Shown: piece after piece, positions 1 through 64,000 of the stretch
Position numbering within the stretch: the first letter of the stretch is position 1
How the letters are laid out: each line of letters begins with the position of its first letter
Virus record (IMG/VR): IMGVR_UViG_3300033074_002207
DNA length: 64,000 nt
Direction: 5' to 3' (one strand)
From: a virus
Lineage: Duplodnaviria > Heunggongvirae > Uroviricota > Caudoviricetes
Program-made: the position numbers and the translations under genes
The notes under the pieces: model-generated
What the model saw: only the letters and a program-made list of their open reading frames with translations
Database searches by the model: none
What the model was told of the DNA's origin: nothing

Positions 1-435
1 ATGAAAAAATGTTCAGTCTGTCTTGAGTTTAAACACCAAGATGAATTTGAAAAGAAAGGGTTAAAACCCGATGGTTCTCAACGATTCACAAGTCGATGTA
101 AGTTTTGTGCTAAGACTAAACAAAAAGAGTCATATTCGCAAGATTTACACGGAGTAAGAACAAAAAAACGCAATGCTGTCTTGACAAAGTTGCGAGAGTT
201 GAAAAACTACGTTAATGTTCTGAAAAGTAATCCATGCACAGATTGCCACCAATCTTTTGACCCGGTGGCGATGGACTTTGACCATGTAAATGGTCAAGAA
301 AAGTACATGGATGTATCCACGATGTGTGACAAAGGCTTCAGTAAGGAAAAGATTCTGCAAGAGATTGCAAAATGTGAACTAGTCTGTGCTGTTTGTCATA
401 GGATTCGTGAGAAAAACAGACGACTTGATGTGTAG
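1..435 (+). CDS. HNH homing endonuclease (N-terminal CxxC...CxxC zinc finger; C-terminal HNH motif DFDHVNG...CAVCH)
   Basis: ORF 144 aa; the motifs DHVNG..N..C..CH and two CxxC pairs are read directly from the translation. Confidence 0.7.
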   Translation: MKKCSVCLEFKHQDEFEKKGLKPDGSQRFTSRCKFCAKTKQKESYSQDLHGVRTKKRNAVLTKLRELKNYVNVLKSNPCTDCHQSFDPVAMDFDHVNGQEKYMDVSTMCDKGFSKEKILQEIAKCELVCAVCHRIREKNRRLDV

Positions 436-934
436 CCGCAAACAATTTCGGCAGTTTGGTGTCGATAAGATATTCCCTTGAGAAAGGGAGAAAGGGTAAA
501 AACCTGTCTACGGTTCCCGCCGCATTAGCGAAAGCTGGTGCGGTCATCCAAACAAGCCCAGTTCCTGTGAGCTTCACGTGACCAACACGTGGAGATATTA
601 ACAGTAAATGGGGAAGCGAAATGCTTGTGCTGTGTGAGGGTAACACTTTAGCGCAGTTGCAAGCCACGGCCGCAAGCCGTAAAGTTTCCACGCAAACCAT
701 TGGTGTTTAAGAGACTAAGGGTAGTCATAGGGTTCGAGTTTTGCAGACAAGAGCTTTATGGAGTCGGCTTCGGTCGGCTTTAGCATGATGAGAGGAGAGA
801 GCCAGGTGTGGATTTGGCTGGATTCTTGAAATCACGTTGAGTAATCTCGCAAAGATGAAAGGCAGAGAGGTGTGTTGTATTTTGTACGTCAAAAGCGTAT
901 GAAGCAATGGCACACGCACATCTCGGTAGACTTC

Positions 935-1010
935 GCAAATAATAGCTCATTGGTAGAGCGTCTGTATGAAGAACAGAAGGCATTTGGTTCAATTCCGAAT
1001 GTTTGCACTA
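935..1010 (+). pseudogene. tRNA-like element (cloverleaf with GAA anticodon loop) embedded in the non-coding region; 3-nt acceptor/D spacer, 3' CTA instead of CCA
   Basis: acceptor gcaaata/tgtttgc, D stem gctc/gagc, anticodon stem tctgt/acaga with loop atGAAga, T arm tttgg-ttcaatt-ccgaa. Confidence 0.35.
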
Positions 1011-2166
1011 AACGCAAAAGTCGTGTGCTGTATGGAGTGAAAACCGCTTCTTTCCAAGGCGAAAGCGCTTGGAGCGATAAGACTCGCAAGGTCGAATCGT
1101 AGTGTGTGGATGAACGACGGTGGGTTTAGCGACCCTTTGCTGCTCGCAAGGTAGACGGCTATTAAGATATGCACAGTAGCTTCATATGTAGCTCGGGACG
1201 CCTTCCGAGGATAAATAAAGGCAGCGGTGCTATCGTACTATGGGCAACTGTAGTGGATAAGCTGAGAATCTACGCCGCAAGCGTGGAGTAATGCAGTATA
1301 AAGCGATAGCGTAGTTGGTAAATCTAAGCCAGCCTTAACTAGATTTAAACGAGTTGTGTCCAAATGGTACTGGAAACAGTGGACAAGAGTTGTAGTAAGA
1401 ACCAACAAGACTACGCCCCTGAAGGTCGGCGGGAACACAGGCGACGAGACGAATAAAAAGCCTAATCGACCAAATTCGTGGCAGTTCGGAGAGACGAACA
1501 CCTTTTACAAGGGGGAACCAAACCTAGTAGTCGCGCTGCAAAGCCCGACAAGCTAGTGGAAAACCCCTTGTAAGCCAGATTTCGCACATGGATGTGCAAA
1601 ACGAGTTGCGATGAAGAGATAGCCTGATACGAACGCCTAGGCCGTGGTCAAAAGCAGGTAAAGTGGCAACCTCACTCTTCCGTGAATAAAAACACGCAAA
1701 AAACTATGGCGCTCTGGAGAGACAGAGACTAAGATTTAGCATCTTTTGATGCGACAAGAGTTGAAAATGCGTTGATGGCATACGCAACCTCTAGTTGGAG
1801 AGGAGAGCCCGGACTTTGAAATACGAAGTCGAATCACACTGCATGCGGTGTTACTAGCCCAATACCATCATAACAGGTGACAGTTCGGAGAGACGAACGT
1901 TAAGTTTGACGGCAACGTGGGAGGAGGAGTTAACCTCCGTTGTTTGTCAGGGATTGCTGAAGACTCCGTAGGCGTCCCAAGATTTTCCCGTAGAGTCGCA
2001 ACCTCTCGAAAGAGAGAACACAGGAAGTGCTTAGTCCCTGGACGCAGGATAAGGCTAAGGCAAACTAGAGACTCGGCGTCGAGCCTACTATGTGTAGGAC
2101 TGAGCGGCAGTGTGCTATCAGGCGAAAAAAGAACTGCGCAAGACACGTGACTGATATGCGGGATAT

Positions 2167-2198
2167 GGGCGAGAGTAGAAATATTCTCGCCCTTTTTT
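2167..2198 (+). terminator. intrinsic terminator (gggcgaga...tctcgccc + TTTTTT)
   Basis: 8-bp GC-rich stem followed by T6. Confidence 0.7.
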
Positions 2199-2250
2199 GT
2201 TTTAACCCCTTTTATTTATGGTATACTGAATCTTCAGGAGTAAAATCACA

Positions 2251-3204
2251 ATGATTTGGTTATCTATCTTTATGCTGCTGGTGTGCGTAATTGCTTTTAT
2301 TGTCTCATTCGGACTTGAGGATGAAAGCAAAACAATCGCTAAAGTGGTTTCTGGCATCACGTTCGTAATCGCGCTGGTGACTTTTCTGTTCGCTTCTATT
2401 AAGGTAATTGCACCTGGACATGTCGGTGTTCAAGTAACCTTTGGAACAGTAAATTCAAAACCGCTACTGAATGGTGTTCATTTCGTCAATCCGTTTTCAC
2501 GTGTCGAATCTGTAGAGGTTCGAACATTTGAATACACCATGTCTTCAACATCTAATGAAGGAGCACGACAAGGCGACGACTCTGTTCGTCTTTTTTCCAA
2601 GGATGTCCTACCTATGGATGCCGATATTACTATCATGTGGCGTCCAGTTCCTTCAATGGTGCCTTGGCTCTATCAACATATCGGCAATCACAACGATTAT
2701 GTTGAGAAAATTATTCGCCCATCTTCGCGCTCAGCATTTCGCAATGCTGTAGTACAATACACTGCTCAAGAAGCTATTACTTCGGCACGAGAACGATTAT
2801 CGACAGATGTTTCAAAACAAATGGGTGAATCAATTAATAAGATTCTGTCAAATAATGAAAATTACCCCGGTGATTGCTTCGTTATTCCAGATGTTCTGAT
2901 TCGAAATATCGAGCCACCTGAAAAGTTAAAAGATGCGGTGCAGTCTAAGCTAGTTGCTGACCAAGAAGCTCAACGAATGCAGTTTGTGCTTATCAAGGAA
3001 AAGCAGGAAGCTGAGCGAAAGCGCATTGAGGCTCAGGGTATTGCAGACTTCCAGAGAATCGTAACTCAAGGTATTAGCGAACCTTTACTTGAATGGAAGG
3101 GTATTGAAGCTACACTTGAGCTAGCTAAGAGCAGCAATGCTAAGGTGGTTGTGATTGGAAGCGGAAAGAATGGATTGCCCATTATCTTGGGTCAAGAAAA
3201 GTAA
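2251..3204 (+). CDS. SPFH/band-7 (stomatin/prohibitin/HflKC-like) membrane protein
   Basis: N-terminal hydrophobic helices followed by APGHVGVQVTFGTV...VNPFSRVESVEVRT and a coiled-coil-like Q/E/A/K-rich tail; AGGAG RBS and TATACT -10 upstream. Confidence 0.55.
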   Translation: MIWLSIFMLLVCVIAFIVSFGLEDESKTIAKVVSGITFVIALVTFLFASIKVIAPGHVGVQVTFGTVNSKPLLNGVHFVNPFSRVESVEVRTFEYTMSSTSNEGARQGDDSVRLFSKDVLPMDADITIMWRPVPSMVPWLYQHIGNHNDYVEKIIRPSSRSAFRNAVVQYTAQEAITSARERLSTDVSKQMGESINKILSNNENYPGDCFVIPDVLIRNIEPPEKLKDAVQSKLVADQEAQRMQFVLIKEKQEAERKRIEAQGIADFQRIVTQGISEPLLEWKGIEATLELAKSSNAKVVVIGSGKNGLPIILGQEK

Positions 3205-4216
3205 AAATCCCTCAAAATCGCAAACAGTGAAATAGATAAAAAGATTTGTTCGTTGTCATTGTAACGTCCCAAGTCGTTGATATGCTGGCTTGGGGTAGCG
3301 GGTACAAACACACGAGAGAGTAATTACTCAAGTTACGCAAGAGTAAAGCAACATGAGCGTAAGCGAACAATCTACAAAGTTTTGTGGTATAATACTTACA
3401 AGGACTTTGAAAGCTGAATAACGACGATTTGGAGTGTGGCAAAATTCTGTCAATAGGCAGATACCCACTTGCAGGGTAATACCAGCCTCGCAGATAAGAG
3501 GCAAACGCGCAAGGCTCCATTTAGATTTGGTGATAGTGGAAACACCCTTGCTCGTAGGAGTGTTGCGTGGTGGTAAACCAGCCGAAGGAAGGCTCTAAGG
3601 TAGCTACGAGTACATTGTCATGACGTGTAGTGAGACAAAAACGCAACATTGCAGGAAAATAGCCGAATATCCTGTTCACCAAAGATTTCACCACAAGGTG
3701 ACGTTTCTCATTTCGTAAAAATGAGTGGTGGAACGTGGCGCGGATAATCCGTGGCTATCGCCCCTTTTTCGCTGGGCTGCGCGACTGGAGCAGTCACTTC
3801 GGTAAGGCGAAACGTTCTCATACGTAAAATGAGTGGAGCAGAGTTTTCGGTAATCTCGCGCAATAAAACCGACTTTTTCAATTTACTCTTTTGTAAATAT
3901 AAAAATTGTTATATTAACCAAAAGGGGGATGTCAGAATATCCAGAATCTGGCAGGGAGCGCAACCTATATATAAGAGCGCGGGTGGTTTTGCAAGTTTAC
4001 CCATAACCGAACTGCGGGCAGTCAGTCCTTAAGTGACCCTTTTATCCACAGCGGAAGGCTTGAGCAAAAAAAGTTCTGTGGCGTGAGTGGTTGGGTTGCC
4101 CCCCCCGACACAACTTTTGCCTGTGACGAACAACGGGTTTATTTAGTAAATAGGGGCTATTGGATTAATTTAATATAGCCCCGCTAAAACAATAGAAACA
4201 ATAAATGAAAACAATG

Positions 4217-4247
4217 GGCGGGTGTGAAAAGCCCGCCTTCAATTTTT
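4217..4247 (+). terminator. intrinsic terminator (ggcggg-loop-cccgcc + ttcaattttt)
   Basis: 6-bp GC stem plus T-run immediately before the 4246 promoter. Confidence 0.55.
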
Positions 4248-4274
4248 CCTCAAAATGATTTGATGTGCTATAAT
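4246..4274 (+). promoter_or_regulatory. promoter: TTCCTC(-35 position)-17 bp-TATAAT
   Basis: ttcctcaaaatgatttgatgtgc tataat; the ORF starts at 4280. Confidence 0.6.
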
Positions 4275-4279
4275 CAAAT

Positions 4280-4585
4280 ATGCCTAGAATTACAGTCAAT
4301 CAAAAAGAAATCGTCGTTAATTTTCAGCATGGCACTCAGCCGAGCAGCTATAACGGTAAGCGACCACGCCCAGATGCAGATTACACCAAGTGTGTTATTA
4401 TTGCTGGACCAGAGGGTTGTCGTGATGAGCAAAAGGAAGTAGAGGGCGAAGCCACAGTTGTTCGCTATTACCGCGACCCACAGAACCGAAAGGAAGCACG
4501 TCGAAATGCTATTCTCCGCGCTCTTGACCAAAGCACTCTCAATAAGGAAGAGAGGGCTGCGGTATGGCAAACCATTCGAAAGTAA
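4280..4585 (+). CDS. hypothetical protein (basic/acidic, 101 aa)
   Basis: ORF directly downstream of the promoter. Confidence 0.45.
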   Translation: MPRITVNQKEIVVNFQHGTQPSSYNGKRPRPDADYTKCVIIAGPEGCRDEQKEVEGEATVVRYYRDPQNRKEARRNAILRALDQSTLNKEERAAVWQTIRK

Positions 4586-5299
4586 ATGTTTGAGTCTGCT
4601 AAGCTGATAGTGCCAGAGTTTCCGCGTACCGCCCACCTGCCAGTGGAGCCGAACGCAGAGCACGATGACATTATAGCCACAGACTCGGAACTTTTGCTAT
4701 TTCTAAACTCCGAGATTTACGTCGAAGAAAAAATCGACGGCACTAATCTCGGAGTTGCTCTTGTTAATGGAGAACCCATTGTTCGCAATCGCTCCCATGT
4801 GTTGCGAAAGAGTTATAGTAAATGCAAAACTCCCTCTCAAATCCAATATCAGCGCTTTTGGTCATGGTTTTATGACAACACCAATAAATGGCGCAACCTG
4901 AATAAAGAGCTTGGGTTTGAAGCCAGTATCTATGGCGAATGGTTGTATGCTCGACATGTTGTTGCATACGACCGTCTGCCATCCCTCTTTATAGCATACG
5001 ATATTTACAATTCGGCTGAAAGAGAGTTTTTACCACCCAAAGAAAGTCGTGATGCACTTGCTTTTTGTGGATTTGAAATTCCACCATTGCTAGATATTGG
5101 TGTGTTTTCAACAGCAGAGTTAATTGCGCTGCGTGATGGCTCCAGTAAATATTCAACGGGTTCACCACGTGAAGGCATCTTTCTGAAATCATCAAATGGT
5201 CAACAGCGATATAAAATGGTGTCTCCCTGGTTTAAAAGCGACGATAATTGGAATAAACAACCGCTTGTTCGAAATGAGTTGGGTAAAATAACAAAATGA
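4586..5299 (+). CDS. RNA ligase, Rnl2/DraRnl-like nucleotidyltransferase
   Basis: motif I lysine EEKIDGTN plus N-terminal FPRTAHLP; the same pair of motifs recurs in ORF 51722. Confidence 0.6.
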   Translation: MFESAKLIVPEFPRTAHLPVEPNAEHDDIIATDSELLLFLNSEIYVEEKIDGTNLGVALVNGEPIVRNRSHVLRKSYSKCKTPSQIQYQRFWSWFYDNTNKWRNLNKELGFEASIYGEWLYARHVVAYDRLPSLFIAYDIYNSAEREFLPPKESRDALAFCGFEIPPLLDIGVFSTAELIALRDGSSKYSTGSPREGIFLKSSNGQQRYKMVSPWFKSDDNWNKQPLVRNELGKITK

Positions 5300-5487
5300 A
5301 AGTGAAATGCTGGGAATGCGACGGTTTAGGACGTATAAGAATAGAAAGAACCGACCCTGCGTTGCATATCTTTACTATGGGCATATCCTGGATAATGGAG
5401 AAACTAATTGAATCAGACCCATATGATGATAGATTTTGGCAAGATTGCCACATTTGTGACGGATATGGATGCCAAGTTCAAGACTAA
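5296..5487 (+). CDS. small zinc-finger protein with two DnaJ-type CxxCxGxG repeats
   Basis: CWECDGLGR and CHICDGYGC. Confidence 0.45.
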   Translation: MKVKCWECDGLGRIRIERTDPALHIFTMGISWIMEKLIESDPYDDRFWQDCHICDGYGCQVQD

Positions 5488-5493
5488 AGTAAA

Positions 5494-5793
5494 ATGAAAA
5501 AACCAACAAATAAATCGAACGGCTCTAACAAGGGCAACAGAAACAATCGGTCATACAAACCCAAAAAGGTTGATTCCGGCAAAGAGGAAGGAATCGAACT
5601 AGATGGCGTTGTTACAGAAAACCTGTCTAATGGACGCTTCCGCGTGAAACTCGAAAATGACATGGAAATTCTGGGGCATATCAGTGGAAAAATTCGTACT
5701 CACTATATTCGCATCATGATTGGCGATAAAGTGAAAATTGAAATGAGCCCATATGACTTGACAATGGGGCGTATCGTTTTTCGATACCGATAA
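5494..5793 (+). CDS. infA: translation initiation factor IF-1 with Lys/Asn-rich N-terminal extension
   Basis: S1-like OB core ...[52 protein letters not shown] closely parallels bacterial IF-1. Confidence 0.85.
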
Positions 5794-5795
5794 TT

Positions 5796-5857
5796 TTCCT
5801 CAAAATGTATTTTTTGAAAATATGTAGTTGACAATCCTCGTGGTTGTTGGCTAAAAT
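5796..5857 (+). promoter_or_regulatory. promoter: TTCCTCAAAAT upstream element + TTGACA-17/18-TAAAAT
   Basis: ttcctcaaaatg...ttgaca atcctcgtggttgttgg ctaaaat. Confidence 0.5.
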
Positions 5858-5934
5858 AAAATACGGCTATTAAGATTCTTCCTTCTAAAAATTATGGCAA
5901 AAAAACAGAGTCTTAGCTCTCCGTAAACGATTTT

Positions 5935-8100
5935 TTGGCTATGGAAAAGCTTCCTTCTAAAAACTTGACTATCAATCAACCAAACAGCTTTCCGCTCTCC
6001 AAAATAAGAATCATGAATAAACTGAATAACATCTACCTTCGTCGTCGCAACCGATTGGTTCTCGAAGCCAACAACGCATATGATACAACTTCTATGCTCT
6101 ATGTTGCCACTATGGTGAAGAATCTCGAAACGCTTGGATACACGTTTTCTGAGCGATTGATGCGAGAATGCACCCGTTTTACACTTCCAGAGCTTACTGC
6201 TTTTAATGCTTGGATTCTTTCTGCTATCAAGCAAGCTAAGGGCGCACATCGGGTACACAAACCTATGTATCCCAATTTTCCATCACAAGTTATGGAAATG
6301 TCTGAATTGGAGTTGTATGTCAATGCAATTTTCCACTACTGGACAGATGGCAAGTGGACACCACCGTCAGAAGTCAAGGAGCGATTCCCGTTAGTTGACA
6401 TCACTCAGTTCACACAAATCGACCTTGGGTCTGATGTTGACCGATTTAAGCTTTTCACCCAGTTGGCTTCAGCCAACGTTGCCTGGGGCGCTCAGGACAA
6501 AGAGGATGTAGAAGAGTTTGTTGTTGTTTATGGCGACAATCTACTTGCTCACATTCCTTCGAATGTTCCACAAAAGGAAAATGCTGCTGCTTTGTCACAA
6601 ATGCTCCTTGCCATCACAACAAATGCCGCTGATTTGGTGGGCAAATTCTGTCATACAGCCACCGACATTCTTCGGCTTGCTGTTGCTATGAGCGGTGGTG
6701 ATGTATCGCTTGCCGCAAAACCTCGATTTAAGAATTTTAAGAGAGCAGAGCGCGTATTTTTGCTTGAGTTGCTGAATGCTGTCCAAAATCCTGTTGAAGA
6801 TATGCTTCGATGGAAGGGCTACTGGCTGCGCCTTGGCGAAAAGTTACACGTTGGGGAATACGCTAAGCGATTCCCTAATGCTGTAGATGCATTTTCTAAA
6901 CTTCGAAACAACGAAAAGGTTGAAACTTTCAACAGTGTCGTTGAACAAGCTTTGCGTTATCATAACGCAGATACTTTGATGAAGACGCTAACTGGACGTG
7001 CTGGCGATTTTGCGCGACGGCTTGACCATGTTTTGCGCAACAACAAGAGTCAGCAGGAAGCTATCGTGGCTTCTTTCAAGACGGTTGCAAATAAGGTTTC
7101 TACACCCGTTTTATTACAGGTGATGACTCACTTCAAGCATCGAAACACACCGACTCGTTTGCGCACGTTCTTCCCCAAGGGTAATGTTGCTAAAGCGAAG
7201 GCGATTGAAAACAATTTGGCATCTATTCCGCAATCTGTGTGTCAAAGTGTGGTGGCTGTGTGTGAGAACGCTTTGATTGAGCGATTCCGGGCTTTGCCAG
7301 ACCTTGGCAATGTTTATTTGGATGACAAATTGGCAAACTACGGTGTGCCGTTTGCTCTTCGTTCATCTTCTAAGTCGTTGCGCACACTGGTGCGTGGTAG
7401 CCGGGTGCCTTTGGATGAAAAGTGTAAGATTCTTCGTTTCTTCTGTTGGTGGAAGAACGGCGGTGGACGCACTGACATTGACTTGTCAGCTTCGATGTTT
7501 GATGAGAACTTTCAGTTCCAAAGCTCTGTGGCATACTACAACTTGAAAGAATTGGGTGGTTGCCACAGTGGTGACATCACAGACGCTCCCGATGGTGCAA
7601 GCGAATTTATCGACATTGACATTGATAAAGTTCGCGCAAAAGGAACTCGTTACATTGTCATGACTTTAAACAGCTATTCACGTCAGCCGTTTTGCGACTT
7701 ACCCGAGTGTTTTGCAGGATGGATGTCTCGACAACATGCAGACTCTGGAGAAATTTATGAGCCTAAGACTGTTGCTGACAGAGTAGATATCGCCGCCGAT
7801 ACACAAATCGCAATCCCGCTCATTATTGACGTGGTAGACCGAGTTGTTATTTGGTGCGATATGGCTTTGAAGCGACATCCGTCGTTCCAGAACAATGTTC
7901 GTAGCAACCTGAGTGGTATTAACGTAACCCTGGAGTCCTTTGCAACGATGAAGAAGCCAAATCTATATGATTTGCTGAAGCTTCACGCCAAAGCCCGTGG
8001 CAACATTGTGGAATCACTTGAGCAAGCAAACACTGTTTTCTCAGTTGCCAACGACACTCCATACAAACTAGAAGAGATTTCGTCAGAGTATATGGTATAA
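5935..8100 (+). CDS. large hypothetical protein (721 aa) with C-terminal vWA-like MIDAS motif (DxSxS)
   Basis: long helical N-terminal region; TDIDLSASM motif at about residue 520; the true start may be an internal Met. Confidence 0.45.
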   Translation: MAMEKLPSKNLTINQPNSFPLSKIRIMNKLNNIYLRRRNRLVLEANNAYDTTSMLYVATMVKNLETLGYTFSERLMRECTRFTLPELTAFNAWILSAIKQAKGAHRVHKPMYPNFPSQVMEMSELELYVNAIFHYWTDGKWTPPSEVKERFPLVDITQFTQIDLGSDVDRFKLFTQLASANVAWGAQDKEDVEEFVVVYGDNLLAHIPSNVPQKENAAALSQMLLAITTNAADLVGKFCHTATDILRLAVAMSGGDVSLAAKPRFKNFKRAERVFLLELLNAVQNPVEDMLRWKGYWLRLGEKLHVGEYAKRFPNAVDAFSKLRNNEKVETFNSVVEQALRYHNADTLMKTLTGRAGDFARRLDHVLRNNKSQQEAIVASFKTVANKVSTPVLLQVMTHFKHRNTPTRLRTFFPKGNVAKAKAIENNLASIPQSVCQSVVAVCENALIERFRALPDLGNVYLDDKLANYGVPFALRSSSKSLRTLVRGSRVPLDEKCKILRFFCWWKNGGGRTDIDLSASMFDENFQFQSSVAYYNLKELGGCHSGDITDAPDGASEFIDIDIDKVRAKGTRYIVMTLNSYSRQPFCDLPECFAGWMSRQHADSGEIYEPKTVADRVDIAADTQIAIPLIIDVVDRVVIWCDMALKRHPSFQNNVRSNLSGINVTLESFATMKKPNLYDLLKLHAKARGNIVESLEQANTVFSVANDTPYKLEEISSEYMV

Positions 8101-8107
8101 TCCGTAT

Positions 8108-8341
8108 ATGCATTCTGATGAATCCATAGTTACACCGGAGCCCCACACATCTTTAAGTGGGGCTCCCGTTGTTTATATTGAGTCTTTCAGCGCGGAAATT
8201 CACCGAAGACCCGAAACGATGTCTGGAAGAAGGACATATCATTATGCTGACGGAACTTCGCTTACAATTTTATTGGGTAAGCACGAAGAAGACTTTCCTC
8301 AAAATCCAAAAACCACCGATAAACAATCAACAGAGCAATGA
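8108..8341 (+). CDS. small hypothetical protein (77 aa)
   Basis: ORF after TATAAT at 8094; weak. Confidence 0.25.
   Translation: MHSDESIVTPEPHTSLSGAPVVYIESFSAEIHRRPETMSGRRTYHYADGTSLTILLGKHEEDFPQNPKTTDKQSTEQ
8295..8323 (+). promoter_or_regulatory. promoter: TTCCTC-17-GATAAA
   Basis: ttcctc aaaatccaaaaaccacc gataaa; gene start 8338. Confidence 0.55.
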
Positions 8342-9750
8342 AAAACATTTGTGTTTCTTATGGAGACGGCATCGGTCCTGAAATTATGGATGCCACACTA
8401 AGGATTCTTAGAGCAGCAAACTTTCAGTTTAATGCTGATGAAATCCTCTTAGGTGAACAAGCTTATTTGGCTGGCTACCTAAATGGCGTGGAAGATTCGG
8501 CATGGGAAAAGATTTCAAGAAACAAGGTGCTGCTAAAGGCACCACTCACAACCCCAGAAGGGAAGGGTTTTAAGTCAGCTAATGTGACAATTCGTAAAAC
8601 CTATGGGTTGTTTGCAAATGTACGCCCTTGTATGTCGTATGCGCCTTATGTGCATGGAGCAGAAAAGCTGGATACGGTCATTATTCGAGAAAACGAAGAA
8701 GATTTATATTCGGGTATCGAACATCGGCAAACCACAGACGTATATCAATGCCTTAAGATTATGTCTGTTCCTGGGTGCGAGAAAATTGTTCGATTTGCAT
8801 TTGATTTTGCAGTTCGAAATCACAGACATAAAATCACCTGTTTAACCAAGGACAATATTATGAAGATGACTGATGGGTTGTTCCACAACATCTTCAAAGA
8901 AGTCGCACAGGAATACCCACAAATTGAGGCTGAACACCTGATTGTAGACATCGGCACTGCCAGAGTTGCCACTAGACCTGAGCGATTCGACATTGTGCTT
9001 GCTCCAAACCTATATGGTGATATCGTCTCTGATGTGGTGGCAGAAGCCGCTGGAAGCATTGGAATGGCTCCATCGGCAAACTACGGGGAACATTGTGCGA
9101 TGTTTGAAGCCGTGCATGGTTCAGCACCCGACATTGCTGGACGCGGCATTGCAAATCCATCTGCACTGCTCTTATCTTCGGTGATGATGTTGTCCTATCT
9201 TGGTGAAAACGAGATTGCCTCTGAGGTTCATAATGCCTGGTTGAAGGCGATTGAAGACGGCTGCGGCACTGGCGATATTAGCGATGCTAAAATGACTACC
9301 AGTGAATTTGCTGATGCCGTTATTGAACGATTAGGTGCAAGACCTGGCTACTTCCCGATTAAGAAGTATGCTAAGACAGATGGCAGTTTTCAATATCAAT
9401 ATCAAAGAAAGCAGACATCGAAAGAACTTGTTGGAGTTGATATCTTCCTCAATGAAGCTGATTTAAACTCTGAACAAATTGCCGAGAAGCTTAACAGCAT
9501 TTGTGACGATGGTGTTGGGTTGGCTGTTATCACAAACCGGGGTGTGAAAGTTTGGCCAGACCAAAATCCTTTCACTTTCTGTACAGACCACTGGCGATGC
9601 CGATTTATGTTTCAGAATGACGGAGCAAACTTTGCTCACATTTTGGAGCTACTTCAAAGAATCCATGACCAAAATCTGGATGTTATCAAATCTGAGCATT
9701 TGTATCAGTTTGACGGAGTGAATGGGTTTTCACAGGTGCAGGGGCAATAA
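8338..9750 (+). CDS. isocitrate/isopropylmalate dehydrogenase family protein (NAD(P)-dependent beta-decarboxylating dehydrogenase)
   Basis: SYGDGIGPEI nucleotide-binding motif and NLYGDIVSDVVAEAAGSIGMAPSANYG active-site region. Confidence 0.7.
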   Translation: MKNICVSYGDGIGPEIMDATLRILRAANFQFNADEILLGEQAYLAGYLNGVEDSAWEKISRNKVLLKAPLTTPEGKGFKSANVTIRKTYGLFANVRPCMSYAPYVHGAEKLDTVIIRENEEDLYSGIEHRQTTDVYQCLKIMSVPGCEKIVRFAFDFAVRNHRHKITCLTKDNIMKMTDGLFHNIFKEVAQEYPQIEAEHLIVDIGTARVATRPERFDIVLAPNLYGDIVSDVVAEAAGSIGMAPSANYGEHCAMFEAVHGSAPDIAGRGIANPSALLLSSVMMLSYLGENEIASEVHNAWLKAIEDGCGTGDISDAKMTTSEFADAVIERLGARPGYFPIKKYAKTDGSFQYQYQRKQTSKELVGVDIFLNEADLNSEQIAEKLNSICDDGVGLAVITNRGVKVWPDQNPFTFCTDHWRCRFMFQNDGANFAHILELLQRIHDQNLDVIKSEHLYQFDGVNGFSQVQGQ

Positions 9751-10277
9751 TGAACGTATTACGATATGAAAATAGCAAGGCGGAAATCTTAGCCGATATT
9801 CAAGCGCCTAAGATTTTCTTAGCGGGACCGACTGTTCGCGGGAATCAACCACACTTAACTTCTTGGAGATTTGAAGCTATTGAGCTTTTTGAAAAGATGG
9901 GGTTTAAGGGCGAATTGATTGTTCCAGAATTTACAGTTCGAACAGAGTCGGACAAAGGTAAGGACTGGATTCCTATTTGGGAATTCACCGGGCTTCAAGC
10001 CGCTGATGTTATTCTGTTCTGGATTCCTCGCACAAGAGAGTTGATTGGACTCACCACCAACTATGAGTTGGGTTATTGGGTGGCTAGAGAGCGCGAAAAG
10101 GTGATTTATGGTCGTCCTGATGACGCATATCGAATCAGCTATCCTGATATTATGTGGAAGGCAGATGCTAAAGAAGGGGAGTCGGTGGATATCTACAATA
10201 CCCTTGAAGACACGGTAAGGGCTGCAATAGATTTAGCCACCAAGCGTTATATTATACGAACAGTTGATTTCTCATAA
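9750..10277 (+). CDS. nucleoside 2-deoxyribosyltransferase-like protein
   Basis: KIFLAGP...E signature near the N-terminus; size 175 aa. Confidence 0.4.
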   Translation: MNVLRYENSKAEILADIQAPKIFLAGPTVRGNQPHLTSWRFEAIELFEKMGFKGELIVPEFTVRTESDKGKDWIPIWEFTGLQAADVILFWIPRTRELIGLTTNYELGYWVAREREKVIYGRPDDAYRISYPDIMWKADAKEGESVDIYNTLEDTVRAAIDLATKRYIIRTVDFS

Positions 10278-10297
10278 AATGAACATCTTAAATTATC

Positions 10298-11251
10298 ATG
10301 AAAAAGACACAAAACCGAAACTTCTTTTATGATGAGCGCTCACTGAACTATTCATTTGGTGAAAAGCACCCATATAATTCTTTGCGCCTGAAAAACGCTG
10401 TGAACAACATTCAGTCTTACGGATTGGAATGTTGTAATTTTGAAGATGCTTCAGATGAAGACATGCTCTCAATTCACACCAGTCAATATATTGAACACTT
10501 AAAACAATGTTCAACCGGGGTGAAGATGGCATTTAAGTATGGAATTGGCGATAGTGATACACCCTCGTTTGAGGGCATGTATGACGCATGCCGAGCAGTC
10601 GCAGGTGCAACCAAGGCAGCAGCAGATGTTTTGTGTCGAGGCGATAATCTTGCATTCAACATGTCTGGTGGTTTGCATCATGCCCGGACTCATCGCGCCA
10701 GCGGATTTTGTGCTGTTGATGATATTGCGCTCGGAATCAACACTTTGTTGACTCGATTTGACAAAGTGGCATATTTGGATATTGACCTACATCATGGTGA
10801 TGGAGTTGAGGAGCGATATTTTGACAACCCACGTGTGTTAACAGCAAGTGTTCATCAGTTTGGATTCGGTTTTTACCCTGGCACTGGCGGTGATTCTGAA
10901 GATGGAAATTATATTAATGAACCACTGTTCGCCGGGACCAATGGTAAAGATTGGCTTCAGGCAGTATCGAGGCTAATTGATGGCATAAAGGCGTATAACC
11001 CAGAAGTTCTTGTGTTGCAATGTGGTGTAGATGCACATTATTCCGACCCACTTGGTTCATTAAACGTCACTGCAAAAGAATGGTTTGATGCGGTTCAACG
11101 AACAAGAATGCTAGACAAACCCATGTTGGTGTTGGGTGGTGGTGGATATGACCATAGAAATCCCGCGAGAATGTGGGCTGCTGCCGTTTTATCTTTGTGC
11201 GATATGGATTATGATGCCACCTGGCTCGATGATGACAGAAATTCCTCTTAA
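10298..11251 (+). CDS. histone deacetylase-family (HDAC/AcuC/APAH-type) Zn-dependent deacetylase
   Basis: DIDLHHGDGVEE and GGGGY motifs; CGVDAHYSDPLG. Confidence 0.8.
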   Translation: MKKTQNRNFFYDERSLNYSFGEKHPYNSLRLKNAVNNIQSYGLECCNFEDASDEDMLSIHTSQYIEHLKQCSTGVKMAFKYGIGDSDTPSFEGMYDACRAVAGATKAAADVLCRGDNLAFNMSGGLHHARTHRASGFCAVDDIALGINTLLTRFDKVAYLDIDLHHGDGVEERYFDNPRVLTASVHQFGFGFYPGTGGDSEDGNYINEPLFAGTNGKDWLQAVSRLIDGIKAYNPEVLVLQCGVDAHYSDPLGSLNVTAKEWFDAVQRTRMLDKPMLVLGGGGYDHRNPARMWAAAVLSLCDMDYDATWLDDDRNSS

Positions 11252-11267
11252 TCAAGGAAATGAGATT

Positions 11268-11310
11268 TTCCTCAAAATCAGTTGACAAATCATAAAAGGC
11301 TGGAGATAAT
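11268..11310 (+). promoter_or_regulatory. strong sigma70-type promoter: TTCCTCAAAAT upstream box + TTGACA-17-GATAAT, driving tRNA transcript
   Basis: ttcctcaaaatcag ttgaca aatcataaaaggctgga gataat; shares about 75 bp with the promoter at 27459. Confidence 0.7.
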
Positions 11311-11316
11311 AGAAGT

Positions 11317-11412
11317 ACAATGAAACTTGAACGCTGTGAGAGAGCGCTTTAAGAAACCGAATCTCCTTCGGACACGCGCCTCTCTCATTAAAAGAGAATA
11401 TAGCAGATTTAT
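11317..11412 (+). ncRNA. structured 5' leader / small RNA preceding tRNA (conserved start acaatgaaRcttgaacgc, large hairpin with UUCG tetraloop)
   Basis: gagagagcgc...gcgcctctctc stem; tccTTCGgga. Confidence 0.3.
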
Positions 11413-11489
11413 GGCGGCGTAGTGTAACGGTCAGCATACCACCCTCTCAAGGTCGGAGATTGCGGGTTCGAATCCCGTCGTCGCTACCA
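11413..11489 (+). tRNA. tRNA-Glu(CTC) (hand-folded)
   Basis: acceptor ggcggcg/cgtcgct, anticodon stem ccacc/ggtcg with loop ctCTCaa, T arm gcggg-ttcgaat-cccgt, CCA encoded. Confidence 0.6.
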
Positions 11490-11507
11490 AAATCTCAATC
11501 AACACAC

Positions 11508-11583
11508 GGGGCGGTCGTCTAGCGGTATAGGATTTATCCCTTTCAAGGATAAGAGCGGAGTTCGAGTCTCCGTCGCCCTACCA
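11508..11583 (+). tRNA. tRNA-Glu(TTC) (hand-folded)
   Basis: acceptor ggggcgg/tcgccct, anticodon stem tatcc/ggata with loop ctTTCaa, CCA encoded. Confidence 0.6.
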
Positions 11584-11647
11584 AATTGATTTAATCAGAT
11601 ACTTGTAGTTTAAAGGTGAGCACAGTTCTTTTAACGAAAGACTAACC

Positions 11648-12151
11648 ATGCCTATATGCGATAAGTGTCAATGTTCATTTCCAAATCATGTTGTAGTTGA
11701 TGGTGTGCAAAGAAATCTTTGTAAACGTAGATTTTGTCTTGTCTGCTCTCCTTTTGGAAAGCGTAATAGACTTGATTTGACCAAACTCAAAGATGGAAAC
11801 AAAATTTGTAAAACATGTGGTGTGTTTAAACCAGCGGATGAATTTTATGTTTATAAAGGAGGAAACAAATTAAATCCACACTGCAAGGTGTGTATGAAAA
11901 AGAAAGTATTGGAACAACAAAGAGCATTAAAACAAGCGGCATTAGAATATCTTGGCGGTAAATGCGGTAGATGTGGTTATGATAAATACAGTGGTGCTTT
12001 GGTGTTTCACCATCGTGTTGAATCTGAAAAATCATTTGCAATATCTATGAAACGAGGATATTCTTTAACTGGTGAGGTTAAAGCCGAACTTGATAAATGC
12101 GATTTGGTTTGTGCCAACTGCCATGCAGAAATACATGGCGAAATACAATAG
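11648..12151 (+). CDS. HNH homing endonuclease with N-terminal zinc-ribbon
   Basis: GKCGRCGY...FHHR...CDLVCANCHAEIH. Confidence 0.75.
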   Translation: MPICDKCQCSFPNHVVVDGVQRNLCKRRFCLVCSPFGKRNRLDLTKLKDGNKICKTCGVFKPADEFYVYKGGNKLNPHCKVCMKKKVLEQQRALKQAALEYLGGKCGRCGYDKYSGALVFHHRVESEKSFAISMKRGYSLTGEVKAELDKCDLVCANCHAEIHGEIQ

Positions 12152-12156
12152 AATAT

Positions 12157-12232
12157 GGCCCGTTCGTCTAATGGTCAGGACACAACTCTTTCAAGGTTGG
12201 AACGAGGGGTTCAATTCCCCCACGGGTCACCA
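12157..12232 (+). tRNA. tRNA, anticodon TTC (Glu-type) (hand-folded)
   Basis: acceptor ggcccgt/acgggtc, D stem gtct/ggac, anticodon stem caact/ggttg with loop ctTTCaa, CCA encoded. Confidence 0.55.
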
Positions 12233-12239
12233 AATTCAT

Positions 12240-12317
12240 GCTGGTGTCTTCTAATTGGAATAGGAACCCTCCCTTTCAAGGAGTGCAATGCGGGTTCGAG
12301 TCCCGTCATCAGTACCA
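12240..12317 (+). tRNA. tRNA-like, anticodon loop ctTTCaa (Glu-type), weaker anticodon stem
   Basis: acceptor gctggtg/catcagt, T arm gcggg-ttcgagt-cccgt, CCA encoded; anticodon stem has one mismatch. Confidence 0.45.
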
Positions 12318-12392
12318 AAATTTATATGGCTCCATCTTCTAAGGGTAGGAAATAAAGAAGGTGTTACTTGGTTCATTCTTGAATATTATTGT

Positions 12393-13124
12393 ATGAAAAA
12401 AAGAACATCTATTATTTGGGAAGAAAGCACGGATGATTTTGCGAAAAGAGTAGAGTCCTGTGGAACAATCGCTGGCGTACTTCGCTCGTATAATCTGGCG
12501 ATGTCGGGCAACGGATATAAAGTTGTTAACGAAAGAATTGAAGCAGATGGTTTATCTCATTTGATTCAACGTGGGTTGAATAACAGGCTCGGGAAGCCTG
12601 GGGCGAATATTGCTCGTCCATTAAGCGAAGTATTGGTTAAAAACCGACCAACATCATCTCACAATTTGAAAAACAGATTGGTTAAAGAAGGTGTGCTGGC
12701 GTATGAATGTGTGAAATGTGGGAATAACGGTATGTGGATGGGTGAAAAAATATCTCTACACTTAGACCATATAAACGGAGACAGAAACGATAATCAAATA
12801 GAAAATCTAAGGATTTTATGTCCAAATTGTCACAGCCAAACCCCAACACATTCTGGCAAAGACAAAAGGGCAAAGTGCCGTGATTGTTTTAAAATTATTA
12901 CAAGTCATCAACAACAGCGATGTCAAGCTTGTGCCAATAAATTGTTGGTGAAACGCCCGATGAAATTTGATATTTCAAAAAGCGAATTGGAAAAACTTGT
13001 GTGGGAGAAACCCACAGAACAAATTGGAAGAGACTTTGGTGTGTCTGGCAATGCCGTAGCTAAAAGATGTAAAAAACTTGGAGTTGACAAACCACCGCGA
13101 GGATATTGGTCTGGCAGCAAATAA
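12393..13124 (+). CDS. HNH homing endonuclease with C-terminal DNA-binding (HTH-like) region
   Basis: LHLDHINGDRNDNQIENLRILCPNCHSQT; start moved to the internal Met because the ORF-track start overlaps the tRNA. Confidence 0.7.
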   Translation: MKKRTSIIWEESTDDFAKRVESCGTIAGVLRSYNLAMSGNGYKVVNERIEADGLSHLIQRGLNNRLGKPGANIARPLSEVLVKNRPTSSHNLKNRLVKEGVLAYECVKCGNNGMWMGEKISLHLDHINGDRNDNQIENLRILCPNCHSQTPTHSGKDKRAKCRDCFKIITSHQQQRCQACANKLLVKRPMKFDISKSELEKLVWEKPTEQIGRDFGVSGNAVAKRCKKLGVDKPPRGYWSGSK

Positions 13125-13157
13125 TCGTGAGTTCAATTCTCCGTGGAGTCACCAGAA

Positions 13158-13186
13158 ATCCTCAAAATCTTCGGCGCGTGTATAAT
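13158..13186 (+). promoter_or_regulatory. promoter: ATCCTC-17-TATAAT
   Basis: atcctc aaaatcttcggcgcgtg tataat. Confidence 0.5.
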
Positions 13187-13247
13187 ATCAAAGTTGAATA
13201 GTTTTGACCAGATTGTTGGGGTTGCAAACCTAACAAGCCTCGGAAGT

Positions 13248-13340
13248 ACAACGAGAGAGTCAAATGCGGAGCAGTGTAGTTTAATGGTAGAACGCCCCCG
13301 TGTGGGGGGCGGTGCGGGTTCGAATCCCGTCGTTGTTCCA
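13248..13340 (+). pseudogene. non-canonical tRNA-like element (5-nt anticodon loop, G5/C5 stem); possible degenerate or intron-containing tRNA
   Basis: acceptor acaacga/tcgttgt, T arm gcggg-ttcgaat-cccg; ccccc-gtgtg-ggggg in the anticodon position. Confidence 0.3.
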
Positions 13341-13345
13341 ATAAA

Positions 13346-13807
13346 GTGTATAACACTTTTACTATGGAAAATCATATTAAAACTGTTCGACATGCATCGG
13401 TTTCACAGCTTAACAAAGCAAAAAAGAAATTTGAGTCTTCGGGTAAATGGATAGTTATACCAGCAGATGATGCTACTCGTCTATGCAAAGGGTTTGTAGC
13501 CTTCACAGAGGATGATTCGCTGCCAGAAGAGAGTCATTACGCTCCAATGTATGATGGCAATGATGCACCATGCTCTGTTATAGAACATGATACTTTTTAC
13601 AGCTATATACTGTCAAAAAATAACTTTTCAAACCTAGAGGGCACTGTCACAATTCCGTGTGATTGTCCCAGAAAATTGATGCACGGTTTTGTTGTTTATC
13701 CACATCGAGAATGGCATTGCATCGAGCTTAAAAAAATCACCCACTTAGATAGACAGAGTTCGGGTTTTCAACAAATGTTGCTAGAGCGCGAGAATCGCAC
13801 AAAATAA
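13346..13807 (+). CDS. hypothetical protein
   Basis: 153-aa ORF. Confidence 0.45.
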   Translation: MYNTFTMENHIKTVRHASVSQLNKAKKKFESSGKWIVIPADDATRLCKGFVAFTEDDSLPEESHYAPMYDGNDAPCSVIEHDTFYSYILSKNNFSNLEGTVTIPCDCPRKLMHGFVVYPHREWHCIELKKITHLDRQSSGFQQMLLERENRTK

Positions 13808-13826
13808 TCTGGTATACTAATCGCTG

Positions 13827-14069
13827 ATGTTTAGCAACTATTTCAAATGGCGTCTCAAAAAATCATTTGTTCTTGCCTGGGCAAACAACTCGTTTTTTAT
13901 CTGTTTTTTGTTTTTAGGCATGGTGATTGCTGATTTGGTGATGGGGAAATATACCAAAGCAACATTCTTGTCTGGAATGTTGCTTTTTTGGTTTGTTATG
14001 ATAATTGCACTGTCATACGCATTTGTGCCAAGACAATATAGGTATCCAGGAGAAGTAAATGAACGATAA
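13827..14069 (+). CDS. small membrane protein
   Basis: two hydrophobic helices. Confidence 0.4.
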   Translation: MFSNYFKWRLKKSFVLAWANNSFFICFLFLGMVIADLVMGKYTKATFLSGMLLFWFVMIIALSYAFVPRQYRYPGEVNER

Positions 14070-14430
14070 TCTTGTTATTCCCGACGACGCTAATATTGAC
14101 TGGTGGCTTGAGCATCAGTTAAGTATCATGGATGAATCCAGTAAATCTTTGATTAAGGGCTTAAGCAGTCCAAAAGATATGGGTAAATTTCATCATGGGA
14201 CTGGAACCGCAATTCGTAACCATTATGGATTGTGGCATCAAAATGGATTAACCAAGTTCTTTAACGAGGAATTTGGCGTTTATCATGGAGATGATATTAG
14301 TTCAATTTTGTTAGAAGCATTGTGGCACCGCATCCATGATAAAGAATATGACCCACAGCCCACTATTGAGCGTTTTAAGCAGCACTGGGAGCAAATGGGC
14401 TGTGATATGAAAGGAGAAAAAAATGCCTAG
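14059..14430 (+). CDS. hypothetical protein
   Basis: 123-aa ORF overlapping its neighbours by a few nt (operon-like). Confidence 0.45.
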   Translation: MNDNLVIPDDANIDWWLEHQLSIMDESSKSLIKGLSSPKDMGKFHHGTGTAIRNHYGLWHQNGLTKFFNEEFGVYHGDDISSILLEALWHRIHDKEYDPQPTIERFKQHWEQMGCDMKGEKNA

Positions 14431-14695
14431 ACTTGAAATGTGGACTACCATTGATATTAACGGAGAGCTATCCCTTGCAGGTTATGTCTATGACGATGAG
14501 CGCAAAATACCAGAAAGCTCACAATATGCTGACGGGCACCGTCTTGTTACTAGCAAGGTATTAAAACTAGATAGGGAAGTCAAAACAGCACAAACTCGAA
14601 ATACTTTATATAGCTTAGGCGAAGAGCTTAAATCCGATGAAGTGCTTACAGCGGAAAATTTTGATTTATTAATGCCCCGAATCGCAAAAAGTTAA
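14423..14695 (+). CDS. hypothetical protein
   Basis: 90-aa ORF. Confidence 0.4.
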   Translation: MPRLEMWTTIDINGELSLAGYVYDDERKIPESSQYADGHRLVTSKVLKLDREVKTAQTRNTLYSLGEELKSDEVLTAENFDLLMPRIAKS

Positions 14696-14741
14696 AAAAG
14701 ATTCCGCACGAGTCAAGCTATCTTCCGAATATAGTATTGTA

Positions 14742-14927
14742 ATGGAAGAAAACACACAACTTTATCGACGTGCGCTTATATTTGTGGTAAAGCAAATGAC
14801 TGAACAACAGCGAGACGAACTATTGAAAAGATGCCCAGAGTATTTGTTTGGATGTCTTCTTGGAGCAAAAATGGTGGCGAATTTATCCTCAAAATCAATC
14901 ACGCAGAAATATCCAACCAATGGCTAA
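14742..14927 (+). CDS. hypothetical protein
   Basis: 61-aa ORF. Confidence 0.3.
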   Translation: MEENTQLYRRALIFVVKQMTEQQRDELLKRCPEYLFGCLLGAKMVANLSSKSITQKYPTNG

Positions 14928-15279
14928 ATCTGTTGATATCTATGAAATTATCGAATCATGTGCCAAGCATAGTGATATCTTCGGTTTTCATCTAGCCCGC
15001 GTTGTTCCAAAAAACAATCAAAAAATGCCCTATATGGATGCAAGAGAGATTATTGACAACCACGAATGGGGAACACATGGTGAAAGCGGGAAGGAGCCAC
15101 TTACCAAAGTGTTTCTTATTAACTGTGAAACCAATCATCTTAAAAATATCTTGCGAACACAGCCGCAAATCACAGCTTTAACCACATTAGTGATTATGGC
15201 GATTTTAATGGAGCGGGGAGAAATTTCTAAAACTAGCAATGTCATTAAAATTTCCTCAAAATCTAAACAAACGCCATAG
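14920..15279 (+). CDS. hypothetical protein (start at the Met overlapping the upstream stop, ATGGCTAA)
   Basis: in frame with ORF-track entry 14848..15279. Confidence 0.35.
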   Translation: MAKSVDIYEIIESCAKHSDIFGFHLARVVPKNNQKMPYMDAREIIDNHEWGTHGESGKEPLTKVFLINCETNHLKNILRTQPQITALTTLVIMAILMERGEISKTSNVIKISSKSKQTP

Positions 15280-15287
15280 AAGTCATT

Positions 15288-15686
15288 ATGCATAATAGTA
15301 GATTGTTTAGTGACGTTCAATATGACGCTCTTGATGCTTTTACAAAGGGGTTGATGTACGAAATCAACAGAGAGTCTTTGTCACATTCGCTACACACCAT
15401 GCTACAACTAGGGGCAGTAGTGGAGCGCCATGTGCTCAAGGCATTAAGCCATGAATGCCAACTAGAACATTCTGTGCTTTTGGCATATTGTATCAACCAC
15501 CCGCAGCTTTCAAAATGGTATTTGACCACCGACAACAGATATGCCGACTTCTTTATGGAGCAAATACCTATTGAACCACCATATATCGAAAATCCTGAAG
15601 GCTTTGCATGTTTGTGGGGCAACTTGGCATCTCAAATGATTGGCGTCATTATCGGGAACATACGAGAGGAAGGATTAAGTGGTTAA
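15288..15686 (+). CDS. hypothetical protein
   Basis: 132-aa ORF after the TTCCTC promoter at 15252. Confidence 0.45.
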   Translation: MHNSRLFSDVQYDALDAFTKGLMYEINRESLSHSLHTMLQLGAVVERHVLKALSHECQLEHSVLLAYCINHPQLSKWYLTTDNRYADFFMEQIPIEPPYIENPEGFACLWGNLASQMIGVIIGNIREEGLSG

Positions 15687-16254
15687 ATCAGTCGAATTTC
15701 TAAAAGATTGGCGTTGCTTTAAAAAGGGTGACAAAATCGAACTAAAGCCAGGAATTAACCTTTTGACTGGCGACCAGGGTTGTGGCAAATCATCACTACT
15801 TCTCATGTTGAAGAATGATGGTTTCTTGTTAAATGACAAAATAGCTGTTGTTGATGCGCCAAGCGGAACAATATCATTTTATCTAGATTTTGAGAAAGGG
15901 AGTATCCGCACGATGGATATTAACGCAGCAGACCATATGGGTATTTCCACTGGCGCTGTTTTGGTAAATATGTTTTGCTCTCACGGTGAATCGGTGAACA
16001 CTACCCTGAGAAGCATGCCAAAAAAATCTGGCGCGGTAATGCTGAACGATGAACCAGACATGGCTTTGTCCATTCGCAGCATTCGCAAGTTGCACCAACT
16101 ATTTACAAAGCATGTCGAGGAATATCAACAGCAAATCATTGTTTCATGTCATAATCCTTACCTAATGGAATTGGTGGGCGAGGTATGTTCGTTGGAGCAT
16201 CGAAGGACTATGCCATATTTCGAGTTTAAGAATCTAATGGAGGAAGAAAAATAA
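15679..16254 (+). CDS. small P-loop ATPase (ABC/AAA_15-like: Walker A GDQGCGKS, Walker B LNDEPD)
   Basis: motifs in the translation. Confidence 0.55.
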   Translation: MVKSVEFLKDWRCFKKGDKIELKPGINLLTGDQGCGKSSLLLMLKNDGFLLNDKIAVVDAPSGTISFYLDFEKGSIRTMDINAADHMGISTGAVLVNMFCSHGESVNTTLRSMPKKSGAVMLNDEPDMALSIRSIRKLHQLFTKHVEEYQQQIIVSCHNPYLMELVGEVCSLEHRRTMPYFEFKNLMEEEK

Positions 16255-16758
16255 ATGGGAGTAAGTTATCGTTCAGTTGTAGTGGCAGGGGTTCGTTTTA
16301 GAGACTTAAAGCCAGTAACACGCAAAGAAGATGTCACTGTTGTCCGATATGACACAATTACAGGAAAACCATACGATGTTGTGATTGAAAAATGGTACAC
16401 AAAAATTGGCAACATCGAAATCGAGGGCAATTTGCGCGATGTTCTTAAGCGATTTTGTGAAGATTTTGAGTCAGAAGAAGAAATGAAAAATGAATTTGGG
16501 GACTCACTTCCCTCATGCTGGAGTGGCTCTTATGTATCTGATATTAGGTATGACAATGACCTGTTAGACCAAATTGTCATTGGATATCGCGCTTCTAAAG
16601 GACATGCTTCGTCTTGGGACGTTAATCAAATGATTCATGAATTTGAGCATGATGATGTTTTAATGGCAATGACAAGCATAGAAAATTGGCTTGTTGAAAT
16701 TGGCGCAAACGAGCGCATCGTGCCAAGCCTATTTGTTGTTCAGTCTGCGTCTTATTGA
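16255..16758 (+). CDS. hypothetical protein
   Basis: 167-aa ORF. Confidence 0.45.
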   Translation: MGVSYRSVVVAGVRFRDLKPVTRKEDVTVVRYDTITGKPYDVVIEKWYTKIGNIEIEGNLRDVLKRFCEDFESEEEMKNEFGDSLPSCWSGSYVSDIRYDNDLLDQIVIGYRASKGHASSWDVNQMIHEFEHDDVLMAMTSIENWLVEIGANERIVPSLFVVQSASY

Positions 16759-16774
16759 GGTATAATGACATATT

Positions 16775-16933
16775 ATGAAATCTAATCAAGATGTATGTCA
16801 GTGTGAATGTCATCAGGACATGTATATCATACACGATGCTCCATGCTGCGAAAAATGCAAGGGCTGTGGTCAAATGATAAATCTTTTTGTGTGGGATGCA
16901 CACAAAACACGATGCAATAAGGAGAAACAATAA
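16775..16933 (+). CDS. small Cys-rich (zinc-binding) protein, 52 aa
   Basis: CQCECH...CCEKCKGCG; TATAAT at 16761; not in the ORF track (below 60 aa). Confidence 0.35.
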   Translation: MKSNQDVCQCECHQDMYIIHDAPCCEKCKGCGQMINLFVWDAHKTRCNKEKQ

Positions 16934-17223
16934 TGTATTGCATGCACTTAAACGAACCAGTTGTAAAAAATATCAATTGCCGATTTTCAGACGATAAGGC
17001 TTGTGTTATTGTTGCTAAAACAGAAAAAGCTCTAGTAGACTATTTTAAAGAACTCAACTCATTTCGTCAGTTCGGCACTCCTATAGAGACTGATTTTACA
17101 CGACTCGCTGGATATGCCACATGGTGCGGTAAAGTGGCATTAATAGATGACAAGGAAATCTTCATCACCCATGTTTTTTGGGCTGAAGATGGGAAAATCG
17201 AAGAAATTCCTCAAAATACTTGA
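16933..17223 (+). CDS. hypothetical protein
   Basis: 96-aa ORF (TAATG overlap). Confidence 0.4.
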   Translation: MYCMHLNEPVVKNINCRFSDDKACVIVAKTEKALVDYFKELNSFRQFGTPIETDFTRLAGYATWCGKVALIDDKEIFITHVFWAEDGKIEEIPQNT

Positions 17224-17248
17224 CATCCGCTTATAAAGAGGATACAAT
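17207..17248 (+). promoter_or_regulatory. promoter: TTCCTCAAAAT box + TTGACA-17-TACAAT
   Basis: ttcctcaaaatac ttgaca tccgcttataaagagga tacaat. Confidence 0.6.
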
Positions 17249-17254
17249 AGGGAT

Positions 17255-17432
17255 AGGAAAAACCAAACACTATGGAAACCAACGCACGAATCAATATGGA
17301 GAACGCAAACGGCAATGCTATGCTATTGCTTGGTCTCTTGTTACTTCGCGCTGCTGACTGTAGTGTGTAATCGAATGTGTTAGAGAAACCAAACGAGAGC
17401 CCCGGTCAGCAGAAAGTTGACCGGGGTTTTTT
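17255..17432 (+). ncRNA. short transcription unit (possible sRNA or 33-aa peptide METNARINMENANGNAMLLLGLLLLRAADCSV) ending at a strong terminator
   Basis: from the 17207 promoter to the 9-bp stem ccccggtca/tgaccgggg + T6 at 17400-17432. Confidence 0.3.
17400..17432 (+). terminator. intrinsic terminator
   Basis: ccccggtcagcagaaagttgaccggggtttttt. Confidence 0.75.
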
Positions 17433-17474
17433 CTATTTAGAACATTGATAATTGCATAGTGGTGAAAGTAATAC

Positions 17475-17563
17475 GCAGATGTGGCGAAATTGGTAGTACG
17501 CGCTAGTCTCAGAAACTAGTGCCCTAATAAGGCGTGGAGGTTCAAGTCCTCTCATCTGCACCA
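17475..17563 (+). tRNA. tRNA-Leu(CAG), type II long variable arm
   Basis: acceptor gcagatg/catctgc, Leu-type D arm tggcgaaattggtag, anticodon stem ctagt/actag with loop ctCAGaa. Confidence 0.65.
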
Positions 17564-17565
17564 AC

Positions 17566-17651
17566 GGGAATATGGCGAAATTGGTAGCACGCGGCAAGCT
17601 CAAACCTTGCTGGAGAAATCCGTGGGGGTTCAAGTCCCTCTATTCCCACCA
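17566..17651 (+). tRNA. tRNA-Leu(CAA), type II
   Basis: acceptor gggaata/tattccc, anticodon stem gcaag/cttgc with loop ctCAAac. Confidence 0.65.
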
Positions 17652-17658
17652 AGTTTTT

Positions 17659-17742
17659 GCGGGATTGGCGAAATGGTATACGCGCCAGGTTTAGGTTCTG
17701 GTGGAGCAATCCGTGAGAGTTCGAGTCTCTTGTCCCGCACCA
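17659..17742 (+). tRNA. tRNA-Leu(TAG), type II
   Basis: acceptor gcgggat/gtcccgc, anticodon stem ccagg/tctgg with loop ttTAGgt. Confidence 0.55.
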
Positions 17743-17749
17743 AATTTTT

Positions 17750-17837
17750 GGTCTTCTGGCGAAATTGGTAGCACGCGGCATCCTTAAAAGTTGTTGTCAG
17801 AAATGGCGTCTCGGTTCGAGTCCGAGGAAGACCACCA
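17750..17837 (+). tRNA. tRNA-Leu(TAA), type II (one anticodon-stem mismatch)
   Basis: acceptor ggtcttc/gaagacc, loop ctTAAaa. Confidence 0.5.
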
Positions 17838-17845
17838 AATTTAAT

Positions 17846-17934
17846 GCGAACGTGGTGAAATGGAAGCACACGCTAGTCTTAGGAACTAGTCCGTAGCCAA
17901 TCGGGTGAGAGTTCGAGTCTCTCCGTTCGCACCA
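17846..17934 (+). tRNA. tRNA-Leu(TAG), type II
   Basis: acceptor gcgaacg/cgttcgc, anticodon stem ctagt/actag with loop ctTAGga. Confidence 0.6.
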
Positions 17935-17941
17935 AATTTGT

Positions 17942-18018
17942 GCTGCATTGGTCAAAATGGTAAAGGCAACAGGCTCAGACCCTGAAATCTGAGAGTTCGA
18001 ATCTCTCATGCAGCACCA
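17942..18018 (+). tRNA. type-I tRNA with Gln-like D arm and anticodon loop ctCAGac (CAG, a Leu anticodon); non-canonical
   Basis: acceptor gctgcat/atgcagc, D arm gtcaaaatggtaaaggc, 4-bp anticodon stem cagg/cctg, short variable loop. Confidence 0.4.
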
Positions 18019-18020
18019 AT

Positions 18021-18097
18021 GCTCCTCTAGGCCAACTGGTAGAGTCACATAGCTCAAACCTATGCAAGTCTCGGTTCGAATCCGGGGAGGAGCACCA
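18021..18097 (+). tRNA. type-I tRNA with anticodon CAA (a Leu anticodon) in a short-variable-arm scaffold
   Basis: acceptor gctcctc/gaggagc, anticodon stem catag/ctatg with loop ctCAAac. Confidence 0.5.
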
Positions 18098-18100
18098 AAT

Positions 18101-18177
18101 GTCGCGTTAGCCAAATTGGTAAAGGCAACAGGTCGAGAACCTGAAATCTGAGAGTTCGAGTCTCTCACGCGACACCA
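18101..18177 (+). tRNA. type-I tRNA, near-duplicate of 17942 with anticodon loop tcGAGaa (GAG; C at position 33) - non-canonical
   Basis: acceptor gtcgcgt/acgcgac; differs from 17942 mainly in the acceptor and the anticodon loop. Confidence 0.35.
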
Positions 18178-18184
18178 AGTTTTT

Positions 18185-18271
18185 GCGGATGTGGCGAAAT
18201 GGTAGCACGCGCAACGTTGAGGGCGTTGTGGGAGAAATCCCGTGGAGGTTCAAGTCCTCTCATCCGCACCA
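18185..18271 (+). tRNA. tRNA-Leu(GAG), type II
   Basis: acceptor gcggatg/catccgc, anticodon stem caacg/cgttg with loop ttGAGgg. Confidence 0.6.
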
Positions 18272-18343
18272 AATGTCCCGTCAGAGTGTGATATCCACTC
18301 TGCGAAGTCAAAAAACAGATAGGACGCTATCTATTGACCGGAA

Positions 18344-18435
18344 AGCGGGAAGATGACTGTGGCGAAATTGGTAGCCGCTGGCCGTGACGAGCGGTCTGCT
18401 GAGATAAGAACAGCGTGCAGGTTCGAGTCCTGTCG
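18344..18435 (+). tRNA. type-II tRNA-like with non-canonical anticodon loop (tgacgag) and an A1:C72 mismatch; identity unresolved
   Basis: Leu-type D arm, long variable arm, T arm gcagg-ttcgagt-cctgt, CCA encoded. Confidence 0.35.
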
Positions 18436-18446
18436 GTCACACCATT

Positions 18447-18932
18447 GTGTTGTATAATATCACAGATATGAACAAACATTCTATAGAAAATTCGATAAAA
18501 AAGGGTGACATCCTTTTAACGGACAAGGTGTGGTATTATGTGCAGTCAGACCCAGCGGTTGAAAATTCAGGGTATTTCTATGTGCCAAGACCTATAGCAG
18601 AAATCTCCTATGATTATGAAAATTATACTGACGAAGAGATTATGGAATTTTATATAAGAGATACACTGAATGGTCTTCGAAAAGCAGTGGAGAAGAAGTT
18701 AGAAAAATACGCCGACGATATTAGAAAAAAATGGAAGATGGATAGAGAAGAGCTATTAGTGGGAGCAGTTTATAAAACTGGTGATGGAGAATATGTTCAA
18801 ATTGTTCAAAAAGATTCAGATGGTGTAATGTTTCATGAAATGGAAGCCACGCCCACAACCAAATACACAGTGAGAAAGGACGTTCAAAAAAAGTCTAGAT
18901 TTGCTCTAAATATAGTTGAGAGAGTAAAGTAA
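18447..18932 (+). CDS. hypothetical protein
   Basis: 161-aa ORF. Confidence 0.45.
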   Translation: MLYNITDMNKHSIENSIKKGDILLTDKVWYYVQSDPAVENSGYFYVPRPIAEISYDYENYTDEEIMEFYIRDTLNGLRKAVEKKLEKYADDIRKKWKMDREELLVGAVYKTGDGEYVQIVQKDSDGVMFHEMEATPTTKYTVRKDVQKKSRFALNIVERVK

Positions 18933-18980
18933 CCCTGTGTTCAACCCAACTATCCAACTTACAAATAAGAAAATAGTTTT

Positions 18981-19065
18981 GGGAATATGGCGAAATGGTA
19001 GCACGCGCTGGTCTTAAAAATCAGTGGAGAAATCCGTGGAGGTTCGAGTCCACCTATTCCCACCA
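18981..19065 (+). tRNA. tRNA-Leu(TAA), type II
   Basis: acceptor gggaata/tattccc, anticodon stem ctggt/atcag with loop ctTAAaa. Confidence 0.6.
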
Positions 19066-19187
19066 AATGTATGACATCCTCTCACCACTATGGAAAAATC
19101 CTCAAAATCAGCGACAACGCAATAGTTTAGTGTCAGGTAGGGGAACATCCCGGAGCGGAGTCTCCGCCCCCCTGACTCCAAAATATC

Positions 19188-19496
19188 ATGAAAACAAATC
19201 AAGAATCAGTTCTTTCTAAACTCAATCCGAGAGAACAGCAGTTTGTCAAAGACGTGGTAAACGACATGCTATTTGATGCCAACGGTATCAGAATCAAAAT
19301 GAAGGGCGCAAAGCGTATCCGCGCAATCATGGATTCAATAGCATTGTGTATTTACGAATCACAAGGTTCTCACGGAAATCCCGATTTTAACCCGCCTGAT
19401 GCAGATTGGGTGGAGAAAGCCCGAGCAGCACAACTAGCAAAGGAAAAGCCCTACATCATTAAAGACGACGACGATGATGATGATTGGCCTGATTAA
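19188..19496 (+). CDS. hypothetical protein with poly-Asp C-terminus
   Basis: 102-aa ORF. Confidence 0.4.
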   Translation: MKTNQESVLSKLNPREQQFVKDVVNDMLFDANGIRIKMKGAKRIRAIMDSIALCIYESQGSHGNPDFNPPDADWVEKARAAQLAKEKPYIIKDDDDDDDWPD

Positions 19497-19532
19497 TTGA
19501 AGCAAAACGAACGATAATATAATCGAGGAACT

Positions 19533-19733
19533 ATGAAAGTACATTGCTCACAATGCGGCGAAGTTGACATCAACGAGGATATGGGATTCTGGTGTGATGA
19601 ATGCGGTGATAGAATCGAAGAATCAGACATCTTGTCTTCATTAATGGTCGAGTTTAGAATGATACAGCAGCCTGTTCAAGCGCTAGAAGCAAATCGTTCA
19701 TAAAATATTGTGCCCTCTTGTTGGAATGGTAGA
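19533..19733 (+). CDS. small zinc-ribbon protein (CxxC-x14-CxxC); 3' end overlaps the next tRNA so the true stop is uncertain
   Basis: hand translation MKVHCSQCGEVDINEDMGFWCDECGDR...; not present in the supplied ORF track. Confidence 0.25.
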
Positions 19734-19795
19734 CAAGGAGGTCTTAAAAACCTTTGCCGAAAGGCGTCCCAGTTCGAGTCTGGGAGGGGGCACCA
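19713..19795 (+). tRNA. tRNA-Leu(TAA), type II
   Basis: acceptor gccctct/agggggc (two G-U pairs), anticodon stem gaggt/acctt with loop ctTAAaa. Confidence 0.5.
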
Positions 19796-19856
19796 AATTT
19801 AACACACATTGGAATACTTAAAGGTACGTGTCTACCATAAATAGAATAACGAGTAT

Positions 19857-20366
19857 ATGTCACGTTCAAAAACATATACCCCTTCTCAGTTATACGAGGC
19901 TATCCAGGTAAGTACGTCTGTTGCTCAGGTTTTGACTCAACTTGGGTTAAAACCATGTGGTGGAAATTACAAAACAATTAACTCTTATATATCAGAGAAT
20001 CAAATTGACATAAGTCATTTCACTGGTTCGGCTTGGTGTGTGGGGGAAAAGGCAAAATATCTTGCTGATTCAAAACGTCTTTCTATGGAAGATATACTTT
20101 CTGGCAAATGTTCTTATAAATCCACATTCAAATTAAAAAATCGTCTAATAAAAGAAGGTTATTTTGTTCACAAGTGTTATAACTGCGGATTGGAAGAGTG
20201 GCAGGGGCGTCCCATTCCTCTTGAATTAGAGCATAAAAACGGAAACAATGCAGATAATCATATTGATAATCTAACCTTGTTGTGTCCAAATTGTCATGCA
20301 CAAACAAAAACATATCGAGGGCGAAACAAGAAGAAAAAAGATGTTGATGTTTTAGATATGGTATAA
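19857..20366 (+). CDS. HNH homing endonuclease
   Basis: LELEHKNGNNADNHIDNLTLLCPNCHAQT. Confidence 0.75.
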   Translation: MSRSKTYTPSQLYEAIQVSTSVAQVLTQLGLKPCGGNYKTINSYISENQIDISHFTGSAWCVGEKAKYLADSKRLSMEDILSGKCSYKSTFKLKNRLIKEGYFVHKCYNCGLEEWQGRPIPLELEHKNGNNADNHIDNLTLLCPNCHAQTKTYRGRNKKKKDVDVLDMV

Positions 20367-20373
20367 TGTCGAA

Positions 20374-20895
20374 ATGATTGAATACTACAAACTTATTGCA
20401 GAGTTCTGCACCTATCCCAAAGTTCATGGTGATGATGTCACGATGGACTTTTTTTGTTTCTTAGAGCAAAGGTATCCGACAATCTGGGAAAATCTCCAAA
20501 AGTTCTACTCAGATGATTGGGAATACGTGGATGAAGAGGAGTATCGCTTGATGTCTAAGCGCGAAAATCCACGCCCTCAACATCGTTATGGTTGGGATAA
20601 TATTGCTTCTCCAGGACGTTTCCCTGAGTTTTTGAACAGTTTTAAATCAATTTTTCATATTTTGACTGGGGAGAATTATGGCACATGTTTCTATTGTCAA
20701 AAAGAAACAGAACTTGCGGTTGAACATCCCGTTATTGTTTCGTGGGATTTTGCACCTATGGTAAAATACTATGAGGCATATGAAATGGACGGCTCAGTAA
20801 ATATTGAAAAGTTGTGCTGCCGAGAATGTGCAGTCGGAATGTACAAGAAGCTAGTTGATAAAAGCAATCCAGAACGTGTGGAGTGTTGGGGATAA
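20374..20895 (+). CDS. hypothetical protein (Cys-containing)
   Basis: 173-aa ORF. Confidence 0.45.
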   Translation: MIEYYKLIAEFCTYPKVHGDDVTMDFFCFLEQRYPTIWENLQKFYSDDWEYVDEEEYRLMSKRENPRPQHRYGWDNIASPGRFPEFLNSFKSIFHILTGENYGTCFYCQKETELAVEHPVIVSWDFAPMVKYYEAYEMDGSVNIEKLCCRECAVGMYKKLVDKSNPERVECWG

Positions 20896-21381
20896 ATGAA
20901 TTTTTATTTGTATTTTGAACGCTGGGACGAGAATGAAGAAAACATCATTGAGACAAAAGAGCGAATGGCGTTTGAAACCCTTGAAGCATGTCAAGAGTAT
21001 GCATCATCCAGCTATAATATCGTAGATGGTTGGTGGAATCCAACCAAAGATTATATTTGGGTTGCACCTGTTAACAGTGATGGCTGGGCGCTGACTATTG
21101 TTGATGAGTTTAAATCATTGCTCGACTATCACAACAACCCCGGACCAGGTTGGACATGGTATAGCGTTTGTTCGGGGCATAGCCCAAGAGCCGATGGTAC
21201 GTACCATGAAACCGACACTGAGTGTAATAGGTGTATGGCTGGTCGCTGGGTTAATGACAAAGAGCACGAAGAAGATGTGAAACTACACGATGAAGATTAT
21301 GATGCTTGGTATAAAAAGCACAATGCTCCAAACTCCGATTCTCGCAGATTCCTCAAAGCTGTTTTCCCAAACTTAAAATAA
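20896..21381 (+). CDS. hypothetical protein (Trp-rich)
   Basis: 161-aa ORF. Confidence 0.45.
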   Translation: MNFYLYFERWDENEENIIETKERMAFETLEACQEYASSSYNIVDGWWNPTKDYIWVAPVNSDGWALTIVDEFKSLLDYHNNPGPGWTWYSVCSGHSPRADGTYHETDTECNRCMAGRWVNDKEHEEDVKLHDEDYDAWYKKHNAPNSDSRRFLKAVFPNLK

Positions 21382-21383
21382 AC

Positions 21384-21800
21384 ATGAAATACACAACATC
21401 ATTCATCGTATTTCCAAAACACTGTAATCATTTGCGCGAAGTCATTTTTGGCGGACAGTTTATGGCTGAAATGGATTTAGCCGCAGCCCATTGTATTCGA
21501 CGCCTTTTGTTTAAGGCAAATGAAGGAGTAGAGCATGCCGTTACTCATAAAGCCAATTTTGATTTCCAAAAGCCAGCCTATCTTGGCGACTTAATTGAAC
21601 TAGAGGCTGAGGTTAAGTCTCTGGGAGAAAAATCTATTGTTGTTCAGGTTGTGGCTTGGCGCAACCGCAAGAATGTTCGCGCTCGCATGGCTATTGGCGA
21701 TTTTGTTTTTGTGGCTATCGGTGCTGTTGACGACCTTACAGGACACCCGGAATTTTTACCCTACAAAAATCACGGTTTGACAGACGAAGATATTGAATAA
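21384..21800 (+). CDS. hot-dog fold acyl-CoA thioesterase-like protein
   Basis: VFPKHCNHLREVIFGGQFMAEMDLAAAH resembles the YciA/4HBT hot-dog signature. Confidence 0.45.
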   Translation: MKYTTSFIVFPKHCNHLREVIFGGQFMAEMDLAAAHCIRRLLFKANEGVEHAVTHKANFDFQKPAYLGDLIELEAEVKSLGEKSIVVQVVAWRNRKNVRARMAIGDFVFVAIGAVDDLTGHPEFLPYKNHGLTDEDIE

Positions 21801-23157
21801 GATGAGTGACCAGCCCAGTTATTTGATAGACATTCCACCAGCCACCATCAGTGGTGAGTTGCACATGGGGCATATGTTCAGCTATGCCCAAATGGATTTT
21901 GTTGCCCGATATCATCAAATGATGGGTAAAGAATTGATTTACCCATTTTGTTACGATAACAATGGTTTGCCTACCGAAAAACTCGCACACAAAAACCAAG
22001 CATATGGGAAAGATGAAATTTTATCTTTTTCTCAGGATTGGTCGCAAGGATATTTGCAAACCTTCGAATCATTAGGGCTTGCACTATCTCCACAATCTTA
22101 TAATACTTTTGACTCCAATGCCGTTGCTCTGGCACAAATGTCATTTCAAGATTTGAAAGACAAGGGGCTTGTTTACAAAGCTCATACTGAATTTTTCTGG
22201 TGTCCAGTAACTCAGGTTTCGGTTTCGCAATCAGAGTTGACTGATGACATGCGTTATGAACGCTCTGGCGAGAAGGTTGAAATACGCAGTGGCGAAGGGT
22301 ATTTTGTTCGTATGATTGACCATTTGCCCGAGATTCGTCAAGCCATTGAAGAAATTCAGTGGCACCCGGAGCATTTCAAGCATAGACTGCTTCGATGGTT
22401 GGATGATTTGAAATTTGATTGGTCGATAAGCCGCGAAAGAAACTTTGGAATTCCTATTCCTGGAGAAGAGGGATTGGTTTTTGACACATGGTTTACAAGC
22501 AGCCTGTCGCCTCAAATGGCTTATTGTGCAGGTGGAAACACGCCCACATTAGACGTTCCGACTTTTGATGCTAGATTTCAGGCTCATGATATTATCAGAA
22601 CATGGGCTTTGTTTACGATTGTCAAATCGCTATATCACAACAACCGAATTCCTTGGAAGCATATTGTTATTAGCGGGCATGCAGTAGATAAACAAGGCAA
22701 AAAGCTGTCGAAAAGCTCACCAAATTACAAGCCTGCAACTTATTATTTTGAGCAATGGGGCGCTGACCCACTTCGTTTTTGGGCTGCTCAAAATCCAGTA
22801 GGCACAGACACCAAGCTCGATGAATCTGTAATGCTGCACGGGAAGAAGCTAATCAATAAAATTAAAAATGCTCGTAGATTCCTTGGTATGCAGTCAGATG
22901 CTGAAACTTGCGATGAGTGGATGAGTCAATGGATGTCCGTCAAAGCCGAGTTCTGCAACATGATGGAAAGCTTCAACTGGAGTGATGCGCTCAAGTTATT
23001 AACCAAATTTTTCTGGCATACTTATTGTGATATCTTTATTGAAGCCAACAAGCAGCAACCTGCAACTTTAACTTTGTCTTTGATAATGGATGATATGCTT
23101 GATTGCTATTCAATCTTTATGCCTGAAGTTAAACCCATACAATGTGAGATAAAATGA
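21793..23157 (+). CDS. catalytic-core-only class Ia aminoacyl-tRNA synthetase homologue (ValRS/IleRS/LeuRS family); lacks CP1 editing and anticodon-binding domains
   Basis: PPATISGELHMGHMF (HIGH), ARYHQMMGK, FDTWFTSS, GKKLSKS (KMSKS); 454 aa. Confidence 0.7.
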   Translation: MNKMSDQPSYLIDIPPATISGELHMGHMFSYAQMDFVARYHQMMGKELIYPFCYDNNGLPTEKLAHKNQAYGKDEILSFSQDWSQGYLQTFESLGLALSPQSYNTFDSNAVALAQMSFQDLKDKGLVYKAHTEFFWCPVTQVSVSQSELTDDMRYERSGEKVEIRSGEGYFVRMIDHLPEIRQAIEEIQWHPEHFKHRLLRWLDDLKFDWSISRERNFGIPIPGEEGLVFDTWFTSSLSPQMAYCAGGNTPTLDVPTFDARFQAHDIIRTWALFTIVKSLYHNNRIPWKHIVISGHAVDKQGKKLSKSSPNYKPATYYFEQWGADPLRFWAAQNPVGTDTKLDESVMLHGKKLINKIKNARRFLGMQSDAETCDEWMSQWMSVKAEFCNMMESFNWSDALKLLTKFFWHTYCDIFIEANKQQPATLTLSLIMDDMLDCYSIFMPEVKPIQCEIK

Positions 23158-23375
23158 CTATTCAATGTGAGCAATGTAAACAATCTTCAAAGCCAGTCTA
23201 TAAAACAGAAGCACAACTGCCTGTCGATTATGAACATGGTTTCTTTTGCAGTGTGTGTGGTGGAAGATTTTCTACTGATGTTGTGTTGTGGGCGGTAATA
23301 CAAGCCTTGGAAAAAACCAGCCAAGACGCTTCATCCGCGCATGACCCATATTTTCGCGGCGAAATTACCAGATAG
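23154..23375 (+). CDS. small zinc-ribbon protein
   Basis: CEQCKQ...CSVCGG. Confidence 0.4.
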   Translation: MTIQCEQCKQSSKPVYKTEAQLPVDYEHGFFCSVCGGRFSTDVVLWAVIQALEKTSQDASSAHDPYFRGEITR

Positions 23376-23404
23376 CTGTATAATCCACTTGGTGTTGATG
23401 AACA

Positions 23405-23611
23405 ATGACGAAAACATTATTGAATTTGGTTGGTAAAAAGATTGGTGCTGATATTAAGGAGTCAGAACTTCAGGACATGGCGAAACAAGCCGGGTATACT
23501 AAATACCAGTTGAGGGAATCTGGGTACATGTATGATTGTCAATATGACACAAGCAGGTTACAGATTCACCTAGACGCGAATAAAACTATCACCGAACTCC
23601 GAGAAGGATAA
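23405..23611 (+). CDS. hypothetical protein
   Basis: 68-aa ORF. Confidence 0.35.
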   Translation: MTKTLLNLVGKKIGADIKESELQDMAKQAGYTKYQLRESGYMYDCQYDTSRLQIHLDANKTITELREG

Positions 23612-23620
23612 GGTGCGCGA

Positions 23621-23705
23621 GGGGCGGTGGCGTAATCGGTAGCCGCAGCAGTCTCAAAAACTGCCGTCGCAAGACGTGAGGGTTCGAGTCCCTCCTGCCC
23701 CACCA
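23621..23705 (+). tRNA. tRNA-Leu(CAA), type II
   Basis: acceptor ggggcgg/ctgcccc, anticodon stem gcagt/actgc with loop ctCAAaa, CCA encoded. Confidence 0.6.
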
Positions 23706-23721
23706 ATAAATGGAGACAAAA

Positions 23722-24409
23722 ATGAAAAAGAGCATAATTGAAATTCGGGCTGCTGAAGGCGGCGCAGAATCAAAGTTGTTAGTTAAAGACCAGTTTGCTA
23801 TTTACGCAAAGGCATGCACGCTGGAGTGTCTTTGACATCACCATCCTTGAAGAAAGAGATGGGTTTATTTCATTTTTGATAGAGGGTAAAAACACTTCTA
23901 TTTTTAACCGTGAATCGGGAAGCCATGTTTGGCAAAGAATATCCCCTACTGAAAAACGCGGTCGAACTCACACGTCCTTAATCACTGTTGCAGTATTGCC
24001 TGTTCCAGAAGAAAATGACATTGTTTTAAACGATAATGATTTAGAGATATCTAATTATTGTTCTTCTGGTCATGGTGGGCAGCACATTCAAAAGAATCAG
24101 ACGGCTGTGAGGATTGTTCACAAACCGACTGGCATCACAGTTACTTGTCAAAATGAACGCTCTCAGTTTCAGAACAAAAAATTTGCTCTAGATTCATTGA
24201 GAGCCAAGTTGAAAGATGTAAACGACCAAAAACAACAAAAAAATGTCACCGCTATGCGAAAAGACCAAATTGGCATCGGAGAGCGCGGAGGAAAAATTCG
24301 AACAATTCGAGTAAAAGACAATATGGTAATTTGCAATGTGACGAGCAATACCAAATCTTTCAAGGAATATCAAAAAGGAAAGATACGATTCGATAATGGC
24401 AAAGAATAA
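23722..24409 (+). CDS. prfB: peptide chain release factor 2 (compact form) with programmed +1 ribosomal frameshift (frame 0: 23722-23832, then +1 from 23834)
   Basis: ORF0 MKKSIIEIRAAEGGAESKLLVKDQFAIYAKACTLECL ends at CTT TGA C; an internal SD-like GGAG lies 3 nt upstream of CTT; the downstream frame carries the GGQ motif (SSGHGGQHIQKNQTAVRIVHKPTGI). Confidence 0.8.
23830..23836 (+). other. programmed +1 frameshift site CUU UGA C
   Basis: GGAGTGT CTT TGA C parallels E. coli prfB AGGGGGTAT CTT TGA C. Confidence 0.75.
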
Positions 24410-24977
24410 AAAAGTTGCAATATTAGTCGGCAAAACTGGGCGAGGAACCAATATGATGAACCTGGTCCAGTTTTGTAAATCACACCAAATTGATGCTGAA
24501 ATCAGTCTGATTGTTTCGCCAGCCCAAAATGCTGCTACAGAATGGGCGTCAGGGAAAAACATCCCGGTTGTTGTTATAGACAAGCTAAATAATCCGAAAT
24601 ATACGACACAGCTTCTTGATGCTTTGCATGATGTCGATATCATTTGTTTAGCTGGATATCTGTATTTACTACCAAGCGAAATTATCGAGCACTACCCCAA
24701 TCGTATCCTTAATATCCACCCATCTTTGCTTCCTAAGTTCGGCGGCAAGGGAATGTATGGACTCAATGTTCATAAAGCAGTTATTGAAGCTGGCGAGACA
24801 GAAAGTGGCTGTACAGTTCATTTGGTTACGCCAGAATATGACCAGGGAAAAATTGTGTTACAAGTCAAATGTAAGGTTAAAGAAGATGACACTCCTGAAA
24901 CCCTTGCATCCAGAATTTTGCTATTGGAACATGCGGCGTATCCTATTGCGCTAGAGTGGCTTTGTCTACAGTGTTAA
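24396..24977 (+). CDS. purN: phosphoribosylglycinamide formyltransferase (GAR transformylase)
   Basis: NIHPSLLPKFGGKGMYG...ESGCTVHLVTPEYDQGKIVLQ. Confidence 0.75.
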   Translation: MAKNKKVAILVGKTGRGTNMMNLVQFCKSHQIDAEISLIVSPAQNAATEWASGKNIPVVVIDKLNNPKYTTQLLDALHDVDIICLAGYLYLLPSEIIEHYPNRILNIHPSLLPKFGGKGMYGLNVHKAVIEAGETESGCTVHLVTPEYDQGKIVLQVKCKVKEDDTPETLASRILLLEHAAYPIALEWLCLQC

Positions 24978-27156
24978 CTGGGTTTGTATTTGGTTGTGTG
25001 GATTGATTCTGCCCTTTGTCCATAGGTGAAACACCAAAAAACTTCAGATAATTGTCTATGTAGCTGTCTAAGCTCTCACGATTGACAATTCTTTTCAACC
25101 AAATATCTTGCTCAATTAGTGATGGGTTTAGTGTTGCATCGTAGTTAGTGACAAGCCAGTTGATAAAATTATAGTTTGGATTTTCTTGATTAGCACATAT
25201 GTTCGCCATTTCATTTGGCGATACGATTCCTTTGTTTAACAACAGGTTTGCCAGTTCTGTATCCCTGATTGCCATTAAGCTAACATATCTCTTATTAACC
25301 TCTGTTGCACCTTTTTCTTCGATAAGCCATTTTAACACAGGCGTGTGTATTACTTTAGGAGACAGTTCATTAACTGATATTTTGCCGGAATCTATAAACC
25401 ATTCTGCCATATCTTTATCTATTGTGGCAAGATAATGTGTGTTGTCACCCACATCAATATTGTGCTCAAGCGTAAGCCACTTAACAACATTCTGGTATAC
25501 ATTCACCTCATTTTGAGATTTCATGTTTTTAAATACTTCAACTATCTGCGGAATAGAAATCAACCCTCTGCTCACAAAATATTTAAGAGTTGGTAAATCT
25601 CTGAAATACGCTCGGATATTTTTATCAACCTCTGTTGCACCTTTTTCTTCGATAAGCCACCTCATAAGGTCGCCATCGGAATATGGCAATAAATCATCGG
25701 GACTCATAGCTTTACTGTCTAAAACAGCTTCAATTAAATCCATATCTTGACTTTTAGCAACATTGTAAGCTTTTTTAGGAGATGTCGGCACACCCATCTC
25801 TACAACCAACCATTTGAATACATCGTCAGACATAGTATATTGCTGCATCAGTTGTTCTGGTGTAATGATATTTTTACTTACGAGCATTTTTGCAAAATTT
25901 AAATCATAAGACGCAATTCTACTAACTTTTTGTATATCAACCTTTGTCGCGCCCTTTTCTTCGATAAGCCATTTTAACATAGGCGGGATATTGTATGGAT
26001 AGCCAGTTGCCAAGATTTCATTTGCCGTAGCTTTTCCGCTATCAATTAATTCATTAAGCTTGTCATAGTCTGGTTCGTTCGGTAAATCCCAGTTTTCTAT
26101 TTCACGTCCTTCATCATCCTCTTCCCGATGAACTGTGGCGATTGATACGATTTCCTCTAGGCTATCAGCATTTTTGTAAATTTCATCTGTTGCAATTTTT
26201 CTAGCACGTAAATATGTGTTCAACCACTGTGGTTTGTGGCTAATCATTGCTTTTTCATCTGGGTTTAAGGCAACACCGCTGTTTAGATATTGAACAATTA
26301 AATCATTGACATTGTTGTGTATCAAATATGCCAACTGCTCCATCGTCAAACGATGTCCGCGACCAATATACTTGGATTTTTCATCGTAAGTCAGTTGTTT
26401 GAACCAGTTCAACTCCCCATTTGTTCTCCCGAGTTTTTTGCTTTCGAGTCTTTCTTCTTCGGTATAGGGCTTGTTGACAAACTGAGATATATCCACGCCC
26501 TTAGATGCCAAATAATCAAAATAGGGTTTTGTTTCTTTACCAAACTGGTGAATGGTGCCCGTTGTGTTGTTTAAATCTGTCAGCAAGATGCCATTTTTGT
26601 TCATATCTACAACAACTCTTCGCAAAGGGCTGTCGGGTGGTTGAGTTCCATCATAAACAAAATAGAAGGTAGAACCCTGCATATCACGATACGATTGAAA
26701 CATACCTGATTGCTGTTTAGCAATACACCAAGATGTGCCCGCGCCCAATCTGCAAGCATCCTGCAAATTGTCCGCTTTTGTAACTGTGATTTTTCCCTCT
26801 TCAAATTGTGCTTGTGGTTCTGTGTTTTGTTGTTTTTTATTGGGGTTGAGCGCGTGATAAAAACCATCGACAACCTCTGTAAATTTAATCCAATCTACAG
26901 GTGTGTTGTTTAAAACCACGCCTTTGCGAGATGCATGAATGCTTATCGGTTTGCGCTCGTCTATCGCTGAAAGCCGAGAAATGTATTTTTGCACATATTC
27001 GGCATCAATGCTATTTAGAAAATACGCCGTTGCCGTTTGAAACTTAGGTTTGGGTGAAATTCGCAAAACTTCGGGCAGCAGGCTGCTGTCATTCAAAATT
27101 TGAATGATTTCTTTCTTTCCAGACAATATTATTCTTTTTGCCCCGCCATACCACAC
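24943..27156 (-). CDS. large repeat-containing hypothetical protein (737 aa) with at least three tandem copies of a WLIEEKGAT(E/K)V motif
   Basis: protein repeats; the DNA repeat tcaacctctgttgcacctttttcttcgataagccat recurs at about 25290, 25620 and 25935. Confidence 0.5.
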   Translation of the reverse strand: MWYGGAKRIILSGKKEIIQILNDSSLLPEVLRISPKPKFQTATAYFLNSIDAEYVQKYISRLSAIDERKPISIHASRKGVVLNNTPVDWIKFTEVVDGFYHALNPNKKQQNTEPQAQFEEGKITVTKADNLQDACRLGAGTSWCIAKQQSGMFQSYRDMQGSTFYFVYDGTQPPDSPLRRVVVDMNKNGILLTDLNNTTGTIHQFGKETKPYFDYLASKGVDISQFVNKPYTEEERLESKKLGRTNGELNWFKQLTYDEKSKYIGRGHRLTMEQLAYLIHNNVNDLIVQYLNSGVALNPDEKAMISHKPQWLNTYLRARKIATDEIYKNADSLEEIVSIATVHREEDDEGREIENWDLPNEPDYDKLNELIDSGKATANEILATGYPYNIPPMLKWLIEEKGATKVDIQKVSRIASYDLNFAKMLVSKNIITPEQLMQQYTMSDDVFKWLVVEMGVPTSPKKAYNVAKSQDMDLIEAVLDSKAMSPDDLLPYSDGDLMRWLIEEKGATEVDKNIRAYFRDLPTLKYFVSRGLISIPQIVEVFKNMKSQNEVNVYQNVVKWLTLEHNIDVGDNTHYLATIDKDMAEWFIDSGKISVNELSPKVIHTPVLKWLIEEKGATEVNKRYVSLMAIRDTELANLLLNKGIVSPNEMANICANQENPNYNFINWLVTNYDATLNPSLIEQDIWLKRIVNRESLDSYIDNYLKFFGVSPMDKGQNQSTQPNTNPVNTVDKATLAQ

Positions 27157-27207
27157 AATGTAATAATTTGGTTTTTAAAGGCATTTAACCTACCCTGGTG
27201 TATAATG

Positions 27208-27486
27208 AAGTTAATGAAAAGTCTTTTCCATACTGCATGGAACGTTTTGGTTCATTTATTTTGGTCAGTTGTCTTCTACGGACAATTTGTCAAAAGTTTT
27301 GATGGTATTTTGATGCTGTTTGGAACACGCTTGAGCCATGCCTACTCCACTTGGCCTAATTTTTCACTATCTTTAATTTTACTATTTTTTATGTGGCTGT
27401 CCATTTATATGTCGAAAATTGCAGTTAAGTGGTTCAGGCAGCTTGGGAATTCTGATTTTTCCTCAAAATCGGTTGACAAATCATAA
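27208..27486 (+). CDS. small membrane protein (start uncertain)
   Basis: hydrophobic segments; ORF-track entry 27100..27486 trimmed to an internal Met downstream of the divergent gene. Confidence 0.25.
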   Translation, partial: KLMKSLFHTAWNVLVHLFWSVVFYGQFVKSFDGILMLFGTRLSHAYSTWPNFSLSLILLFFMWLSIYMSKIAVKWFRQLGNSDFSSKSVDKS

Positions 27487-27501
27487 AAACCTGGAGATAA
27501 T
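27459..27501 (+). promoter_or_regulatory. strong promoter: TTCCTCAAAAT box + TTGACA-17-GATAAT (paralogue of 11268)
   Basis: about 75-bp near-identity with 11268-11340 including the transcript start acaatgaagttgaacgc. Confidence 0.7.
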
Positions 27502-27507
27502 GAAGAT

Positions 27508-27677
27508 ACAATGAAGTTGAACGCACTGATTCTAGATATGAGCTTTACTAGCCCTTCGGGGCTCTGACACAAGAGAGCAGATTTCTCTTGTAAAGCTTTG
27601 CGTTCGCTTCATCGCATAGACTTCCAGATACCCCGAAGGTGAGACACAGACCAGAAATGGCTGTGTCTTTGTGTTTT
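27508..27677 (+). ncRNA. about 170-nt small RNA candidate between a strong promoter and an intrinsic terminator, upstream of the tRNA cluster
   Basis: UUCG-tetraloop hairpin agcccTTCGgggct; terminator gacacag...ctgtgtc + tttgtgtttt; no ORF. Confidence 0.45.
27643..27677 (+). terminator. intrinsic terminator
   Basis: 7-bp stem gacacag/ctgtgtc + T-rich tail. Confidence 0.65.
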
Positions 27678-27682
27678 AAGAC

Positions 27683-27759
27683 GGGAGTTTGGCAGAGATG
27701 GTCTATGCGTCGGGTTGAAGCCCCGATTTAAGTCGGTTCGAGTCCGATGGCTCCCACCA
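27683..27759 (+). tRNA. tRNA with anticodon GAA (Phe-type), Tyr/Ser-like D arm but short variable loop
   Basis: acceptor gggagtt/ggctccc, anticodon stem tcggg/cccga with loop ttGAAgc. Confidence 0.55.
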
Positions 27760-27769
27760 AGATTTATGT

Positions 27770-27846
27770 GCCTCTTTGGTATAAACTGGTGAGTACGCTA
27801 GCCTGAAGAGCTTGAAGTCGGAGTTTGATTCTCCGGGGAGGCACCA
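27770..27846 (+). tRNA. tRNA, anticodon loop ctGAAga (GAA) with imperfect anticodon stem
   Basis: acceptor gcctctt/gggaggc, T arm cggag-tttgatt-ctccg. Confidence 0.45.
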
Positions 27847-27851
27847 AATAC

Positions 27852-27927
27852 GGGGATGTGGCAGAGTTGGTCAATGCGCTCGGCTGAAAACCGAGTTATC
27901 AGGGTTCGATTCCCTGCTACCCCACCA
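27852..27927 (+). tRNA. tRNA-like, anticodon GAA; two acceptor-stem mismatches (possible pseudo-tRNA)
   Basis: anticodon stem ctcgg/ccgag with loop ctGAAaa, T arm caggg-ttcgatt-ccctg. Confidence 0.4.
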
Positions 27928-27931
27928 ATAC

Positions 27932-28008
27932 CCGGACTTAGCTCACGGTGGTAGAGCGCCTCGCTGAAGACGAGGAGGTACTCGGTTCGACTCCGAGAGT
28001 CCGGGCCA
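27932..28008 (+). tRNA. tRNA-Phe(GAA), canonical
   Basis: acceptor ccggact/agtccgg, D stem gctc/gagc, anticodon stem cctcg/cgagg with loop ctGAAga, CCA encoded; overall very close to a bacterial tRNA-Phe design. Confidence 0.7.
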
Positions 28009-28065
28009 TCTAATTTGATATATTGCTGCAAGGTTAACCATCTAAGCTTGTAGAAATATTATGGG

Positions 28066-28641
28066 ATGAAACAGTGTATTAAATGCGGAGAGTTATTTCC
28101 GTCTACAATAGTGGTTAATGGCAAGAATAGGAATCTTCAAAATAGAACTCTTTGTCTTGACTGTGTTCCCTTCGGAGCAAGAAGTAATTCTACGGCTTTT
28201 CAGGTAAAGAAAGACATGGGTGTGCAACATTGGAGGATTAATGCTGGGGACACGCCCTGTTGTGTACTTTGTGGATGTGAAAAAAAGCGCGGACGCGGTA
28301 ATAGTATTCGTCTTTGCAATGTTTGTTTAAATAAAGCGCGTAGATACTTGTCTAAACAAAAAGCCATTGATATGTTGGGTGGTAAGTGTAAGGAGTGTGG
28401 ATGGACTGGTAATCAAGCTGGTTTTGATTTTCACCACAGAGACCCTAGTCAAAAAGAATTTTCTCTTGGAAATATAGCTCATAAAAGCTGGAGTGTGATT
28501 AAAGAAGAATTAAAAAAATGTGATTTGTTATGTAGAAATTGCCACAGTATTCATCACTCTACTAGATACGGAGATGATTTCTTACAAGAAGTTGCAATTT
28601 TACAAGCAAGAAGTAAAATATATCAAAACCCCAATGGTTGA
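28066..28641 (+). CDS. HNH homing endonuclease with zinc ribbon
   Basis: GKCKECGW...FHHRDP...CDLLCRNCHSIHH. Confidence 0.75.
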   Translation: MKQCIKCGELFPSTIVVNGKNRNLQNRTLCLDCVPFGARSNSTAFQVKKDMGVQHWRINAGDTPCCVLCGCEKKRGRGNSIRLCNVCLNKARRYLSKQKAIDMLGGKCKECGWTGNQAGFDFHHRDPSQKEFSLGNIAHKSWSVIKEELKKCDLLCRNCHSIHHSTRYGDDFLQEVAILQARSKIYQNPNG

Positions 28642-28711
28642 AAAGTGACACTGGTGACACGGCTACCGGGAGGTAGTAAAGTCAGGTTCGATTCCTGTGC
28701 AAACCACCATT

Positions 28712-28740
28712 TTCCTCAAAACCCCAGCATCTTGTATAAT
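28712..28740 (+). promoter_or_regulatory. promoter: TTCCTC-17-TATAAT
   Basis: ttcctc aaaaccccagcatcttg tataat. Confidence 0.55.
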
Positions 28741-28746
28741 CATCTT

Positions 28747-28888
28747 GAGGATAGCTTCCTCTGTTCTTGTCTCGGAGTTAGTGTAGAGATGGGTTAAAGC
28801 TATGCAGTCACCAACAAGGCAAAGCGGGAAAACGAAGCTGGTTTTCTGACAGGGGGCCGCCCAAGTGGAGCAGCCCCCTTTGATTTTT
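28747..28888 (+). ncRNA. about 130-nt small RNA candidate from the 28712 promoter to terminator 28850-28888, antisense-adjacent to the hsp20 3' end
   Basis: no ORF above 15 aa; 7-bp stem agggggc/gccccct + tttgatttttt. Confidence 0.35.
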
Positions 28889-29352
28889 TATCCTTCAGGA
28901 AGAGATTTTCGGTTAATAGGAATCTCCAGCACCGAAGCTTGAGATTCTCTTTCTTTCTTAGGCACGGTGACCGTAATGACACCGTTCTCCACAACCGCAG
29001 CAGCCTGTTCCGCAACAACGTGAGTGGGAAGCCTAAATGAGCGGCTGAATGAGCCATAGCGCATCTCTCGTTTGTAGACCTGTGTGTTTTCATCTACAAT
29101 ATCGCTCTTAGTTTCGCCATGAATTTTCAGCGTATTATTGTCAATAGTTACTCTGACATCTTCGCTGTTTACACCAGGCGCAGACATTTTATATACGACC
29201 GATTGAGCCGTTTCATAAATATCGCACTGTGGTACATGGTCAATCAAAGAGCTTCGCTCAGAACCGAAGAAGTCTTCGAACATTCTTTCGAATGGATTTG
29301 AGGGACGAATAAGATTTAGGGGTTCAAAAACACTTAACGATTTTTTGTTCAT
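28888..29352 (-). CDS. small heat-shock protein (Hsp20/alpha-crystallin family)
   Basis: alpha-crystallin domain ...VRVTIDNNTLKIHGE...GSFSRSFRLP...GVITVTVPK. Confidence 0.8.
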   Translation of the reverse strand: MNKKSLSVFEPLNLIRPSNPFERMFEDFFGSERSSLIDHVPQCDIYETAQSVVYKMSAPGVNSEDVRVTIDNNTLKIHGETKSDIVDENTQVYKREMRYGSFSRSFRLPTHVVAEQAAAVVENGVITVTVPKKERESQASVLEIPINRKSLPEG

Positions 29353-29473
29353 TGTAATTTCTCCTCTTTATCTATTTTGGAGCGAACTCCATATATACAT
29401 GACGAATAATTACCAAAAAACATCTCGCATCTGCGGGCATAATAAAGGATTTTTTTCGTATAATTGTATTGCT

Positions 29474-29779
29474 ATGGAAACAGTTAATACAAATAGTTTT
29501 GAAAAAGAAGTGTTGCAGTCTGGCGTGACGACACTTGTTGATTTTGGCGCATCCTGGTGCTCGCCATGTAAGGCTCTTAAGCCCACGTTGGAGTCTTTTG
29601 CCACTGAGCAAAAGGATTCCTTGAAGGTTGTGTATGTGGATATTGACGAAAATTCGGAGCTTGCCTCACAGTACGGAGTTATGTCAGTGCCAACTCTTGC
29701 CTTGTTTAAAGGTGGCGAGCTTGTTAAACGAATGGTCGGTAATGTGCCAAAGGCAAAATTGCAAGAATTTGTTAGCTGA
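29474..29779 (+). CDS. trxA: thioredoxin
   Basis: WCSPC active site, VPTLALFKGGE; start set at METVNTN inside ORF-track entry 29345..29779. Confidence 0.8.
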   Translation: METVNTNSFEKEVLQSGVTTLVDFGASWCSPCKALKPTLESFATEQKDSLKVVYVDIDENSELASQYGVMSVPTLALFKGGELVKRMVGNVPKAKLQEFVS

Positions 29780-29822
29780 CACACAAAATCCTCAAAGCAT
29801 AATCTATCAGCTATATATAAAC

Positions 29823-30341
29823 ATGGCTGTGGATTATGCTTTTCTATTTACCCAAATCTCTTCGGCTATCGCGGATATGGGTTTTATTGTTCATCCGCGA
29901 TGTGATGTGGTTGACCCAAATACAGGGGAGTTTGATGGGTTGAATATTTGGGTGGAAGAAGACCAGCCCATTGAACAAGCGTTTTATGTATTGCTGCATT
30001 TGTTTGGGCATAGTGTTCAGTGGAATGTAGATGCAGAGTTGCGCGAATTGGGACTAGATGTAAGCCTCGTCAAAACTGAAGAAGAGTTGACTAGAATTTA
30101 TCAATATGAGAAACACGCCTCTGCTTTGGCACTTACATTGTTACATCAAAACGGGATAGACTATCTTGACCAGTGGATTTCAAATTGGTTTTATGCAGAT
30201 TGGATGTGGCTAAAGCATTTGTATCAAACTGGTGATAAAGTAGACTATCTAACCTACTGGAGAGACGATGCAGATTTGTTACAGCCCGAACCCTTGCCAG
30301 AATTTACCCCACAATATTTCATTGCCAGAAACTCTTTTTAG
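29823..30341 (+). CDS. hypothetical protein (Trp-rich)
   Basis: in frame with ORF-track entry 29628..30341; start at MAVDYAF after a TTCCTC-like promoter at about 29779. Confidence 0.4.
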   Translation: MAVDYAFLFTQISSAIADMGFIVHPRCDVVDPNTGEFDGLNIWVEEDQPIEQAFYVLLHLFGHSVQWNVDAELRELGLDVSLVKTEEELTRIYQYEKHASALALTLLHQNGIDYLDQWISNWFYADWMWLKHLYQTGDKVDYLTYWRDDADLLQPEPLPEFTPQYFIARNSF

Positions 30342-30355
30342 GGTATAATGACTAT

Positions 30356-30958
30356 GTGGATTTTTCATCATCACAGGTAGACTTGATACAAGAGCTTGCA
30401 GAATATCTTGCTAAAGGAGCGGGCGTTTATTCTGTAGAAGATTCAAAAAATCAAATTTTGAGTGTAACAGTTTCAACTATTGAAAAGCCAGATTCAGACA
30501 TTCCTGAACAACATTCGTATATTGTTAGCACGAATTATGTAAAGACAGATGAATCGAGAGGCACCGTCGATTATGTCATGGTGCCAGGTAGAGTGGCGCT
30601 GTTGGAGTTTCAACCCCTTGTGATTGAAGAAGGGGAGTCAATTGAAGATAAATTAAAGGAAGTAGCTCAAGATTTAAAGCATCGTGGCGCTTCTATTAAC
30701 TCTGACACCACAAGCATTTGGGCAAACAATTTAGTTTCATATTTATCACTGGGTGTTGGGAACCACGCCCCTAATTTTATGGACTCTGCGATGGGCATGA
30801 CATCGGTTAGGGTTCAGTGGTATTTTCATCCAGACACACATGTGCTCTATAATTTTGGGGGTTCAGAGCAGATTGTTTATTTGTGTCAGGTTATTTATGA
30901 AACTCACGAACCTGTAAAAACCGTTGGTAGTATATTGTTCCGGGTAGTCCCACAGTAA
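30356..30958 (+). CDS. hypothetical protein
   Basis: 200-aa ORF. Confidence 0.45.
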   Translation: MDFSSSQVDLIQELAEYLAKGAGVYSVEDSKNQILSVTVSTIEKPDSDIPEQHSYIVSTNYVKTDESRGTVDYVMVPGRVALLEFQPLVIEEGESIEDKLKEVAQDLKHRGASINSDTTSIWANNLVSYLSLGVGNHAPNFMDSAMGMTSVRVQWYFHPDTHVLYNFGGSEQIVYLCQVIYETHEPVKTVGSILFRVVPQ

Positions 30959-30959
30959 C

Positions 30960-30988
30960 TTCCTCAAAAAGACAAAGGCTCAGATATA
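30960..30988 (+). promoter_or_regulatory. promoter: TTCCTC-17-GATATA
   Basis: ttcctc aaaaagacaaaggctca gatata; ATG at 30995. Confidence 0.5.
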
Positions 30989-30994
30989 CATATT

Positions 30995-31813
30995 ATGACT
31001 CACTGGTTGGTTGAAACAGACGCTTTTGATGAAAATTCGAGTGATAACATCGTCGCCGCTCTTAAGGATGCGGGTATTCCTTTAAAGCGATTCTCCTTAG
31101 AGGATTACTACGAAAAGCGCTATAACCACTTTCCAAAAGGGGAGTCTGTTTATTTTTACGGCTCTGTTCAGGTGGCGAAAGAGATTAGCGAGAGGGCTCT
31201 GTGGAGCCCCGGTGTGATTGGTGACTTTCGCCATTACAAGTGTTCTAGGTTTTATCCAGAATATGGCGATTTGATGCTGAGCGCAGAACACGTTTTTATG
31301 CCTTTTGGCGAACTTGAACGTCAGTGGAATTTTCTTTGTCGATTGTTTGAGAATGACTGTCTGTTTTTACGCCCCGATGGTGCAGACAAGGGTTTCGCGG
31401 GACAGGTGGTTACTGATTTTCAGCGATTCTTTGAAAAAGAATACCCTTATTTGTCTGAATTTAATGATATTAGCACAATGTGCCTAGTCTCAAGTGCGTT
31501 TAATATCGGCGCAGAATATCGTCTCGTGATATCAGATGGTAAATTCGTGACAGGAAGTCGCTATCGGTTAAATAACAGCGTAAGTCGAAGCCCAGAAGTC
31601 CCACTAAATGTTCAAGAGTTTGGTGAAAAACTTGCTGCCATCTATCAACCAGACCCAATATTCATTGTGGATGTGTGTACTTCAAATGACAACTTGTATT
31701 GCCTGGAAATCAACCCAATTAGTAGTGCTGGTCTGTACCTCATTGACCCCGCGAAATATGTTGCTGCAATCAACGAATCAATTGCAAGACATTTCCCGAG
31801 ACTCGCAGTATAA
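30995..31813 (+). CDS. hypothetical protein, possible ATP-grasp-like fold
   Basis: C-terminal IVDVCTSNDNLYCLEINPISSAGLY resembles an ATP-grasp strand-loop; weak. Confidence 0.35.
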   Translation: MTHWLVETDAFDENSSDNIVAALKDAGIPLKRFSLEDYYEKRYNHFPKGESVYFYGSVQVAKEISERALWSPGVIGDFRHYKCSRFYPEYGDLMLSAEHVFMPFGELERQWNFLCRLFENDCLFLRPDGADKGFAGQVVTDFQRFFEKEYPYLSEFNDISTMCLVSSAFNIGAEYRLVISDGKFVTGSRYRLNNSVSRSPEVPLNVQEFGEKLAAIYQPDPIFIVDVCTSNDNLYCLEINPISSAGLYLIDPAKYVAAINESIARHFPRLAV

Positions 31814-31823
31814 TACTAATACC

Positions 31824-31973
31824 ATGAATAACATGCTAAATCTGTCTGAATTGAGAAGTGTTGTTGACGAGGCAAAGGAAAGCGGTAGGCTGATTTGTCT
31901 TTCGCCAGATACCATTGAGTTTCTGCTCAATTTAGCAGAAATGGCATATGGTTCATCTGAAAACGAAAGTTAA
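31824..31973 (+). CDS. small hypothetical protein (49 aa)
   Basis: TATAAT at 31810; in frame with ORF-track entry 31608..31973. Confidence 0.25.
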   Translation: MNNMLNLSELRSVVDEAKESGRLICLSPDTIEFLLNLAEMAYGSSENES

Positions 31974-32014
31974 CAAAAGGTGCGAAAATATCTCGCGTAG
32001 TATATAACTATATT

Positions 32015-32482
32015 ATGCGAGATATTACTGCTGGAGTTAAAGCGGTTTTAAAGACTGCCGCAACATTGGACAAGCATGGGTTTTACGCCTATGCCGATGT
32101 GCTTCATTCTGTATTAAAACGAATGGCGAATGATGAAGAATTCTTTGCTGGTGATTTCGATGAAGGCTGGCGTCCTCCTGATGACAACTATGAAGAACCC
32201 TCTATGGAAGAACTCGAACGCGCAGGTATGGAGTCAGAATTATTTGACCTCATTATGAAGCGCGAGTATTCTCCAGAAGGATTAACAATGGAAGACGCCG
32301 AGCGAATCAGAGAGTTGATGCATTATTTGAAGGGCGGCACCTGGAATAGCTTTAAACAAGAAAATTATGGCAGAACTCCAGAAGATGAGCGATTTAAAAA
32401 TTTGATTTCGAATCCGATGGCAGATGAAATTGATGATATGGCATATAGCGGTCATCCTGATTTTGTAGACTATGATGATTAA
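32015..32482 (+). CDS. acidic hypothetical protein
   Basis: 155-aa ORF followed by a terminator. Confidence 0.45.
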   Translation: MRDITAGVKAVLKTAATLDKHGFYAYADVLHSVLKRMANDEEFFAGDFDEGWRPPDDNYEEPSMEELERAGMESELFDLIMKREYSPEGLTMEDAERIRELMHYLKGGTWNSFKQENYGRTPEDERFKNLISNPMADEIDDMAYSGHPDFVDYDD

Positions 32483-32512
32483 AAAAAGCCCGCTTCAAGC
32501 GGGCTTTTTTCT
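32481..32512 (+). terminator. bidirectional intrinsic terminator (A7-gcccgc-ttcaa-gcgggc-T6)
   Basis: separates convergent genes 32015..32482(+) and 32512..32721(-). Confidence 0.75.
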
Positions 32513-32721
32513 TAGTTATAGAACTCTGACCTAATATTTGTTATTTGCGACTCAGTAAAGTCTGATTTTTGACCACATTGTAATGTGCCATCGTTTAACA
32601 GAACGGCTTTGGCGATTTTTTGTTTATCACCCTCTTGATAGTGAACAACCACGTTGTGAAAGCCAAGTCGGTTGGGTGGAAAATTGCGTAAGTGATTAAT
32701 CCATCGAGTGCTGAGTTGCAT
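32512..32721 (-). CDS. hypothetical protein
   Basis: 69-aa ORF. Confidence 0.35.
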   Translation of the reverse strand: MQLSTRWINHLRNFPPNRLGFHNVVVHYQEGDKQKIAKAVLLNDGTLQCGQKSDFTESQITNIRSEFYN

Positions 32722-32738
32722 GTTTTTTCTCCATTTAC

Positions 32739-33104
32739 CTATAAAGCAGACAGGTCAAACTGGGGCAGCAAAGAATTTACTGGAGTTTGACAATTTGGGC
32801 AAAGCCACAAGTTGCTAAGCAACTCGGGCGGCGTGCCGTCAATGTTTTGTCCAGCTTCTTCGGGTGTGAGTAAACGCACGTTGTTAATGGTTGGATAACC
32901 TTGCTTGTCTTGGACAAGTGGAGCGTCAATGCATTGTGGGCAACCCAAAGGTCGATAACCTTGTGTTAGGTTTTTGTCATTGGGCACGAGCGTCAAGCCT
33001 GTGGACAACACTACCAAATCTTCAACTGTAAATCCAGATGGTATTTGGCGCATCACCTTATTGGCGAAGTCACTGCCGAATGCATTAATGTCGTTTGCGT
33101 TCAT
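32739..33104 (-). CDS. hypothetical protein (CPQC...CPNC)
   Basis: 121-aa ORF. Confidence 0.4.
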   Translation of the reverse strand: MNANDINAFGSDFANKVMRQIPSGFTVEDLVVLSTGLTLVPNDKNLTQGYRPLGCPQCIDAPLVQDKQGYPTINNVRLLTPEEAGQNIDGTPPELLSNLWLCPNCQTPVNSLLPQFDLSAL

Positions 33105-33535
33105 AGCTGCTCGGATTCATCTTCAGTGTCGTTAGCACCGTAGACGATTCGTTTGCCGTCTGTTCTAGGCGACTCATTTTTATTCTGCACAGCCTCGGGA
33201 TTTGCCTCTTGTTTTTGGATTTCTAATTTAGATTCCATCCACATTAATGTGGACTCAATACCTGTTCGCAATCGGTTTAATGATGTTACAAAAATTGAAT
33301 CTGAAACATTCATATTTGAACAAATACCGAGACTTTCCATAATGATATCTGTGGCAGTTAAATGGTCTTCAAGAAATTCGTGCATTTCAGTTGGACTCAT
33401 ATTCAGAATAGCCTGTTTATAAGCCTCAGCTTCTTCTTGACGTTGTTTTTCTTGGGTGGCGAAATGCTCCAAAAGCTCAGACGAAGCTTCTAGAACTTGA
33501 ACTTGATTAGAACCGCTCATATCCTTGTTATACAC
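33101..33535 (-). CDS. hypothetical protein
   Basis: 144-aa ORF. Confidence 0.4.
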   Translation of the reverse strand: MYNKDMSGSNQVQVLEASSELLEHFATQEKQRQEEAEAYKQAILNMSPTEMHEFLEDHLTATDIIMESLGICSNMNVSDSIFVTSLNRLRTGIESTLMWMESKLEIQKQEANPEAVQNKNESPRTDGKRIVYGANDTEDESEQL

Positions 33536-33912
33536 TAGTTTTGTTGGATTAACAAGGATTCTATCGCACTCGTGAGAATTGCTGCTTCCAGTTGGTGAGA
33601 TACTGGCAGGGTGCTTACTGAAACAACATCATCTGCATCTGACAAAATTTCAGTAGGTAAGCCCTTCGAATCACCGAAGTAAAAACTAACTTTGGGTTGC
33701 GAAAGGTAATTTTCGAGCATCGTGCTATCCAGCGGTTTACCGCTGTGATGAATGGCAATTTTTTTAGCACTACCGAGAGGAGGATAGGGGGTGAAATCAC
33801 ATTTGCGCATCAAATTGATGTTCTTAATTGTCTGCGCAATATAGTTTGTGTATTTTCCGCCCCATCCTCTGTGTATCAGGTAAATCATGATTACCTGATT
33901 ATAGCACATCAA
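33535..33912 (-). CDS. rlmH: SPOUT methyltransferase, RlmH-like (23S rRNA m3-pseudouridine methyltransferase family)
   Basis: HSGKPLDS...FYFGDSKGLP...VSVSTLPVSHQLE parallels RlmH LDIPGKPWDT/LLIGGPEGL/LSLSALTLPH. Confidence 0.6.
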   Translation of the reverse strand: MMCYNQVIMIYLIHRGWGGKYTNYIAQTIKNINLMRKCDFTPYPPLGSAKKIAIHHSGKPLDSTMLENYLSQPKVSFYFGDSKGLPTEILSDADDVVSVSTLPVSHQLEAAILTSAIESLLIQQN

Positions 33913-35318
33913 TCTTTGAGAATAACAGCTTTGACCAATCTCAATGGTGCAGCCAGTGAACCAATTCTCAAGCGTACATAATATCTATCGGGGTGAACCA
34001 TCATACCGGGCGGGTAGGCGTTTCCAGCAAGAATATCATTTTCATATACCGTCATCGGGTCGGTGGACAATTTATATGGCGTCCAGTTAGCGCCTGCTGC
34101 GAACTCGACAGTGCCAGCATATGACATGGTTGATGGTGTCCCTTGCTGGTCTGATGTGTTGTCCCAAAGAAATGGTACAGCAACCCAACTGCTTCCATTC
34201 CAATATTCTACCGTCAACGATATACCCGCACCAATATAGTTAGATGCATGTGGGTGAATTAATATACGACTGAATTTTTTCGTTGAGCCAATATACAAGT
34301 TGTCGGTTGTGGCGTTTAAAGCCAAGAATGACAGCGAGTTATTATCTGCGCCCAAACCATAAGGGTTAAAATTCTGAGATGCATCAACTGTGAGGTCTGT
34401 GGCGTTTCCAGCAGATGGTTGTCTCAACACTCTAAAATGAGTGTTTTTAACAATTGGGGTTTCATCAGAATATGGATATTTAAATTCCTGTAATGGCGTG
34501 TATTCAATTTCGAATGTAAACTTACCACCGCTTGGGATTGGACCTGCCATAGAAGCAGCAATGTTAAAACAATCAGAATGAGGCGTGTTTGCCCAGTTAA
34601 TTGCAGGGTTGAACACAACTGTAGCTGACTGTCCAGAAGCGGTTCCGGTTCCTGTACCCTCAACATATGAATCTGCAAGCGATGATGACACTACCCAGGT
34701 AAGTCCAGTGGTACCCATTGTAATAGCAGCACTATTGTTCATAAAATATGTCAGTCCAGCATTTACGGAGCCTGATGTCACCGCTGTAGATAATCCATAG
34801 CGCATTTCAGTGGTAGCAGTATCAGCATCTGTTGCGCGGGTTAAGACATATGCAGAGCCGCCGCTACCAACAGAGGTAACTGTATAAATACCGTTTTGTA
34901 GCGTTGTGACTTGGTTTTTTACTAAAATTCTGTCGCCAACTTGGACATTTACGCCATCAATATTGCCAAGGGTTCCATTTTCTGCTTTTGTTAATGTAGC
35001 ACCCACACCAGCAGCACCATTGGCGTAAATAATAGCTCCATCTGAAGGTAAAGCCTCAGTCGTAGCGACTCTAACCGCCGTGGTTGGAAAGAGGGCTGTT
35101 GGCGCTTTCTTGTGCTTTGCGCCATTGTTTAAAATGTACACAGTTGGGTTGGTGAGCGTACCTGAAGAAAGGGTGACTTTAACCTGGTTGATTTTAGCAC
35201 TGTTTGGGAAATTACCAATGCTAGCATACAAAATTGTTGATGTGCCATCAGCAGCAGGTGTTTGCACCGTTGCTGTGTATACTCTGTTCTGGCGATTGAG
35301 AGATGATACTATACTCAT
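33909..35318 (-). CDS. putative virion structural / tail-fibre-like protein (Gly/Thr/Ser/Ala/Asn-rich beta-type composition)
   Basis: 469 aa, low-complexity T/S/G/N/A-rich, no enzymatic motif. Confidence 0.4.
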   Translation of the reverse strand: MSIVSSLNRQNRVYTATVQTPAADGTSTILYASIGNFPNSAKINQVKVTLSSGTLTNPTVYILNNGAKHKKAPTALFPTTAVRVATTEALPSDGAIIYANGAAGVGATLTKAENGTLGNIDGVNVQVGDRILVKNQVTTLQNGIYTVTSVGSGGSAYVLTRATDADTATTEMRYGLSTAVTSGSVNAGLTYFMNNSAAITMGTTGLTWVVSSSLADSYVEGTGTGTASGQSATVVFNPAINWANTPHSDCFNIAASMAGPIPSGGKFTFEIEYTPLQEFKYPYSDETPIVKNTHFRVLRQPSAGNATDLTVDASQNFNPYGLGADNNSLSFLALNATTDNLYIGSTKKFSRILIHPHASNYIGAGISLTVEYWNGSSWVAVPFLWDNTSDQQGTPSTMSYAGTVEFAAGANWTPYKLSTDPMTVYENDILAGNAYPPGMMVHPDRYYVRLRIGSLAAPLRLVKAVILKD

Positions 35319-35629
35319 TTTTTAATTCCAACCACTTGTGTGTTTCGCTTTTTGTCGTTCAACAACCTGTCTCAACAACCCGGTCTAATAATTTCTTCTA
35401 CATTCTTTGTGTTTTTCCTGTAAAAGAGACGATAAGATAACAGTAGCTCGACAAATGCCGATTTTGGCAGGGAAAATCACGGGATACCAAGAACCATATT
35501 AGGTCTATCTTAATATCAAAAGAGAGCGATGATAACTTCTGCTTTAAAGGCTTCGGGGGCTATGTCATCCTCTCTTTTGCTAATTTAAGGGAGTAATCCT
35601 CAATATCCAAACGGGATGAATAGACAAAT

Positions 35630-36670
35630 ATGAAGAAATCGAACAGACACATTATTGTATCGCACGATGCAGACCTGGACGGAGTGGCATCAGCGGTGTT
35701 GCTCTTCAGATATATCAAGCAATTTTATGCTCCAGCTAGTGTCACCGTCCGATTTTCTAACTATGATGATGTGAAATCAGTAGTAGAAGAATCTGTTCAA
35801 AATTGTGATTTTCTCTGGATTGCCGACCTATCTATCCGCGACTTGTCGCTAGTGGATGTGTTGGCAAAATCAAAGGTTAACACATTTTTCTTTGACCATC
35901 ACGCAGATACATCGTCTTTTGCTTCTCAAATTAAGACTTTTGCAACCGTGTTTTTTGACGACTCTGGCTCAAAATGCGCCGCAGATTTGATTTGGGACTT
36001 TATTTCCCCGGTTTTTGCCGAACACATTAAGGGTCAGGCAAGTGTCGATGAGTTTGAGAGCATGGCTTATTTGGTTCGAGCCACTCACTCACGTGACCTT
36101 TGGGTTAATGATGTGCAAGAAGGCATTGACCTTTCGGCTGTGATTGCGATGATTGGACCGGACAAAAGCCTTGAACTGCTCACCGAGGATATTCACAGGG
36201 TACACAGAGCAAACTTTACAGATTTAATGGAATTTTGCGTAGATTTAGACGAAAGTTTAATGGAGAAGGCAAAAACTGCTGCCAAAGCCACAGCTATCAG
36301 ATATTTCTATTATCCAGATAGCCCCAAGTCTCGTGCAGCAGGAGTTTCTGTGATTGCGGCTGTCACTTCAGGTTGTCAAAGCGATGTTGGACACATGTTT
36401 TTATCGGAACATCCCAGAGCGATTGTTGGATTGATTAACTTGGACAAGGTTGGTATATCTTTTCGAACAAACCAAGAGACGATTGCGCAGCTTGGCTTCG
36501 GAGTCAATGATATAGCACGGACTATCGAGGGCGGTGGCGGTCACCCATTTGCGGCTGGTGCCCCGGCAAGTGAAGAAATTCTTACTGGCGGCAGTAGAGC
36601 TTTGCTCAACTTTATATGCGGCTGTATTGACAAAAAGATATTTGAAACGGAAGGTATTAAAGCAAGATGA
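35630..36670 (+). CDS. DHH-DHHA1 phosphoesterase (NrnA/nanoRNase or RecJ-like)
   Basis: HDADLDGVAS, FFDHHAD (DHH), GGGHPFAAG (DHHA1). Confidence 0.75.
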   Translation: MKKSNRHIIVSHDADLDGVASAVLLFRYIKQFYAPASVTVRFSNYDDVKSVVEESVQNCDFLWIADLSIRDLSLVDVLAKSKVNTFFFDHHADTSSFASQIKTFATVFFDDSGSKCAADLIWDFISPVFAEHIKGQASVDEFESMAYLVRATHSRDLWVNDVQEGIDLSAVIAMIGPDKSLELLTEDIHRVHRANFTDLMEFCVDLDESLMEKAKTAAKATAIRYFYYPDSPKSRAAGVSVIAAVTSGCQSDVGHMFLSEHPRAIVGLINLDKVGISFRTNQETIAQLGFGVNDIARTIEGGGGHPFAAGAPASEEILTGGSRALLNFICGCIDKKIFETEGIKAR

Positions 36671-38073
36671 AAGTAACACACACACCACTCATTCCTACAG
36701 AAGCGGCAAAAGCCGCAGGTAGACCATGTTTTACGCCCGAGCTACTAGCAGCTTCGGGCGCTCGTTATTCGCGCAACAACAGCGGCATCGAAGAAATTTA
36801 TTCGAAGATAGATTTCAACAATTTAGATAAATCTGTCGATGGTATTTTTAAGATGGTTGATTATGGGCATCAATCTATCGCAGATATGACGCCAGTGGCT
36901 ATGTTTATGGATGAAATGTCGCTATACTTGGCATATCATTTATGGAGTATGTGCGCAGTTGTTGGCGGACAAGAATCTTCAACACGCTATATTAAAATCA
37001 GCGTAGATGGCGTAGTTGACCCTGATATTTTGGGCATTCCCAAGGAACATCAGGCTGACTGGAGACAGTTTATTGCCAACTCGTTTGTGGCATATAATGA
37101 CGCTGTTAATTTTTGGGAAAATTTAAGCCGCGAAAATCCATCAATGATGCGTATTCCAGAATCTGTCATCAACGATACTAGCGACAAGGGCGTTAAGGTG
37201 TTGGAGCGAATGAGGCGCAACTATGTCTTTGACCGCGCAAGATATTTTTTGCCGCTGGGCGCAGCAACTAATGTGATGATGGTGATGCCAGCGCGAGAGT
37301 GGGTGAAGCTTATCAATGATTTGTTATCTAGCAGTATTATAGAATTTAATATGCTAGGTGAGGCATTGAGAGTAGAACTTGATTTGTGCGCACCAAGACT
37401 CCTGCGACATGCTATTGCAACAGATTCTACTATTGCTGTTGTTCAGGATGAGTTTGAATGGGCTAGAAAGAATGCCGATTTTGTCTGGAGTCGTTATGAA
37501 GAGCCTGGTAAACCATACCTGAAGGTTTTTCCCCCAAATGATTGCGGTGATTTTATTGGGTGTGATGACAAAGATTATCCGATAGCATTGCAGCACCGAA
37601 CCAATAGATATTCTCGCTTTGGTAGCTCTATTCGAAGAACAGGAGTGCGATTTGGCTGGAATGCTGTCGCAATGGCAGAAATACGTGACTTGAATCGCCA
37701 CAGAACAGGAGAAAAGTTCTGTCCTTTAATTCCGCTGGGTTTTTATGCCGCCTTAGACCAGCTTCCCGAGGGTATAGGCGACAATACCATTAGTGATTTA
37801 GCCACCTGGGGCGCAAATAGAACCACAGAAGCTAGAAACATGCTAGCAAATGACAGTAATCACAGCTATATGTATTACACTCTTTTGGGCTCAGAATTTC
37901 CATTCGAGCACCTAACCACGGCGAACCATTTTCTATATGAAGCGGAGCTACGAACTGGCGTTGGAGCGCATTATAGATATGCAAAGCATCTCAAGGACGT
38001 GTTGCAGTTGTGGTACCAACTTTATCCAGATACCAAGCGTTATATTTTCGAGGGTAGCGCAGAGCCCGAATAA
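36667..38073 (+). CDS. hypothetical protein (468 aa)
   Basis: start overlaps the stop of the upstream gene (ATGA). Confidence 0.45.
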   Translation: MKVTHTPLIPTEAAKAAGRPCFTPELLAASGARYSRNNSGIEEIYSKIDFNNLDKSVDGIFKMVDYGHQSIADMTPVAMFMDEMSLYLAYHLWSMCAVVGGQESSTRYIKISVDGVVDPDILGIPKEHQADWRQFIANSFVAYNDAVNFWENLSRENPSMMRIPESVINDTSDKGVKVLERMRRNYVFDRARYFLPLGAATNVMMVMPAREWVKLINDLLSSSIIEFNMLGEALRVELDLCAPRLLRHAIATDSTIAVVQDEFEWARKNADFVWSRYEEPGKPYLKVFPPNDCGDFIGCDDKDYPIALQHRTNRYSRFGSSIRRTGVRFGWNAVAMAEIRDLNRHRTGEKFCPLIPLGFYAALDQLPEGIGDNTISDLATWGANRTTEARNMLANDSNHSYMYYTLLGSEFPFEHLTTANHFLYEAELRTGVGAHYRYAKHLKDVLQLWYQLYPDTKRYIFEGSAEPE

Positions 38074-38074
38074 A

Positions 38075-38875
38075 CTATCGCTTGCCGTATAAAACGATTT
38101 TATCCTTGCTCTCAAGTTTAATTGTTTTATACGGCTTGCCACAAGCAACCCCAGTATCAGTTAACAGTTGATACACCACTCCATGATTGGCTATTTTTTG
38201 TTGACATTGTTGTAACTCGTCAAAGGTGCAATCCTCCCCAACCACAGCACTCACACAGGCGTCATTGTCAACAATTGATTTTAACCTAAACATATTAGAA
38301 ATCAGCTTATGTTTGTCCGCATCAGCAGACGGATGGATATACACAGGCGATATTGCAGAAGTTTGTTCCAATGCGATGAATGCTATTTCTGGAGTGCAAG
38401 GTTTGCCATCTAGTGCATCAGCAATTTTAAGTCCTAATTGTGCTTCGCTCAAGGGTGCAGATTCGGTAAACGACACTTGCTCTTCGCCAAGTCCGTGCAA
38501 AATATAATGGTCTCGCGTCATCCCCCAGACATTAGACAATTTCGCCATTCCATCGGTTTTTAATTTGCTTTTTATCCAATCAATGTCTTCATTTGATGGG
38601 CAGTCGTGCGCCCACATAAAAATTAAATCCCACCCTGTTGCAAACATCAAGCCCGCTCTCACGCCTAGTATCTCTGGGTTTACTGCCCAATCCAGCGCTT
38701 TTTCAAGCGTAAAGGCATCATCGGTGTGTGTCAGCCAACTCAATTCTTTCGTTGTGGGCTTTTTGCCCAGAAAAATAAAGAGTCTTTTGGAATCATACCG
38801 TCTGTGAATACGGCTTGATGCTATAATAGCATCGTTGATATTCTTGCATAAAACAACCAGTGTGTCGTGCGCCAT
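38075..38875 (-). CDS. hypothetical protein
   Basis: 266-aa ORF. Confidence 0.4.
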   Translation of the reverse strand: MAHDTLVVLCKNINDAIIASSRIHRRYDSKRLFIFLGKKPTTKELSWLTHTDDAFTLEKALDWAVNPEILGVRAGLMFATGWDLIFMWAHDCPSNEDIDWIKSKLKTDGMAKLSNVWGMTRDHYILHGLGEEQVSFTESAPLSEAQLGLKIADALDGKPCTPEIAFIALEQTSAISPVYIHPSADADKHKLISNMFRLKSIVDNDACVSAVVGEDCTFDELQQCQQKIANHGVVYQLLTDTGVACGKPYKTIKLESKDKIVLYGKR

Positions 38876-39026
38876 GTTCTATTTTTACAAAAAAAAGTCG
38901 ATTTGCGATGGTTTGTGTAAAAATGGAGTATAATAGAATACGACAATAGAAGAGGATGCTACAAATCGCTGGGTAACACGGTCACAAGGCGAAGCGCGTA
39001 TCCTCAATCGTCAAAGGAAAAAACTA

Positions 39027-39476
39027 ATGAAGAAACTCGTATTAGCAATCGGACTTATGGTTGCCACTGTGTCTGCTTTCGCGCAGACCAATCGGCTTCC
39101 AGTTGATGCCGGAACTCCTCGGGGTCAGGTGTCTGCACAATCATCTTCGTTCTTTATGGATGAGAAGGGCTTTAACTATCTCTATCTCAACGATGGACAC
39201 GACAATCTTGCGGCTATCAGCTACACTATTGCTCCAATTCGAGGCACCAATGGTCGCCTTCGACTTCAGGCGCTCGGTGCGGCTGACCCCACTGACTTGA
39301 ACAACAAGGCTTATTTGACTATGGGTCTTGGTTACAACCTGTTCAACAGCGCAAGCGGATTTCGACTTGACCTGTTTGCTGGACCCAAGGGCTTCAACGC
39401 CGCTGACGGTTTCAAGTTCCAGAGCGGTCGAAACAGCTTTGTTTTTGGTGTTGGATTCTCAATCCCCCTCAACTAA
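39027..39476 (+). CDS. secreted / outer-membrane beta-barrel-like small protein
   Basis: signal peptide MKKLVLAIGLMVATVSAFAQ; alternating beta-type pattern, C-terminal aromatic. Confidence 0.5.
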   Translation: MKKLVLAIGLMVATVSAFAQTNRLPVDAGTPRGQVSAQSSSFFMDEKGFNYLYLNDGHDNLAAISYTIAPIRGTNGRLRLQALGAADPTDLNNKAYLTMGLGYNLFNSASGFRLDLFAGPKGFNAADGFKFQSGRNSFVFGVGFSIPLN

Positions 39477-39541
39477 CAAGCTGAAAATTCGGTAATAACC
39501 TGTATAGGCAGCGGGGGTGCATTTCTCCCTGCTGCCTATTT

Positions 39542-39570
39542 TTCCTCATAAATACCTGGTGAGAATAATA
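39542..39570 (+). promoter_or_regulatory. promoter: TTCCTC-17-ATAATA
   Basis: ttcctc ataaatacctggtgaga ataata. Confidence 0.45.
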
Positions 39571-39574
39571 ATAT

Positions 39575-40024
39575 ATGGCTACACTACATCGAGCTATAAT
39601 GATTTCAACAATCGCATTCGATGGCGTCTTCGACAAAGGCGGTGTACCCTTCTTTTTGCACCAGGTTAGGGTTTCACTCAAGGGAAAAACCGAGGATGAA
39701 CGAATCGTAGGCATGCTCCATGATTTGGTGGAGGATGTTGATGGGTGGACTTGTGAGCGACTTCTGGAAGAGGGCTTCGCTCCCCACATAGTGCAAGCAG
39801 TTGACAACCTCACACGAAGGAAGGGAGAAACATACGCTGAATTTATCGAGCGGTGTTGTTTAAGCCTGTTGTCTATCAACGTCAAATTGTATGACCTTGA
39901 AGACAACATGGACATCAACCGTCTTATTCTGGTGACAGACCAAGATATGAACCGAATGAAGCGATATCACAAGGCACGACAAACTTTGCTAGAGGCAAAA
40001 GAAAAGTGGCTTACAATCATGTAA
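39575..40024 (+). CDS. small HD-domain hydrolase of the RelA/SpoT (p)ppGpp-hydrolase type (SAH/Mesh1-like)
   Basis: H..R...HDLVEDV motif (LHQVRV...GMLHDLVEDVDGWT) as in the SpoT hydrolase domain. Confidence 0.65.
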   Translation: MATLHRAIMISTIAFDGVFDKGGVPFFLHQVRVSLKGKTEDERIVGMLHDLVEDVDGWTCERLLEEGFAPHIVQAVDNLTRRKGETYAEFIERCCLSLLSINVKLYDLEDNMDINRLILVTDQDMNRMKRYHKARQTLLEAKEKWLTIM

Positions 40025-40034
40025 AATAAACCAA

Positions 40035-40829
40035 ATGATTTATGCAATTTCAGATATACACGGCGACAAAAAGCAGGCAATAAAATTGCTTCAAAAACAC
40101 AACGTCATTGATGGCGAGAATCAATGGATTGCCAAAACCTCTACACTTGTGGTTAATGGTGATTCAACAGACCGTGGGACTGATGGTATAGGTGTACTTC
40201 GCTTTTTTTACAATCTTGCTCAAGAGGCAGAATCACATGGCGGAAGGGTTATTCACACGATGGGGAATCACGATGCTTTAATTTTGTGTATAGCCCTACA
40301 TGCTTACAAGGAAGATTATAACTACGAACACTCATATGTTTTCAGGGGCAATGGCGGAAAGGCACACGAGGCTATATCTCTTTCCAGACTGCATGATTTG
40401 CGAAAATATGTACAGTCTTTTCCATTGATGTGTCGTGTTGATGATGTTTTATTTCAACATGCCGATGGTTTTGAAATTTATGAGTTAGCGTCAAAGGATG
40501 GCACCACGCCAGAAGAAAAGATTAGAGCAGCAAATGATTATTGCCGCTCAAAAGCCAATACTGCTTGGGGTGCATGGAATTTGTTTTATGACTTAACCGA
40601 CGAGCGTTATTGGCGAAATAGTGGCGAGTTGATACCAGAGTATCTGGAGTCTTTCGGTGCGCGTATGGTTGTGCATGGACACACGGGTTTTCATGGCGAT
40701 TCACCTCATTTCTACCTAGATAATCAGGTTGTTAATATTGATGCCATTTTGAGTCGTGGATACCGGGCAGATGAAGACAGAGGATGCGTGCTGGTGATTG
40801 ATAGCCCCGGAACTGATATCGTTGTCTAG
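40035..40829 (+). CDS. calcineurin-like metallophosphoesterase (ApaH/PP-type Ser/Thr phosphatase family)
   Basis: DIHGD, GDSTDRG, GNHD motifs. Confidence 0.8.
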   Translation: MIYAISDIHGDKKQAIKLLQKHNVIDGENQWIAKTSTLVVNGDSTDRGTDGIGVLRFFYNLAQEAESHGGRVIHTMGNHDALILCIALHAYKEDYNYEHSYVFRGNGGKAHEAISLSRLHDLRKYVQSFPLMCRVDDVLFQHADGFEIYELASKDGTTPEEKIRAANDYCRSKANTAWGAWNLFYDLTDERYWRNSGELIPEYLESFGARMVVHGHTGFHGDSPHFYLDNQVVNIDAILSRGYRADEDRGCVLVIDSPGTDIVV

Positions 40830-40830
40830 T

Positions 40831-40859
40831 TTCCTCAAAACGCCTCTAAGCATGATATA
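40831..40859 (+). promoter_or_regulatory. promoter: TTCCTC-17-GATATA, overlapping a 14-bp inverted repeat (cgcctctaagcatg / catgtttagaggcg)
   Basis: sequence. Confidence 0.45.
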
Positions 40860-40864
40860 AAAAC

Positions 40865-41128
40865 ATGTTTAGAGGCGTCAAAACCCCAATTCCAACCTAT
40901 CTCTCGATAGATATTGATTTTTTCGGATATCCATTTCTTGCCAGTTTAGAAGAGTTTGAGTTGTTTTTAGAGGGTGTTGCCAAATTTTCATCTGATAACA
41001 ATATTTTAATTCAAGCTATGGTCAACCACCCACGACTGAAAGTCGTGGGCTTGTTACAAGCGCCGAAGGCGCGAACAATAGGGAGATTGACTGCTCCCCT
41101 AAAGAAGCTATATTCTTACTGGCATTAA
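40865..41128 (+). CDS. hypothetical ORF whose 3' half overlaps the IS right-end hairpin; possibly a 5' remnant of a gene disrupted by the IS
   Basis: SIDIDFFGYPF (SxDxD) motif; the ORF reads into the IS end. Confidence 0.3.
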   Translation: MFRGVKTPIPTYLSIDIDFFGYPFLASLEEFELFLEGVAKFSSDNNILIQAMVNHPRLKVVGLLQAPKARTIGRLTAPLKKLYSYWH

Positions 41129-42262
41129 AGTCAGCATTCTCTGTGTGTCCGCAGGACACACAGAGAAACAAAGATTGACTCTTTCTATTGGCCTTTTCAC
41201 AATGTCCACATTCGCTACACGTCTGCGACGTGTAGCGAGCAGGGATAATAGCTAAAGGCACTCCATAGAGTTCAGCTTTGTAAGCAATGTAGCTTCTGAG
41301 TTGGGCGAACGCCCAACTCATTCTTTGACTTCTATTCACCCGCTTGACCGTTACTCTTTTATTGATATTTGTTAGCTCTTCGAGAGCTAACAAATATCCG
41401 AGTGCCTTTGCTTTTGTTACTAGAAGTTTTGAAATGACGTGATTGACGTCTCTTCTGAATCTGGATTCTTTTTGTCCAGCTTTCTTGACTCTTCTCATTG
41501 CAGAGCGCGTTCCGCGCTTCTGCAATCGTTGGCGATGAGCATGATACTGCTTTCGTTTCTTCTCGATGTGCTCTCCTGAGAACACATCTCCCAAAGAACT
41601 TACGGCAATTTTGTTCACTCCCAAGTCGATGCCTATGACGCCCTTGGCGTCATAGGCTGATGCTGTTGGGATTTCCAAGTTGCAGAGCAAGTAGAACTTG
41701 TTGTTTTGATAGACTAAATCTACTTGTCCTCTTCTAAATTTGAATCTGTCTTTGTCGTAGACTTGGATTGGAATTTCCATTCTCCCATCATTAGTCCAGA
41801 TACTGACAGTCCCTGAATCCCTGAAAGTAATCACTCTGTCGTCGTAGACGACAGCAGAAGTCTTCTTGAAGAAGTTCCTCTGATGTCTATTTCTCTTCAC
41901 TTTATAGGAGTCGCTCACGACTCCTATAGCTCGTACAACGAGCTGGGAAGAGAAGTCGGGCAGCGCTTCGCGCTGCCCTCTATACACCATATGATGTAGC
42001 TGAACTTTTTGATACTCTTTGGCTTCAAATGCTTGATTGGAAATATCGTTGCAAATATCGTTGAAAGTATTCATAGTGCGCAGAAGCGCACTATGTTGAA
42101 TCTCATTTGTATTGAGCTTCACTTTCAAAGTGATATTCACAATAAGGATTTTATGGTAGAAATGCTTTTTGTCCTTGTTGTTTTGAACAAATGTGCTATA
42201 ATTATTTCAGAGGCTCGATTCCTCCCACGATTAAAGTCGTGGGTTTCCTCTCGCAATTATCA
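41000..42262 (-). mobile_element. IS200/IS605-family insertion sequence carrying only tnpB (IS1341-like), with subterminal hairpins at both ends
   Basis: hairpins cccacgac-tgaaa-gtcgtggg at about 41027-41050 and cccacga-ttaaa-gtcgtggg at about 42225-42245; boundaries approximate. Confidence 0.6.
41022..42140 (-). CDS. tnpB: TnpB (OrfB) RuvC-like RNA-guided nuclease / IS605 accessory protein
   Basis: C-terminal RuvC-III plus zinc finger ...ARYTSQTCSECGH...CVSCGHTENADFNASKNI. Confidence 0.8.
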   Translation of the reverse strand: MNITLKVKLNTNEIQHSALLRTMNTFNDICNDISNQAFEAKEYQKVQLHHMVYRGQREALPDFSSQLVVRAIGVVSDSYKVKRNRHQRNFFKKTSAVVYDDRVITFRDSGTVSIWTNDGRMEIPIQVYDKDRFKFRRGQVDLVYQNNKFYLLCNLEIPTASAYDAKGVIGIDLGVNKIAVSSLGDVFSGEHIEKKRKQYHAHRQRLQKRGTRSAMRRVKKAGQKESRFRRDVNHVISKLLVTKAKALGYLLALEELTNINKRVTVKRVNRSQRMSWAFAQLRSYIAYKAELYGVPLAIIPARYTSQTCSECGHCEKANRKSQSLFLCVSCGHTENADFNASKNIASLGEQSISLLFAPSALVTSPRLSVVGG

Positions 42263-42720
42263 TGAATCATCATCAAATGCTCAGGTGTGTTAATCAATCT
42301 CATGCCCGTCGCTTGGTAAATTTAGATGCGCACTCGGATTTGGCTAACAAAGATGTTGATGAACTCAACATTGGAACTTGGATTTCTTATGTGAAGTGGC
42401 GCAAACAGGGGCAGTATATTTGGCTTCGTAACGCAAGTGACCCCTACGGGGGAGAGTGTGGATATAGTTTTACTTATCCACACGCCCGACATACTGATTG
42501 GAGTTCTGTGACAACTCATCATATTGATTATGTTCCAACTCTTCGAGATTTAAACAAAATGTCTGTGGTGGAAATTGGCATGTGCATGTCTCCAGCTTTT
42601 TGCGAGAAAGACCACGAAATGTCTTTCGTTCATTGGCTCAAAGAAAATAAAATTCAATATCGCAAAGGGTATCGAGATGAACACAAATCATATCGAGCAA
42701 TTTCTCCGCCCAAGCGCTAA
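42262..42720 (+). CDS. hypothetical protein (DAHSD motif)
   Basis: 152-aa ORF abutting the IS left end. Confidence 0.35.
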   Translation: MNHHQMLRCVNQSHARRLVNLDAHSDLANKDVDELNIGTWISYVKWRKQGQYIWLRNASDPYGGECGYSFTYPHARHTDWSSVTTHHIDYVPTLRDLNKMSVVEIGMCMSPAFCEKDHEMSFVHWLKENKIQYRKGYRDEHKSYRAISPPKR

Positions 42721-42723
42721 ATA

Positions 42724-42800
42724 AGAGATTCCTCAAAATGATTTGAGGTAAGATAAGAAAGATATGGCAATCATAAAGTCAGCCCTAGACACCGATTTGT
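42724..42800 (+). repeat. direct repeat copy 1: duplicated pncB promoter + first about 15 codons (MAIIKSALDTDLYKS...)
   Basis: gattcctcaaaatgatttgaggtaagataagaaagatatggcaatcataaagtcagc versus the 43510-43586 copy. Confidence 0.65.
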
Positions 42801-42844
42801 ACAAATCTAAAGGTTGATGATACAGATTTGTAGAAATAGTTGTC

Positions 42845-43537
42845 ATGAACATTTTTATCTATGCGCTTCTTGATTTAGACAACAACCCGTTTTACGTTGG
42901 TAAAACCAACAATATAAAAAAAAGACAGCATGGGCATTTGAACATGGCGCGTCGTGGTTTTGTTTCGCCAGTGTATTCTAAAATTAGAAAATTGCAGAGA
43001 CAGGGCTGGTTATTTAATTTTCAAATTTTAGAATATTGTACAGAATTGAACTGCGATGAAAGGGAGCGATTTCATATTGCTCATCTAAAAGCCCAAGGAT
43101 TTAAATTAACAAATTTGGCAGAAGGCGGTGAGGGTGGATGCTCTTCTGAATCAGCAAGAAAAGGTGTGGAGACTCGCAGGAAAAATGGCACATTAGCTCA
43201 CACTGATGAATCTAAACAAAAGCTTTCAAAAGCACACAAGGGCATTTTGAAAACCGAAGAACACAAAGCTTCTCTTCGAAAAGCCTGGAAGCGTACACCG
43301 GAGCAACTTAAACAGCAAGGGCAAAAATCATCGGTTACGAGCAAAGGAAGAATCAACATCAAGCAATATAGGTGCGTAGACCCCAATGGCACAGAGCATA
43401 TAACATCGGAGGGGCTCACAAAATTTTGTGAAGAACACGGGTTGTTACGAGCAAATATGATTAAAGTTGCTAACGGAGAGCGTTCCAATCATAAAGGGTG
43501 GAAATGTGAAAGATTTCCTCAAAATGATTTGGGGTAA
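42845..43537 (+). CDS. GIY-YIG homing endonuclease with NUMOD-like C-terminal repeats
   Basis: IYALLDLDNNPFYVGKTNNIKKR...H...E; repeated ESKQKLSKAHKG / EHKASLRKAWK modules. Confidence 0.8.
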   Translation: MNIFIYALLDLDNNPFYVGKTNNIKKRQHGHLNMARRGFVSPVYSKIRKLQRQGWLFNFQILEYCTELNCDERERFHIAHLKAQGFKLTNLAEGGEGGCSSESARKGVETRRKNGTLAHTDESKQKLSKAHKGILKTEEHKASLRKAWKRTPEQLKQQGQKSSVTSKGRINIKQYRCVDPNGTEHITSEGLTKFCEEHGLLRANMIKVANGERSNHKGWKCERFPQNDLG

Positions 43538-43586
43538 GATAGTGAAATATGGCTATTATTAAATCTGCTGTAGATAATGACACATA
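43510..43586 (+). repeat. direct repeat copy 2 (functional pncB promoter and start)
   Basis: gatttcctcaaaatgatttggggtaagatagtgaaatatggctattattaaatctgc. Confidence 0.65.
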
Positions 43587-44754
43587 TAAATTTTCTATGC
43601 AACAGGCTGTATTGCACAACTACCCCGATGTTCCCGTTCGATACAATTTTGCTTGCCGAAGCAAAGGGGTGGATTTACGACCTTTTCGACAAGAAATTCG
43701 GGATGAAATTGACGCTCTAGAGGGTGTAATTTTTACCGGGCAAGAACTGGATTATCTCTCTGCGTTGCCTTGGGCAAAGCCTAGCTACATTGAATCGCTT
43801 CGCTCTTTCAGGTTTCATCCAGAATATATCAAGCTTGGTGAAAAGAACAATCAACTTACACTCACGTTTTCTGGCAACTGGTATGAGACGATTTTATTCG
43901 AAGTTCCAGTTTTGGCGATTATTGAAGAAGTGTACACACGCAACATGTTTCCTTTTACAATGGAGCGTGAGGTTCAGGCAAACCAGTTGCTTATTGATAA
44001 AATCAACTGGCTTCTAGCTCAGTTGTCTTCAAACAGCTTCCCTAATGCTTGTTCGGACTTTTTGCTGACAGAAATGGGAACGCGCCGACGATATTCGCGG
44101 GTGTGGCAAGAAACTGTAGTGCGACGATTGGCAGAGAAAATGCCGAAGAATTTAGTCGGCACAAGCAATATCTATTTGGCTAAGGAATATGGGTTGAAGC
44201 CCGTTGGCACAATGGCTCACGAATGGCTACAAGCCCATCAAGCACTTGCACCACTGCGAAAGTTTCAGAAAACTGCACTTGAAGTCTGGATGCATGAATA
44301 TCGAGGCTGGCTTGGAATTGCCCTATCCGATGTTGTTGGATTTGCAGCTTTTCTTGTCGATTTCGACATGCTTCTGTCGAAGGCATATGACGGCGCTCGG
44401 CATGACAGTGGCGACCCTGTTGACTGGGGGCATCAGCTTGTCAAGCACTACGAGAAACACTGGATTGACTCGCGCACTAAAACCGCCGTTTTTAGCGATG
44501 GATTGGACTTTGAGAAGGCTTTCGAGCTTTACAAAGAATTCAATGAGTTGTTCAAGATTTTCTTCGGCATTGGAACCTATCTGACAAACGATATGGGCGA
44601 TGATGCGCCGCCGCTTTCTATCGTTATCAAAATGGTAGAATGTTGCGGTGAGCCTGTGGCTAAACTTTCAGACAGTCCCGGTAAAGAGATGTGCGACAAC
44701 AACGTGTATCTCGATTATTTGCGACAATCCACCAGTAGAATTATCAATTCATAA
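43549..44754 (+). CDS. pncB: nicotinate phosphoribosyltransferase
   Basis: N-terminus DNDTYKFSMQQAVLHNYPDVPV parallels the PncB consensus LDTDAYKLHMQQAVFHHY. Confidence 0.75.
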   Translation: MAIIKSAVDNDTYKFSMQQAVLHNYPDVPVRYNFACRSKGVDLRPFRQEIRDEIDALEGVIFTGQELDYLSALPWAKPSYIESLRSFRFHPEYIKLGEKNNQLTLTFSGNWYETILFEVPVLAIIEEVYTRNMFPFTMEREVQANQLLIDKINWLLAQLSSNSFPNACSDFLLTEMGTRRRYSRVWQETVVRRLAEKMPKNLVGTSNIYLAKEYGLKPVGTMAHEWLQAHQALAPLRKFQKTALEVWMHEYRGWLGIALSDVVGFAAFLVDFDMLLSKAYDGARHDSGDPVDWGHQLVKHYEKHWIDSRTKTAVFSDGLDFEKAFELYKEFNELFKIFFGIGTYLTNDMGDDAPPLSIVIKMVECCGEPVAKLSDSPGKEMCDNNVYLDYLRQSTSRIINS

Positions 44755-44932
44755 AAAAGTGTACGATAATATGGAATAGTTTCTGTATATCACAAGTAAC
44801 ATGTGGATTGAAGATTGGGTACCATATCTTTTTATTTGTAGCGTCTTGATAGCTGCAAGTTTTAGTTCTGTTCGTGAAGCGGTGTTATACGTGGTTGTCA
44901 AAATAAAAAGTAAGCGCGGCGGTTTGTTGTAA

Positions 44933-45976
44933 ATGGCACGGTGGTACGAAACCAGAGCTAAGCTATACGAGGAATTTTCAGCAAATTTAGCGTTCCACGA
45001 ACCGCATAATAAGGGGTTGTTTAAATGCCCAATATGTCTTGATTTATTTACACAAGACTATTTAGTGTCAAAGCCTAATCAAAATGCCGTGGTGGTGGCG
45101 CATATTATTCCTAAAAGCTTTCTAAACGCTGGATACACACTATGTTGCATCAAATGTGACAGCAAATTTGGTTCAACCCTGGCTGGCGCAGAGCGTGTTC
45201 TTCGACATAATCTGAGATTGGCAAAATGGCGAAACAAGCCATATATCACACGCACAACATTTGAAACAACGCATGGCTCCGTCACTTTGTTGGCTGAAAT
45301 TACATGGGGAGAAAACGGGGAGCCACTACCCACATTTCGTGTAGATGAAATACCAAAAGGTATTAATCACGAAATGCTACTTGAACAATGCAATGCGTTT
45401 GTAACTCGTTCCCATACTGGTGAGCCGAATGATTTTACGCTCTGGAAGTCATATCTATATAACAGAAAAATCCGTTATGCAAATCTAAATTGGTGGCACA
45501 GTCTTTATCTTTTTATGTTTCATCACTTTGGATACCAATGGGTGTTAAACGACCCACGCGGCGAGTTGATTCGCAATCAACTTAACAATTTGAATGAAAA
45601 TATCATTCCTGAAATTTTCTTAGAGCCCAAGGTTTATCCACTCGTGGCACCATATGAAGCGCCGCCGCACGACCATCTACCACAGCGTCCAAGTTTGCGA
45701 TTTGGCATAGATAAAGATGGAAATGTTATCAACAGCGGTTATTTTATGGTTTTCCCCAAGCTTAATGAGACGATGGATAACATTACGCTATTCCTGCCTT
45801 GGAATTTTGAGACGTGTGTGGAGCGCCCAGAGCCTGTTAGTTTTACAGCAAGGCTAAAATATGGACATTCTGTTATTAAACACCGGATTCCAGATTATAT
45901 ATCGCCTGATGATGTGGTAAAATATCACATTCCCAATCAGGAGCAATCAAATGAATCTGTTTTCATTAATAGCTGA
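44933..45976 (+). CDS. hypothetical protein with Cys/His cluster (CPICLD...AHIIPKS...CIKCD), possible HNH-like fold
   Basis: 347-aa ORF. Confidence 0.35.
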   Translation: MARWYETRAKLYEEFSANLAFHEPHNKGLFKCPICLDLFTQDYLVSKPNQNAVVVAHIIPKSFLNAGYTLCCIKCDSKFGSTLAGAERVLRHNLRLAKWRNKPYITRTTFETTHGSVTLLAEITWGENGEPLPTFRVDEIPKGINHEMLLEQCNAFVTRSHTGEPNDFTLWKSYLYNRKIRYANLNWWHSLYLFMFHHFGYQWVLNDPRGELIRNQLNNLNENIIPEIFLEPKVYPLVAPYEAPPHDHLPQRPSLRFGIDKDGNVINSGYFMVFPKLNETMDNITLFLPWNFETCVERPEPVSFTARLKYGHSVIKHRIPDYISPDDVVKYHIPNQEQSNESVFINS

Positions 45977-46048
45977 ATACCCAATGACCACATTTACCAT
46001 CATCTTGCTTGGAATGGTAATTTACAAACATTTTCGTGAGTCAAAATA

Positions 46049-46077
46049 ATCCTCATTTGCCTGGGTGTTGTGATATA
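46049..46077 (+). promoter_or_regulatory. promoter: ATCCTC-17-GATATA
   Basis: atcctc atttgcctgggtgttgt gatata. Confidence 0.45.
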
Positions 46078-46082
46078 TTACT

Positions 46083-47753
46083 ATGGTTGTTCAGGAACTA
46101 GAAACACTCATTGAAGCCACAATCTTGCAGATTTATGGCATTAATTGCACGACAAAACTTGTCGTGCCTAAAAATCTCTTTGGTGGACAGCGATTTTATG
46201 CATCAAATGTATCCTTTCGCCTATCAGAGCAACTGAAAAAGTCACCAGCAGATATTAGTTGTGAAATCGCATCTGCATTGCCTCAACACCGATATATTGA
46301 TGCTGTAGAGGCTGTTAACGGGTATATCAACATTCTGCTCAGCAAAGTAGCTATTGCTGACATCGTTTGCCGACTTCATGATACCGACAATTTAGCATCA
46401 TCTGATGTGAATGCCGGAAAAGCAATCGCCCTTGAATTTGTGAGCGCGAACCCCACTGGACCACTTAGTGTAGTCAACGGTCGTGCTGCCGCGATTGGAA
46501 GTAGCCTAGCTAATATTCTGGAAACCACTGGCGCGTCAGTAACAACGCGGTATTACATAAACGACAATCCCGAGTCTGGTCAGTTGGTAGCACTTAAAAA
46601 CACATTGGATTATTACGACAAGGTAAACCAAGGTGAGCAAGTTGAGTTTCCAGAGGATGGTTATAAGGGCGAGTTTATCAAGAGTGTGTGGAAAAAATAT
46701 CATGCATTTCACGCGGTTGGAGATATCGCTTTTGGTGCGGTTGCTGTTAATTACATCATTCAGTGCCAACAGGCTGACCTAGACGCATTAGGTGTTTATT
46801 TTGATTCATTTGACCGGGAATCTGTCTATATGAAGGGACGGACTTTAGACCGTTTGTTCAGCGGCTTCGGTGTGAATTTATCTGATTTCACCTATATCCA
46901 GGATGGTGCTACATGGTTGAAAACATCTGAATATGGAGATAGTAAAGACAGGGTTATAATTCGAGCAGATGGACGACCCACTTATTTCCATAATGACATC
47001 ATTTACCATGCCGTCAAATATTATCGCAGTCGAAACGCTGATTCGAATGTACAGCTAATTAATATTTTTGGAGCAGACCATCACGGTTATGTTGACCGAT
47101 TAAATGCTGTCATGCGAATGTGGGGATTGCCAGATATCACTGTGCTTTTAACTCAAATGGTGAGCCTGGAAACAACCGATGAGAACGGTGTCACCAGTGC
47201 ATATATTGGAAGCAAGCGAGAAGGGCAATATTTGCATCTTAAAGAGGATTTTATCGACCGTGTGGGTTGTGACGCAGCGCGATGGTATTTTCTGTCTGAG
47301 ACATTGACTGCACATTTGAAGATTAATGTCGATAAGGCGACAGAGCAGAATATGTCCAATCCGGTGTTTTATGTGCAATATGCACATGCGCGATTTGCTC
47401 AAATTCTTTCAAAGGCATCAACCTTGGGAATAACACTCGACGGTCATTTTGCGAATCTATATTTGTTAAATGAATCCGAGGCGGCTGTTCAGCTTATTCT
47501 CAAATTGAACGAATATGAGTCTGTAGTGGCTAGTGCCGCTGAGAAGTTGTCGCCACATGTCATCAAAACATACCTGTATGAGTTGGCACAACTGACGCAT
47601 AAATATTATGCCAGCGGACGACTTATCGAACAAGCATATGAAGAGTGCTTAGCGGGATTGTATTTGGTCACCACCACGAACAAAGTTTTAAAGCACGGAC
47701 TTGGCTTATTGGGAATCAGTGCGCCGTTGGCTATGGTGGCTTTAGACGAGTAA
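46083..47753 (+). CDS. arginyl-tRNA synthetase-like protein; HIGH-equivalent position appears degenerate (SVVNGRAA in place of HVGHLRS)
   Basis: SANPTGPLSVVNGRAAAIGSSLANIL and GADHHGYVDRL align by eye to ArgRS [22 protein letters not shown] / GADQHGY. Confidence 0.55.
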   Translation: MVVQELETLIEATILQIYGINCTTKLVVPKNLFGGQRFYASNVSFRLSEQLKKSPADISCEIASALPQHRYIDAVEAVNGYINILLSKVAIADIVCRLHDTDNLASSDVNAGKAIALEFVSANPTGPLSVVNGRAAAIGSSLANILETTGASVTTRYYINDNPESGQLVALKNTLDYYDKVNQGEQVEFPEDGYKGEFIKSVWKKYHAFHAVGDIAFGAVAVNYIIQCQQADLDALGVYFDSFDRESVYMKGRTLDRLFSGFGVNLSDFTYIQDGATWLKTSEYGDSKDRVIIRADGRPTYFHNDIIYHAVKYYRSRNADSNVQLINIFGADHHGYVDRLNAVMRMWGLPDITVLLTQMVSLETTDENGVTSAYIGSKREGQYLHLKEDFIDRVGCDAARWYFLSETLTAHLKINVDKATEQNMSNPVFYVQYAHARFAQILSKASTLGITLDGHFANLYLLNESEAAVQLILKLNEYESVVASAAEKLSPHVIKTYLYELAQLTHKYYASGRLIEQAYEECLAGLYLVTTTNKVLKHGLGLLGISAPLAMVALDE

Positions 47754-47755
47754 TT

Positions 47756-47784
47756 TTCCTCAAAACGAGTCTTATGGAGATATA
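47756..47784 (+). promoter_or_regulatory. promoter: TTCCTC-17-GATATA
   Basis: ttcctc aaaacgagtcttatgga gatata. Confidence 0.5.
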
Positions 47785-47789
47785 AAGTT

Positions 47790-48470
47790 ATGCCAGATTT
47801 ATCACCGCACACAAAAAGCTACGTCTTTGTATTTGACGACACGCCCATTACTATTGCAGTAACTAATCAAAGTCTTTTGGATATTGAGGGCGTAGAAGCA
47901 ATTGTCAATGCTGCTAACACAGGAATGCGTGGCGGTGGTGGCATTGATGGCGCGATTCATAAGGCGGCTGGAAGCGAACTTCTCGAAAGTCTTCAAAAAG
48001 AGGCTCCAAACGGATGCCCAACCGGAGAAGTTGTAGTTACCCCCGGTTTTAAAACTGGCTTCAAATACATTTTCCACACACCTGGTCCGCGATGGGAAGA
48101 TGGTAAAAGCGGAGAGAAAGAATATCTCATTTCATGCTATTGGAATTGCATGAATGAAGCCAATCTCCTCAAGGTTCCATCCATTGGTTTTTGCTCGATT
48201 TCTACAGGAATCTACCGATACCCGCTTGATGATGCTGCCTTCACCGCAGTAGAAACGGTGCTACGATATTTACGAAGCGCGATTGAAGATATCGGTGTAT
48301 CCCACACCACCAAGGTGGTATTTGCCATGTACACCAAGCCAGAGTATGACATGTATCTCGGTGTATTGGATGCATTATACGACCAGCATTTGGCAATGGA
48401 AAAGACAGCATCGCGTGGCGGTTTCTGGTATCGGCTTTCACAAAAGTTCTCAGGATGGTTGGTTAGATGA
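47790..48470 (+). CDS. macro domain protein (ADP-ribose / O-acetyl-ADP-ribose binding or hydrolysing)
   Basis: IVNAANTGMRGGGGIDGAIHKAAG. Confidence 0.85.
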   Translation: MPDLSPHTKSYVFVFDDTPITIAVTNQSLLDIEGVEAIVNAANTGMRGGGGIDGAIHKAAGSELLESLQKEAPNGCPTGEVVVTPGFKTGFKYIFHTPGPRWEDGKSGEKEYLISCYWNCMNEANLLKVPSIGFCSISTGIYRYPLDDAAFTAVETVLRYLRSAIEDIGVSHTTKVVFAMYTKPEYDMYLGVLDALYDQHLAMEKTASRGGFWYRLSQKFSGWLVR

Positions 48471-48775
48471 AGAAATATTGCAACACAACGTTTTACAATG
48501 TGATTTTACCAGTCACACTTATGGTGTTAATGGTAACTGCTGCGGTTCTGTGGATGATTACACGGGTGGATTTTTGGATTTGGCTCTGTCTTATTATCTG
48601 CGTTTCTTTTAAATTTATCCATCACAAACTGGAAAGGCTTTCAATTCAACAGCGAGAGGACTACGGTCTTGTGGATAGTGAGGGAAGGCTTTACCCCGGT
48701 AGCCTGTCTGATGCTGATGAGCGCGAAATCTTGCGCATCAAAGAGGGATGGGATGACAATAAGGGGGTAAAATAA
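48467..48775 (+). CDS. small membrane protein
   Basis: two TM helices. Confidence 0.4.
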   Translation: MKKYCNTTFYNVILPVTLMVLMVTAAVLWMITRVDFWIWLCLIICVSFKFIHHKLERLSIQQREDYGLVDSEGRLYPGSLSDADEREILRIKEGWDDNKGVK

Positions 48776-48924
48776 TGTCCATGTCTGAATCTATCTTTGA
48801 TACAATATTTGGAATTATCATTGGCTTGTTTTTTCTTGCCATGTTATGGAACTACGTAATTGGCGAAGAAATCAAAACTTTCTTCGCGGATGTGTTGTCG
48901 CTCTTTAAGAAAAAGGGAGAGTAA
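48775..48924 (+). CDS. small membrane protein (49 aa)
   Basis: TAATG overlap; single TM; not in the ORF track (below 60 aa). Confidence 0.3.
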   Translation: MSMSESIFDTIFGIIIGLFFLAMLWNYVIGEEIKTFFADVLSLFKKKGE

Positions 48925-48926
48925 AA

Positions 48927-49418
48927 ATGCATGAAGTTTTTATCTGGACAGCGTTCAGGCATGTTTCTGTAAAAGAACCCTTTCAACAGTTTTATGCTAA
49001 TTATATAACAGAAATTTGGGACAACTTATCACGAGGCACACAGCAATGTATTGTGCGCGATGTGGAAGACATGGTGAGAAACCCTCACTGGTATCAAGAT
49101 GGCGCGATTGACAATTGGGGATTCATTCTTAATCTGCCACTTAATGCAGACACTAGAGGCGAGGGGCAAGTCAAACCAAATGAAATGTTTATGCTTTTTG
49201 CAGTTAAGTATGCTGCTGGGCGCATGACCTATGTTGTCAGTTGGGTGGTTGATGAGCTTCGCAAAGTCTGGGATGGATTGCAGTATGAAACCAAATTTGA
49301 AATCCAAAGCTATCTATCTTTGCGAATGGACAGAGAGGGTGCGCTCGGGATGGATTGTGACAAGAAGCAATGGCTGGATGTAATTAGCTGGAAACTAGAA
49401 GAACCAGCAAATTCATAA
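48927..49418 (+). CDS. hypothetical protein (Trp-rich)
   Basis: 163-aa ORF. Confidence 0.45.
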   Translation: MHEVFIWTAFRHVSVKEPFQQFYANYITEIWDNLSRGTQQCIVRDVEDMVRNPHWYQDGAIDNWGFILNLPLNADTRGEGQVKPNEMFMLFAVKYAAGRMTYVVSWVVDELRKVWDGLQYETKFEIQSYLSLRMDREGALGMDCDKKQWLDVISWKLEEPANS

Positions 49419-49424
49419 TCAACT

Positions 49425-49453
49425 TTCCTCAAAACTGAAAATCGGGATATAAT
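49425..49453 (+). promoter_or_regulatory. promoter: TTCCTC-17-TATAAT
   Basis: ttcctc aaaactgaaaatcggga tataat. Confidence 0.6.
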
Positions 49454-49458
49454 AAACC

Positions 49459-50631
49459 ATGCAAAAGATTAATGGAATCCCGGTTTTCGGACATCCTGTC
49501 GATGAACAGGCTTTAGCGCAGATTCAGAACTGCATGCCAGAGGCATGCGGCGCGGCTCTTATGGGCGACCATCACCTTGGTTATTCTGTGCCCATTGGCG
49601 GCGTGGTCGTTTACGATGGAATGATTTCTCCAAGCGGCGTGGGATATGACATCGCATGTGGAAACAAGGCTGTCCGACTGGACATGGACGGAGACGAAGC
49701 TCGAAAGAACATCAAGACCATCATGGATGATGTTTGGAAGAGCATCGAATTTGGAATTGGACGCAAGAACCAAGAGGTAGTAGACCACGAGTTGTTCGAC
49801 AGTGACGCTTGGCGTTTCGGTGTGGCGTCAGATTTCAAGGACAAGGCGCGTGAACAGCTTGGAACTGTCGGAAGCGGAAACCACTATGTGGACATTTTCG
49901 TTGACGAAAAGAACCGGGTTTGGGTTGGCGTCCACTTTGGAAGCCGTGGACTTGGACATACTTTAGCAAGCCACTTCATTAAGTTGGGTGGTGGAAGCGA
50001 CGGTATGCATGTAAAGCCCGTGGTATTCGATGTCAATTCCAACCTTGGCGCAGATTATATCGAGTGCATGAATCTTGCTGGCGAATACGCTTATGCAGGA
50101 CGTGACTGGGTGTGTTCGCGTGTGGCGCAAATTCTTGGGGCACCGATTGTTGAAGAAATTCACAATCACCACAACTTTGCGTGGAAGGAAACTCACAACG
50201 GTCGAGACTATTGGGTTGTCCGCAAGGGCGCAACCCCGGCATTTCCTGGTCAAAAGGGATTTGTTGGCGGTTCAATGGGTGACCGTTCTGTGATTCTGGA
50301 AGGCTTGGAGTCAGATGCGTCTCGTGAAGCGTTTTATTCCACTGTGCATGGTGCTGGTCGTATTATGTCTCGTACAGAGGCGACTGGACTGAGCAAGTGG
50401 GGTAAGCGACGTGTGCGCGAACCTGGCGTTAAGCAAGAAGACATGGACGCTTGGGTGAAGAAGGTTGGTGTAGAACTTCGTGGCGCGGGTGTTGACGAAT
50501 CCCCGCAGGTGTACAAGCGCATCAATGATGTTCTTGAACATCACGAAGGAACCATCAAGATTCTACATACGCTTACGCCAATCGGCGTGGCTATGGCTGG
50601 AAGCGACACCTTCGACCCGTACAAGGATTAG
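49459..50631 (+). CDS. rtcB: RtcB-family RNA ligase (3'-phosphate/5'-OH)
   Basis: GVGYDIACGN, GSGNHYVD, HNHHNF, VHGAGR. Confidence 0.8.
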   Translation: MQKINGIPVFGHPVDEQALAQIQNCMPEACGAALMGDHHLGYSVPIGGVVVYDGMISPSGVGYDIACGNKAVRLDMDGDEARKNIKTIMDDVWKSIEFGIGRKNQEVVDHELFDSDAWRFGVASDFKDKAREQLGTVGSGNHYVDIFVDEKNRVWVGVHFGSRGLGHTLASHFIKLGGGSDGMHVKPVVFDVNSNLGADYIECMNLAGEYAYAGRDWVCSRVAQILGAPIVEEIHNHHNFAWKETHNGRDYWVVRKGATPAFPGQKGFVGGSMGDRSVILEGLESDASREAFYSTVHGAGRIMSRTEATGLSKWGKRRVREPGVKQEDMDAWVKKVGVELRGAGVDESPQVYKRINDVLEHHEGTIKILHTLTPIGVAMAGSDTFDPYKD

Positions 50632-50641
50632 TCCTTAAATT

Positions 50642-50671
50642 CGGAGTTGTTATATAGTGTAACAACTCCGA
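50642..50671 (+). other. perfect 12-bp hairpin (tcggagttgtta-tatagtg-taacaactccga) immediately after the rtcB stop; processing or termination signal without a T-run
   Basis: sequence. Confidence 0.4.
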
Positions 50672-50707
50672 ATCCTCAAAAGCGGATAAGCTCGGGTATA
50701 ATAAGAC

Positions 50708-51685
50708 ATGACTAAACAGACTCCAAACGGCGACATTAAGATTTTCAGCGGCAACGCTCATCGTGACTTGGCATTACGGGTTTGTAACTACTTAAATGTA
50801 GAACTTGGGCACATGACTTGTACAAGGTTCGCAGACGGTGAAGTTCGTGTAAAAGTCGATGAATCTGCGCGTGGAAACAATGTTTACATCATTCAGCCCA
50901 CATGTGCCCCAACAAATGACAACTTGATGGAGTTGCTTATTATGTTAGACGCCTTCCGACGAGCATCTGTCAAGGAAATCAATGTCATTATCCCATATTT
51001 TGGTTATGCGCGTCAGGACAAAAAGGTAAAGCCAAGGGAGCCTATTTCATCTGCTCTTGTTGCCAAGTTGATTGAAACTGCTGGCGCTGCTCATGTAACA
51101 GTTTGTGATATTCACGCTGAGCAAATTCAAGGATTTTTTGATATTCCAGTAGACCATCTTTATGCTGGACCGATTATCACCAGATTTTATGAAGAGCAAG
51201 GATATGCTAATCAAGACGATGTTTGTGTGGTTAGCCCAGACGTTTCTGGTGTTGCCCGAGCGCGAAATTTAGCTGAGTCTCTCAAGGCACCTATTGCTAT
51301 CGTTGCAAAGCGACGACCAGATGCTAATGTGGTAGACATTTTAGAAGTTATTGGTGATGTTGCTGGAAAACGTTGCATCATGATTGATGACATGCTCGAC
51401 ACAGGTGGTACCATTATTGCTGGCGCAGAAGCATTAGTTCGACGCGGTGCTGTTAGTGTTGAAGCGGCGACAACGCATTTGGTGTTAAGCGCCAATGCAT
51501 CCCAACGGCTTCAAGATTCAGATTCTATTACAAGAGTGGTGGGGCTGGATACAGTTCCTATTGCCAGTGAAAAGTTATTCCCCAAGCTAAGCGTCTTGCC
51601 CGTTGCACCGCTCATTGGTGAAGCTATTAAGCGATTCCACGCAAATCAATCAGTGAGCGAACTGTTTGAAAAATGGAGACATTAG
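50708..51685 (+). CDS. prs: ribose-phosphate pyrophosphokinase (PRPP synthetase)
   Basis: near full-length collinearity with bacterial Prs (FSGNAH..., DGEVRVKV, IIQPTCAPTNDNLMELLIM..., IPYFGYARQDKK, HAEQIQGFFDIPVD, DDMLDTGGT). Confidence 0.9.
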   Translation: MTKQTPNGDIKIFSGNAHRDLALRVCNYLNVELGHMTCTRFADGEVRVKVDESARGNNVYIIQPTCAPTNDNLMELLIMLDAFRRASVKEINVIIPYFGYARQDKKVKPREPISSALVAKLIETAGAAHVTVCDIHAEQIQGFFDIPVDHLYAGPIITRFYEEQGYANQDDVCVVSPDVSGVARARNLAESLKAPIAIVAKRRPDANVVDILEVIGDVAGKRCIMIDDMLDTGGTIIAGAEALVRRGAVSVEAATTHLVLSANASQRLQDSDSITRVVGLDTVPIASEKLFPKLSVLPVAPLIGEAIKRFHANQSVSELFEKWRH

Positions 51686-51686
51686 T

Positions 51687-51715
51687 TTCCTCATAGTTGA
51701 AAGTTTGACTATAAT
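51687..51715 (+). promoter_or_regulatory. promoter: TTCCTC-17-TATAAT
   Basis: ttcctc atagttgaaagtttgac tataat. Confidence 0.6.
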
Positions 51716-51721
51716 AAACAC

Positions 51722-52783
51722 ATGGGACGGCTTTTAACTAGAACAGAATTTAGGGAAGGAGTGCTGGAGCGCGACGGACATCGTTGTGTGATTTGTGGTA
51801 TCTCTGGTGTCAAGTTAGACGCCCATCATATTGTTGAACGAAGACTTTGGACAGCCGAACACGAGTTTGGCGGATATTTTCTCGACAATGGAGCATCCGT
51901 TTGCGAAACCCATCATATCATGGCTGAACAGACTGTTTTGTCATGTGATGATGTGCGTCGTGCTGCTGGAATCACCAAGGTGATTCTTCCAGAGCAATAT
52001 TACGATGACGTTGTGATTGACAAGTGGGGTAACTACATTCAATCAAACGGCACCAGGCTTCGCGGGGAGTTGTTTTATGATGAATCTGTTCAAAAAATTC
52101 TAAAAGAAGGTGGTGTTTTATCCGATTTTGTGGATTATGTTAAATATCCACGGACTTATCATTTAGATTTTAGCAATCCACCTAAAGATGATAAGGTTCT
52201 CAAAAATTACGACTTTATTCGTGACAAAGAAGTTGTAGTCACCGAAAAAATGGACGGCGAAAACACAACGATGTATCGTGATTATATCCATGCGCGGTCG
52301 CTTGAATATCTAACAGGAGAAGACCGTGGCTGGGTAAAAGCGTTGCATGCTAGAATTTGCTACGATATACCAGAAGGATGGCGTATTTGCGGTGAAAATC
52401 TGTATGCTAAGCACTCTATCACATATGTTGATTTAGAATCTTATTTCAACGTGTTTTCCATTTGGAATGAAAAGAATGAATGTTTGTCGTGGGATGACAC
52501 CGTTGAATGGTGCAACTTGCTGGGATTAAATCATGTTCCAGTCTTGGCTCGCGGACTTTTTGATAGAGAAGAGCTTCTTAGAATTACGCAAATGTTAGAT
52601 TTAACAGTTCAAGAGGGCTTTGTTGTGCGCCCAACTCAACAGTTTTCTTATTCAGATTTCAAATATGCAGTTATGAAATTTGTTAGACCCAACCATGTCA
52701 CCACCAGTAATCACTGGCGACATCAGCGTATCGTGCCAAATGGTTTGAAGAGAACAGACGCCTTGGAAAACATTGTGGTATAA
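51722..52783 (+). CDS. fusion protein: N-terminal HNH-like zinc/His domain + Rnl-type RNA ligase
   Basis: DGHRCVICG...DAHHIVER (HNH-like), then KYPRTYHLD and motif I EKMDGEN. Confidence 0.6.
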   Translation: MGRLLTRTEFREGVLERDGHRCVICGISGVKLDAHHIVERRLWTAEHEFGGYFLDNGASVCETHHIMAEQTVLSCDDVRRAAGITKVILPEQYYDDVVIDKWGNYIQSNGTRLRGELFYDESVQKILKEGGVLSDFVDYVKYPRTYHLDFSNPPKDDKVLKNYDFIRDKEVVVTEKMDGENTTMYRDYIHARSLEYLTGEDRGWVKALHARICYDIPEGWRICGENLYAKHSITYVDLESYFNVFSIWNEKNECLSWDDTVEWCNLLGLNHVPVLARGLFDREELLRITQMLDLTVQEGFVVRPTQQFSYSDFKYAVMKFVRPNHVTTSNHWRHQRIVPNGLKRTDALENIVV

Positions 52784-52804
52784 TCACTGGGCAAGCTAAT
52801 CATT

Positions 52805-52835
52805 TTCCTCAAAACTTAACACGCCACGGTATATA
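52805..52835 (+). promoter_or_regulatory. promoter: TTCCTC-17/19-TATATA
   Basis: sequence. Confidence 0.45.
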
Positions 52836-52838
52836 AAC

Positions 52839-53747
52839 ATGAGCATTCGAACCGATTTACACACTCAAGAGGGCATCCAGACATATGCGGCTGGTATGAA
52901 TGCCTCGGTTTCTGACAAAGCAAAGATTTTGCCCTATATTAAGCCAGGAAACATTTTGGAAATCGGGTGCGGAAACGGCACTGTTCTTGAGTTGATTTCG
53001 GAAGCTTTCCCCACTAGCAATGTATATGGCGTGGACATGTCTGCGCAGTTGCTTGGTCTTGCTGCGCAAAGAAAGTATGATGGACCGGTGCAGTTATACT
53101 GCTGTGATGCTAAAAAGCTGCACACCATTGACGGGGCACCGCGAAAATTCTCTACCATCATCTTTTGCTCAGTTCTGCACGAGATTTTCTCTGGATATCT
53201 TGCGCGTTCCGTAGAAGACAACCCTATTGAAGACGCTTTTAGGGACACAATGGATTTTGTCGCCCACTTCTGCGAAGAATATCTAGAAGAGGGTGGACGG
53301 CTTATCATCCGCGACGGTGTGCGCCCCAAGCCCGAAATGATTTATGTGGAAATTGACACCCCGGAACAGCGTGATACATTCTTCCGATTTGTGGATGATT
53401 TTACGCCGTTTAAGATTGAATTTAGCTACTCGTCGGTAACTAATAAAATCAAGATGCCATCTACGCATTTGTTTGAATTTCTTACCAAATATTTCTACGA
53501 GAAGAACTGGAACATTGAAGTAACAGAACAGTTCGGATGGGCTGACCCTGACTCGATTGCTGAGTATCTTCAAGACTACTTCGAAGGTGATGCAGAAATG
53601 ACGATGCAAACAGTAGAAGGGTGGTCTTATACGCTCGAATTCTTGCGAAACAAGTGGACTGGTGACTTTACTCTCACCGATATGGATGGTCAAGAGTATA
53701 CTCCAAAGTCTACAATGATGTACATTGCGGAAAAGGTGAGTTTATGA
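52839..53747 (+). CDS. class I SAM-dependent methyltransferase (possible Hen1-like RNA 3'-end 2'-O-methyltransferase given neighbourhood)
   Basis: motif I ILEIGCGNGTVLE, motif II VYGVDMS; adjacent to the RNA ligase. Confidence 0.6.
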   Translation: MSIRTDLHTQEGIQTYAAGMNASVSDKAKILPYIKPGNILEIGCGNGTVLELISEAFPTSNVYGVDMSAQLLGLAAQRKYDGPVQLYCCDAKKLHTIDGAPRKFSTIIFCSVLHEIFSGYLARSVEDNPIEDAFRDTMDFVAHFCEEYLEEGGRLIIRDGVRPKPEMIYVEIDTPEQRDTFFRFVDDFTPFKIEFSYSSVTNKIKMPSTHLFEFLTKYFYEKNWNIEVTEQFGWADPDSIAEYLQDYFEGDAEMTMQTVEGWSYTLEFLRNKWTGDFTLTDMDGQEYTPKSTMMYIAEKVSL

Positions 53748-54202
53748 GCCGAAAATCCCCCTGGTCTGACAAGGAGTTTTTAAGTGCGGTGATTCGTCAA
53801 CTGGCTGTTGATAATGGTACGCCCAATATCATGCCCACCTATGATGATATGTCGGCATACCCCGGCTTGTCTTCTTGGGTTAAGACCAAAGAGGGCGGTA
53901 CAAAGCGACTTTCTGACAAACTCAAAATGGTGATGAAGCCCAATATTATGCCAAATTCTAACAACAATCCGTTTTATCAACACAGTGTCATGAAGGGAGC
54001 AACTGTGTTGGTTCACAATCTCAACAACATTACACCAGCAATCGTCATTGATAAGAATGGCAAGCCTGGTGGTTTAAAAGTTATGGTGTTGAACACAAAA
54101 ATGGCTATCAAAAATGTCCAATATGGGAAAACTCCATCCAGACATTTTCAATGGTGCTATGTATCCGATTTGCCCAAGGGCGCTGTAACGATTGAAGTCT
54201 AG
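53744..54202 (+). CDS. hypothetical protein
   Basis: 152-aa ORF. Confidence 0.4.
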   Translation: MSRKSPWSDKEFLSAVIRQLAVDNGTPNIMPTYDDMSAYPGLSSWVKTKEGGTKRLSDKLKMVMKPNIMPNSNNNPFYQHSVMKGATVLVHNLNNITPAIVIDKNGKPGGLKVMVLNTKMAIKNVQYGKTPSRHFQWCYVSDLPKGAVTIEV

Positions 54203-54209
54203 AGCAATT

Positions 54210-54238
54210 TTCCTCATACACCGGGCGGACTCCATATA
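54210..54238 (+). promoter_or_regulatory. promoter: TTCCTC-17-CATATA
   Basis: sequence. Confidence 0.4.
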
Positions 54239-54243
54239 GAAGT

Positions 54244-55275
54244 ATGGTAACACAGAATCTATATCGTCCTAAGTCGCTCAATGAGATTGTTGGACAAGAT
54301 GAAGTTCGAGAATATTTGCGCATCAAGGTAAGTGCAGCAAAAAATTCTGGCGCTCCTATTGGTCACACTCTTTTTCTGGGTTCTTCGGGTGCTGGTAAGA
54401 CCACCTTTGCACATGCAGTGGCTCTCGAAATGGGCGTTGATTGTGTAGAGTTGTTTGCACCAACGATTCCAAGCAAGGATGTTCTGATTCAGACACTCGC
54501 AAAACTGAAGCCAAATAGCATTGTGTTTGTGGACGAAATTCATGCGCTTTCTCCCAAGGTGCAGGAAGTTTTATACACTGCCCTTGAAGACGGTGAAATT
54601 CACGGAATCAACAAGTTCACTAAGGCTCAATACATTATCAAGGTTCCGCCCTTTACGATGATTGGTGCAACGACTCACGAGGGACGTTTGAACGAACCGT
54701 TGCGAAAGCGATTTCCAAACGCTGTTCGTCTGCGCCCTTACAATCTTGCAGAAATGACCAGAATCATTGTTTCGGCTGCTAAGAATCAGTTCCAGATTTT
54801 GCTGGACGAGAATACAGCAAAGCGCATCGCCTGTGTGTCTCAGGGCACTCCGCGTGTTGCACGGAACTTGCTAAAAGCCGCATATGAAGTGGCTCAGGCA
54901 TACAACTCGGATGTGTCAGTTGCGGTGGTAAACAAGACGTTGTTGTTCGAAGAGTTAGACCCGATTATTGGTCTGAATCGCGCTCAACGGCGCTACTTGA
55001 TGGCTCTCGCTACTGAGGGACAAATGGGTGCCAAGGGACTTGCGGTGCTTTTGGATGAACAGATTGAAACTATTGAGTTTGCAATCGAACCATTCTTGAT
55101 GCAAGAAGTGGAGCTTCCGCATCCAGACAACAACACACAATACGAATCTGGTATAATGGTAAAGCGAACAACCAAGGGTCGTCAAATCACCCCGTTTGGA
55201 TTGCGATACCTTCAGGTGTGCGCCAAGCTACAACAGCATGGTTGGTTGCAGGGCGAAAGTGTAAAGGTGGGTTAA
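54244..55275 (+). CDS. ruvB: RuvB-like AAA+ Holliday-junction branch-migration ATPase
   Basis: LYRPKSLNEIVGQDEVREYL...LGSSGAGKTTFAHAVALEMG...VFVDEIHALSP...PPFTMIGATT collinear with RuvB. Confidence 0.8.
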   Translation: MVTQNLYRPKSLNEIVGQDEVREYLRIKVSAAKNSGAPIGHTLFLGSSGAGKTTFAHAVALEMGVDCVELFAPTIPSKDVLIQTLAKLKPNSIVFVDEIHALSPKVQEVLYTALEDGEIHGINKFTKAQYIIKVPPFTMIGATTHEGRLNEPLRKRFPNAVRLRPYNLAEMTRIIVSAAKNQFQILLDENTAKRIACVSQGTPRVARNLLKAAYEVAQAYNSDVSVAVVNKTLLFEELDPIIGLNRAQRRYLMALATEGQMGAKGLAVLLDEQIETIEFAIEPFLMQEVELPHPDNNTQYESGIMVKRTTKGRQITPFGLRYLQVCAKLQQHGWLQGESVKVG

Positions 55276-55988
55276 TGAGACAATACTCTTCTTCTGAAAA
55301 AGAACTTAGACAGTCATGGGCGAAAGACATCTTTCACCCTGACTGTGAAGAGTATCGCGTACATTATGCGCTCACAGATTATCATGCCAATCAAAGCTTT
55401 GATTGGTTAATGTCTCAATATCAGGAAACTCACAGGTATTACCACAACCTTAACCACCTGTTTCACCTGTTTAACACTCCTTTTGAAAGAACCGACTATG
55501 GCTCTTCGCTGGTGAGAACACTATTCTTCTTCTTTCACGATTGTATTTACAACATCCCATCCTCTACCAACGAAGAGGATAGCGCAACTGAGTGTGAGGC
55601 TCGGTTGAGTTCTATGGGGTTTGTTAAATCCGAATCTGTGTTTAACAGACATAAAGGTGGGGAAACCAGAGATTTTGTATGTGAGACGATTCTGTTAAGC
55701 AAACACACACAACCCACAAACAACACCTTTCAACAAGAACTCTTAGATGCAGACCTTTGTATTCTGGGCGGAAATCCTCAAGAATACAAAGAGTATGTTA
55801 CTAATATAAGAACCGAATACGGAGTCGTCCCACAAAACGTATGGAATGAAAAGCGCGGCGAATTTTTAGAGTTTATGCTGACAAAGCCACGAATATTTCA
55901 ATCACCGCTTTTTTACGGACTCTACGAAGAACAAGCAAGACAAAACATGTCTGAAGAATTAAGCAAATACACACGAGAACAAATATGA
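55275..55988 (+). CDS. hypothetical protein, possible HD-type phosphohydrolase (H...HD)
   Basis: YHNLNHLFHLF...FFFFHDCIYN; start at the Met overlapping the ruvB stop. Confidence 0.3.
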   Translation: MRQYSSSEKELRQSWAKDIFHPDCEEYRVHYALTDYHANQSFDWLMSQYQETHRYYHNLNHLFHLFNTPFERTDYGSSLVRTLFFFFHDCIYNIPSSTNEEDSATECEARLSSMGFVKSESVFNRHKGGETRDFVCETILLSKHTQPTNNTFQQELLDADLCILGGNPQEYKEYVTNIRTEYGVVPQNVWNEKRGEFLEFMLTKPRIFQSPLFYGLYEEQARQNMSEELSKYTREQI

Positions 55989-57199
55989 AACAACTGACAC
56001 TCAGCACTCTTTTAGGCGATGCCTCTCCAACGAAGCGAGGCGAAATGTCCATCGTCTTTTCCACAGAAGTTTTTTGGGCACCCAAGAACGAAAATGTGAG
56101 CGCCGCAAAGGGCAACAAGAAGTTTTGGCAAGGTCACGTAGCCACTGATGGTATTGATTGGTACACCCTCACCACTTTCTGGCAAGAAACCTCTGATGGC
56201 TCAGAATCTAAGCGACAAACCAGCGCACCGACCAAAATGACGCAGAAGAATGTCGGAAAGGCTAATGAAACGAGCTTGGAACAACAGGCATATTCTGAGC
56301 TAAACTCAATGATTAACAAACAGCGAGACAAAAAGTATCGTCTAGAAGGCGAAACTGTCGCCGCTGATTCCGCTCTTAGCTTGCCACTTCCAATGTTGGC
56401 TCACAAGTGGAAGGAAAAGAAGCACAAGATTCAGTTCCCGGTTTGGGCTCAACCCAAGTTTGATGGCGTCAGGATGCTCCAAGACGGCGAAAGAATGTGG
56501 TCACGAAAGGGTAAGCTGATGATTCCTGAGTGTATTGAGCACCTGCTTATTGATACACAAGGCTATAACATGGATGGAGAGCTTATTCTTCCGCCGCCCT
56601 ACGCCTTTCAAGACACAATGCAAGCAGTGAAGAAATACTATCCGCATCTGTCACCGAATTTGTTGCATCGTGTGTATGACATTATGATTCCTGATATCAA
56701 GTTTTCTGAAAGGTTGGCTTTTCTCAAGGATGTCGTGCAAAAATCAGGCGCGTCGAATATCGTTTTATCTGAAACCGTTCAACTTCACAGTGAACAAGAA
56801 CTAGAACAATATCATGAAGCCAAGGTCGCTGAGGGTTGGGAAGGCGTTATCGTTCGTGCAGATATCGGCGGATATGAAATCAATAAAAGAGCCAACCAGT
56901 TGCTCAAATATAAGTCTTTTGACGACGATGAGTTTGAAGTTGTCGGTGTCGTCACCGGAGAGGGTAAGTTTGAAGGCTTGGGAATTTTGGAGTGTATTAC
57001 CAAGCATGGTGTGACATTCCGCGCCACACCAAAGGGCACGGTGGAGTATCGAAGACGACTATACGAACACCCAGAGGAAGTTATTGGACAAATGTGGAAA
57101 ATCCAATACTTCGGGTGGACTACAAACCCAGACCCGACACAGGTCAAGCCAAGGCATGCTATTGCCGTTGGTGAGCGGGACTCTGATATCGAGGGATAA
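55985..57199 (+). CDS. ATP-dependent DNA ligase (phage/T7-like)
   Basis: motif I AQPKFDGVR, central adenylation region, C-terminal OB-like region. Confidence 0.7.
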   Translation: MKQLTLSTLLGDASPTKRGEMSIVFSTEVFWAPKNENVSAAKGNKKFWQGHVATDGIDWYTLTTFWQETSDGSESKRQTSAPTKMTQKNVGKANETSLEQQAYSELNSMINKQRDKKYRLEGETVAADSALSLPLPMLAHKWKEKKHKIQFPVWAQPKFDGVRMLQDGERMWSRKGKLMIPECIEHLLIDTQGYNMDGELILPPPYAFQDTMQAVKKYYPHLSPNLLHRVYDIMIPDIKFSERLAFLKDVVQKSGASNIVLSETVQLHSEQELEQYHEAKVAEGWEGVIVRADIGGYEINKRANQLLKYKSFDDDEFEVVGVVTGEGKFEGLGILECITKHGVTFRATPKGTVEYRRRLYEHPEEVIGQMWKIQYFGWTTNPDPTQVKPRHAIAVGERDSDIEG

Positions 57200-57394
57200 A
57201 TGGAATTTTTCGTTGGAGCTACAGTTGTTGATTCTGCCTATTTCGGAAAAATAGGCAGAATCACACACATTGATGATTACGATTCATGTCACGTAATTCA
57301 TGTATTATGGCATGACGGGACGCAATCTGACTTTATGCCGGATGAAGGCACAAAGATTGTTGACGATGAAATACCGATTTTAGTAAAAAAATAG
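57200..57394 (+). CDS. hypothetical protein
   Basis: 64-aa ORF. Confidence 0.3.
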   Translation: MEFFVGATVVDSAYFGKIGRITHIDDYDSCHVIHVLWHDGTQSDFMPDEGTKIVDDEIPILVKK

Positions 57395-57431
57395 CCCTAC
57401 GGGTGAAAAACCTTGGTATAATAACGTTGAT

Positions 57432-57731
57432 ATGTCGAACGTTATTCAACCACTAAGTGATAAAATTGCTATTTTGGCAGATGTCGAAAATAGAACATTG
57501 GCATCTGGTATTCAACTACCCTCCGAAGCTCGCAAAACGTCCACACAAACTGGAATTGTGCAAGCTGTCGGACCAGGCTTTCTCCTCGAAAGCGGCAACC
57601 GAGTTCCGCCAAGCGTAGCTGTTGGTGACCGTGTTGCTTTCAGTATTCATGCAGGTGCCGACGTAGAAGTTGACGGCAAGACGTATATATTGATTAACGA
57701 AGAGCAAATCTTGGCGATTTTGAAGAAGTAA
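57432..57731 (+). CDS. groES: co-chaperonin GroES
   Basis: classic 99-aa Cpn10 (PL.D.I...GI..P......TGIV.AVGPG...V.VGD.V.F......V..DG..Y.I). Confidence 0.85.
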   Translation: MSNVIQPLSDKIAILADVENRTLASGIQLPSEARKTSTQTGIVQAVGPGFLLESGNRVPPSVAVGDRVAFSIHAGADVEVDGKTYILINEEQILAILKK

Positions 57732-59390
<1,659 letters not shown>

Positions 59391-59412
59391 TGTCTTGTTG
59401 ATGGAGAGTAGG

Positions 59413-59443
59413 CAAGCCCCCAAAATTGGGGGCTTGTTTTTTT
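59413..59443 (+). terminator. intrinsic terminator (caagccccc-aaaatt-gggggcttg + T7) overlapping the next promoter
   Basis: sequence. Confidence 0.75.
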
Positions 59444-59470
59444 CCTCAATACCACAATGCGCTGTATAAT
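59442..59470 (+). promoter_or_regulatory. promoter: TTCCTC-17-TATAAT
   Basis: ttcctc aataccacaatgcgctg tataat. Confidence 0.6.
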
Positions 59471-59476
59471 AAAGAC

Positions 59477-60409
59477 ATGCAGAAAACCTATGTGGTGGTG
59501 TTGGCTTATTTTCAGAACATCAATTTAACCCAAAAAGACAAAGATTATCTATATTCTCTGAAGCCTGAAAACGGAGACATGATTGCAATTTTAGACGTGA
59601 AGCGTGGTGCATGCACCGCCGAGCAACCTTTGCGTCCAAATCAGCGGCAGGACATTTTACGTGGACACAAGAAGCTTTTCAACGCTGGTGTCGCAGAACA
59701 CGTTCATATCAAGGATAATGAACGATGGTCGCTCATTCTCGATGAAACAATCGACCGTAATATGACTACTGGCACGACACATATTGTGTTTTATGCCGCG
59801 AAATCACTTGCTGATAAATATTGCGGTAAATATCAAGTTGAGGTCATGGAAGATATTCCTGGTCTAACAGATGTTTCAGCCGCTGTAGGCGTTAAGCCAC
59901 ACACCAGTAATGATTTTCGTCAAGGCATTATGTATGCCGAACAACGACGTTTCCCGATGGTGTATTCAACAGTGGATATTGCTATTGTTGACCCAACGGC
60001 TCAATATGTACTGCTTGGACGCAAGAAGGATGAAAAGCTGTGGCGCTTCCCCGGTGGCTTTGTTGACCCTACCGATGTTAGCAAAGAAGCCGCTTGGTGC
60101 CGAGAACTTAGCGAAGAAGTTCCCTTTGGAGTGGAAAGGTATCTCTCTGATATCGAGTATATCTGTTCAAATATCGTCCCAGATTGTCGATATACCGGAC
60201 GCGATAAGATTATGACCACGATGTTTGGTGCAGTGGTGGAATTTAAGATAGATGAACTCGAAGCTGGAGATGACTTGGCAGAAGTTCAACTGTTTAAAAT
60301 TGATGAAAGTCTGTTCGATAAGATGACAGACGACCATCACCCGGCGCTAAAGTCATTCTTGGCTTGGGCAACAAAAACCCGCAAAAATCTAAGTGGCATT
60401 ACATACTAG
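59477..60409 (+). CDS. Nudix hydrolase domain protein (C-terminal Nudix box; N-terminal domain unassigned)
   Basis: GGFVDPTDVSKEAAWCRELSEEVPFG fits GX5EX7REUXEEXGU; start set at MQKTY after the promoter. Confidence 0.65.
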   Translation: MQKTYVVVLAYFQNINLTQKDKDYLYSLKPENGDMIAILDVKRGACTAEQPLRPNQRQDILRGHKKLFNAGVAEHVHIKDNERWSLILDETIDRNMTTGTTHIVFYAAKSLADKYCGKYQVEVMEDIPGLTDVSAAVGVKPHTSNDFRQGIMYAEQRRFPMVYSTVDIAIVDPTAQYVLLGRKKDEKLWRFPGGFVDPTDVSKEAAWCRELSEEVPFGVERYLSDIEYICSNIVPDCRYTGRDKIMTTMFGAVVEFKIDELEAGDDLAEVQLFKIDESLFDKMTDDHHPALKSFLAWATKTRKNLSGITY

Positions 60410-60488
60410 AAGCTTTGCTGGCTGGGTATAATACTGGCAGAGAATAGTTCCACTAATGTGGAACTATTCTTTACGTAAGGAGCCTTCT

Positions 60489-61343
60489 ATGAATAAAAAC
60501 AAAGCATTTACACTAATTGAACTTCTCGTCGTTATTGCGATTATCGCTATTTTAGCCGCCATTCTTTTCCCCGTTTTCTCTCAAGCCAAATTAGCGGCTA
60601 AAAAGACTGCTGGTTTGAATCAGGTCAAGCAGATTGGAACATCTATGCACCTGTATCTTCAAGATTTTGATGATGTGTTTTTCCCCTATCGCACTTCTGA
60701 CCCCAATCCTGATTATGTAGCCTGTGTAGCTTCTGGAAACCCAAACTGCAACACATGGTTTGGTAGCAGCACACGAACTCGCACATTCTTTAATCAACTG
60801 CTTCGACCCTATACAAAGTCAAGTGGGCTATGGGTTGCGCCAACACAAACGCAAGCGTGGGAAGGCACCGATAAATTTGGAACTTCTAGCCCTAACTTCC
60901 GAAGTTACGGTGGTCAAAACAGCTATGGTGTAAACAACTATGCATTTCTCCAGAATGGCATGGGCGCATCGGCTATTGCTGAGCCTAGTAATACGCTGAT
61001 TATGGTGGATGCAAGTTATTACAACGTGCTTCCACGATATGTTGGACGCTTGGACGGAGCACCTGCTGGTGGACTGGATGTATGTTCTTCTTCATATCCT
61101 AAGTATTGGAAGAATTTAGGAAACTCCTACCTGTTCAAGTGGAATGGAACAGCAGAAGTGGAGCCGACTGATGCAGAAGCGTTAAAGCTGATTGACGCAC
61201 GTTACAGCGGAATGTTGAACATTGTACGAGCAGATACGAGCGCCAAGGCTTATAAATCCAACTTCCTGTTGAACGAATTCCGAGACAAGGGTGCTGAATC
61301 CATGTGGAATCCGTACAAATCCACTGTTACAGCCTGTCCGTAA
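60489..61343 (+). CDS. prepilin-type N-terminal cleavage/methylation-domain protein of the DUF1559 type (abundant in Planctomycetes/Verrucomicrobia)
   Basis: [56 protein letters not shown]; AAGGAG RBS; 5'-UTR perfect inverted repeat agaatagttccac/gtggaactattct. Confidence 0.65.
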
Positions 61344-61360
61344 TCAACCAATAAATTAAA

Positions 61361-61396
61361 CAAATCCCTTGATTTTCCTCAAAATCAAGGGATTTG
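61361..61396 (+). promoter_or_regulatory. 16-bp perfect palindrome (caaatcccttgatttt|CCTC|aaaatcaagggatttg) centred on the TTCCTC box; terminator/operator overlapping the promoter (-10 TATATA at 61398)
   Basis: sequence. Confidence 0.5.
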
Positions 61397-61686
61397 TTAT
61401 ATAGAATCATGTGAGGTAGCGCCTCACTCGGGAACGACGGAAACAGGACGTTGGAGAGTGAAGAACACAACGACCTTGAATCGAAGGATGGCGGAAATAA
61501 TCGACCGCCGAACGACTGTGAAAGTCGTTCCTTAAAAAACAGGACAAACGCCACGAAATGTGGTATAATAAATACATACGGGGTCGTAAGGGTTCGACAG
61601 TGGACATATGGCTTCGGTTGCAAGGCGTGGATGTATCCTTGGCCACGGCGAAAGGTCTTTCTTTGAAAATTGAATAAATAAGATGT

Positions 61687-62115
61687 ATGCAAACATCTAT
61701 GAAAGTATGTACAGTCTGTAAAGAGCCCAAAGACAGAAGTGAATTTCATTTCCGTAAGAAAGGCGAACCGTATTTACAAAGCTGGTGTAAAGCGTGTAAG
61801 TCAAAGGTTAATTCAACATATGATAAAAAATCTGCGAGAAAGAATCTTCTGAAAAGAAGAAATCTATCGAGCGAAGAATATTCTAATTTGTTGATTAAAC
61901 AAAATGAAGCTTGTGCGATTTGCGGCTCCTCTGTTGGACACCAAACCAATAGAGGTAAAAAAGCCAGCTTAGCAATCGACCATGACCATTCAACTGGTGC
62001 GGTGCGAGGCTTGTTGTGCAATAAGTGTAATCGAGCACTTGGGTACTTTCAGGATGACGTTGATATAATGCGACGAGCTATTTCTTATTTGCTCAATTTT
62101 GAAAGAAAGACCTAG
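61687..62115 (+). CDS. HNH homing endonuclease
   Basis: CAICGSS...DHDHSTGAVRGLLCNKCN. Confidence 0.7.
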   Translation: MQTSMKVCTVCKEPKDRSEFHFRKKGEPYLQSWCKACKSKVNSTYDKKSARKNLLKRRNLSSEEYSNLLIKQNEACAICGSSVGHQTNRGKKASLAIDHDHSTGAVRGLLCNKCNRALGYFQDDVDIMRRAISYLLNFERKT

Positions 62116-62419
62116 AGCGAAAAATGGATGCAAAAAACAAATGGCGTAACAAACTTCGCCTTCGCTGCCTAATAACCAGCGACATGAAGCAGTAGCGAGT
62201 CAGTAGCGACTGTGGAGTGCAGATGAATCTGAATAAGCTTAAAGGCTTCTGTTCGTAGCCAATAAGACGAAAAAGAATCGAACTGGCAACGGAACGGGTT
62301 GGTCTCTTCCAAAGTCCGTTGTAAGAAAAAATAGAGAAGAACCTTGTGGTAGCCAAAGTGCTGGTTGCATTGGATGCGGTTTCGATACCGCCGACTCCAC
62401 CAGTTTTGCATCGCCTCCA

Positions 62420-63031
62420 TTATTTGGAGGCGATGGCTTTACAAAACTCCTGCATTTCTTCATTAGAGAAATCGCTTTTTGCAAAATTTGCCATGACGCA
62501 AACAATTTGTATATTCCCTAAAATATAACCTTTAGATGAATCTATTCTATCTAAGCTGGCTGTATTGGGTTTCTTTTTTTCAGTTGATTTAGGAAGCTCC
62601 ATCTTCCACCCAGTATATGGGCATATTCCATCTTGAGCCGTCCACAATTCTTTGAGTTGTTCAATGGTTATGTCTAGTTCTCGCCCCTTGCTTTTTACAC
62701 TTTTTCTGGCGCGTCGTAAAAATTCTTTGAATGGCTCAGCGTTTTGTGTTCGCAATGTGCGCAAATTGGCGAGATGCTTCTTGTTGGAATCTCCATTTGC
62801 CCATTCTTGTAAATGTTGAACAAATTCTTTACCATTTTGCTTCATAAATATCTTGCCACAGTTTCTAGAACAAAACCGACGATACCCACGAGACTCACAC
62901 CTTTTATGCTCTGCTAACGACTTTGAATACGCAACACCACATTGTTCACATGTCAATTCAATTGTTTTTCCCATAGTAAGTTGTTCTACGTATAATTTCT
63001 CTTCACATCCACATTTTTCCCCCAACTCCAT
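62420..63031 (-). CDS. HNH endonuclease (HNH_3 / zinc-finger type)
   Basis: CEQCGVAY...C...C; SLDRIDSSKGYILGNIQIVCVMAN. Confidence 0.65.
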   Translation of the reverse strand: MELGEKCGCEEKLYVEQLTMGKTIELTCEQCGVAYSKSLAEHKRCESRGYRRFCSRNCGKIFMKQNGKEFVQHLQEWANGDSNKKHLANLRTLRTQNAEPFKEFLRRARKSVKSKGRELDITIEQLKELWTAQDGICPYTGWKMELPKSTEKKKPNTASLDRIDSSKGYILGNIQIVCVMANFAKSDFSNEEMQEFCKAIASK

Positions 63032-63036
63032 TCCAC

Positions 63037-63065
63037 TTCCTCAAAATATAAAAGCATACGATAAT
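63037..63065 (+). promoter_or_regulatory. promoter: TTCCTC-17-GATAAT
   Basis: ttcctc aaaatataaaagcatac gataat. Confidence 0.55.
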
Positions 63066-63071
63066 ACAAGT

Positions 63072-63722
63072 ATGAGTGAGACGTTGGATTGGATTAAACC
63101 AGGAGCGCTTTGCAACTGTAACGGTGATGGAACTGACACCCTTATTATTCGCACAGTCGAAAAGGATAGGGTTTCTGTTGCGCGTTTTGATGACGAGGCT
63201 GAAAAGTCGCTGTCTGTTGCAAAGAAGCTCTGGCAAGAGGGCTTTTTCTGCTGGGAGAGCTTGCACAAGATTCATAGGGAGTTTATTGAACCAGCAAGGC
63301 GCGAGTTCAACTTGTGTGATACTCATGGCGCGAAACTGACTTCACCCATTAACAGAAGGTGGAAAGCGAAACCTATGCCGTGCCCTGACGATATTCAAGA
63401 AATGCTGTTTGAATATTTCAAGATTCAAGAGGAAGAGTATTTGGACGCTGGACACGGATATCATTTAGGTGCCTATCTTGCAGAAAAGATGCTTAAAGCT
63501 GAGCGACCACTGGCGTTGGCTATCGGTCGGATTATCAATCAGATTTACATGCATGGGCTTGAAGATGCGCTGAATGGATATCAAGCATCTTCTAATGAAA
63601 GAATTTCTATGCTAATCAAGTCTATGGGAATTCGCACAGAACAGGCAGATTATTTTGCTAAAACTATTGGTATATGGGGCGACGAAATGTATCGTCAGTA
63701 TATCAAAAAAGCTCTGGGGTAA
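63072..63722 (+). CDS. hypothetical protein
   Basis: start at MSETLDW downstream of the promoter (ORF-track entry 62853..63722 trimmed). Confidence 0.45.
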   Translation: MSETLDWIKPGALCNCNGDGTDTLIIRTVEKDRVSVARFDDEAEKSLSVAKKLWQEGFFCWESLHKIHREFIEPARREFNLCDTHGAKLTSPINRRWKAKPMPCPDDIQEMLFEYFKIQEEEYLDAGHGYHLGAYLAEKMLKAERPLALAIGRIINQIYMHGLEDALNGYQASSNERISMLIKSMGIRTEQADYFAKTIGIWGDEMYRQYIKKALG

Positions 63723-63768
63723 CAAGGAGTTTTATTCCTCATCCTTTTGTGCGGTATAATACATAGAT

Positions 63769-63942
63769 ATGAACACCCATTGTACGGTTTGTGGAACGTC
63801 CATTTATGATAGCGTATATGATGTATGCTGTGATTGTGAGCACAAAGAGAATCCTTCAGTGAGTCCCAATTGGGATTGGCGATATCAAATGCACAAAGAA
63901 ATGGCGGAAGCAAATCGTCAACGACTAAAGGATGGGGATTAA
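63769..63942 (+). CDS. small zinc-finger protein (57 aa)
   Basis: CTVCG...CCDCEH; TATAAT at 63755; not in the ORF track (below 60 aa). Confidence 0.3.
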   Translation: MNTHCTVCGTSIYDSVYDVCCDCEHKENPSVSPNWDWRYQMHKEMAEANRQRLKDGD

Positions 63943-64000
63943 ATGTACGGAGCCATTGTAGGCGATATTGTCGGAAGTGTGTATGAGCGGCACAATACTT
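63943..64000 (+). CDS. 5' fragment of an ORF continuing beyond the window
   Basis: ATG overlapping the preceding stop (TAAATG). Confidence 0.2.
   Translation, partial: MYGAIVGDIVGSVYERHNT

Follow-up and report, generated by a model that had tools for sequence, protein, structure and literature searches.

Why should a phage keep four tRNA genes with the same anticodon side by side? The question is raised by a locus in a 64-kb stretch of viral DNA, which was analysed over its whole length and is referred to here as the window. ARAGORN finds 23 tRNA genes in it, on the + strand throughout, and five of these are called as tRNA-Phe(GAA): four that follow one another (Phe1 to Phe4) and one near the start of the window. 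The window seems to come from a large uncultured phage, with the Phe array lying in its translation island. Genes for translation and RNA repair include those for IF1, an RNA ligase (4586), RtcB (49459), a ValRS-like enzyme and an RF1/PrfH-like fragment; a PurN-like formyltransferase, an isocitrate dehydrogenase, a deacetylase, Hsp20, GroEL and a DNA ligase are also encoded. No close relatives were found in INPHARED or IMG/VR. Megablast of positions 26000–30000 against INPHARED was empty, IMG/VR scans with the 737-aa neighbour and the R2K neighbour returned no relatives, and the homologues of the 737-aa neighbour protein are not syntenic. The tRNA-Phe genes and the elements ahead of the array are as follows.

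27460–27501, + strand: promoter module ahead of the Phe array, TCCTCAAAAT-N3-TTGACA-17 nt-GATAAT
27502–27682, + strand: structured leader of 181 nt; a terminator-like hairpin and U tract end 5 nt before Phe1
27683–27759, + strand: Phe1, tRNA-Phe(GAA); 7-nt loop UUGAAGC, D arm GGCAGAGAUGGUCUAUGC, A73, encoded CCA, 20 of 20 stem pairs standard
27770–27846, + strand: Phe2, tRNA-Phe(GAA); 7-nt loop CUGAAGA, 4-bp D stem, U28.U42, U56, A73, encoded CCA
27852–27927, + strand: Phe3, tRNA-Phe(GAA); 7-nt loop CUGAAAA, D arm GGCAGAGUUGGUCAAUGC, acceptor stem GGGGAUG/CUACCCC, A73, encoded CCA
27932–28008, + strand: Phe4, tRNA-Phe(GAA); 7-nt loop CUGAAGA, canonical GCUC/GAGC D stem, C1:G72, G73, encoded CCA
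935–1008, + strand: isolated tRNA-Phe(GAA); loop AUGAAGA, canonical D arm, 3-nt acceptor-D connector, A73, no encoded CCA

The sequence-only reading of this DNA had described four consecutive tRNAs with GAA in 7-nt loops and a fifth near position 935, and both descriptions hold. Rfam RF00005, with a gathering score of 29, gives 48.4 bits for Phe1, 49.0 for Phe2, 63.9 for Phe3, 58.2 for Phe4 and 44.3 for the copy at 935, and it agrees with ARAGORN on the position of the anticodon in all five. The check which that reading had itself proposed was run; no model relocated the anticodon, and none of the four scored like a pseudogene. The broken stems, aberrant loop and low score that mark a pseudogene or decoy are seen in none of Phe1–Phe4. 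Single-sequence minimum free energy (MFE) folding returns a cloverleaf for Phe4 and the 935 copy only, a result that we regard as uninformative for unmodified tRNAs. The genes are closely packed, with spacers of 10, 5 and 4 nt. At least five other sequencing runs, assembled independently in Logan and ENA, contain the same array; some of these assemblies match the window at 100% identity, and five strains do so at 97.5–99%. This recurrence rules out an assembly artefact. The array consists of four genuine tRNA-Phe(GAA) genes with different sequence designs (isodecoders).

Pairwise identity among Phe1–Phe4 is 52–72%, near the background level for unrelated tRNAs, and the sole extended repeat within the array relates the 5′ half of Phe1 to Phe3 (76%). 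Near-identical tandem repeat units, the mark of segmental amplification of tRNA genes, are not found in it. Each gene is a separate lineage and not a recent copy. Amplification in the sense of copying, one of the explanations first offered for the locus, does not fit these values, nor the observation that Phe1 and Phe3 are nearer to tRNA-Phe genes of other phages.

Phe1 and Phe3 have the D arm UGGCAGAG..AUGC in common, with a 3-bp D stem and G13.A22 like the class II tRNA-Leu of the window. That both carry UGGCAGAG had been seen from the sequence; the description of the arm as Tyr/Ser-like was wrong, since very strong covariation places it in a phage tRNA-Phe family of which it is the mark. 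A pattern scan found the design in 28 IMG/VR viral contigs, many of them 100–415 kb long, and it is the annotated tRNA-Phe of Streptomyces phages (e.g., CeilingFan gene 147). In an alignment of 21 family sequences, 99.3% of cells are paired as a cloverleaf, and double-sided changes number 115. This covariation was not matched in any of 500 shuffles, and sliding the register lowers the paired share to 53% or less. A covariance model (R1) was made from 19 IMG/VR family members on other contigs, with the window sequences left out. R1 gives 84.2 bits for Phe3 and 76.2 for Phe1, compared with 85.3 for the reference tRNA-Phe of CeilingFan and 20–46 for tRNAs of other isotypes. The other tRNA-Phe of the window (Phe2, 49.7; Phe4, 34.6; 935 copy, 20.2) fall in the range of generic tRNAs and lie outside the family. 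At the level of sequence and predicted structure, Phe1 and Phe3 are shown to be members of this widespread family. The nearest members to Phe1 are at loci L033 (76%) and L031 (74%), and those to Phe3 are at L026 and L023 (both 78%); judged by identity, each is closer to the tRNA-Phe of unrelated phages than to the other. The Phe1 loop UUGAAGC recurs at the IMG/VR loci L021, L022, L029 and L031 and in CeilingFan, and blastn with Phe1 gave no match in INPHARED.

Phe3 has two adjacent acceptor mismatches, A5.A68 and U6.U67, as the sequence-only reading had noted, and it is alone in having any among the 21 aligned members. The tRNA-Phe of the cultured Pseudomonas phage ZY21 has an acceptor stem identical to that of Phe3, mismatches included, and that of Caulobacter phage BL47 (GGGGAUG/CUUCCCC) has U6.U67 in common with it. 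A search of 185,579 species genomes for tRNAs with a Phe3-type acceptor stem gave one chance match, which is not a tRNA; IMG/VR yielded no match to this acceptor pattern and no relatives when scanned with an exact Phe3 string.

Phe2 and Phe4 are of other designs. Phe2 has U56 in the window strain only; four sister-strain contigs have the near-universal C56, and the C56 allele scores 51.6 bits in Rfam as compared to 49.0 for U56. Within the window it is most similar to the short tRNA-Leu genes (65–67%), and no relatives of Phe2 were found: a scan of IMG/VR with its D-arm pattern gave 52 matches, none of them inside a tRNA. Phe4 had been taken for the only canonical tRNA-Phe of the four, near a bacterial design. 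It has C1:G72, G73 and G37, and blastn against 5,426 E. coli genomes gave no match at E ≤ 1, so it is not close to a bacterial design; INPHARED likewise has no close relative, the top phage match being a tRNA-Ala of generic similarity. The textbook members of a phage family are Phe1 and Phe3. The end formed by C1:G72, G73 and CCA is also present in one IMG/VR tRNA-Phe (L039). The copy at 935 differs from most of the other 22 tRNAs of the window, which encode CCA.

All five tRNA-Phe of the window have the anticodon G34 A35 A36. Bacterial tRNA-Phe has A37, and the MiaA pathway to i6A37 depends on A36-A37-A38, the site of i6A/ms2i6A37. G37 is found in four of the five window genes and A37A38 in Phe3 only, so the four G37 copies would be no substrate for the bacterial i6A37 pathway. 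The discriminator A73 is an identity element for PheRS in E. coli, T. thermophilus and yeast; it is present in Phe1, Phe2, Phe3 and the 935 copy. The combination of A36-A37-A38, G1:C72 and bacterial similarity that would denote a bacterial-type tRNA-Phe is not found here.

The Phe array is one of three in the window, the others being as follows.

11269–13339, + strand: Glu array, with promoter, four tRNA-Glu, a degenerate Glu-like ‘Thr(tgt)’ and HNH genes at 11648–12151 and 12288–13124
17208–20366, + strand: Leu array, with promoter, leader, 11 tRNA-Leu, an aberrant Leu-bodied ‘Arg(acg)’ and an HNH gene at 19857–20366
23621–23705, + strand: extra tRNA-Leu outside the Leu array

The tRNAs of the Glu array span 11.4–13.3 kb. 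Its ‘Thr’ at 13270, with the loop CGUGUGG, has the features of a pseudogene, and the ‘Arg’ at 18353 is probably one as well. The tRNAs of the Leu array span 17.5–19.8 kb and have five anticodons; three tRNA-Leu are 77 nt long and class-I-shaped. The skew of the repertoire first noted from the sequence is confirmed: across the window and the 7.7 kb upstream of it, which contain zero additional tRNAs, the only isotypes are Phe, Leu and Glu, plus the two degenerate copies. Five variants are present for Phe-GAA and two to three for each Leu and Glu anticodon. The sorting is known from the 64-kb window and these 7.7 kb, and other isotypes may be encoded elsewhere in the genome.

The sequence TTGACA-17-GATAAT at 27473–27501 fits the sigma-70 consensus at 11 of 12 positions. 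The module that contains it is about 85% identical over about 75 nt to its counterpart ahead of the Glu array (11269–11310), and a related version precedes the Leu array (17208–17248); the motif occurs four times in the window, with 0.12 occurrences expected. These matches show the three arrays to be preceded by the same class of predicted promoter. A strong predicted promoter would thus drive the four Phe tRNAs as one transcription unit. The Phe leader has an MFE of −62.1 kcal/mol (z = −5.2; none of 200 shuffles as stable) and is kept in the sister strains that span it (L002 and L003). The leader of the Leu array has the same layout (z = −3.7). Neither leader matches an Rfam family, and the Phe leader has no paralogue within the window. 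In both the Phe and the Leu unit, terminator-like hairpins sit between the promoter and the first tRNA; the leader hairpins may be separate small RNAs or, alternatively, attenuators.

Every tRNA array (Glu, Leu and Phe) has HNH genes inside it or directly behind it. Behind Phe4 are two further elements.

28066–28641, + strand: HNH endonuclease gene of the phrog_2255 type (PHROG E = 6e-32), 57 nt after Phe4
28636–28706, + strand: decayed tRNA relic overlapping the HNH stop codon (R1, 18.5 bits)

The HNH protein of 28066–28641 is 34% identical to that of 11648–12151, encoded between Glu tRNAs, and 34% identical (E = 3e-13) to the HNH protein encoded directly after tRNA-Phe in CeilingFan. The HNH genes at 11648, 12288, 19857 and 28066 each lie 5–60 nt from a tRNA or overlap one. 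The families represented in the window and in the cassette described below are HNH and HNH_3 of Pfam and phrog_2255, phrog_10822 and phrog_20891. Among relatives of the 28066 gene, 59 of 80 metagenome loci have tRNA genes in their flanks (within 4 kb), the nearest mostly less than 150 nt away; these 59 loci have mixed isotypes. The relic retains the T arm CAGGUUCGAUUCCUG and the ACCA tail intact and a recognisable D arm, with a 6-nt ‘anticodon’ loop and a broken acceptor stem, and is called by neither ARAGORN nor Rfam.

Sister strains show how the array may change. In L002, positions 27–53 of Phe1 are swapped for about 650 nt made up of a complete tRNA-Phe(GAA) and an HNH gene from a different family (phrog_20891); 5′ and 3′ remnants of Phe1 are left around the cassette, and the flanks are 98–99% identical. 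The 3′ junction of the same cassette variant is present in L005 and L006. The replacement tRNA-Phe scores 42.8 bits in Rfam, keeps G34 A35 A36 and has the loop UUGAAGC as in Phe1. The alignments show a cassette replacement caught in the population, and the swap has left the footprint that homing would be expected to leave if a linked and presumably resistant allele were co-converted. L002 and the window differ at 226 of 10,911 aligned positions (2.1%) and, from the end of Phe1 through Phe4, at 1 of 272 (binomial P about 0.02), the sole change being U56 in Phe2 of the window lineage. This gives modest support for purifying selection on the Phe tRNAs, which seem more conserved than their flanks; the compared strains are only 1–2.5% diverged, so the test is weak. 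Together with the high covariance-model scores and the strong predicted promoter, the difference argues against the suggestion in the sequence-only reading that these are decoys or pseudo-tRNAs.

The same data bear on an explanation by selfish accumulation and decay, in which HNH cassettes would drag tRNA passengers with them and the extra Phe genes would be redundant, most of them drifting to pseudogenes with no selection for variety. Signs of decay are present in the relic at 28636–28706 and in the degenerate Glu-like copy at 13270, and blemishes are found in the called tRNA-Phe genes: acceptor mismatches that only Phe3 has within its family, U56 in the window strain together with the U.U pair in Phe2, and the lack of CCA and an extra connector base in the 935 copy. 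The mismatched stem of Phe3 is, however, identical in ZY21, a viable phage, and high model scores are held by all four array genes, which are more conserved than the flanks and placed directly behind the strong predicted promoter that the arrays share. The destruction of Phe1 by the cassette in sister strains would mean that the genes are expendable when replaced, yet the loss is compensated by a complete tRNA-Phe with the same unusual loop; since this arrives with the cassette, the copy number of tRNA-Phe is unchanged. We consider decay without selection for variety unlikely as the main explanation.

Plain dosage is unlikely too. It supposes that the phage needs much tRNA-Phe, because of codon demand or degradation of host tRNA, and that the sequence differences are incidental. 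Large phages often carry many tRNAs (PMC7162821), amplification driven by the homing endonuclease SegB raises tRNA dose (PMC13096335), and TTT is used twice as frequently as TTC in this genome of 42% GC. Among 16,216 codons of 61 window ORFs, however, Phe accounts for 4.2%, an unremarkable share (Leu, 8.4%; Glu, 6.6%), and the commoner residues Ala, Val, Ser, Gly and Lys are without a tRNA in the window. Amino-acid usage is ordinary, and codon demand was rejected as the cause of the arrays; with Phe at 4.2% of codons, the tRNA set calls for something beyond codon supply. Amplification would also give near-identical repeats, whereas the Phe genes are 52–72% identical and of different lineages. 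Other phages also speak against dosage. Isotypes are mixed in the 28 loci of further tRNA-rich phage contigs that were scanned for comparison; each locus has exactly one Phe (none has more), and the longest run of one anticodon is two, as compared to four here. Set against these loci, the isotype-sorted arrangement is an unusual feature of the window sequence.

Altered identity (recoding or mistranslation of UUY) or a use outside translation, by an aminoacyl-tRNA-dependent transferase or a cyclodipeptide synthase, is highly improbable: the restriction of the arrays to Phe, Leu and Glu, the Leu-like D-arm layout of Phe1 and Phe3 (3-bp stem, G13.A22), G73 in Phe4 and the nearby ValRS-like gene without an editing domain would suit it, but TTY codons in RtcB align with Phe (9 Phe, 4 Leu and 1 Tyr; TTY stands at 9 of 11 reference Phe positions), many phages with full tRNA sets have the Phe1/Phe3 design as their single tRNA-Phe, and the scanned ORFs include no L/F-transferase, cyclodipeptide synthase or Fem-type gene. 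UUY recoding was rejected on the RtcB alignment, GroEL being too diverged to inform. A cognate synthetase adjoining the arrays was rejected as well; the class I enzyme near them is ValRS-like, neither LeuRS nor PheRS.

The explanation that we favour, with about an even chance of being right, is that the array is expressed and consists of diversified tRNA-Phe variants, which gene flow by homing endonucleases has brought together and which are retained for robust decoding of UUY. Homing endonucleases that cut tRNA genes would carry along a linked tRNA of the same isotype that resists cleavage. Each arrival would thus be placed next to an older copy, and in time this would build up arrays that are sorted by isotype but made of divergent variants. 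The set would be retained because its variety, which concerns the acceptor end, the D arm and positions 32, 37 and 38 of the anticodon loop, makes UUY decoding robust. Two threats would be countered in this way: tRNA-targeting defences, through which host tRNA-Phe would be lost or cleaved, and variation from host to host. We infer a role in resistance to such defences. A more specific version is put forward tentatively and is the less probable: a library of variants for each anticodon may hedge against many defences that cleave or modify tRNA, with same-isotype HNH homing both collecting and sorting the library. The tRNA-repair genes in the vicinity (RNA ligase and RtcB) are counted in favour of the preferred explanation, as are the precedents of SegB and of loop changes against anticodon nucleases described below. 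The terminator-like hairpins of the Phe and Leu units count against it, as do the blemishes in Phe2, Phe3 and the 935 copy and the relic, which fit relaxed constraint. The defence component has a point against it of its own, as the literature on tRNA-targeting defences gave no system specific for Phe, Leu and Glu. LshCas13a, which prefers Lys/Glu/Gln/Thr, and the Schlafen RorSlfn5, with tRNA-Lys fragments most abundant, are a poor fit.

Known systems resemble parts of this arrangement. In the tRNA clusters of T4 and T6, SegB promotes inheritance and amplification of tRNA genes, and the amplification of tRNA-Tyr overcomes the tRNA-Tyr-cleaving defence Septu (PMC2330249, PMC13096335). The window is similar in having free-standing homing-type endonuclease genes inside phage tRNA clusters, less than about 1 kb from the tRNAs, in the replacement of tRNA alleles together with an endonuclease (L002) and in the larger number of tRNA genes of the same kind, potentially relevant against tRNA-cleaving defences. 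It differs in that SegB is a GIY-YIG enzyme and yields tandem identical repeats, whereas the window endonucleases are all HNH, of three PHROG families, their homing is putative, and the same-anticodon genes are divergent and sorted by amino acid. Changes in the loop can let phage tRNAs evade anticodon nucleases (PMC10264068), T5 tRNA-Lys acts against PARIS (PMC11464382) and a phage tRNA-Tyr acts against retron Eco7 (PMC11555353). The present tRNAs recall these in loops that are off the bacterial norm (G37 in four of five; U32/C38 in Phe1) and in the accompanying tRNA-repair ligase genes; those phages carry one tRNA for each threatened isoacceptor, whereas up to five designs per anticodon are present here, and no matching nuclease was found.

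Phages with the UGGCAGAG..AUGC family share the D arm of Phe1 and Phe3, the short variable loop, the loop variants UUGAAGC or CUGAAAA and covarying stems, and CeilingFan also has the UGGCAGAG-type tRNA-Phe followed by a homologous HNH gene. Elsewhere the design occurs once per stretch examined, amid many isotypes; here two such genes stand with two of unrelated design. The repertoires of huge phages (PMC7162821) and the tRNA array units of bacteria (PMC4758250) are likewise dense tRNA clusters with translation genes. They seek breadth, whereas the 23 tRNAs of the window serve three amino acids with two to five different genes per anticodon. A phage tRNA cluster with homing endonucleases is thus the known part, and an isotype-sorted, divergent, same-anticodon array is the new one.

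Why phages carry tRNAs is an old question. The recent answer, that they serve to escape tRNA-targeting immunity, is based on cases of single tRNAs, whereas the several unrelated designs per anticodon in this array offer a natural set for testing. Should they differ in their sensitivity to anticodon nucleases, acceptor-end toxins or host synthetases, they would reveal which tRNA features are key in the arms race. The arrays' own promoter class and the visibly active endonuclease cassette suggest a route by which homing endonucleases may produce isotype-sorted arrays. If the copies prove redundant, the locus is still a clear case of tRNA gene birth and death driven by selfish endonucleases; if they do constitute a library of variants, tRNA genes and selfish endonucleases would together make up a counter-defence of a new, modular form.

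A promoter module, TCCTCAAAAT-N2/3-TTGACA-17-(G/T)A(T/C)AAT, is common to the fronts of all three tRNA arrays (Glu, Leu and Phe), with weaker copies elsewhere:

11269-11310, copy before the Glu array
17208-17248, copy before the Leu array
27460-27501, copy before the Phe array
4247, weaker copy before RNA-ligase genes
42730, weaker copy before the ORF at 42845

Four modules were observed in the window against 0.12 expected. In the Phe and Leu units, a strongly structured leader separates the promoter from the tRNA genes (27502-27682, z = -5.2; 17255-17474, z = -3.7), and both leaders end in a hairpin and U tract resembling an intrinsic terminator, immediately 5' of the first tRNA. Neither leader matches an Rfam family; possible roles are as small RNAs or as attenuators.

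The gene annotated as tRNA-Arg(acg) (18353-18444) has the body of a class II tRNA-Leu; its loop, UGACGAG, is aberrant and lacks U33. In the annotated tRNA-Thr(tgt) (13270-13339), the T arm is that of tRNA-Glu(CUC) and the loop reads CGUGUGG. The former looks like a degenerate member of the Leu array, the latter of the Glu array. Phe4 (27932-28008), the last of the four tandem tRNA-Phe genes, has an unusual end, C1:G72 with G73 and CCA, which is also found in the tRNA-Phe of the IMG/VR locus L039 (13796-13871). The bodies of the two tRNAs are unrelated despite this common end, which may reflect convergence or an acceptor-stem swap.

A tRNA relic (28636-28706) overlaps the stop codon of the HNH endonuclease gene at 28066-28641; it retains an intact T arm and ACCA tail, together with a broken acceptor stem and a broken anticodon loop. 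Among the 80 metagenome loci encoding relatives of this HNH protein and of that at 11648-12151, tRNA genes adjoin the HNH gene in 59. The neighbour is very often tRNA-Met, tRNA-Asn or tRNA-Ile(UAU), which suggests that tRNA-associated HNH endonucleases form isotype-linked subfamilies. In the sister-strain contig L002 (1009-1680), a cassette of an HNH gene (phrog_20891) and a tRNA-Phe replaces the middle of Phe1, the first tandem gene, and leaves both of its ends; the sister contigs L005 and L006 have the same variant, seen at its 3' junction.

Genes for translation and RNA repair are also encoded, listed here with a neighbouring thioesterase-fold gene:

4586-5299, RNA ligase
5494-5793, IF1
21384-21800, thioesterase-fold gene (4HBT), directly upstream of the ValRS-like gene
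21793-23157, class I aminoacyl-tRNA synthetase of 454 aa, closest to ValRS
23795-24409, RF1/PrfH-like GGQ fragment of 204 aa
49459-50631, RtcB

The synthetase matches the ValRS model in separate stretches, with roughly 230 model residues skipped at the place of the CP1 editing domain, and it lacks the C-terminal domain. PrfH and RtcB act jointly in bacterial ribosome rescue and repair. Host-like auxiliary genes (8338-11251, 30995-31813 and 57744-59390) encode isocitrate dehydrogenase, a nucleoside deoxyribosyltransferase-like protein, a deacetylase, an R2K-type ATP-grasp protein and GroEL; L008 carries a second copy of the ATP-grasp gene, upstream of the window. A transposase gene lies within the phage region:

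41022-42140, minus strand, transposase (phrog_506, E = 1e-48)

The Leu array includes three short tRNA-Leu genes, each of 77 nt:

17942-18018, tRNA-Leu(CAG)
18021-18097, tRNA-Leu(CAA)
18101-18177, tRNA-Leu(GAG)

All three retain a Leu-like D arm and A73 but have no long variable arm, the defining feature of class II tRNA-Leu. One pair among them shares 83% identity, with differences in the anticodon and the acceptor stem. A short tRNA-Leu also occurs in Streptomyces phage CeilingFan, a tRNA-Leu(UAG) of 75 nt. Septu cleaves tRNA-Tyr in its variable arm, a feature that such short tRNAs would lack.

Follow-up and report, generated by a model that had tools for sequence, protein, structure and literature searches.

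Free-standing homing endonuclease genes (HEGs) of phages are usually described between genes, where they cut a neighbouring gene. The seg genes of T4-like phages, to our knowledge, are normally described as intergenic and as leaving the target gene unduplicated. In fungal mitochondria, terminal segments of genes are duplicated beside free-standing HEGs, as with atp6 of Allomyces. Another case is Endoconidiophora resinifera, in which C-terminal atp6 and cob segments are flanked by GIY-YIG/LAGLIDADG ORFs (PMC6279837). One-sided illegitimate repair of double-strand breaks has been documented for HEGs of T4, and hairpins that sequester the RBS and contain a late promoter were described upstream of I-TevI, I-TevII, I-TevIII and segB of T4 and mobE of Aeh1 (PMC2988022).

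We analyzed a 64,000-nt stretch of DNA (the window) of an uncultured huge phage of the class Caudoviricetes, in which a HEG lies directly upstream of the NAD-salvage gene pncB. The data are best explained by a mobile free-standing GIY-YIG cassette, which is likely to have the 5′ end of pncB as its specific target in a family of uncultured huge phages and to carry a replacement promoter and 5′ end of this gene. Its enzyme resembles SegA–G and the intron-encoded I-TevI of T4-like phages in having an N-terminal GIY-YIG domain with the I-TevI catalytic positions, followed by a linker and putative DNA-binding modules; like the seg HEGs, it is encoded by a separate ORF between genes, with presence/absence polymorphism among related phages. 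Flanking co-conversion, described for T4-like HEGs (PMC2988022), was found here in a relative, L176. In contrast to the seg genes, the cassette is located within the 5′ end of its target, with a replacement promoter and start, and leaves behind what appears to be a displaced relic. One-sided repair in T4 involves homology on one side and microhomology at the other junction, as seen in L176 compared with L166, and repair of this kind would create the promoter and 5′-end duplication found here. The T4 case was experimental, with engineered limited homology, whereas the present one appears to be natural and repeatedly propagated in uncultured phages.

As in I-TevI, segB and mobE, the HEG has a stable hairpin over its translation-initiation region; a conserved promoter-like hexamer pair inside this hairpin may correspond to the internal promoter of those systems, in which case transcripts starting there would be devoid of the 5′ arm. 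Unlike those systems, the window has no visible Shine–Dalgarno sequence in the occluded start region and no enrichment of the T4 late motif TATAAATA, and the 5′ arm of its hairpin is a relic of the target gene. The fungal mitochondrial cases are similar in that the HEG brings a copy of the target end replacing the resident end, which persists nearby in a non-functional form. However, in fungi the 3′ end is affected, often with an in-frame fusion, while in this phage it is the 5′ end together with the promoter, and the displaced fragment now forms a structural part of a hairpin.

The endonuclease gene, pncB and its duplicated 5′ end

According to the sequence-only reading, a GIY-YIG HEG is flanked by a duplicated pncB promoter and 5′ coding segment. 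Both copies were read in the sequence, and the HEG was assigned to PF01541 (30.4 bits at a cutoff of 22.6, 4.9e-7) and to PHROG 314, "homing endonuclease" (1.6e-25, residues 1–224). The catalytic domain occupies residues ~3–90 and is followed by putative NUMOD3-like repeats (NUMOD3 scored 18.5 bits, under the cutoff of 20.4) and a predicted C-terminal DNA-binding module (~171–221); residues 172–221 match PHROG 2081, and residues 171–220 showed a weak match to the C-terminus of I-HmuI. The conserved catalytic positions of the GIY-YIG domain were present in a weak but collinear alignment with the I-TevI catalytic domain 1mk0 (phmmer, E = 0.016): fIY/GIY, YVG/YVG, KR/KR, H/H and ERE/ER(A) at Glu75. 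Homologues with 63–78% identity occupy the same position in relatives; the best identity to any GenBank phage was at most 29%. No paralogous HEG was found in the window. An intron- or intein-encoded HEG was ruled out, as the gene forms an ORF of its own ahead of pncB, which is uninterrupted, and an Rfam scan of positions 40500–45200 at E <= 1 revealed no family match (group I intron or other known RNA). The pncB product is a full-length nicotinate phosphoribosyltransferase (PF04095, 2.4e-73; PF17767, 3.1e-33), with homologues at 68–86% identity. Its first ~14–18 codons were probably brought in by the cassette.

Table 1. Features of the HEG–pncB locus in the window.
Feature	Position	Strand	Remarks
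Promoter copy A	42729–42755	+	Resident or displaced; TTCCTCAAAATGATTTGAGGTAAGATA, 8 nt, then ATG at 42764
Box of copy A, TTCCTCAAAA	42729–42738	+	Box start to ATG, 35 nt
−10-like TAAGAT of copy A	42749–42754	+	
pncB 5′ relic, 17-codon ORF MAIIKSALDTDLYKSKG and stop	42764–42817	+	Codons 1–14 (42764–42805) pncB-derived
Hairpin	42788–42844	+	Inverted repeat, 86% complementary
Hairpin 5′ arm	42788–42808	+	Relic codons 9–15
Hairpin loop	42809–42823	+	Contains the relic ORF stop and the invariant AAAGGT
Hairpin 3′ arm	42824–42844	+	Last nt at −1 relative to the HEG ATG
Candidate internal promoter, AAAGGT-16 nt-TAGAAA	42809–42836	+	Hypothesis; ends 8 nt before the HEG ATG
Free-standing GIY-YIG HEG, 230 aa	42845–43537	+	Pfam, PHROG, relatives
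Promoter copy B	43515–43541	+	Putatively cassette-borne, drives pncB; TTCCTCAAAATGATTTGGGGTAAGATA, 7 nt, then pncB ATG at 43549
pncB, nicotinate phosphoribosyltransferase, 401 aa, intact	43549–44754	+	PF17767 and PF04095, full length

The intact GIY-YIG ORF is flanked by two copies of a ~81-nt repeat (42726–42806 and 43512–43592) consisting of the promoter box, the −10 element, the ATG and pncB codons 1–14. A repeat search of the window gave a 27-nt core with 96% identity between the copies; at <=3 mismatches this core occurred twice in the whole window against 0 expected. When the two ~150-nt regions were aligned locally with gaps, the score was 62, compared with 16.6 ± 2.4 for shuffles (maximum 26); the alignment spanned the promoter to codon ~9, and softer scoring extended it to codon 14. 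A similarity limited to the promoter box, which the sequence-only reading had named as the outcome that would refute it, was not found. The promoter parts of the copies were identical at 26 of 27 nt, and the coding parts at 27 of 42 (64%). Nine codons of the coding part carried synonymous-only differences; thus, copies A and B are two diverged alleles rather than a new copy of one sequence. A transposon-type target-site duplication was ruled out, the repeats being ~81 nt long with a coding part just 64% identical. The window contained no other copy of the relic.

The promoter motif TTCCTCAA was found 20 times on the + strand and never on the − strand; an 18-nt identical promoter stretch is also present at 4246. 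At 10 annotated gene starts the box begins 34–36 nt before the ATG; copy A, with 35 nt, has the full promoter architecture typical of the genome and could drive the HEG. The proposal that the HEG borrows the pncB promoter is supported to this extent; its origin by a fresh target duplication is not supported. Copy B overlaps the last eight HEG codons, the stop codon TAA (43535–43537) being situated within its −10. Conservation of promoters accounts only in part for 26/27 identity there beside 64% in the coding part. The idea that the promoter identity stems from a recent gene conversion within the genome is weakened, because the HEG-less relative L179 has the same type of spacer upstream of its pncB.

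The 17-aa pncB-like ORF opened by the upstream copy was confirmed. Its junction with the cassette falls after 42805, and its first 14 residues match pncB (MAIIKSAVDNDTYK) at 11 of 14 positions. Its codons encode exactly the family-consensus N-terminus MAIIKSALDTDLYK, which is that of P0015. Among the pncB 5′ ends compared, the relic was most similar to those of L172 (35/42 nt) and of L164, L166 and L179 (33/42 each), and copy B of its own genome was the least similar. All 9 differences from L179 were synonymous; this pattern is based on a small number of sites (three unique changes, P ~0.012). That the relic differs from functional pncB by synonymous changes alone points to a comparatively recent displacement of the resident 5′ end. 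The relic is undecayed in the window alone: the pncB fragment carries deletions in every other HEG-containing lineage, and the promoter or ATG of the relic region is decayed in every other lineage. With the least-decayed relic, the window was probably invaded comparatively recently. Copy A of the window is known from one assembly (one JGI contig), and the sole other contig with the same pncB, L001 (Logan), begins within the HEG 3′ end.

Related loci and co-conversion

The HEG was found directly upstream of pncB at seven loci (the window, L168/L169, L170/L171, L172, L173, L174/L175 and L176). Three lineages, represented by L164 and L166 (L164–L167) and by L179, were HEG-less, and L162 and L180 had the HEG 3′ remnant alone; its presence at one homologous locus is thus sporadic. 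L162 also contains a chimeric ORF, a fusion of metallophosphatase and HEG. The loci with the HEG share the left junction after pncB codon 14, where TAYAAA is followed by the invariant AAAGGT. The sequence after codon 14, TCTAAAGGT or its variant, precedes the HEGs of L168, L170, L172, L173, L174 and L176, and the whole cassette leader is TCTAAAGGT...TAGAAATA. Being common to six other lineages, this junction points to an old and shared founding event.

In L176, the promoter and pncB nt 1–53 (−44 to +53) were 100% identical to those of the HEG-containing L174, while from about +51/54 on its pncB was 97–100% identical to that of the HEG-less L166. The co-conversion tract therefore ends at pncB nt 47–54. 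Compared with L166, the insertion is flanked by the duplicated promoter, and its left junction is located at microhomology, which indicates one-sided homing. The presence/absence polymorphism and the co-conversion of HEG flanks in L176 support the earlier view of the arrangement as a product of homing.

The identity matrices of HEG and pncB were incongruent. L168 and L174 had 96% identity in pncB and 75% in the HEG, while L174 and L176 had 91% in the HEG and 78% in pncB. The L162 remnant was 74–76% identical to group-2 HEGs versus 65% to the HEG of the window, although the pncB of L162 is the closest to that of the window (86%). HEG-associated pncB alleles differ at codons 12 and 15–16, with N-terminal variants DTYKFS and similar. 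The change of Leu12 to Thr ("DTYK") rightly predicted L176, which has the HEG, and L180, which has its remnant. As a general marker of the HEG it was rejected, failing for L172 and L173; "DTYK" marks particular co-conversion tracts and is not a rule.

No donor or HEG-less sister genome of the window was found. Megablast of the 7.8-kb neighbourhood against GenBank phages and exact-pattern scans of IMG/VR for pncB peptides and the 24-nt promoter core gave no match, and profile-guided scans of metagenome_contigs and viral_contigs revealed distant pncB alone (at most 51% identity). The informative relatives were obtained by exact-protein look-ups. Assemblies of separate samples, made with different assemblers, show the same architecture.

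The hairpin upstream of the endonuclease gene

The region between the relic and the HEG start folds into a hairpin, which in the window was marginally better than shuffles (−15.8 kcal/mol, z = −1.7). The fold was stronger in L170, L173 and L172 (−21 to −28.1 kcal/mol, z from −4.1 to −5.6) and weak in L168 and L176. Among six distinct sequences, a small sample, 85% of cells were paired versus 31–46% when the arms were slid, six pairs carried double changes, and none of 500 shuffles matched the covariation score; a stable RNA hairpin over the HEG initiation region is conserved to this extent. In L170 and L172, the stop codon of the upstream ORF adjoins the hairpin base. An intrinsic-terminator role was rejected for either hairpin, as neither is followed by a run of T on the + strand.

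The hexamers of the pattern AAAGGT-N16-TA(G/T)AAA and their 16-nt spacing were constant at the seven loci, with a variable spacer sequence. The window contains four instances against 0.42 expected, and one of the others (19820–19847) has a like geometry before a gene start (ATG at 19857). A T4-type late promoter was also considered and dropped: TATAAATA is present in the hairpin 3′ arm of some relatives, but the window contains one such motif against 2.6 expected. Promoters of this genome lie just ~8–9 nt ahead of start codons, a position that suggests leaderless mRNAs.

From these features we infer a regulatory role of the hairpin. The pncB relic would have been co-opted as a 5′ arm occluding the HEG start region, and the HEG would be poorly translated from transcripts initiated at promoter A or in upstream genes. 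Ribosomes translating the 17-codon ORF may relieve this by melting the 5′ arm; alternatively, the candidate promoter within the hairpin may yield a leaderless HEG mRNA.

Origin and significance of the arrangement

In the proposed mechanism, the mobile unit would start just past pncB codon 14 and comprise the leader (hairpin 3′ arm), the HEG, a complete promoter of pncB and the first ~14–18 codons of this gene. The enzyme would cut a HEG-less pncB near codons 14–17, a position deduced from the end of the relic (codon 14) and one co-conversion boundary (codons 16–18). The right break end would invade the donor pncB, and repair synthesis would copy the 5′ part of donor pncB, the promoter and the HEG, after which the left end would be joined via the short pncB relic of the cassette or by microhomology. 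The resident promoter and codons 1–14 (copy A) would thus be pushed upstream as a dead 17-codon ORF, and pncB would stay intact because the cassette provides a new promoter and start (copy B). For the window, the assignment of A as resident and B as imported is suggested by analogy with L176 and by the synonymous-only pattern. The founding event was probably one-sided, illegitimate homing in the distant past, while each later invasion of a naive genome would regenerate a full-length relic, which decays afterwards.

The sequence-only reading took the locus for the fresh footprint of an insertion that had duplicated its target. A very recent HEG insertion duplicating the ~80-nt target of this very genome, with both copies derived from one resident sequence, would account for the 26/27 identity of the promoter parts and for the intact ATG and reading frame of copy A. 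We consider it very unlikely, since the coding parts differ at 15 of 42 nt with synonymous sites nearly saturated, and copy A is nearer to pncB of other phages (33–35/42) than to copy B (27/42). Nor is the footprint fresh: the codon-14 junction is identical in six other lineages with HEGs just 63–78% identical, and the promoter half of the repeat is a genome-wide motif. GIY-YIG enzymes are not known to create long duplications of their targets. Illegitimate one-sided repair is the documented route to such structures (PMC2988022). The repeat could also combine the genomic promoter motif with a fortuitous short ORF, the motif being abundant and the stretch at 4246 identical over 18 nt; this has practically no probability, as the match continues through 14 codons with the exact consensus N-terminus MAIIKSALDTDLYK, the alignment score of 62 is far above shuffles, and homologous relics are present in relatives.

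An ancient duplication might instead have been inherited vertically and kept by selection, promoter A for the HEG and the 17-codon ORF for opening the hairpin by translational coupling, with no recent re-homing. The junction ancestral to all HEG-containing lineages, the exactly genome-typical geometry of promoter A, the stop of the relic ORF in the hairpin loop and the stop at the hairpin base in L170 and L172 all agree with this explanation. It is nevertheless unlikely: coupling selects for translation and not for the exact pncB amino acid sequence, whereas copy A shows synonymous-only differences; the promoter or ATG has decayed in every other lineage; and the incongruent HEG and pncB matrices, together with the L176 tract, show that the cassette moves. 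Highly improbable, in our estimate, is an assembly chimera in which a HEG-less strain and a HEG-containing strain with a short relic were joined at pncB-like words, giving a false full-length copy A. The origin of copy A from one JGI contig alone and the break of the Logan contig within the HEG 3′ end would fit it, but pncB and the relic share a stretch of ~20 nt at most, presumably below the usual final assembly k-mers, the same overall architecture came from independent samples and assemblers, and homing predicts exactly such a real recombinant.

A mobile cassette specific for the pncB 5′ end remains our preferred reading. When genomes are annotated, relics of this kind explain why promoters are duplicated and why short "pncB-like" ORFs occur, and they draw attention to chimeric ORFs, for example the fusion in L162. 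Located within the 5′ end of its target, the element appears to make up for this by importing a promoter and start codon; it illustrates how one-sided homing via microhomology propagates in nature, with a clear co-conversion tract in metagenomic phages and a displaced gene fragment apparently reused as a regulatory hairpin arm. The predicted cleavage site lies at pncB codons ~14–17, and the decay of relics is offered as a relative clock of invasion.

The cassette may, in a reading that we hold tentatively and at slightly less than even confidence, be a self-contained 5′-end replacement module, which enters a gene of an essential pathway after codon 14 without inactivating it, the target remaining active because a spare promoter and start come along. 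If so, each invasion would leave a datable relic of the resident start, with its end marking the cleavage site; the relic would then become the inhibitory arm of the translational switch of the HEG itself, and the direct repeats would offer a built-in route of scarless loss, closing the homing cycle.

Anatomy of the duplicated pncB start

We confirmed the repeat that the sequence-only reading had placed around the GIY-YIG homing endonuclease gene (HEG): the 27-mer occurred only twice in the window with up to 3 mismatches allowed, and local alignment of upstream copy A with downstream copy B scored 62 against 16.6 ± 2.4 for shuffles, which is beyond chance. The identities of both ORFs were also confirmed. 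The endonuclease exceeded the PF01541 cutoff, matched PHROG 314 'homing endonuclease' (1.6e-25) and was aligned collinearly with the catalytic domain of I-TevI, with catalytic positions conserved; by its sequence, it belongs to the I-TevI/Seg-type GIY-YIG homing endonucleases as a new and distant member. The NAD-salvage gene pncB was covered over its full length by the N-terminal and catalytic domains of NAPRTase. Neither a group I intron nor any other family was found by an Rfam search of the locus; thus, the HEG is free-standing.

Features of the pncB locus, of the window and of related contigs (L numbers; uncultured phages from metagenome assemblies)
Feature	Position or contig	Details
ORF152	stop at 42720	directly before copy A
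Copy A promoter	42729-42755	TTCCTCAAAATGATTTGAGGTAAGATA
Copy A ORF (relic)	ATG 42764, end 42817	peptide MAIIKSALDTDLYKSKG, then stop
GIY-YIG ORF (HEG)	42845-43537	
Copy B promoter	43515-43541	TTCCTCAAAATGATTTGGGGTAAGATA; overlaps final 8 endonuclease codons
pncB	start 43549	
Junction	window	GAC ACC GAT TTG TAC AAA, then TCTAAAGGT
Junction	L174/L176	TTA GAT GAC ACC GAT TTA TAT AAA, then CAAAAAGGT
Junction	L168	GCG GAT AAC GAT TTA TAT AAA, then CTCAAAGGT
Junction	L172	GTA GAT ACA TAT TTA TAT AAA, then TCGCAAAGGT
Junction	L170/L173	..CTATTTCTATAAA, then TCTAAAGGT
HEG directly upstream of pncB	L168/L169, L170/L171, L172, L173, L174/L175, L176	63-78% identity to window's HEG
No HEG	L164/L165, L166/L167, L179	
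HEG remnant	L162	pncB closest to window's (86%)
HEG remnant	L180:3-1165	TnpB-like ORF, ~55-codon HEG 3' remnant, promoter + pncB
65-67-aa ORF	L176:2990-3193, L168:1998-2195, L174:535-738	
275-aa ORF	L166:9784-10611, L167:4940-5767, L176:8144-8971, L177:4275-5102, L180:5971-6390	lacking in window (compared region 48927-49459)
TTCCTCAA sites (examples)	15252, 30960, 40831, 47756, 49425, 52805, 59442, 63037	+ strand
tRNA arrays	11413-12317, 17475-19795, 27683-28008	
Split gene	40865-41020 + 42262-42720	interrupting TnpB element 41022-42140, - strand

The 3' half of the repeat was coding sequence, in which copies A and B were identical at 27/42 positions. Their codons showed 9 synonymous and 3 non-synonymous differences, and at all three of the latter copy A retained the family-typical residue. 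Copy A resembled pncB 5' ends from other phages (35/42 in L172; 33/42 each in L164, L166, and L179) more closely than it did copy B, and its 9 differences from L179 were all synonymous. Three bases were unique to copy A, all at third positions (P ~0.012 under neutrality). Given this mostly synonymous divergence, A and B are functional alleles of the pncB start that have diverged from each other; the pair is not a fresh copy of one sequence.

A piece of pncB was found just upstream of the HEG at every HEG-positive locus, ending at codon 14 and followed by the same cassette sequence. The window's relic was the only intact one: in L168, L174, and L176, the promoter box was kept and the spacer, ATG, and codons 1-7 were deleted, while in L170 and L173 the relic was reduced to codons ~10-14. 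Because the codon-14 junction is common to all HEG-positive loci, the founding event is older than the divergence of these HEGs. The earlier proposal of a fresh HEG insertion, with target duplication and a borrowed pncB promoter, was right in kind as a homing footprint, and the promoter is available to the HEG; a fresh duplication of one sequence did not stand, given the coding divergence and the ancient junction.

Promoters and hairpin of the locus

The 5' half of the repeat was a promoter. The motif TTTCCTCAAA occurred 13 times in the window (0.35 expected), and the box TTCCTCAA(AA) was present at 20 sites, all on the + strand and none on the - strand, with a TATAAT-like hexamer after each box. 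The distance from box start to ATG was 34-36 nt at 10 gene starts (35 nt in copy A). The gap between the -10 and the ATG was merely 8-9 nt, and no Shine-Dalgarno sequence was visible at these box-preceded genes, so that the mRNAs may be leaderless or nearly so. tRNA arrays lay downstream of some of the boxes (11268, 17207, 27459). In HEG-less L179, pncB was preceded by the same spacer type, AAAATGATTGGG; the 26/27 identity of the A and B promoters therefore reflects, at least partly, promoter conservation.

Relic codons 9-15 (42788-42808) paired with 42824-42844, forming a hairpin that ends 1 base before the HEG ATG. The helix was found in all lineages: among 6 distinct sequences, 85% of cells were paired versus 31-46% when slid, 6 pairs were changed on both sides, and 0/500 shuffles attained the pairing score. 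The same stem was recovered by RNAalifold. The stem was highly stable in L170, L173, and L172 (z = -4.1 to -5.6); that of the window was modestly stable (-15.8 kcal/mol, z = -1.7), and L168 and L176 had weak stems. The stop codon of the relic ORF (42815-42817) lay within the loop, and in L170 and L172 the stop codon of the upstream ORF adjoined the stem base; translational coupling of the upstream ORF to the HEG is therefore possible.

Loop and 3' arm together held the pattern AAAGGT-N16-TA(G/T)AAA, whose end was 8 nt ahead of the ATG; both hexamers and their spacing were invariant at 7/7 loci. The pattern was over-represented in the window (4 versus 0.42 expected), and the same geometry, AAAGGT-N16-TAGAAT-N9-ATG, was found at 19820-19859, immediately after a tRNA-Leu gene and before ORF 19857-20366. 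This pair may represent a second promoter class, and within the hairpin it is a tentative candidate for an internal HEG promoter. The T4 motif TATAAATA was not enriched in the window.

Genome setting and mobility of the cassette

The window looks like a piece of a huge uncultured phage genome. Its GC content was ~42%, and 23 tRNA genes arranged in arrays were encoded, the dense arrays holding many near-duplicate isoacceptors (12 tRNA-Leu, 5 tRNA-Phe, 4 tRNA-Glu). It also carried a TnpB element and genes for NAPRTase, a macro-domain protein, and arginyl-tRNA synthetase; RtcB, PRPP synthetase, and RNA ligase were encoded on a contig overlapping this part. The arginyl-tRNA synthetase gene was also present in L164, L168, L170, and L172 and absent from L166, L176, and L180. 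A ~203-aa gene, whole in L172 (L172:4022-4633), was broken in the window into an 87-aa and a 152-aa ORF by an IS200/605-type TnpB element with a Cas12f-like TNB domain.

No nucleotide-level relative of the window was found among GenBank phages, and the best phage protein matches had <=45% (pncB) and <=29% (endonuclease) identity. Homologues of pncB with 68-86% identity came from metagenome assemblies only. The sole other assembly with an identical pncB (L001:1-52, Logan SRR32380201) had its first base within the 3' end of the HEG, ~40 nt in; either different strains with HEG variants in that sample or plain low coverage could account for the break at this point.

Genes upstream of the HEG varied between lineages. 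In L162, an ORF called as a 155-aa 'Metallophos' (L162:2904-3371) was a chimera of the first ~100 metallophosphatase codons in frame with the last ~50 HEG codons. Its HEG end was of group-2 type (74-76% identity to group-2 HEGs, 65% to the window's); a deletion eliminated what remained of the two genes along with all intervening sequence. The L162 and L180 remnants were independent, and both comprised only the putative C-terminal DNA-binding module, starting at almost the same HEG codon; this common extent may be due to chance or to retention for a reason, e.g., because the pncB promoter requires certain sequences ahead of it. In relatives, but not in the window, a 275-aa ORF with a faint LAGLIDADG_3 match lay immediately upstream of rtcB; the neighbourhood would thus hold a second HEG that is polymorphic for presence.

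The identity matrices of HEG and pncB were incongruent: L168 and L174 shared 96% in pncB and 75% in the HEG, L174 and L176 shared 91% in the HEG and 78% in pncB, and L176 shared 94% in pncB with HEG-less L166. The cassette thus moves between lineages. L176 was identical to L174 from 44 nt upstream through pncB nt +53 and 97-100% identical to L166 from about +51/54 onwards, and this switch places the right crossover at codons 16-18. On the left, L166 homology stopped just past the -10 of the resident promoter, and the join was a microhomology (AGGGT(A/G)GA..AT) with the leader of the 65-67-aa ORF of group-2 HEGs. The order resident promoter, cassette, imported promoter results from these two joins and is a product of one-sided, illegitimate double-strand-break repair. 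Its HEG was a mosaic, with an L174-like N-terminal and an L168-like C-terminal half. The conserved 65-67-aa ORF (MAGLKRIAKICGGIEIQGVRYVYDYV...) accompanied the group-2 cassette into differing upstream contexts.

Proposed mechanism and known parallels

The last codon of the relic (14) and the boundary of co-conversion in L176 (codons 16-18) put the putative break near codons 14-17, where the HEG would cleave a naive pncB. The right end would then copy the donor pncB start, promoter, HEG, and leader; the nascent strand would anneal to the resident left end via the cassette-borne relic, and the resident promoter and codons 1-14 would remain upstream. We found no donor for the window and no sister phage that lacks the HEG; by analogy with L176, we infer that copy A is the resident start, now displaced, and that copy B was imported. 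Such an assignment fits the purely synonymous differences of copy A from functional genes and the window's hairpin arm, which is still pncB-like, while that of L170 and L173 drifted towards perfect complementarity.

One-sided, illegitimate double-strand-break repair was described for T4 intron homing (PMC2988022). Such repair yields promoter/5'-end duplications of exactly the window's kind. The hairpin and candidate internal promoter of the window's HEG parallel the control of I-TevI, segB, and mobE by a hairpin and an internal promoter (PMC2988022). In fungal mitochondria, free-standing HEGs come with terminal partial duplications (PMC6279837). A literature search of limited extent found no description of this architecture for phages. 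In contrast to the T4 and fungal parallels, in the window's phage the 5' end and promoter were replaced, and the relic was reused as a hairpin arm. Recombination between the two direct repeats could lead to scarless loss of the cassette.

Follow-up and report, generated by a model that had tools for sequence, protein, structure and literature searches.

The window, our name for the whole 64,000-nucleotide stretch of phage DNA analyzed here, comes from a large phage genome and encodes a nicotinate phosphoribosyltransferase (PncB), a macrodomain protein, a ribose-phosphate diphosphokinase (Prs), and a Nudix protein related to NadM. These genes most likely represent a variant of phage NAD+ salvage, which is already known, and we lean toward the view that the phage Nudix protein, Prs, and PncB boost a host-dependent Preiss-Handler route, pushing it forward without completing it. 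In this scheme, the NadM-derived Nudix protein would split free ADP-ribose into AMP and ribose-5-phosphate, Prs would convert ribose-5-phosphate into PRPP, and PncB would combine PRPP with nicotinate to form NaMN. Upstream, host PncA would supply nicotinate from nicotinamide; downstream, NaMN would be carried through NaAD to NAD+ by host NadD and NadE, or else by phage copies encoded beyond the window. By acting on O-acetyl-ADP-ribose or on ADP-ribosylated targets, the MacroD-type protein could release ADP-ribose and may so add to the same pool. Phage NAD+ reconstitution counteracts NAD+-depleting defense (10.1101/2024.02.11.579819; PMC13464706); for the window, the analysis establishes the family identities, the loss of motifs, and the conservation within the lineage, whereas substrates, flux along the route, and any such antidefense role are inferred.

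The Nudix domain was recognized by Pfam (PF00293, 6e-10) over aa 182-309 of a longer ORF with a TTG start. Since the homologues begin with MQKT, the true start is the ATG at 59477 and not the TTG at 59426. The protein thus comprises an N-terminal pseudo-NMNAT domain (aa 1-158; 59477..59950, + strand), assigned from NadM-type homology and motif loss, and a Nudix hydrolase domain (aa 159-310; 59951..60409, + strand), a predicted ADP-ribose pyrophosphatase. By homology, it is a full-length counterpart of the bifunctional NadM/NatV proteins (NMN adenylyltransferase plus ADP-ribose pyrophosphatase). In an hhalign comparison with relatives that have intact motifs, the protein proved homologous over its full length, N-domain included (probability of 100%, E value of 1e-65, 294 columns), and these relatives match the NadM-Nudix structure 2QJT at 7e-30 through both domains. 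The predicted model of the N-domain shows an alternating beta-alpha, Rossmann-like pattern, and the top six Foldseek matches of the protein model were to 2QJT, 2R5W, and 2QJO, covering both domains (349-367 columns). The window protein shares its two-domain fold with the bacterial NadM-Nudix enzymes of Francisella (2QJT and 2R5W) and Synechocystis (2QJO) but differs from them in having an inactivated adenylyltransferase half alongside a preserved Nudix catalytic core.

The NMNAT motifs GRFQ..HxGH and SxTxxR are replaced by AYFQNINLTxxD and GLTDVS in 17 of the 17 members of the clade; at these sites, the window protein reads AYFQNINLTQKD and GLTDVS. The intact relatives have invariant R17, H24, H27, S134, T136, and R139, where the window protein has Y11, T18, D21, and GLTDVS. 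Among 113 matches, most of the more distant relatives retain HxGH or a close variant. The original prediction had seen no HxGH motif in this N terminus, and the motif comparison bears it out. Judged by its motifs, the N-domain is a dead NMNAT derivative, devoid of the catalytic and ATP-binding signatures, and not an unrelated domain. As a pseudo-enzyme, it cannot supply the adenylyltransferase step. Its conservation within the clade (61-90% identity, in most members at least as high as that of the Nudix domain) indicates that it remains under strong purifying selection, and the dead domain probably has a pyridine-nucleotide-binding or regulatory role. Compared with canonical relatives, identity is 20-29% for the N-domain and 39-46% for the Nudix domain. 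The degenerate clade is rare, with only 2 strong matches among 1.84 billion representatives. The REx2EE core of the Nudix domain is retained (R209, E210, E213, and E214 are invariant). This domain falls in the ADP-ribose-binding NadM/NrtR clade, NrtR proteins being Nudix-type regulators, and its predicted products are AMP and ribose-5-phosphate from ADP-ribose.

The ORFs for PncB, the macrodomain protein, Prs, and the Nudix protein, as well as one for a histone deacetylase (HDAC)-type protein, were all present at their predicted starts with strong family matches, and the identities first proposed for pncB, prs, the Nudix gene, and the macro gene proved correct by Pfam, equivalog, and PDB matches. 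PncB (43549..44754, + strand, 401 aa) is a canonical ATP-coupled nicotinate phosphoribosyltransferase according to its Pfam matches (PF04095, 2.4e-73; PF17767 [NAPRTase_N], 3e-33) and its scores above curated cutoffs (TIGR01514 equivalog, 455 bits versus 269.55; NF003704, 502.5 versus 379). Its PDB matches are all nicotinate phosphoribosyltransferases (1YIR with 355 bits, 3OS4, and 4HL7), with no NAMPT or Namat match at E<1e-3, and against phrog_448 it reaches only 36 bits. The protein retains the GTMAHEW motif (aa 220-226), which aligns with its counterparts in 1YIR and 3OS4; His224 of this motif is presumably the position of the phosphohistidine that enteric PncB uses for ATP coupling. The enzyme is predicted to make NaMN from nicotinate and PRPP, nicotinate being assigned as the substrate from family membership only. 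The phage PncB clade consists of 20 clusters that are 68-100% identical, the next matches being bacterial (54%). Of 50,697 phage records, just 13 contain a PncB homologue.

Prs (50708..51685, + strand, 325 aa) is a canonical class I ribose-phosphate diphosphokinase, as judged from profile scores (Pribosyltran_N, 6e-51; NF002320, 421.9 bits with a cutoff of 297; TIGR01251, 372 bits) and from end-to-end alignment: aa 3-320 align with residues 3-316 of B. subtilis Prs (1DKR, 327 bits), and E. coli Prs (7XMU) also aligns end to end. The motifs FADGE, ARQDKK, and DDMLDTGGT are present, and the predicted product is PRPP, made from ribose-5-phosphate and ATP. Alignment with the Adps-type "Prs" of other phages stops near aa 261-299. 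Canonical full-length Prs is found in about 10 bona fide phage records.

The macrodomain protein (47790..48470, + strand, 226 aa; PF01661, 5.9e-37) is of the MacroD type, its top PDB match being Oceanobacillus MacroD (5L9K, 1.7e-33), followed by YmdB and MacroD1/2. Of the MacroD-type loops that we sought (Nx6GG[VLI]D and G[VIA][YF]G), the first is intact, with NAAN at aa 40 and GGGGIDGAIH at aa 48; the second reads GIYRYP in the window and in relatives L001 and L166 and GIYGYP in relatives L246 and L248. The protein scores under every NCBIfam equivalog cutoff and is a predicted ADP-ribose or O-acetyl-ADP-ribose hydrolase. Neither the macro protein nor the N-domain of the Nudix protein, which is homologous to the NMNAT domain of NadM, belongs to an unrelated family, which was one part of the outcome that the original prediction had set against itself. 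Since 56% of jumbo phages encode macrodomains (PMC9503650), the presence of the macro protein is weak evidence for an NAD+ role. One relative carries an ADP-ribosylglycohydrolase gene nearby. The HDAC (10298-11251; PF00850, 1e-68), which had been counted in the NAD+ set, does not belong there: it lies 33 kb away and is a Zn-dependent, class-I-like deacetylase (best PDB matches to the class I HDACs Clr6, RPD3, and HDAC2), which neither uses NAD+ nor makes O-acetyl-ADP-ribose. A search of the window for a SIR2 domain found none.

It is possible, although we would not expect it, that these are unconnected auxiliary genes and not a concerted NAD/ADP-ribose module. Prs would then provide PRPP for phage nucleotide synthesis, PncB would boost NAD+ in general, the macro protein would reverse the ADP-ribosylation of phage or host targets or act together with the adjacent RNA-repair genes, and the Nudix protein would be a housekeeping hydrolase. 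Gene arrangement favors this explanation. The four genes are nonadjacent and dispersed over 17 kb among genes for ArgRS, RtcB, RNA ligase, a methyltransferase, RuvB, DNA ligase, and GroES/EL, with about 6 kb and several genes between the end of PncB (44754) and the start of Prs (50708). The order PncB, macro, Prs, Nudix is kept in relatives' contigs of 144 kb, 161 kb, and 24 kb, down to a Nudix identity of only 41%; however, the genes in between, for RNA repair, translation, recombination, and chaperonins, keep their order just as well, and the conservation thus covers the whole block and is not specific to an NAD "module." In a comparison with the most distant relative, no proteins of the block are better conserved than PncB (68%) and Prs (69%), with lower identities for RuvB (43%), the methyltransferase (48%), and the Nudix protein (40%). 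As regards the NAD+/ADP-ribose module originally proposed, then, the enzyme identities hold, the genes form neither an operon nor a compact module, and the interpretation as a whole is partly supported.

Promoter-like boxes point in the same direction. There are 16 copies of TATAATA on the + strand and 2 on the - strand; one copy (50697..50703, + strand) begins 11 nt 5' of the Prs ATG and another (59465..59471, + strand) begins 12 nt 5' of the Nudix ATG. The geometry seen at Prs is repeated at RtcB (49448), Rnl (51710), GroES (57417), and Nudix (59465). The box before Prs looks like a -10 element, which would imply a leaderless or near-leaderless mRNA, and at least Prs and Nudix have promoter-like boxes to themselves. 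The window also encodes PurN-like, ThyX, NDT-like, and DHH phosphoesterase proteins; since PRPP is a general nucleotide precursor, Prs need not be dedicated to NAD+. PncB and Prs co-occur in megaphages LR756501/LR756503 and LR756511, but in LR756501 (a 735-kb phage) they are 19 kb apart, and ten of the larger ORFs around and between them have no NAD-related Pfam match.

Against a set of unconnected genes, the ancestry of the Nudix protein leads specifically to NadM, an enzyme of NAD salvage, PRPP is the cosubstrate of PncB, and Prs uses ribose-5-phosphate, which is released when ADP-ribose is hydrolyzed. Moreover, in two other jumbo-phage lineages (IMG/VR contigs L095 and L086), canonical Prs lies inside a tight cluster with a degenerate NadM-Nudix protein, an HxGH nucleotidyltransferase-like protein (a Pfam match in L086 only; in L095, the motif GSFNPAHAGH was read by eye), Nampt, RNA ligase, and NAD kinase. 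This arrangement independently ties canonical Prs to NAD salvage. As in the window, Prs adjoins an Rnl-type RNA ligase and the first motif of the NadM-like Nudix protein is degenerate (YAPFQ..LEVH and YFPFQ..LACH). The cluster differs in being compact and in including Nampt, a separate nucleotidyltransferase-like protein, and NAD kinase; the window has PncB in place of Nampt, and tblastn found none of the extra genes.

The steps that flank the phage enzymes were sought in several places. Among window ORFs of at least 50 aa, Pfam searches for the families CTP_transf_like, NAD_synthase, isochorismatase, NadR, and PnuC detected no NadD, NadE, PncA, NadR, or PnuC and hence neither the PnuC transporter nor the NadR-like bifunctional enzyme of NARP3. 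The window has no NAMPT_N domain, and tblastn with the L095 Nampt was negative. No NAD-completing gene is listed in the 7.7 kb upstream of the window or in 39 kb of one relative, in keeping with the original prediction that the step from NaMN to NaAD is unaccounted for. In about 60 kb of relatives' DNA, neither Pfam nor tblastn with L095 and L086 proteins detected an adenylyltransferase or NadE. The nadD and nadE genes of a full Preiss-Handler set, like a gene for PncA, were thus not found in the 64-kb window and the flanks reached, and without NadD, NadE, and PncA the route would depend on the host or on off-window genes.

The latter option, a complete autonomous Preiss-Handler or NARP2-like pathway with NadD/NMNAT-like and NadE proteins encoded outside the 64-kb window, seems doubtful to us. 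There is room for it, as over half of the source contig (P0114, ~157 kb) lies outside the window, and pncB-nadD-nadE sets are known from jumbo phages (PMC11662467). In L095 and L086, the degenerate NadM-like Nudix protein stands beside the separate HxGH nucleotidyltransferase-like protein, so the lost activity can come from another gene. Nonetheless, the searches of the window, the upstream 7.7 kb, and the relatives were all negative, and the other phage examples known so far have these genes in clusters.

We consider it very improbable that the phage Prs is a toxin-insensitive substitute for a host Prs inactivated by ParT-like ADP-ribosyltransferase toxins, with the macro protein removing the modifications. 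ParT does ADP-ribosylate Prs (reviewed in PMC7758455), the macrodomain gene lies 2.2 kb upstream of Prs, and the ADP-ribosylglycohydrolase gene of the relative would fit. However, the phage Prs keeps ordinary Prs motifs, and PncB and the NadM-derived Nudix protein would be left unexplained.

Namat, an enzyme of NARP1, is a NAMPT-family protein that combines PF18127 (NAMPT_N) with PF04095. We give almost no credence to a NARP1 reading, in which "Prs" would be Adps (ADPR-pyrophosphate synthetase) and "PncB" would be Namat: annotations routinely label the two NARP1 enzymes Prs and nicotinamide/nicotinate phosphoribosyltransferase (10.1101/2024.02.11.579819) and the window Prs scores 157 bits, if only that, against phrog_619 (282 positions), but the reading is contradicted by the sequences of both proteins, since Adps is a PRPS-like protein of ~282 aa without the C-terminal alpha11-alpha12 module and allosteric sites (PMC13586617), whereas the window Prs is full-length with that C-terminal segment, above its NCBIfam cutoff, and only 22-31% identical to Adps-type phage proteins, and PncB carries NAPRTase_N instead of NAMPT_N, exceeds its equivalog cutoff, matches no NAMPT or Namat structure, and lies 6 kb from Prs. 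The likeness to NARP1 is limited to the pairing of PRPS-fold and type II phosphoribosyltransferase-fold proteins and the recycling of ADP-ribose and a pyridine base. The window enzymes are canonical cellular ones, not repurposed, and form no operon; ADP-ribose would be recycled only via hydrolysis to ribose-5-phosphate and not by direct pyrophosphorylation.

NARP2 consists of NadV (Nampt) and NatV (a bifunctional NMNAT/Nudix protein) of Vibrio phage KVP40. The window resembles it in having a PRPP-consuming phosphoribosyltransferase and the two-domain NadM/NatV architecture with an ADP-ribose-type Nudix domain, and in that pyridine nucleotides would be rebuilt from salvage precursors. In contrast to NARP2, the phosphoribosyltransferase is the nicotinate-specific PncB of the deamidated branch and not Nampt, and the NMNAT domain lacks GRFQ..HxGH and SxTxxR, which makes the second NARP2 reaction impossible for the Nudix protein. 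The window further adds a canonical Prs, and its route needs NadD and NadE from elsewhere. "NAD-jumbo phages" with pncB-nadD-nadE Preiss-Handler sets, such as Kuafu_71 (PMC11662467), likewise have PncB in a large phage genome and the same branch of NAD+ synthesis. Unlike them, the window shows the first enzyme only, with nadD and nadE not found and the genes dispersed, and its PncB is accompanied by Prs and the pseudo-NMNAT-Nudix protein.

Beyond the host-dependent Preiss-Handler boost that we favor, these features might even make up a fourth kind of phage NAD+ reconstitution route, recycling both products of defense NADases via the deamidated branch (ADP-ribose through ribose-5-phosphate to PRPP by the Nudix protein and Prs, and nicotinate to NaMN by PncB), together with a pyridine-nucleotide sensor, derived from an NMNAT, that gates ADP-ribose hydrolysis. 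We regard this extension as unlikely; if true, it would be a rare instance in which a phage enzyme domain has been converted into a regulatory pseudo-enzyme.

The original prediction grouped pncB, prs, a macro-domain gene and a Nudix gene, together with an HDAC-family deacetylase gene, and all five are present at the proposed starts with strong family matches. PncB (43549-44754) matches NAPRTase (2.4e-73) and NAPRTase_N, and Prs (50708-51685) matches Pribosyltran_N (6e-51). Such annotations call for care in phages: the Adps and Namat enzymes of the NARP1 pathway are routinely annotated as Prs and nicotinamide PRTase (10.1101/2024.02.11.579819). The window PncB scores 455 bits against the PncB equivalog (cut-off 270) and 502 against NF003704 (cut-off 379), carries an NAPRTase_N rather than a NAMPT_N domain and retains the GTMAHEW motif, with His224; its structure matches are all nicotinate PRTases (1YIR, 355 bits). 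Prs scores 422 bits against NF002320 (cut-off 297), and its residues 3-320 align with the B. subtilis and E. coli enzymes, including the C-terminal segment absent from Adps (PMC13586617). By contrast, about 560 of the 596 phage records matching the window Prs are Adps-like, with 22-31% identity and a match that stops near residue 261-299. On these sequence criteria, PncB and Prs are both canonical cellular-type enzymes, and the NARP1 reading is therefore rejected. Phage "Prs" and "NAPRTase" annotations thus mix two things, canonical enzymes and Adps or Namat. Curated HMM cut-offs, protein length and the N-terminal domain distinguish the two.

Few phage records contain canonical PncB (13 of 50,697, chiefly megaphages and Atu_ph07-like phages). 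Canonical Prs is likewise rare, and the two occur together in the megaphage records LR756501, LR756503 and LR756511. Since PncB identity drops from 68-100% inside the lineage to 54% with bacteria, the comparison indicates a single old acquisition.

The Nudix protein (59477-60409) holds the most original feature of this NAD gene set, a pseudo-NMNAT domain. The mechanically listed ORF begins at TTG 59426; the start belongs at the ATG at 59477, as predicted, because homologues begin MQKT. A search of 5.8 billion proteins returned 113 relatives, sixteen at 64-99% identity, one at 41% and the remainder at 27-43%, in most cases with over 85% of the length aligned. Several of this remainder combine PF01467 (cytidylyltransferase-like) with a Nudix domain and carry the JGI name bifunctional NMN adenylyltransferase/Nudix hydrolase. 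In the alignments, the distant relatives retain GRFQxxxLHxGH and SGTxxR. In a set of 30 intact sequences, R17, F18, Q19, H24, H27, S134, T136 and R139 are invariant, and the set matches Francisella NadM-Nudix 2QJT (7e-30, both domains) and archaeal NMNATs. The absence of HxGH from the N terminus of the window protein, remarked on at the outset, extends to its whole clade: in this protein and all 16 other members, AYFQNINLTxxD and GLTDVS stand in place of the NMNAT motifs, with R-to-Y, H-to-T and H-to-D substitutions and loss of SxTxxR.

Two comparisons nevertheless secure the homology of this N-domain to the NMNAT domain of NadM. Clade and intact set align by hhalign with 100% probability (E, 1e-65; 294 columns), and the AlphaFold model (pLDDT, 84.6; pTM, 0.50; linker of residues 135-157 poorly predicted) gives the N-domain a Rossmann-like fold, the six best Foldseek matches being the NadM-Nudix structures 2QJT, 2R5W and 2QJO, with both domains aligned. 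The prediction's proposed check of the N-terminal domain has thus led to NadM-Nudix and not to an unrelated function. The relationship is detectable only through the intermediate intact-motif family and fold comparison; a clade-only profile run against PDB sequences detected the Nudix half and found no match for the N-domain. Archaeal NMNAT binds ATP through the equivalent Arg, His, His and Arg residues and is crippled when they are mutated; the mutant structures 1M8F, 1M8G, 1M8J and 1M8K are among the structure matches of the intact set. Since these ATP-binding residues are replaced throughout the clade, the adenylyltransferase activity of the N-domain has very probably been lost.

By its conservation, the N-domain shows no decay. 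Clade members share 61-90% N-domain identity with the window protein, at least matching the conservation of the Nudix half in most cases, and the LDVKRGACTAEQPLRPNQR segment and a DNERWS motif are nearly invariant. Against the intact relatives, the N-domain is only 20-29% identical and the Nudix half 39-46%. The pattern is consistent with rapid change and subsequent constraint, as expected of a new noncatalytic role, which might be ligand sensing. The clade is rare, with two strong N-domain matches among 1.84 billion cluster representatives; among the weaker matches, those retrieved have an intact GRFQ core together with HxGH or a near variant of it. The Nudix half retains R209, E210, E213 and E214, has the ADP-ribose-binding NadM/NrtR Nudix clade as its nearest relative and looks active.

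The macro protein (47790-48470; 5.9e-37) is, as its best match 5L9K (1.7e-33) and the YmdB and MacroD1/2 matches that follow suggest, MacroD-type, in keeping with the predicted identity. Its first catalytic loop is intact. The second (residues 138-145) reads GIYRYP in the window phage and near-identical contigs, where two less closely related members of the lineage have the canonical GIYGYP, a Gly-to-Arg change that may alter activity or substrate. The relative L002 (JGI Ga0499996_0000026) also encodes an ADP-ribosylglycohydrolase (PF03747; 18648-19427), 8.6 kb downstream of its Nudix gene, at a site that in the window phage falls past the window end. The HDAC (10298-11251; 1e-68) did not keep its predicted place beside these genes: by family assignment it is a Zn-dependent, class-I-like enzyme, chemically unrelated to NAD+ or O-acetyl-ADP-ribose, and the window yielded no sirtuin. 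It closes a tightly packed trio with NADP-isocitrate dehydrogenase (8338-9750) and a nucleoside 2-deoxyribosyltransferase-like protein (9750-10277, overlapping the preceding gene by the single base 9750); the trio (8338-11251) recurs in the near-identical contigs L249 and L250.

The step from NaMN to NaAD remains, as predicted, unaccounted for in the window. Pfam scans of 40 ORFs singly and of all 63 other ORFs of at least 50 aa as concatenated queries found no NadD/CTP_transf_like, NAD_synthase, isochorismatase/PncA, NadR, PnuC, Nampt or NAD kinase match, and the NMNAT-like protein, Nampt and NAD kinase from two further jumbo phages gave no tblastn match. No NAD genes were found in the 7.7 kb upstream, which with the window makes up less than half of the genome, and precomputed Pfam annotation showed none of the missing steps in 39 kb of a 144-kb relative or 21 kb of a 161-kb relative. 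The product of orf347 (44933-45976), just 3' of PncB, was considered as a hidden adenylyltransferase and rejected, having no Pfam, NCBIfam or PHROG match; it has no similarity to the NMNAT-like protein of the outgroup contig L095, and its N terminus is Cys/His-rich by eye.

The gene order DHH, ThyX, ..., PncB, x, ArgRS, Macro, x, RtcB, Prs, x, Rnl, methyltransferase, x, RuvB, x, DNA ligase, GroES, GroEL, Nudix is kept in relatives, each viewed in part: ENA k141_1887087 (144 kb; Nudix 41% identical) from upstream of PncB to Nudix, a Logan SRR23617308 contig from PncB to Rnl, and JGI Ga0499996_0000026 (161 kb) from RtcB to Nudix. PncB (68%) and Prs (69%) are the best-conserved block proteins relative to the most distant relative. 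Unrelated genes between the NAD genes are equally syntenic; therefore, this conservation marks the genes as important to the phage and does not prove one unit. It would equally suit the main rival explanation, a set of independent auxiliary genes in which Prs serves nucleotide synthesis and the macro protein reverses ADP-ribosylation. Around and between PncB and Prs of LR756501 (735 kb), ten of the larger ORFs revealed no NAD cluster, only PPK2 and a weak peptidase match. Two other jumbo-phage contigs, L095 (166 kb; 2115-13815) and L086 (405 kb; 1883-13907), independently support a link between Prs and NAD: in them, a compact cluster joins a NadM-like Nudix protein whose first motif is degenerate (YAPFQ..LEVH or YFPFQ..LACH), an HxGH nucleotidyltransferase-like protein of about 400 aa, Nampt, canonical Prs, an Rnl-type RNA ligase of the same type as in the window lineage, and NAD kinase. 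The nucleotidyltransferase has a Pfam CTP_transf_like match in L086 only, the GSFNPAHAGH motif of L095 being read by eye. We regard independent auxiliary genes as a possible but less likely explanation, and favor a joint role in NAD+ reconstitution.

These outgroups came from an RNA-ligase-based search of IMG/VR and metagenomes (160 loci), which recovered a single, near-identical lineage member (L166). An RtcB-based search of IMG/VR (80 loci) gave the neighboring genes in none and was uninformative because RtcB is too widespread. Prs and Rnl are again neighbors in L095 and L086, lineages unrelated to that of the window. In the window, an RNA-repair-like set (RtcB, an Rnl-type RNA ligase of 353 aa, a SAM methyltransferase of 302 aa and a second RNA ligase of 237 aa; 49459-53747, plus 4586-5299) is interleaved with the NAD genes and syntenic in relatives.

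The source is a large phage. One ORF has an Ig-like virion-protein domain, several match phage-only PHROG families (phrog_33734, 313 bits), and a 156,614-bp JGI contig carries the exact PncB protein; megablast of a 17-kb region found no near-identical match among 50,697 phage records. Mobile and nuclease genes include a T4-type endonuclease VII, a TnpB/Cas12f-like gene (41022-42140, minus strand) just upstream of the PncB-Nudix block, a GIY-YIG homing-endonuclease-like gene (42845-43537, plus strand) ending 11 nt 5' of PncB, and an HNH endonuclease gene (12288-13124, plus strand) amid tRNA-Glu genes. The 23 tRNA genes (11413-12317, 17475-19795, 23621-23705 and 27683-28008) are arrayed and highly redundant, with 13 Leu, 4 Glu and 5 Phe-GAA genes, four of the last in tandem (27683-28008) and one at 935-1008. 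They are accompanied by genes for IF-1 (5494-5793), an RF-1-domain protein (23795-24409) and ArgRS (46083-47753); a PurN/Fmt-like formyltransferase (24396-24977), GroES/EL, NADP-isocitrate dehydrogenase and two Rnl-type RNA ligases are also encoded. Three tRNA-Leu calls (anticodons CAG, CAA and GAG; 17942-18177) are 77 nt each and lack the normal long variable arm, yet reach 47-62 bits against the Rfam tRNA model. They are embedded in an array of ordinary 84-89-nt tRNA-Leu genes, near which lies a fragment (454 aa; 21793-23157) of a class I (I/L/M/V-type) aminoacyl-tRNA synthetase. The tRNAs were the sole matches in the Rfam scan, which found no NAD+ riboswitches. TATAATA occurs 16 times on the plus strand and twice on the minus strand. 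Many boxes begin 11-15 nt 5' of the ATGs of real genes (RtcB, Prs, Rnl, GroES and Nudix; boxes at 49448, 50697, 51710, 57417 and 59465, with further ones at 18453, 31809 and 63755), without a Shine-Dalgarno sequence and often with TG or GG directly 5', resembling an extended -10 element, which suggests a promoter class giving leaderless or near-leaderless mRNAs.

At the sequence level, Prs and PncB are established as the enzymes that their names denote, and we infer their substrates from family membership. In the proposed mechanism, ADP-ribose, produced by NADases or freed by the macro protein, would be split by the Nudix domain into AMP and ribose-5-phosphate; Prs would make PRPP, PncB would combine PRPP with nicotinate to give NaMN, and the host PncA, NadD and NadE would provide deamidation, adenylylation and amidation. 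Compared with NARP2 (Nampt and the bifunctional NMNAT/Nudix protein NatV), this would shift the same logic to the Preiss-Handler branch and leave it incomplete. Phage Preiss-Handler genes were previously reported computationally (PMC11662467), and phage NAD+ salvage through NARP1-3 was demonstrated experimentally as a counter-defense (10.1101/2024.02.11.579819; PMC13464706).

NAD+ reconstitution by NARP1, NARP2 and NARP3 is a recently recognized escape of phages from NAD+-depleting immunity, and the three characterized routes all run through the amidated branch or recycle ADP-ribose directly. The dead yet constrained NMNAT domain offers a clean viral example of pseudo-enzyme evolution. If the proposed mechanism is true, the conserved set of PncB, Prs and ADP-ribose hydrolase would extend NAD+ reconstitution to the nicotinate branch and would exemplify an NAD+ route dependent on the host NadD and NadE, a dependence that would be expected to limit host range and might let the host respond through loss or regulation of PncA.
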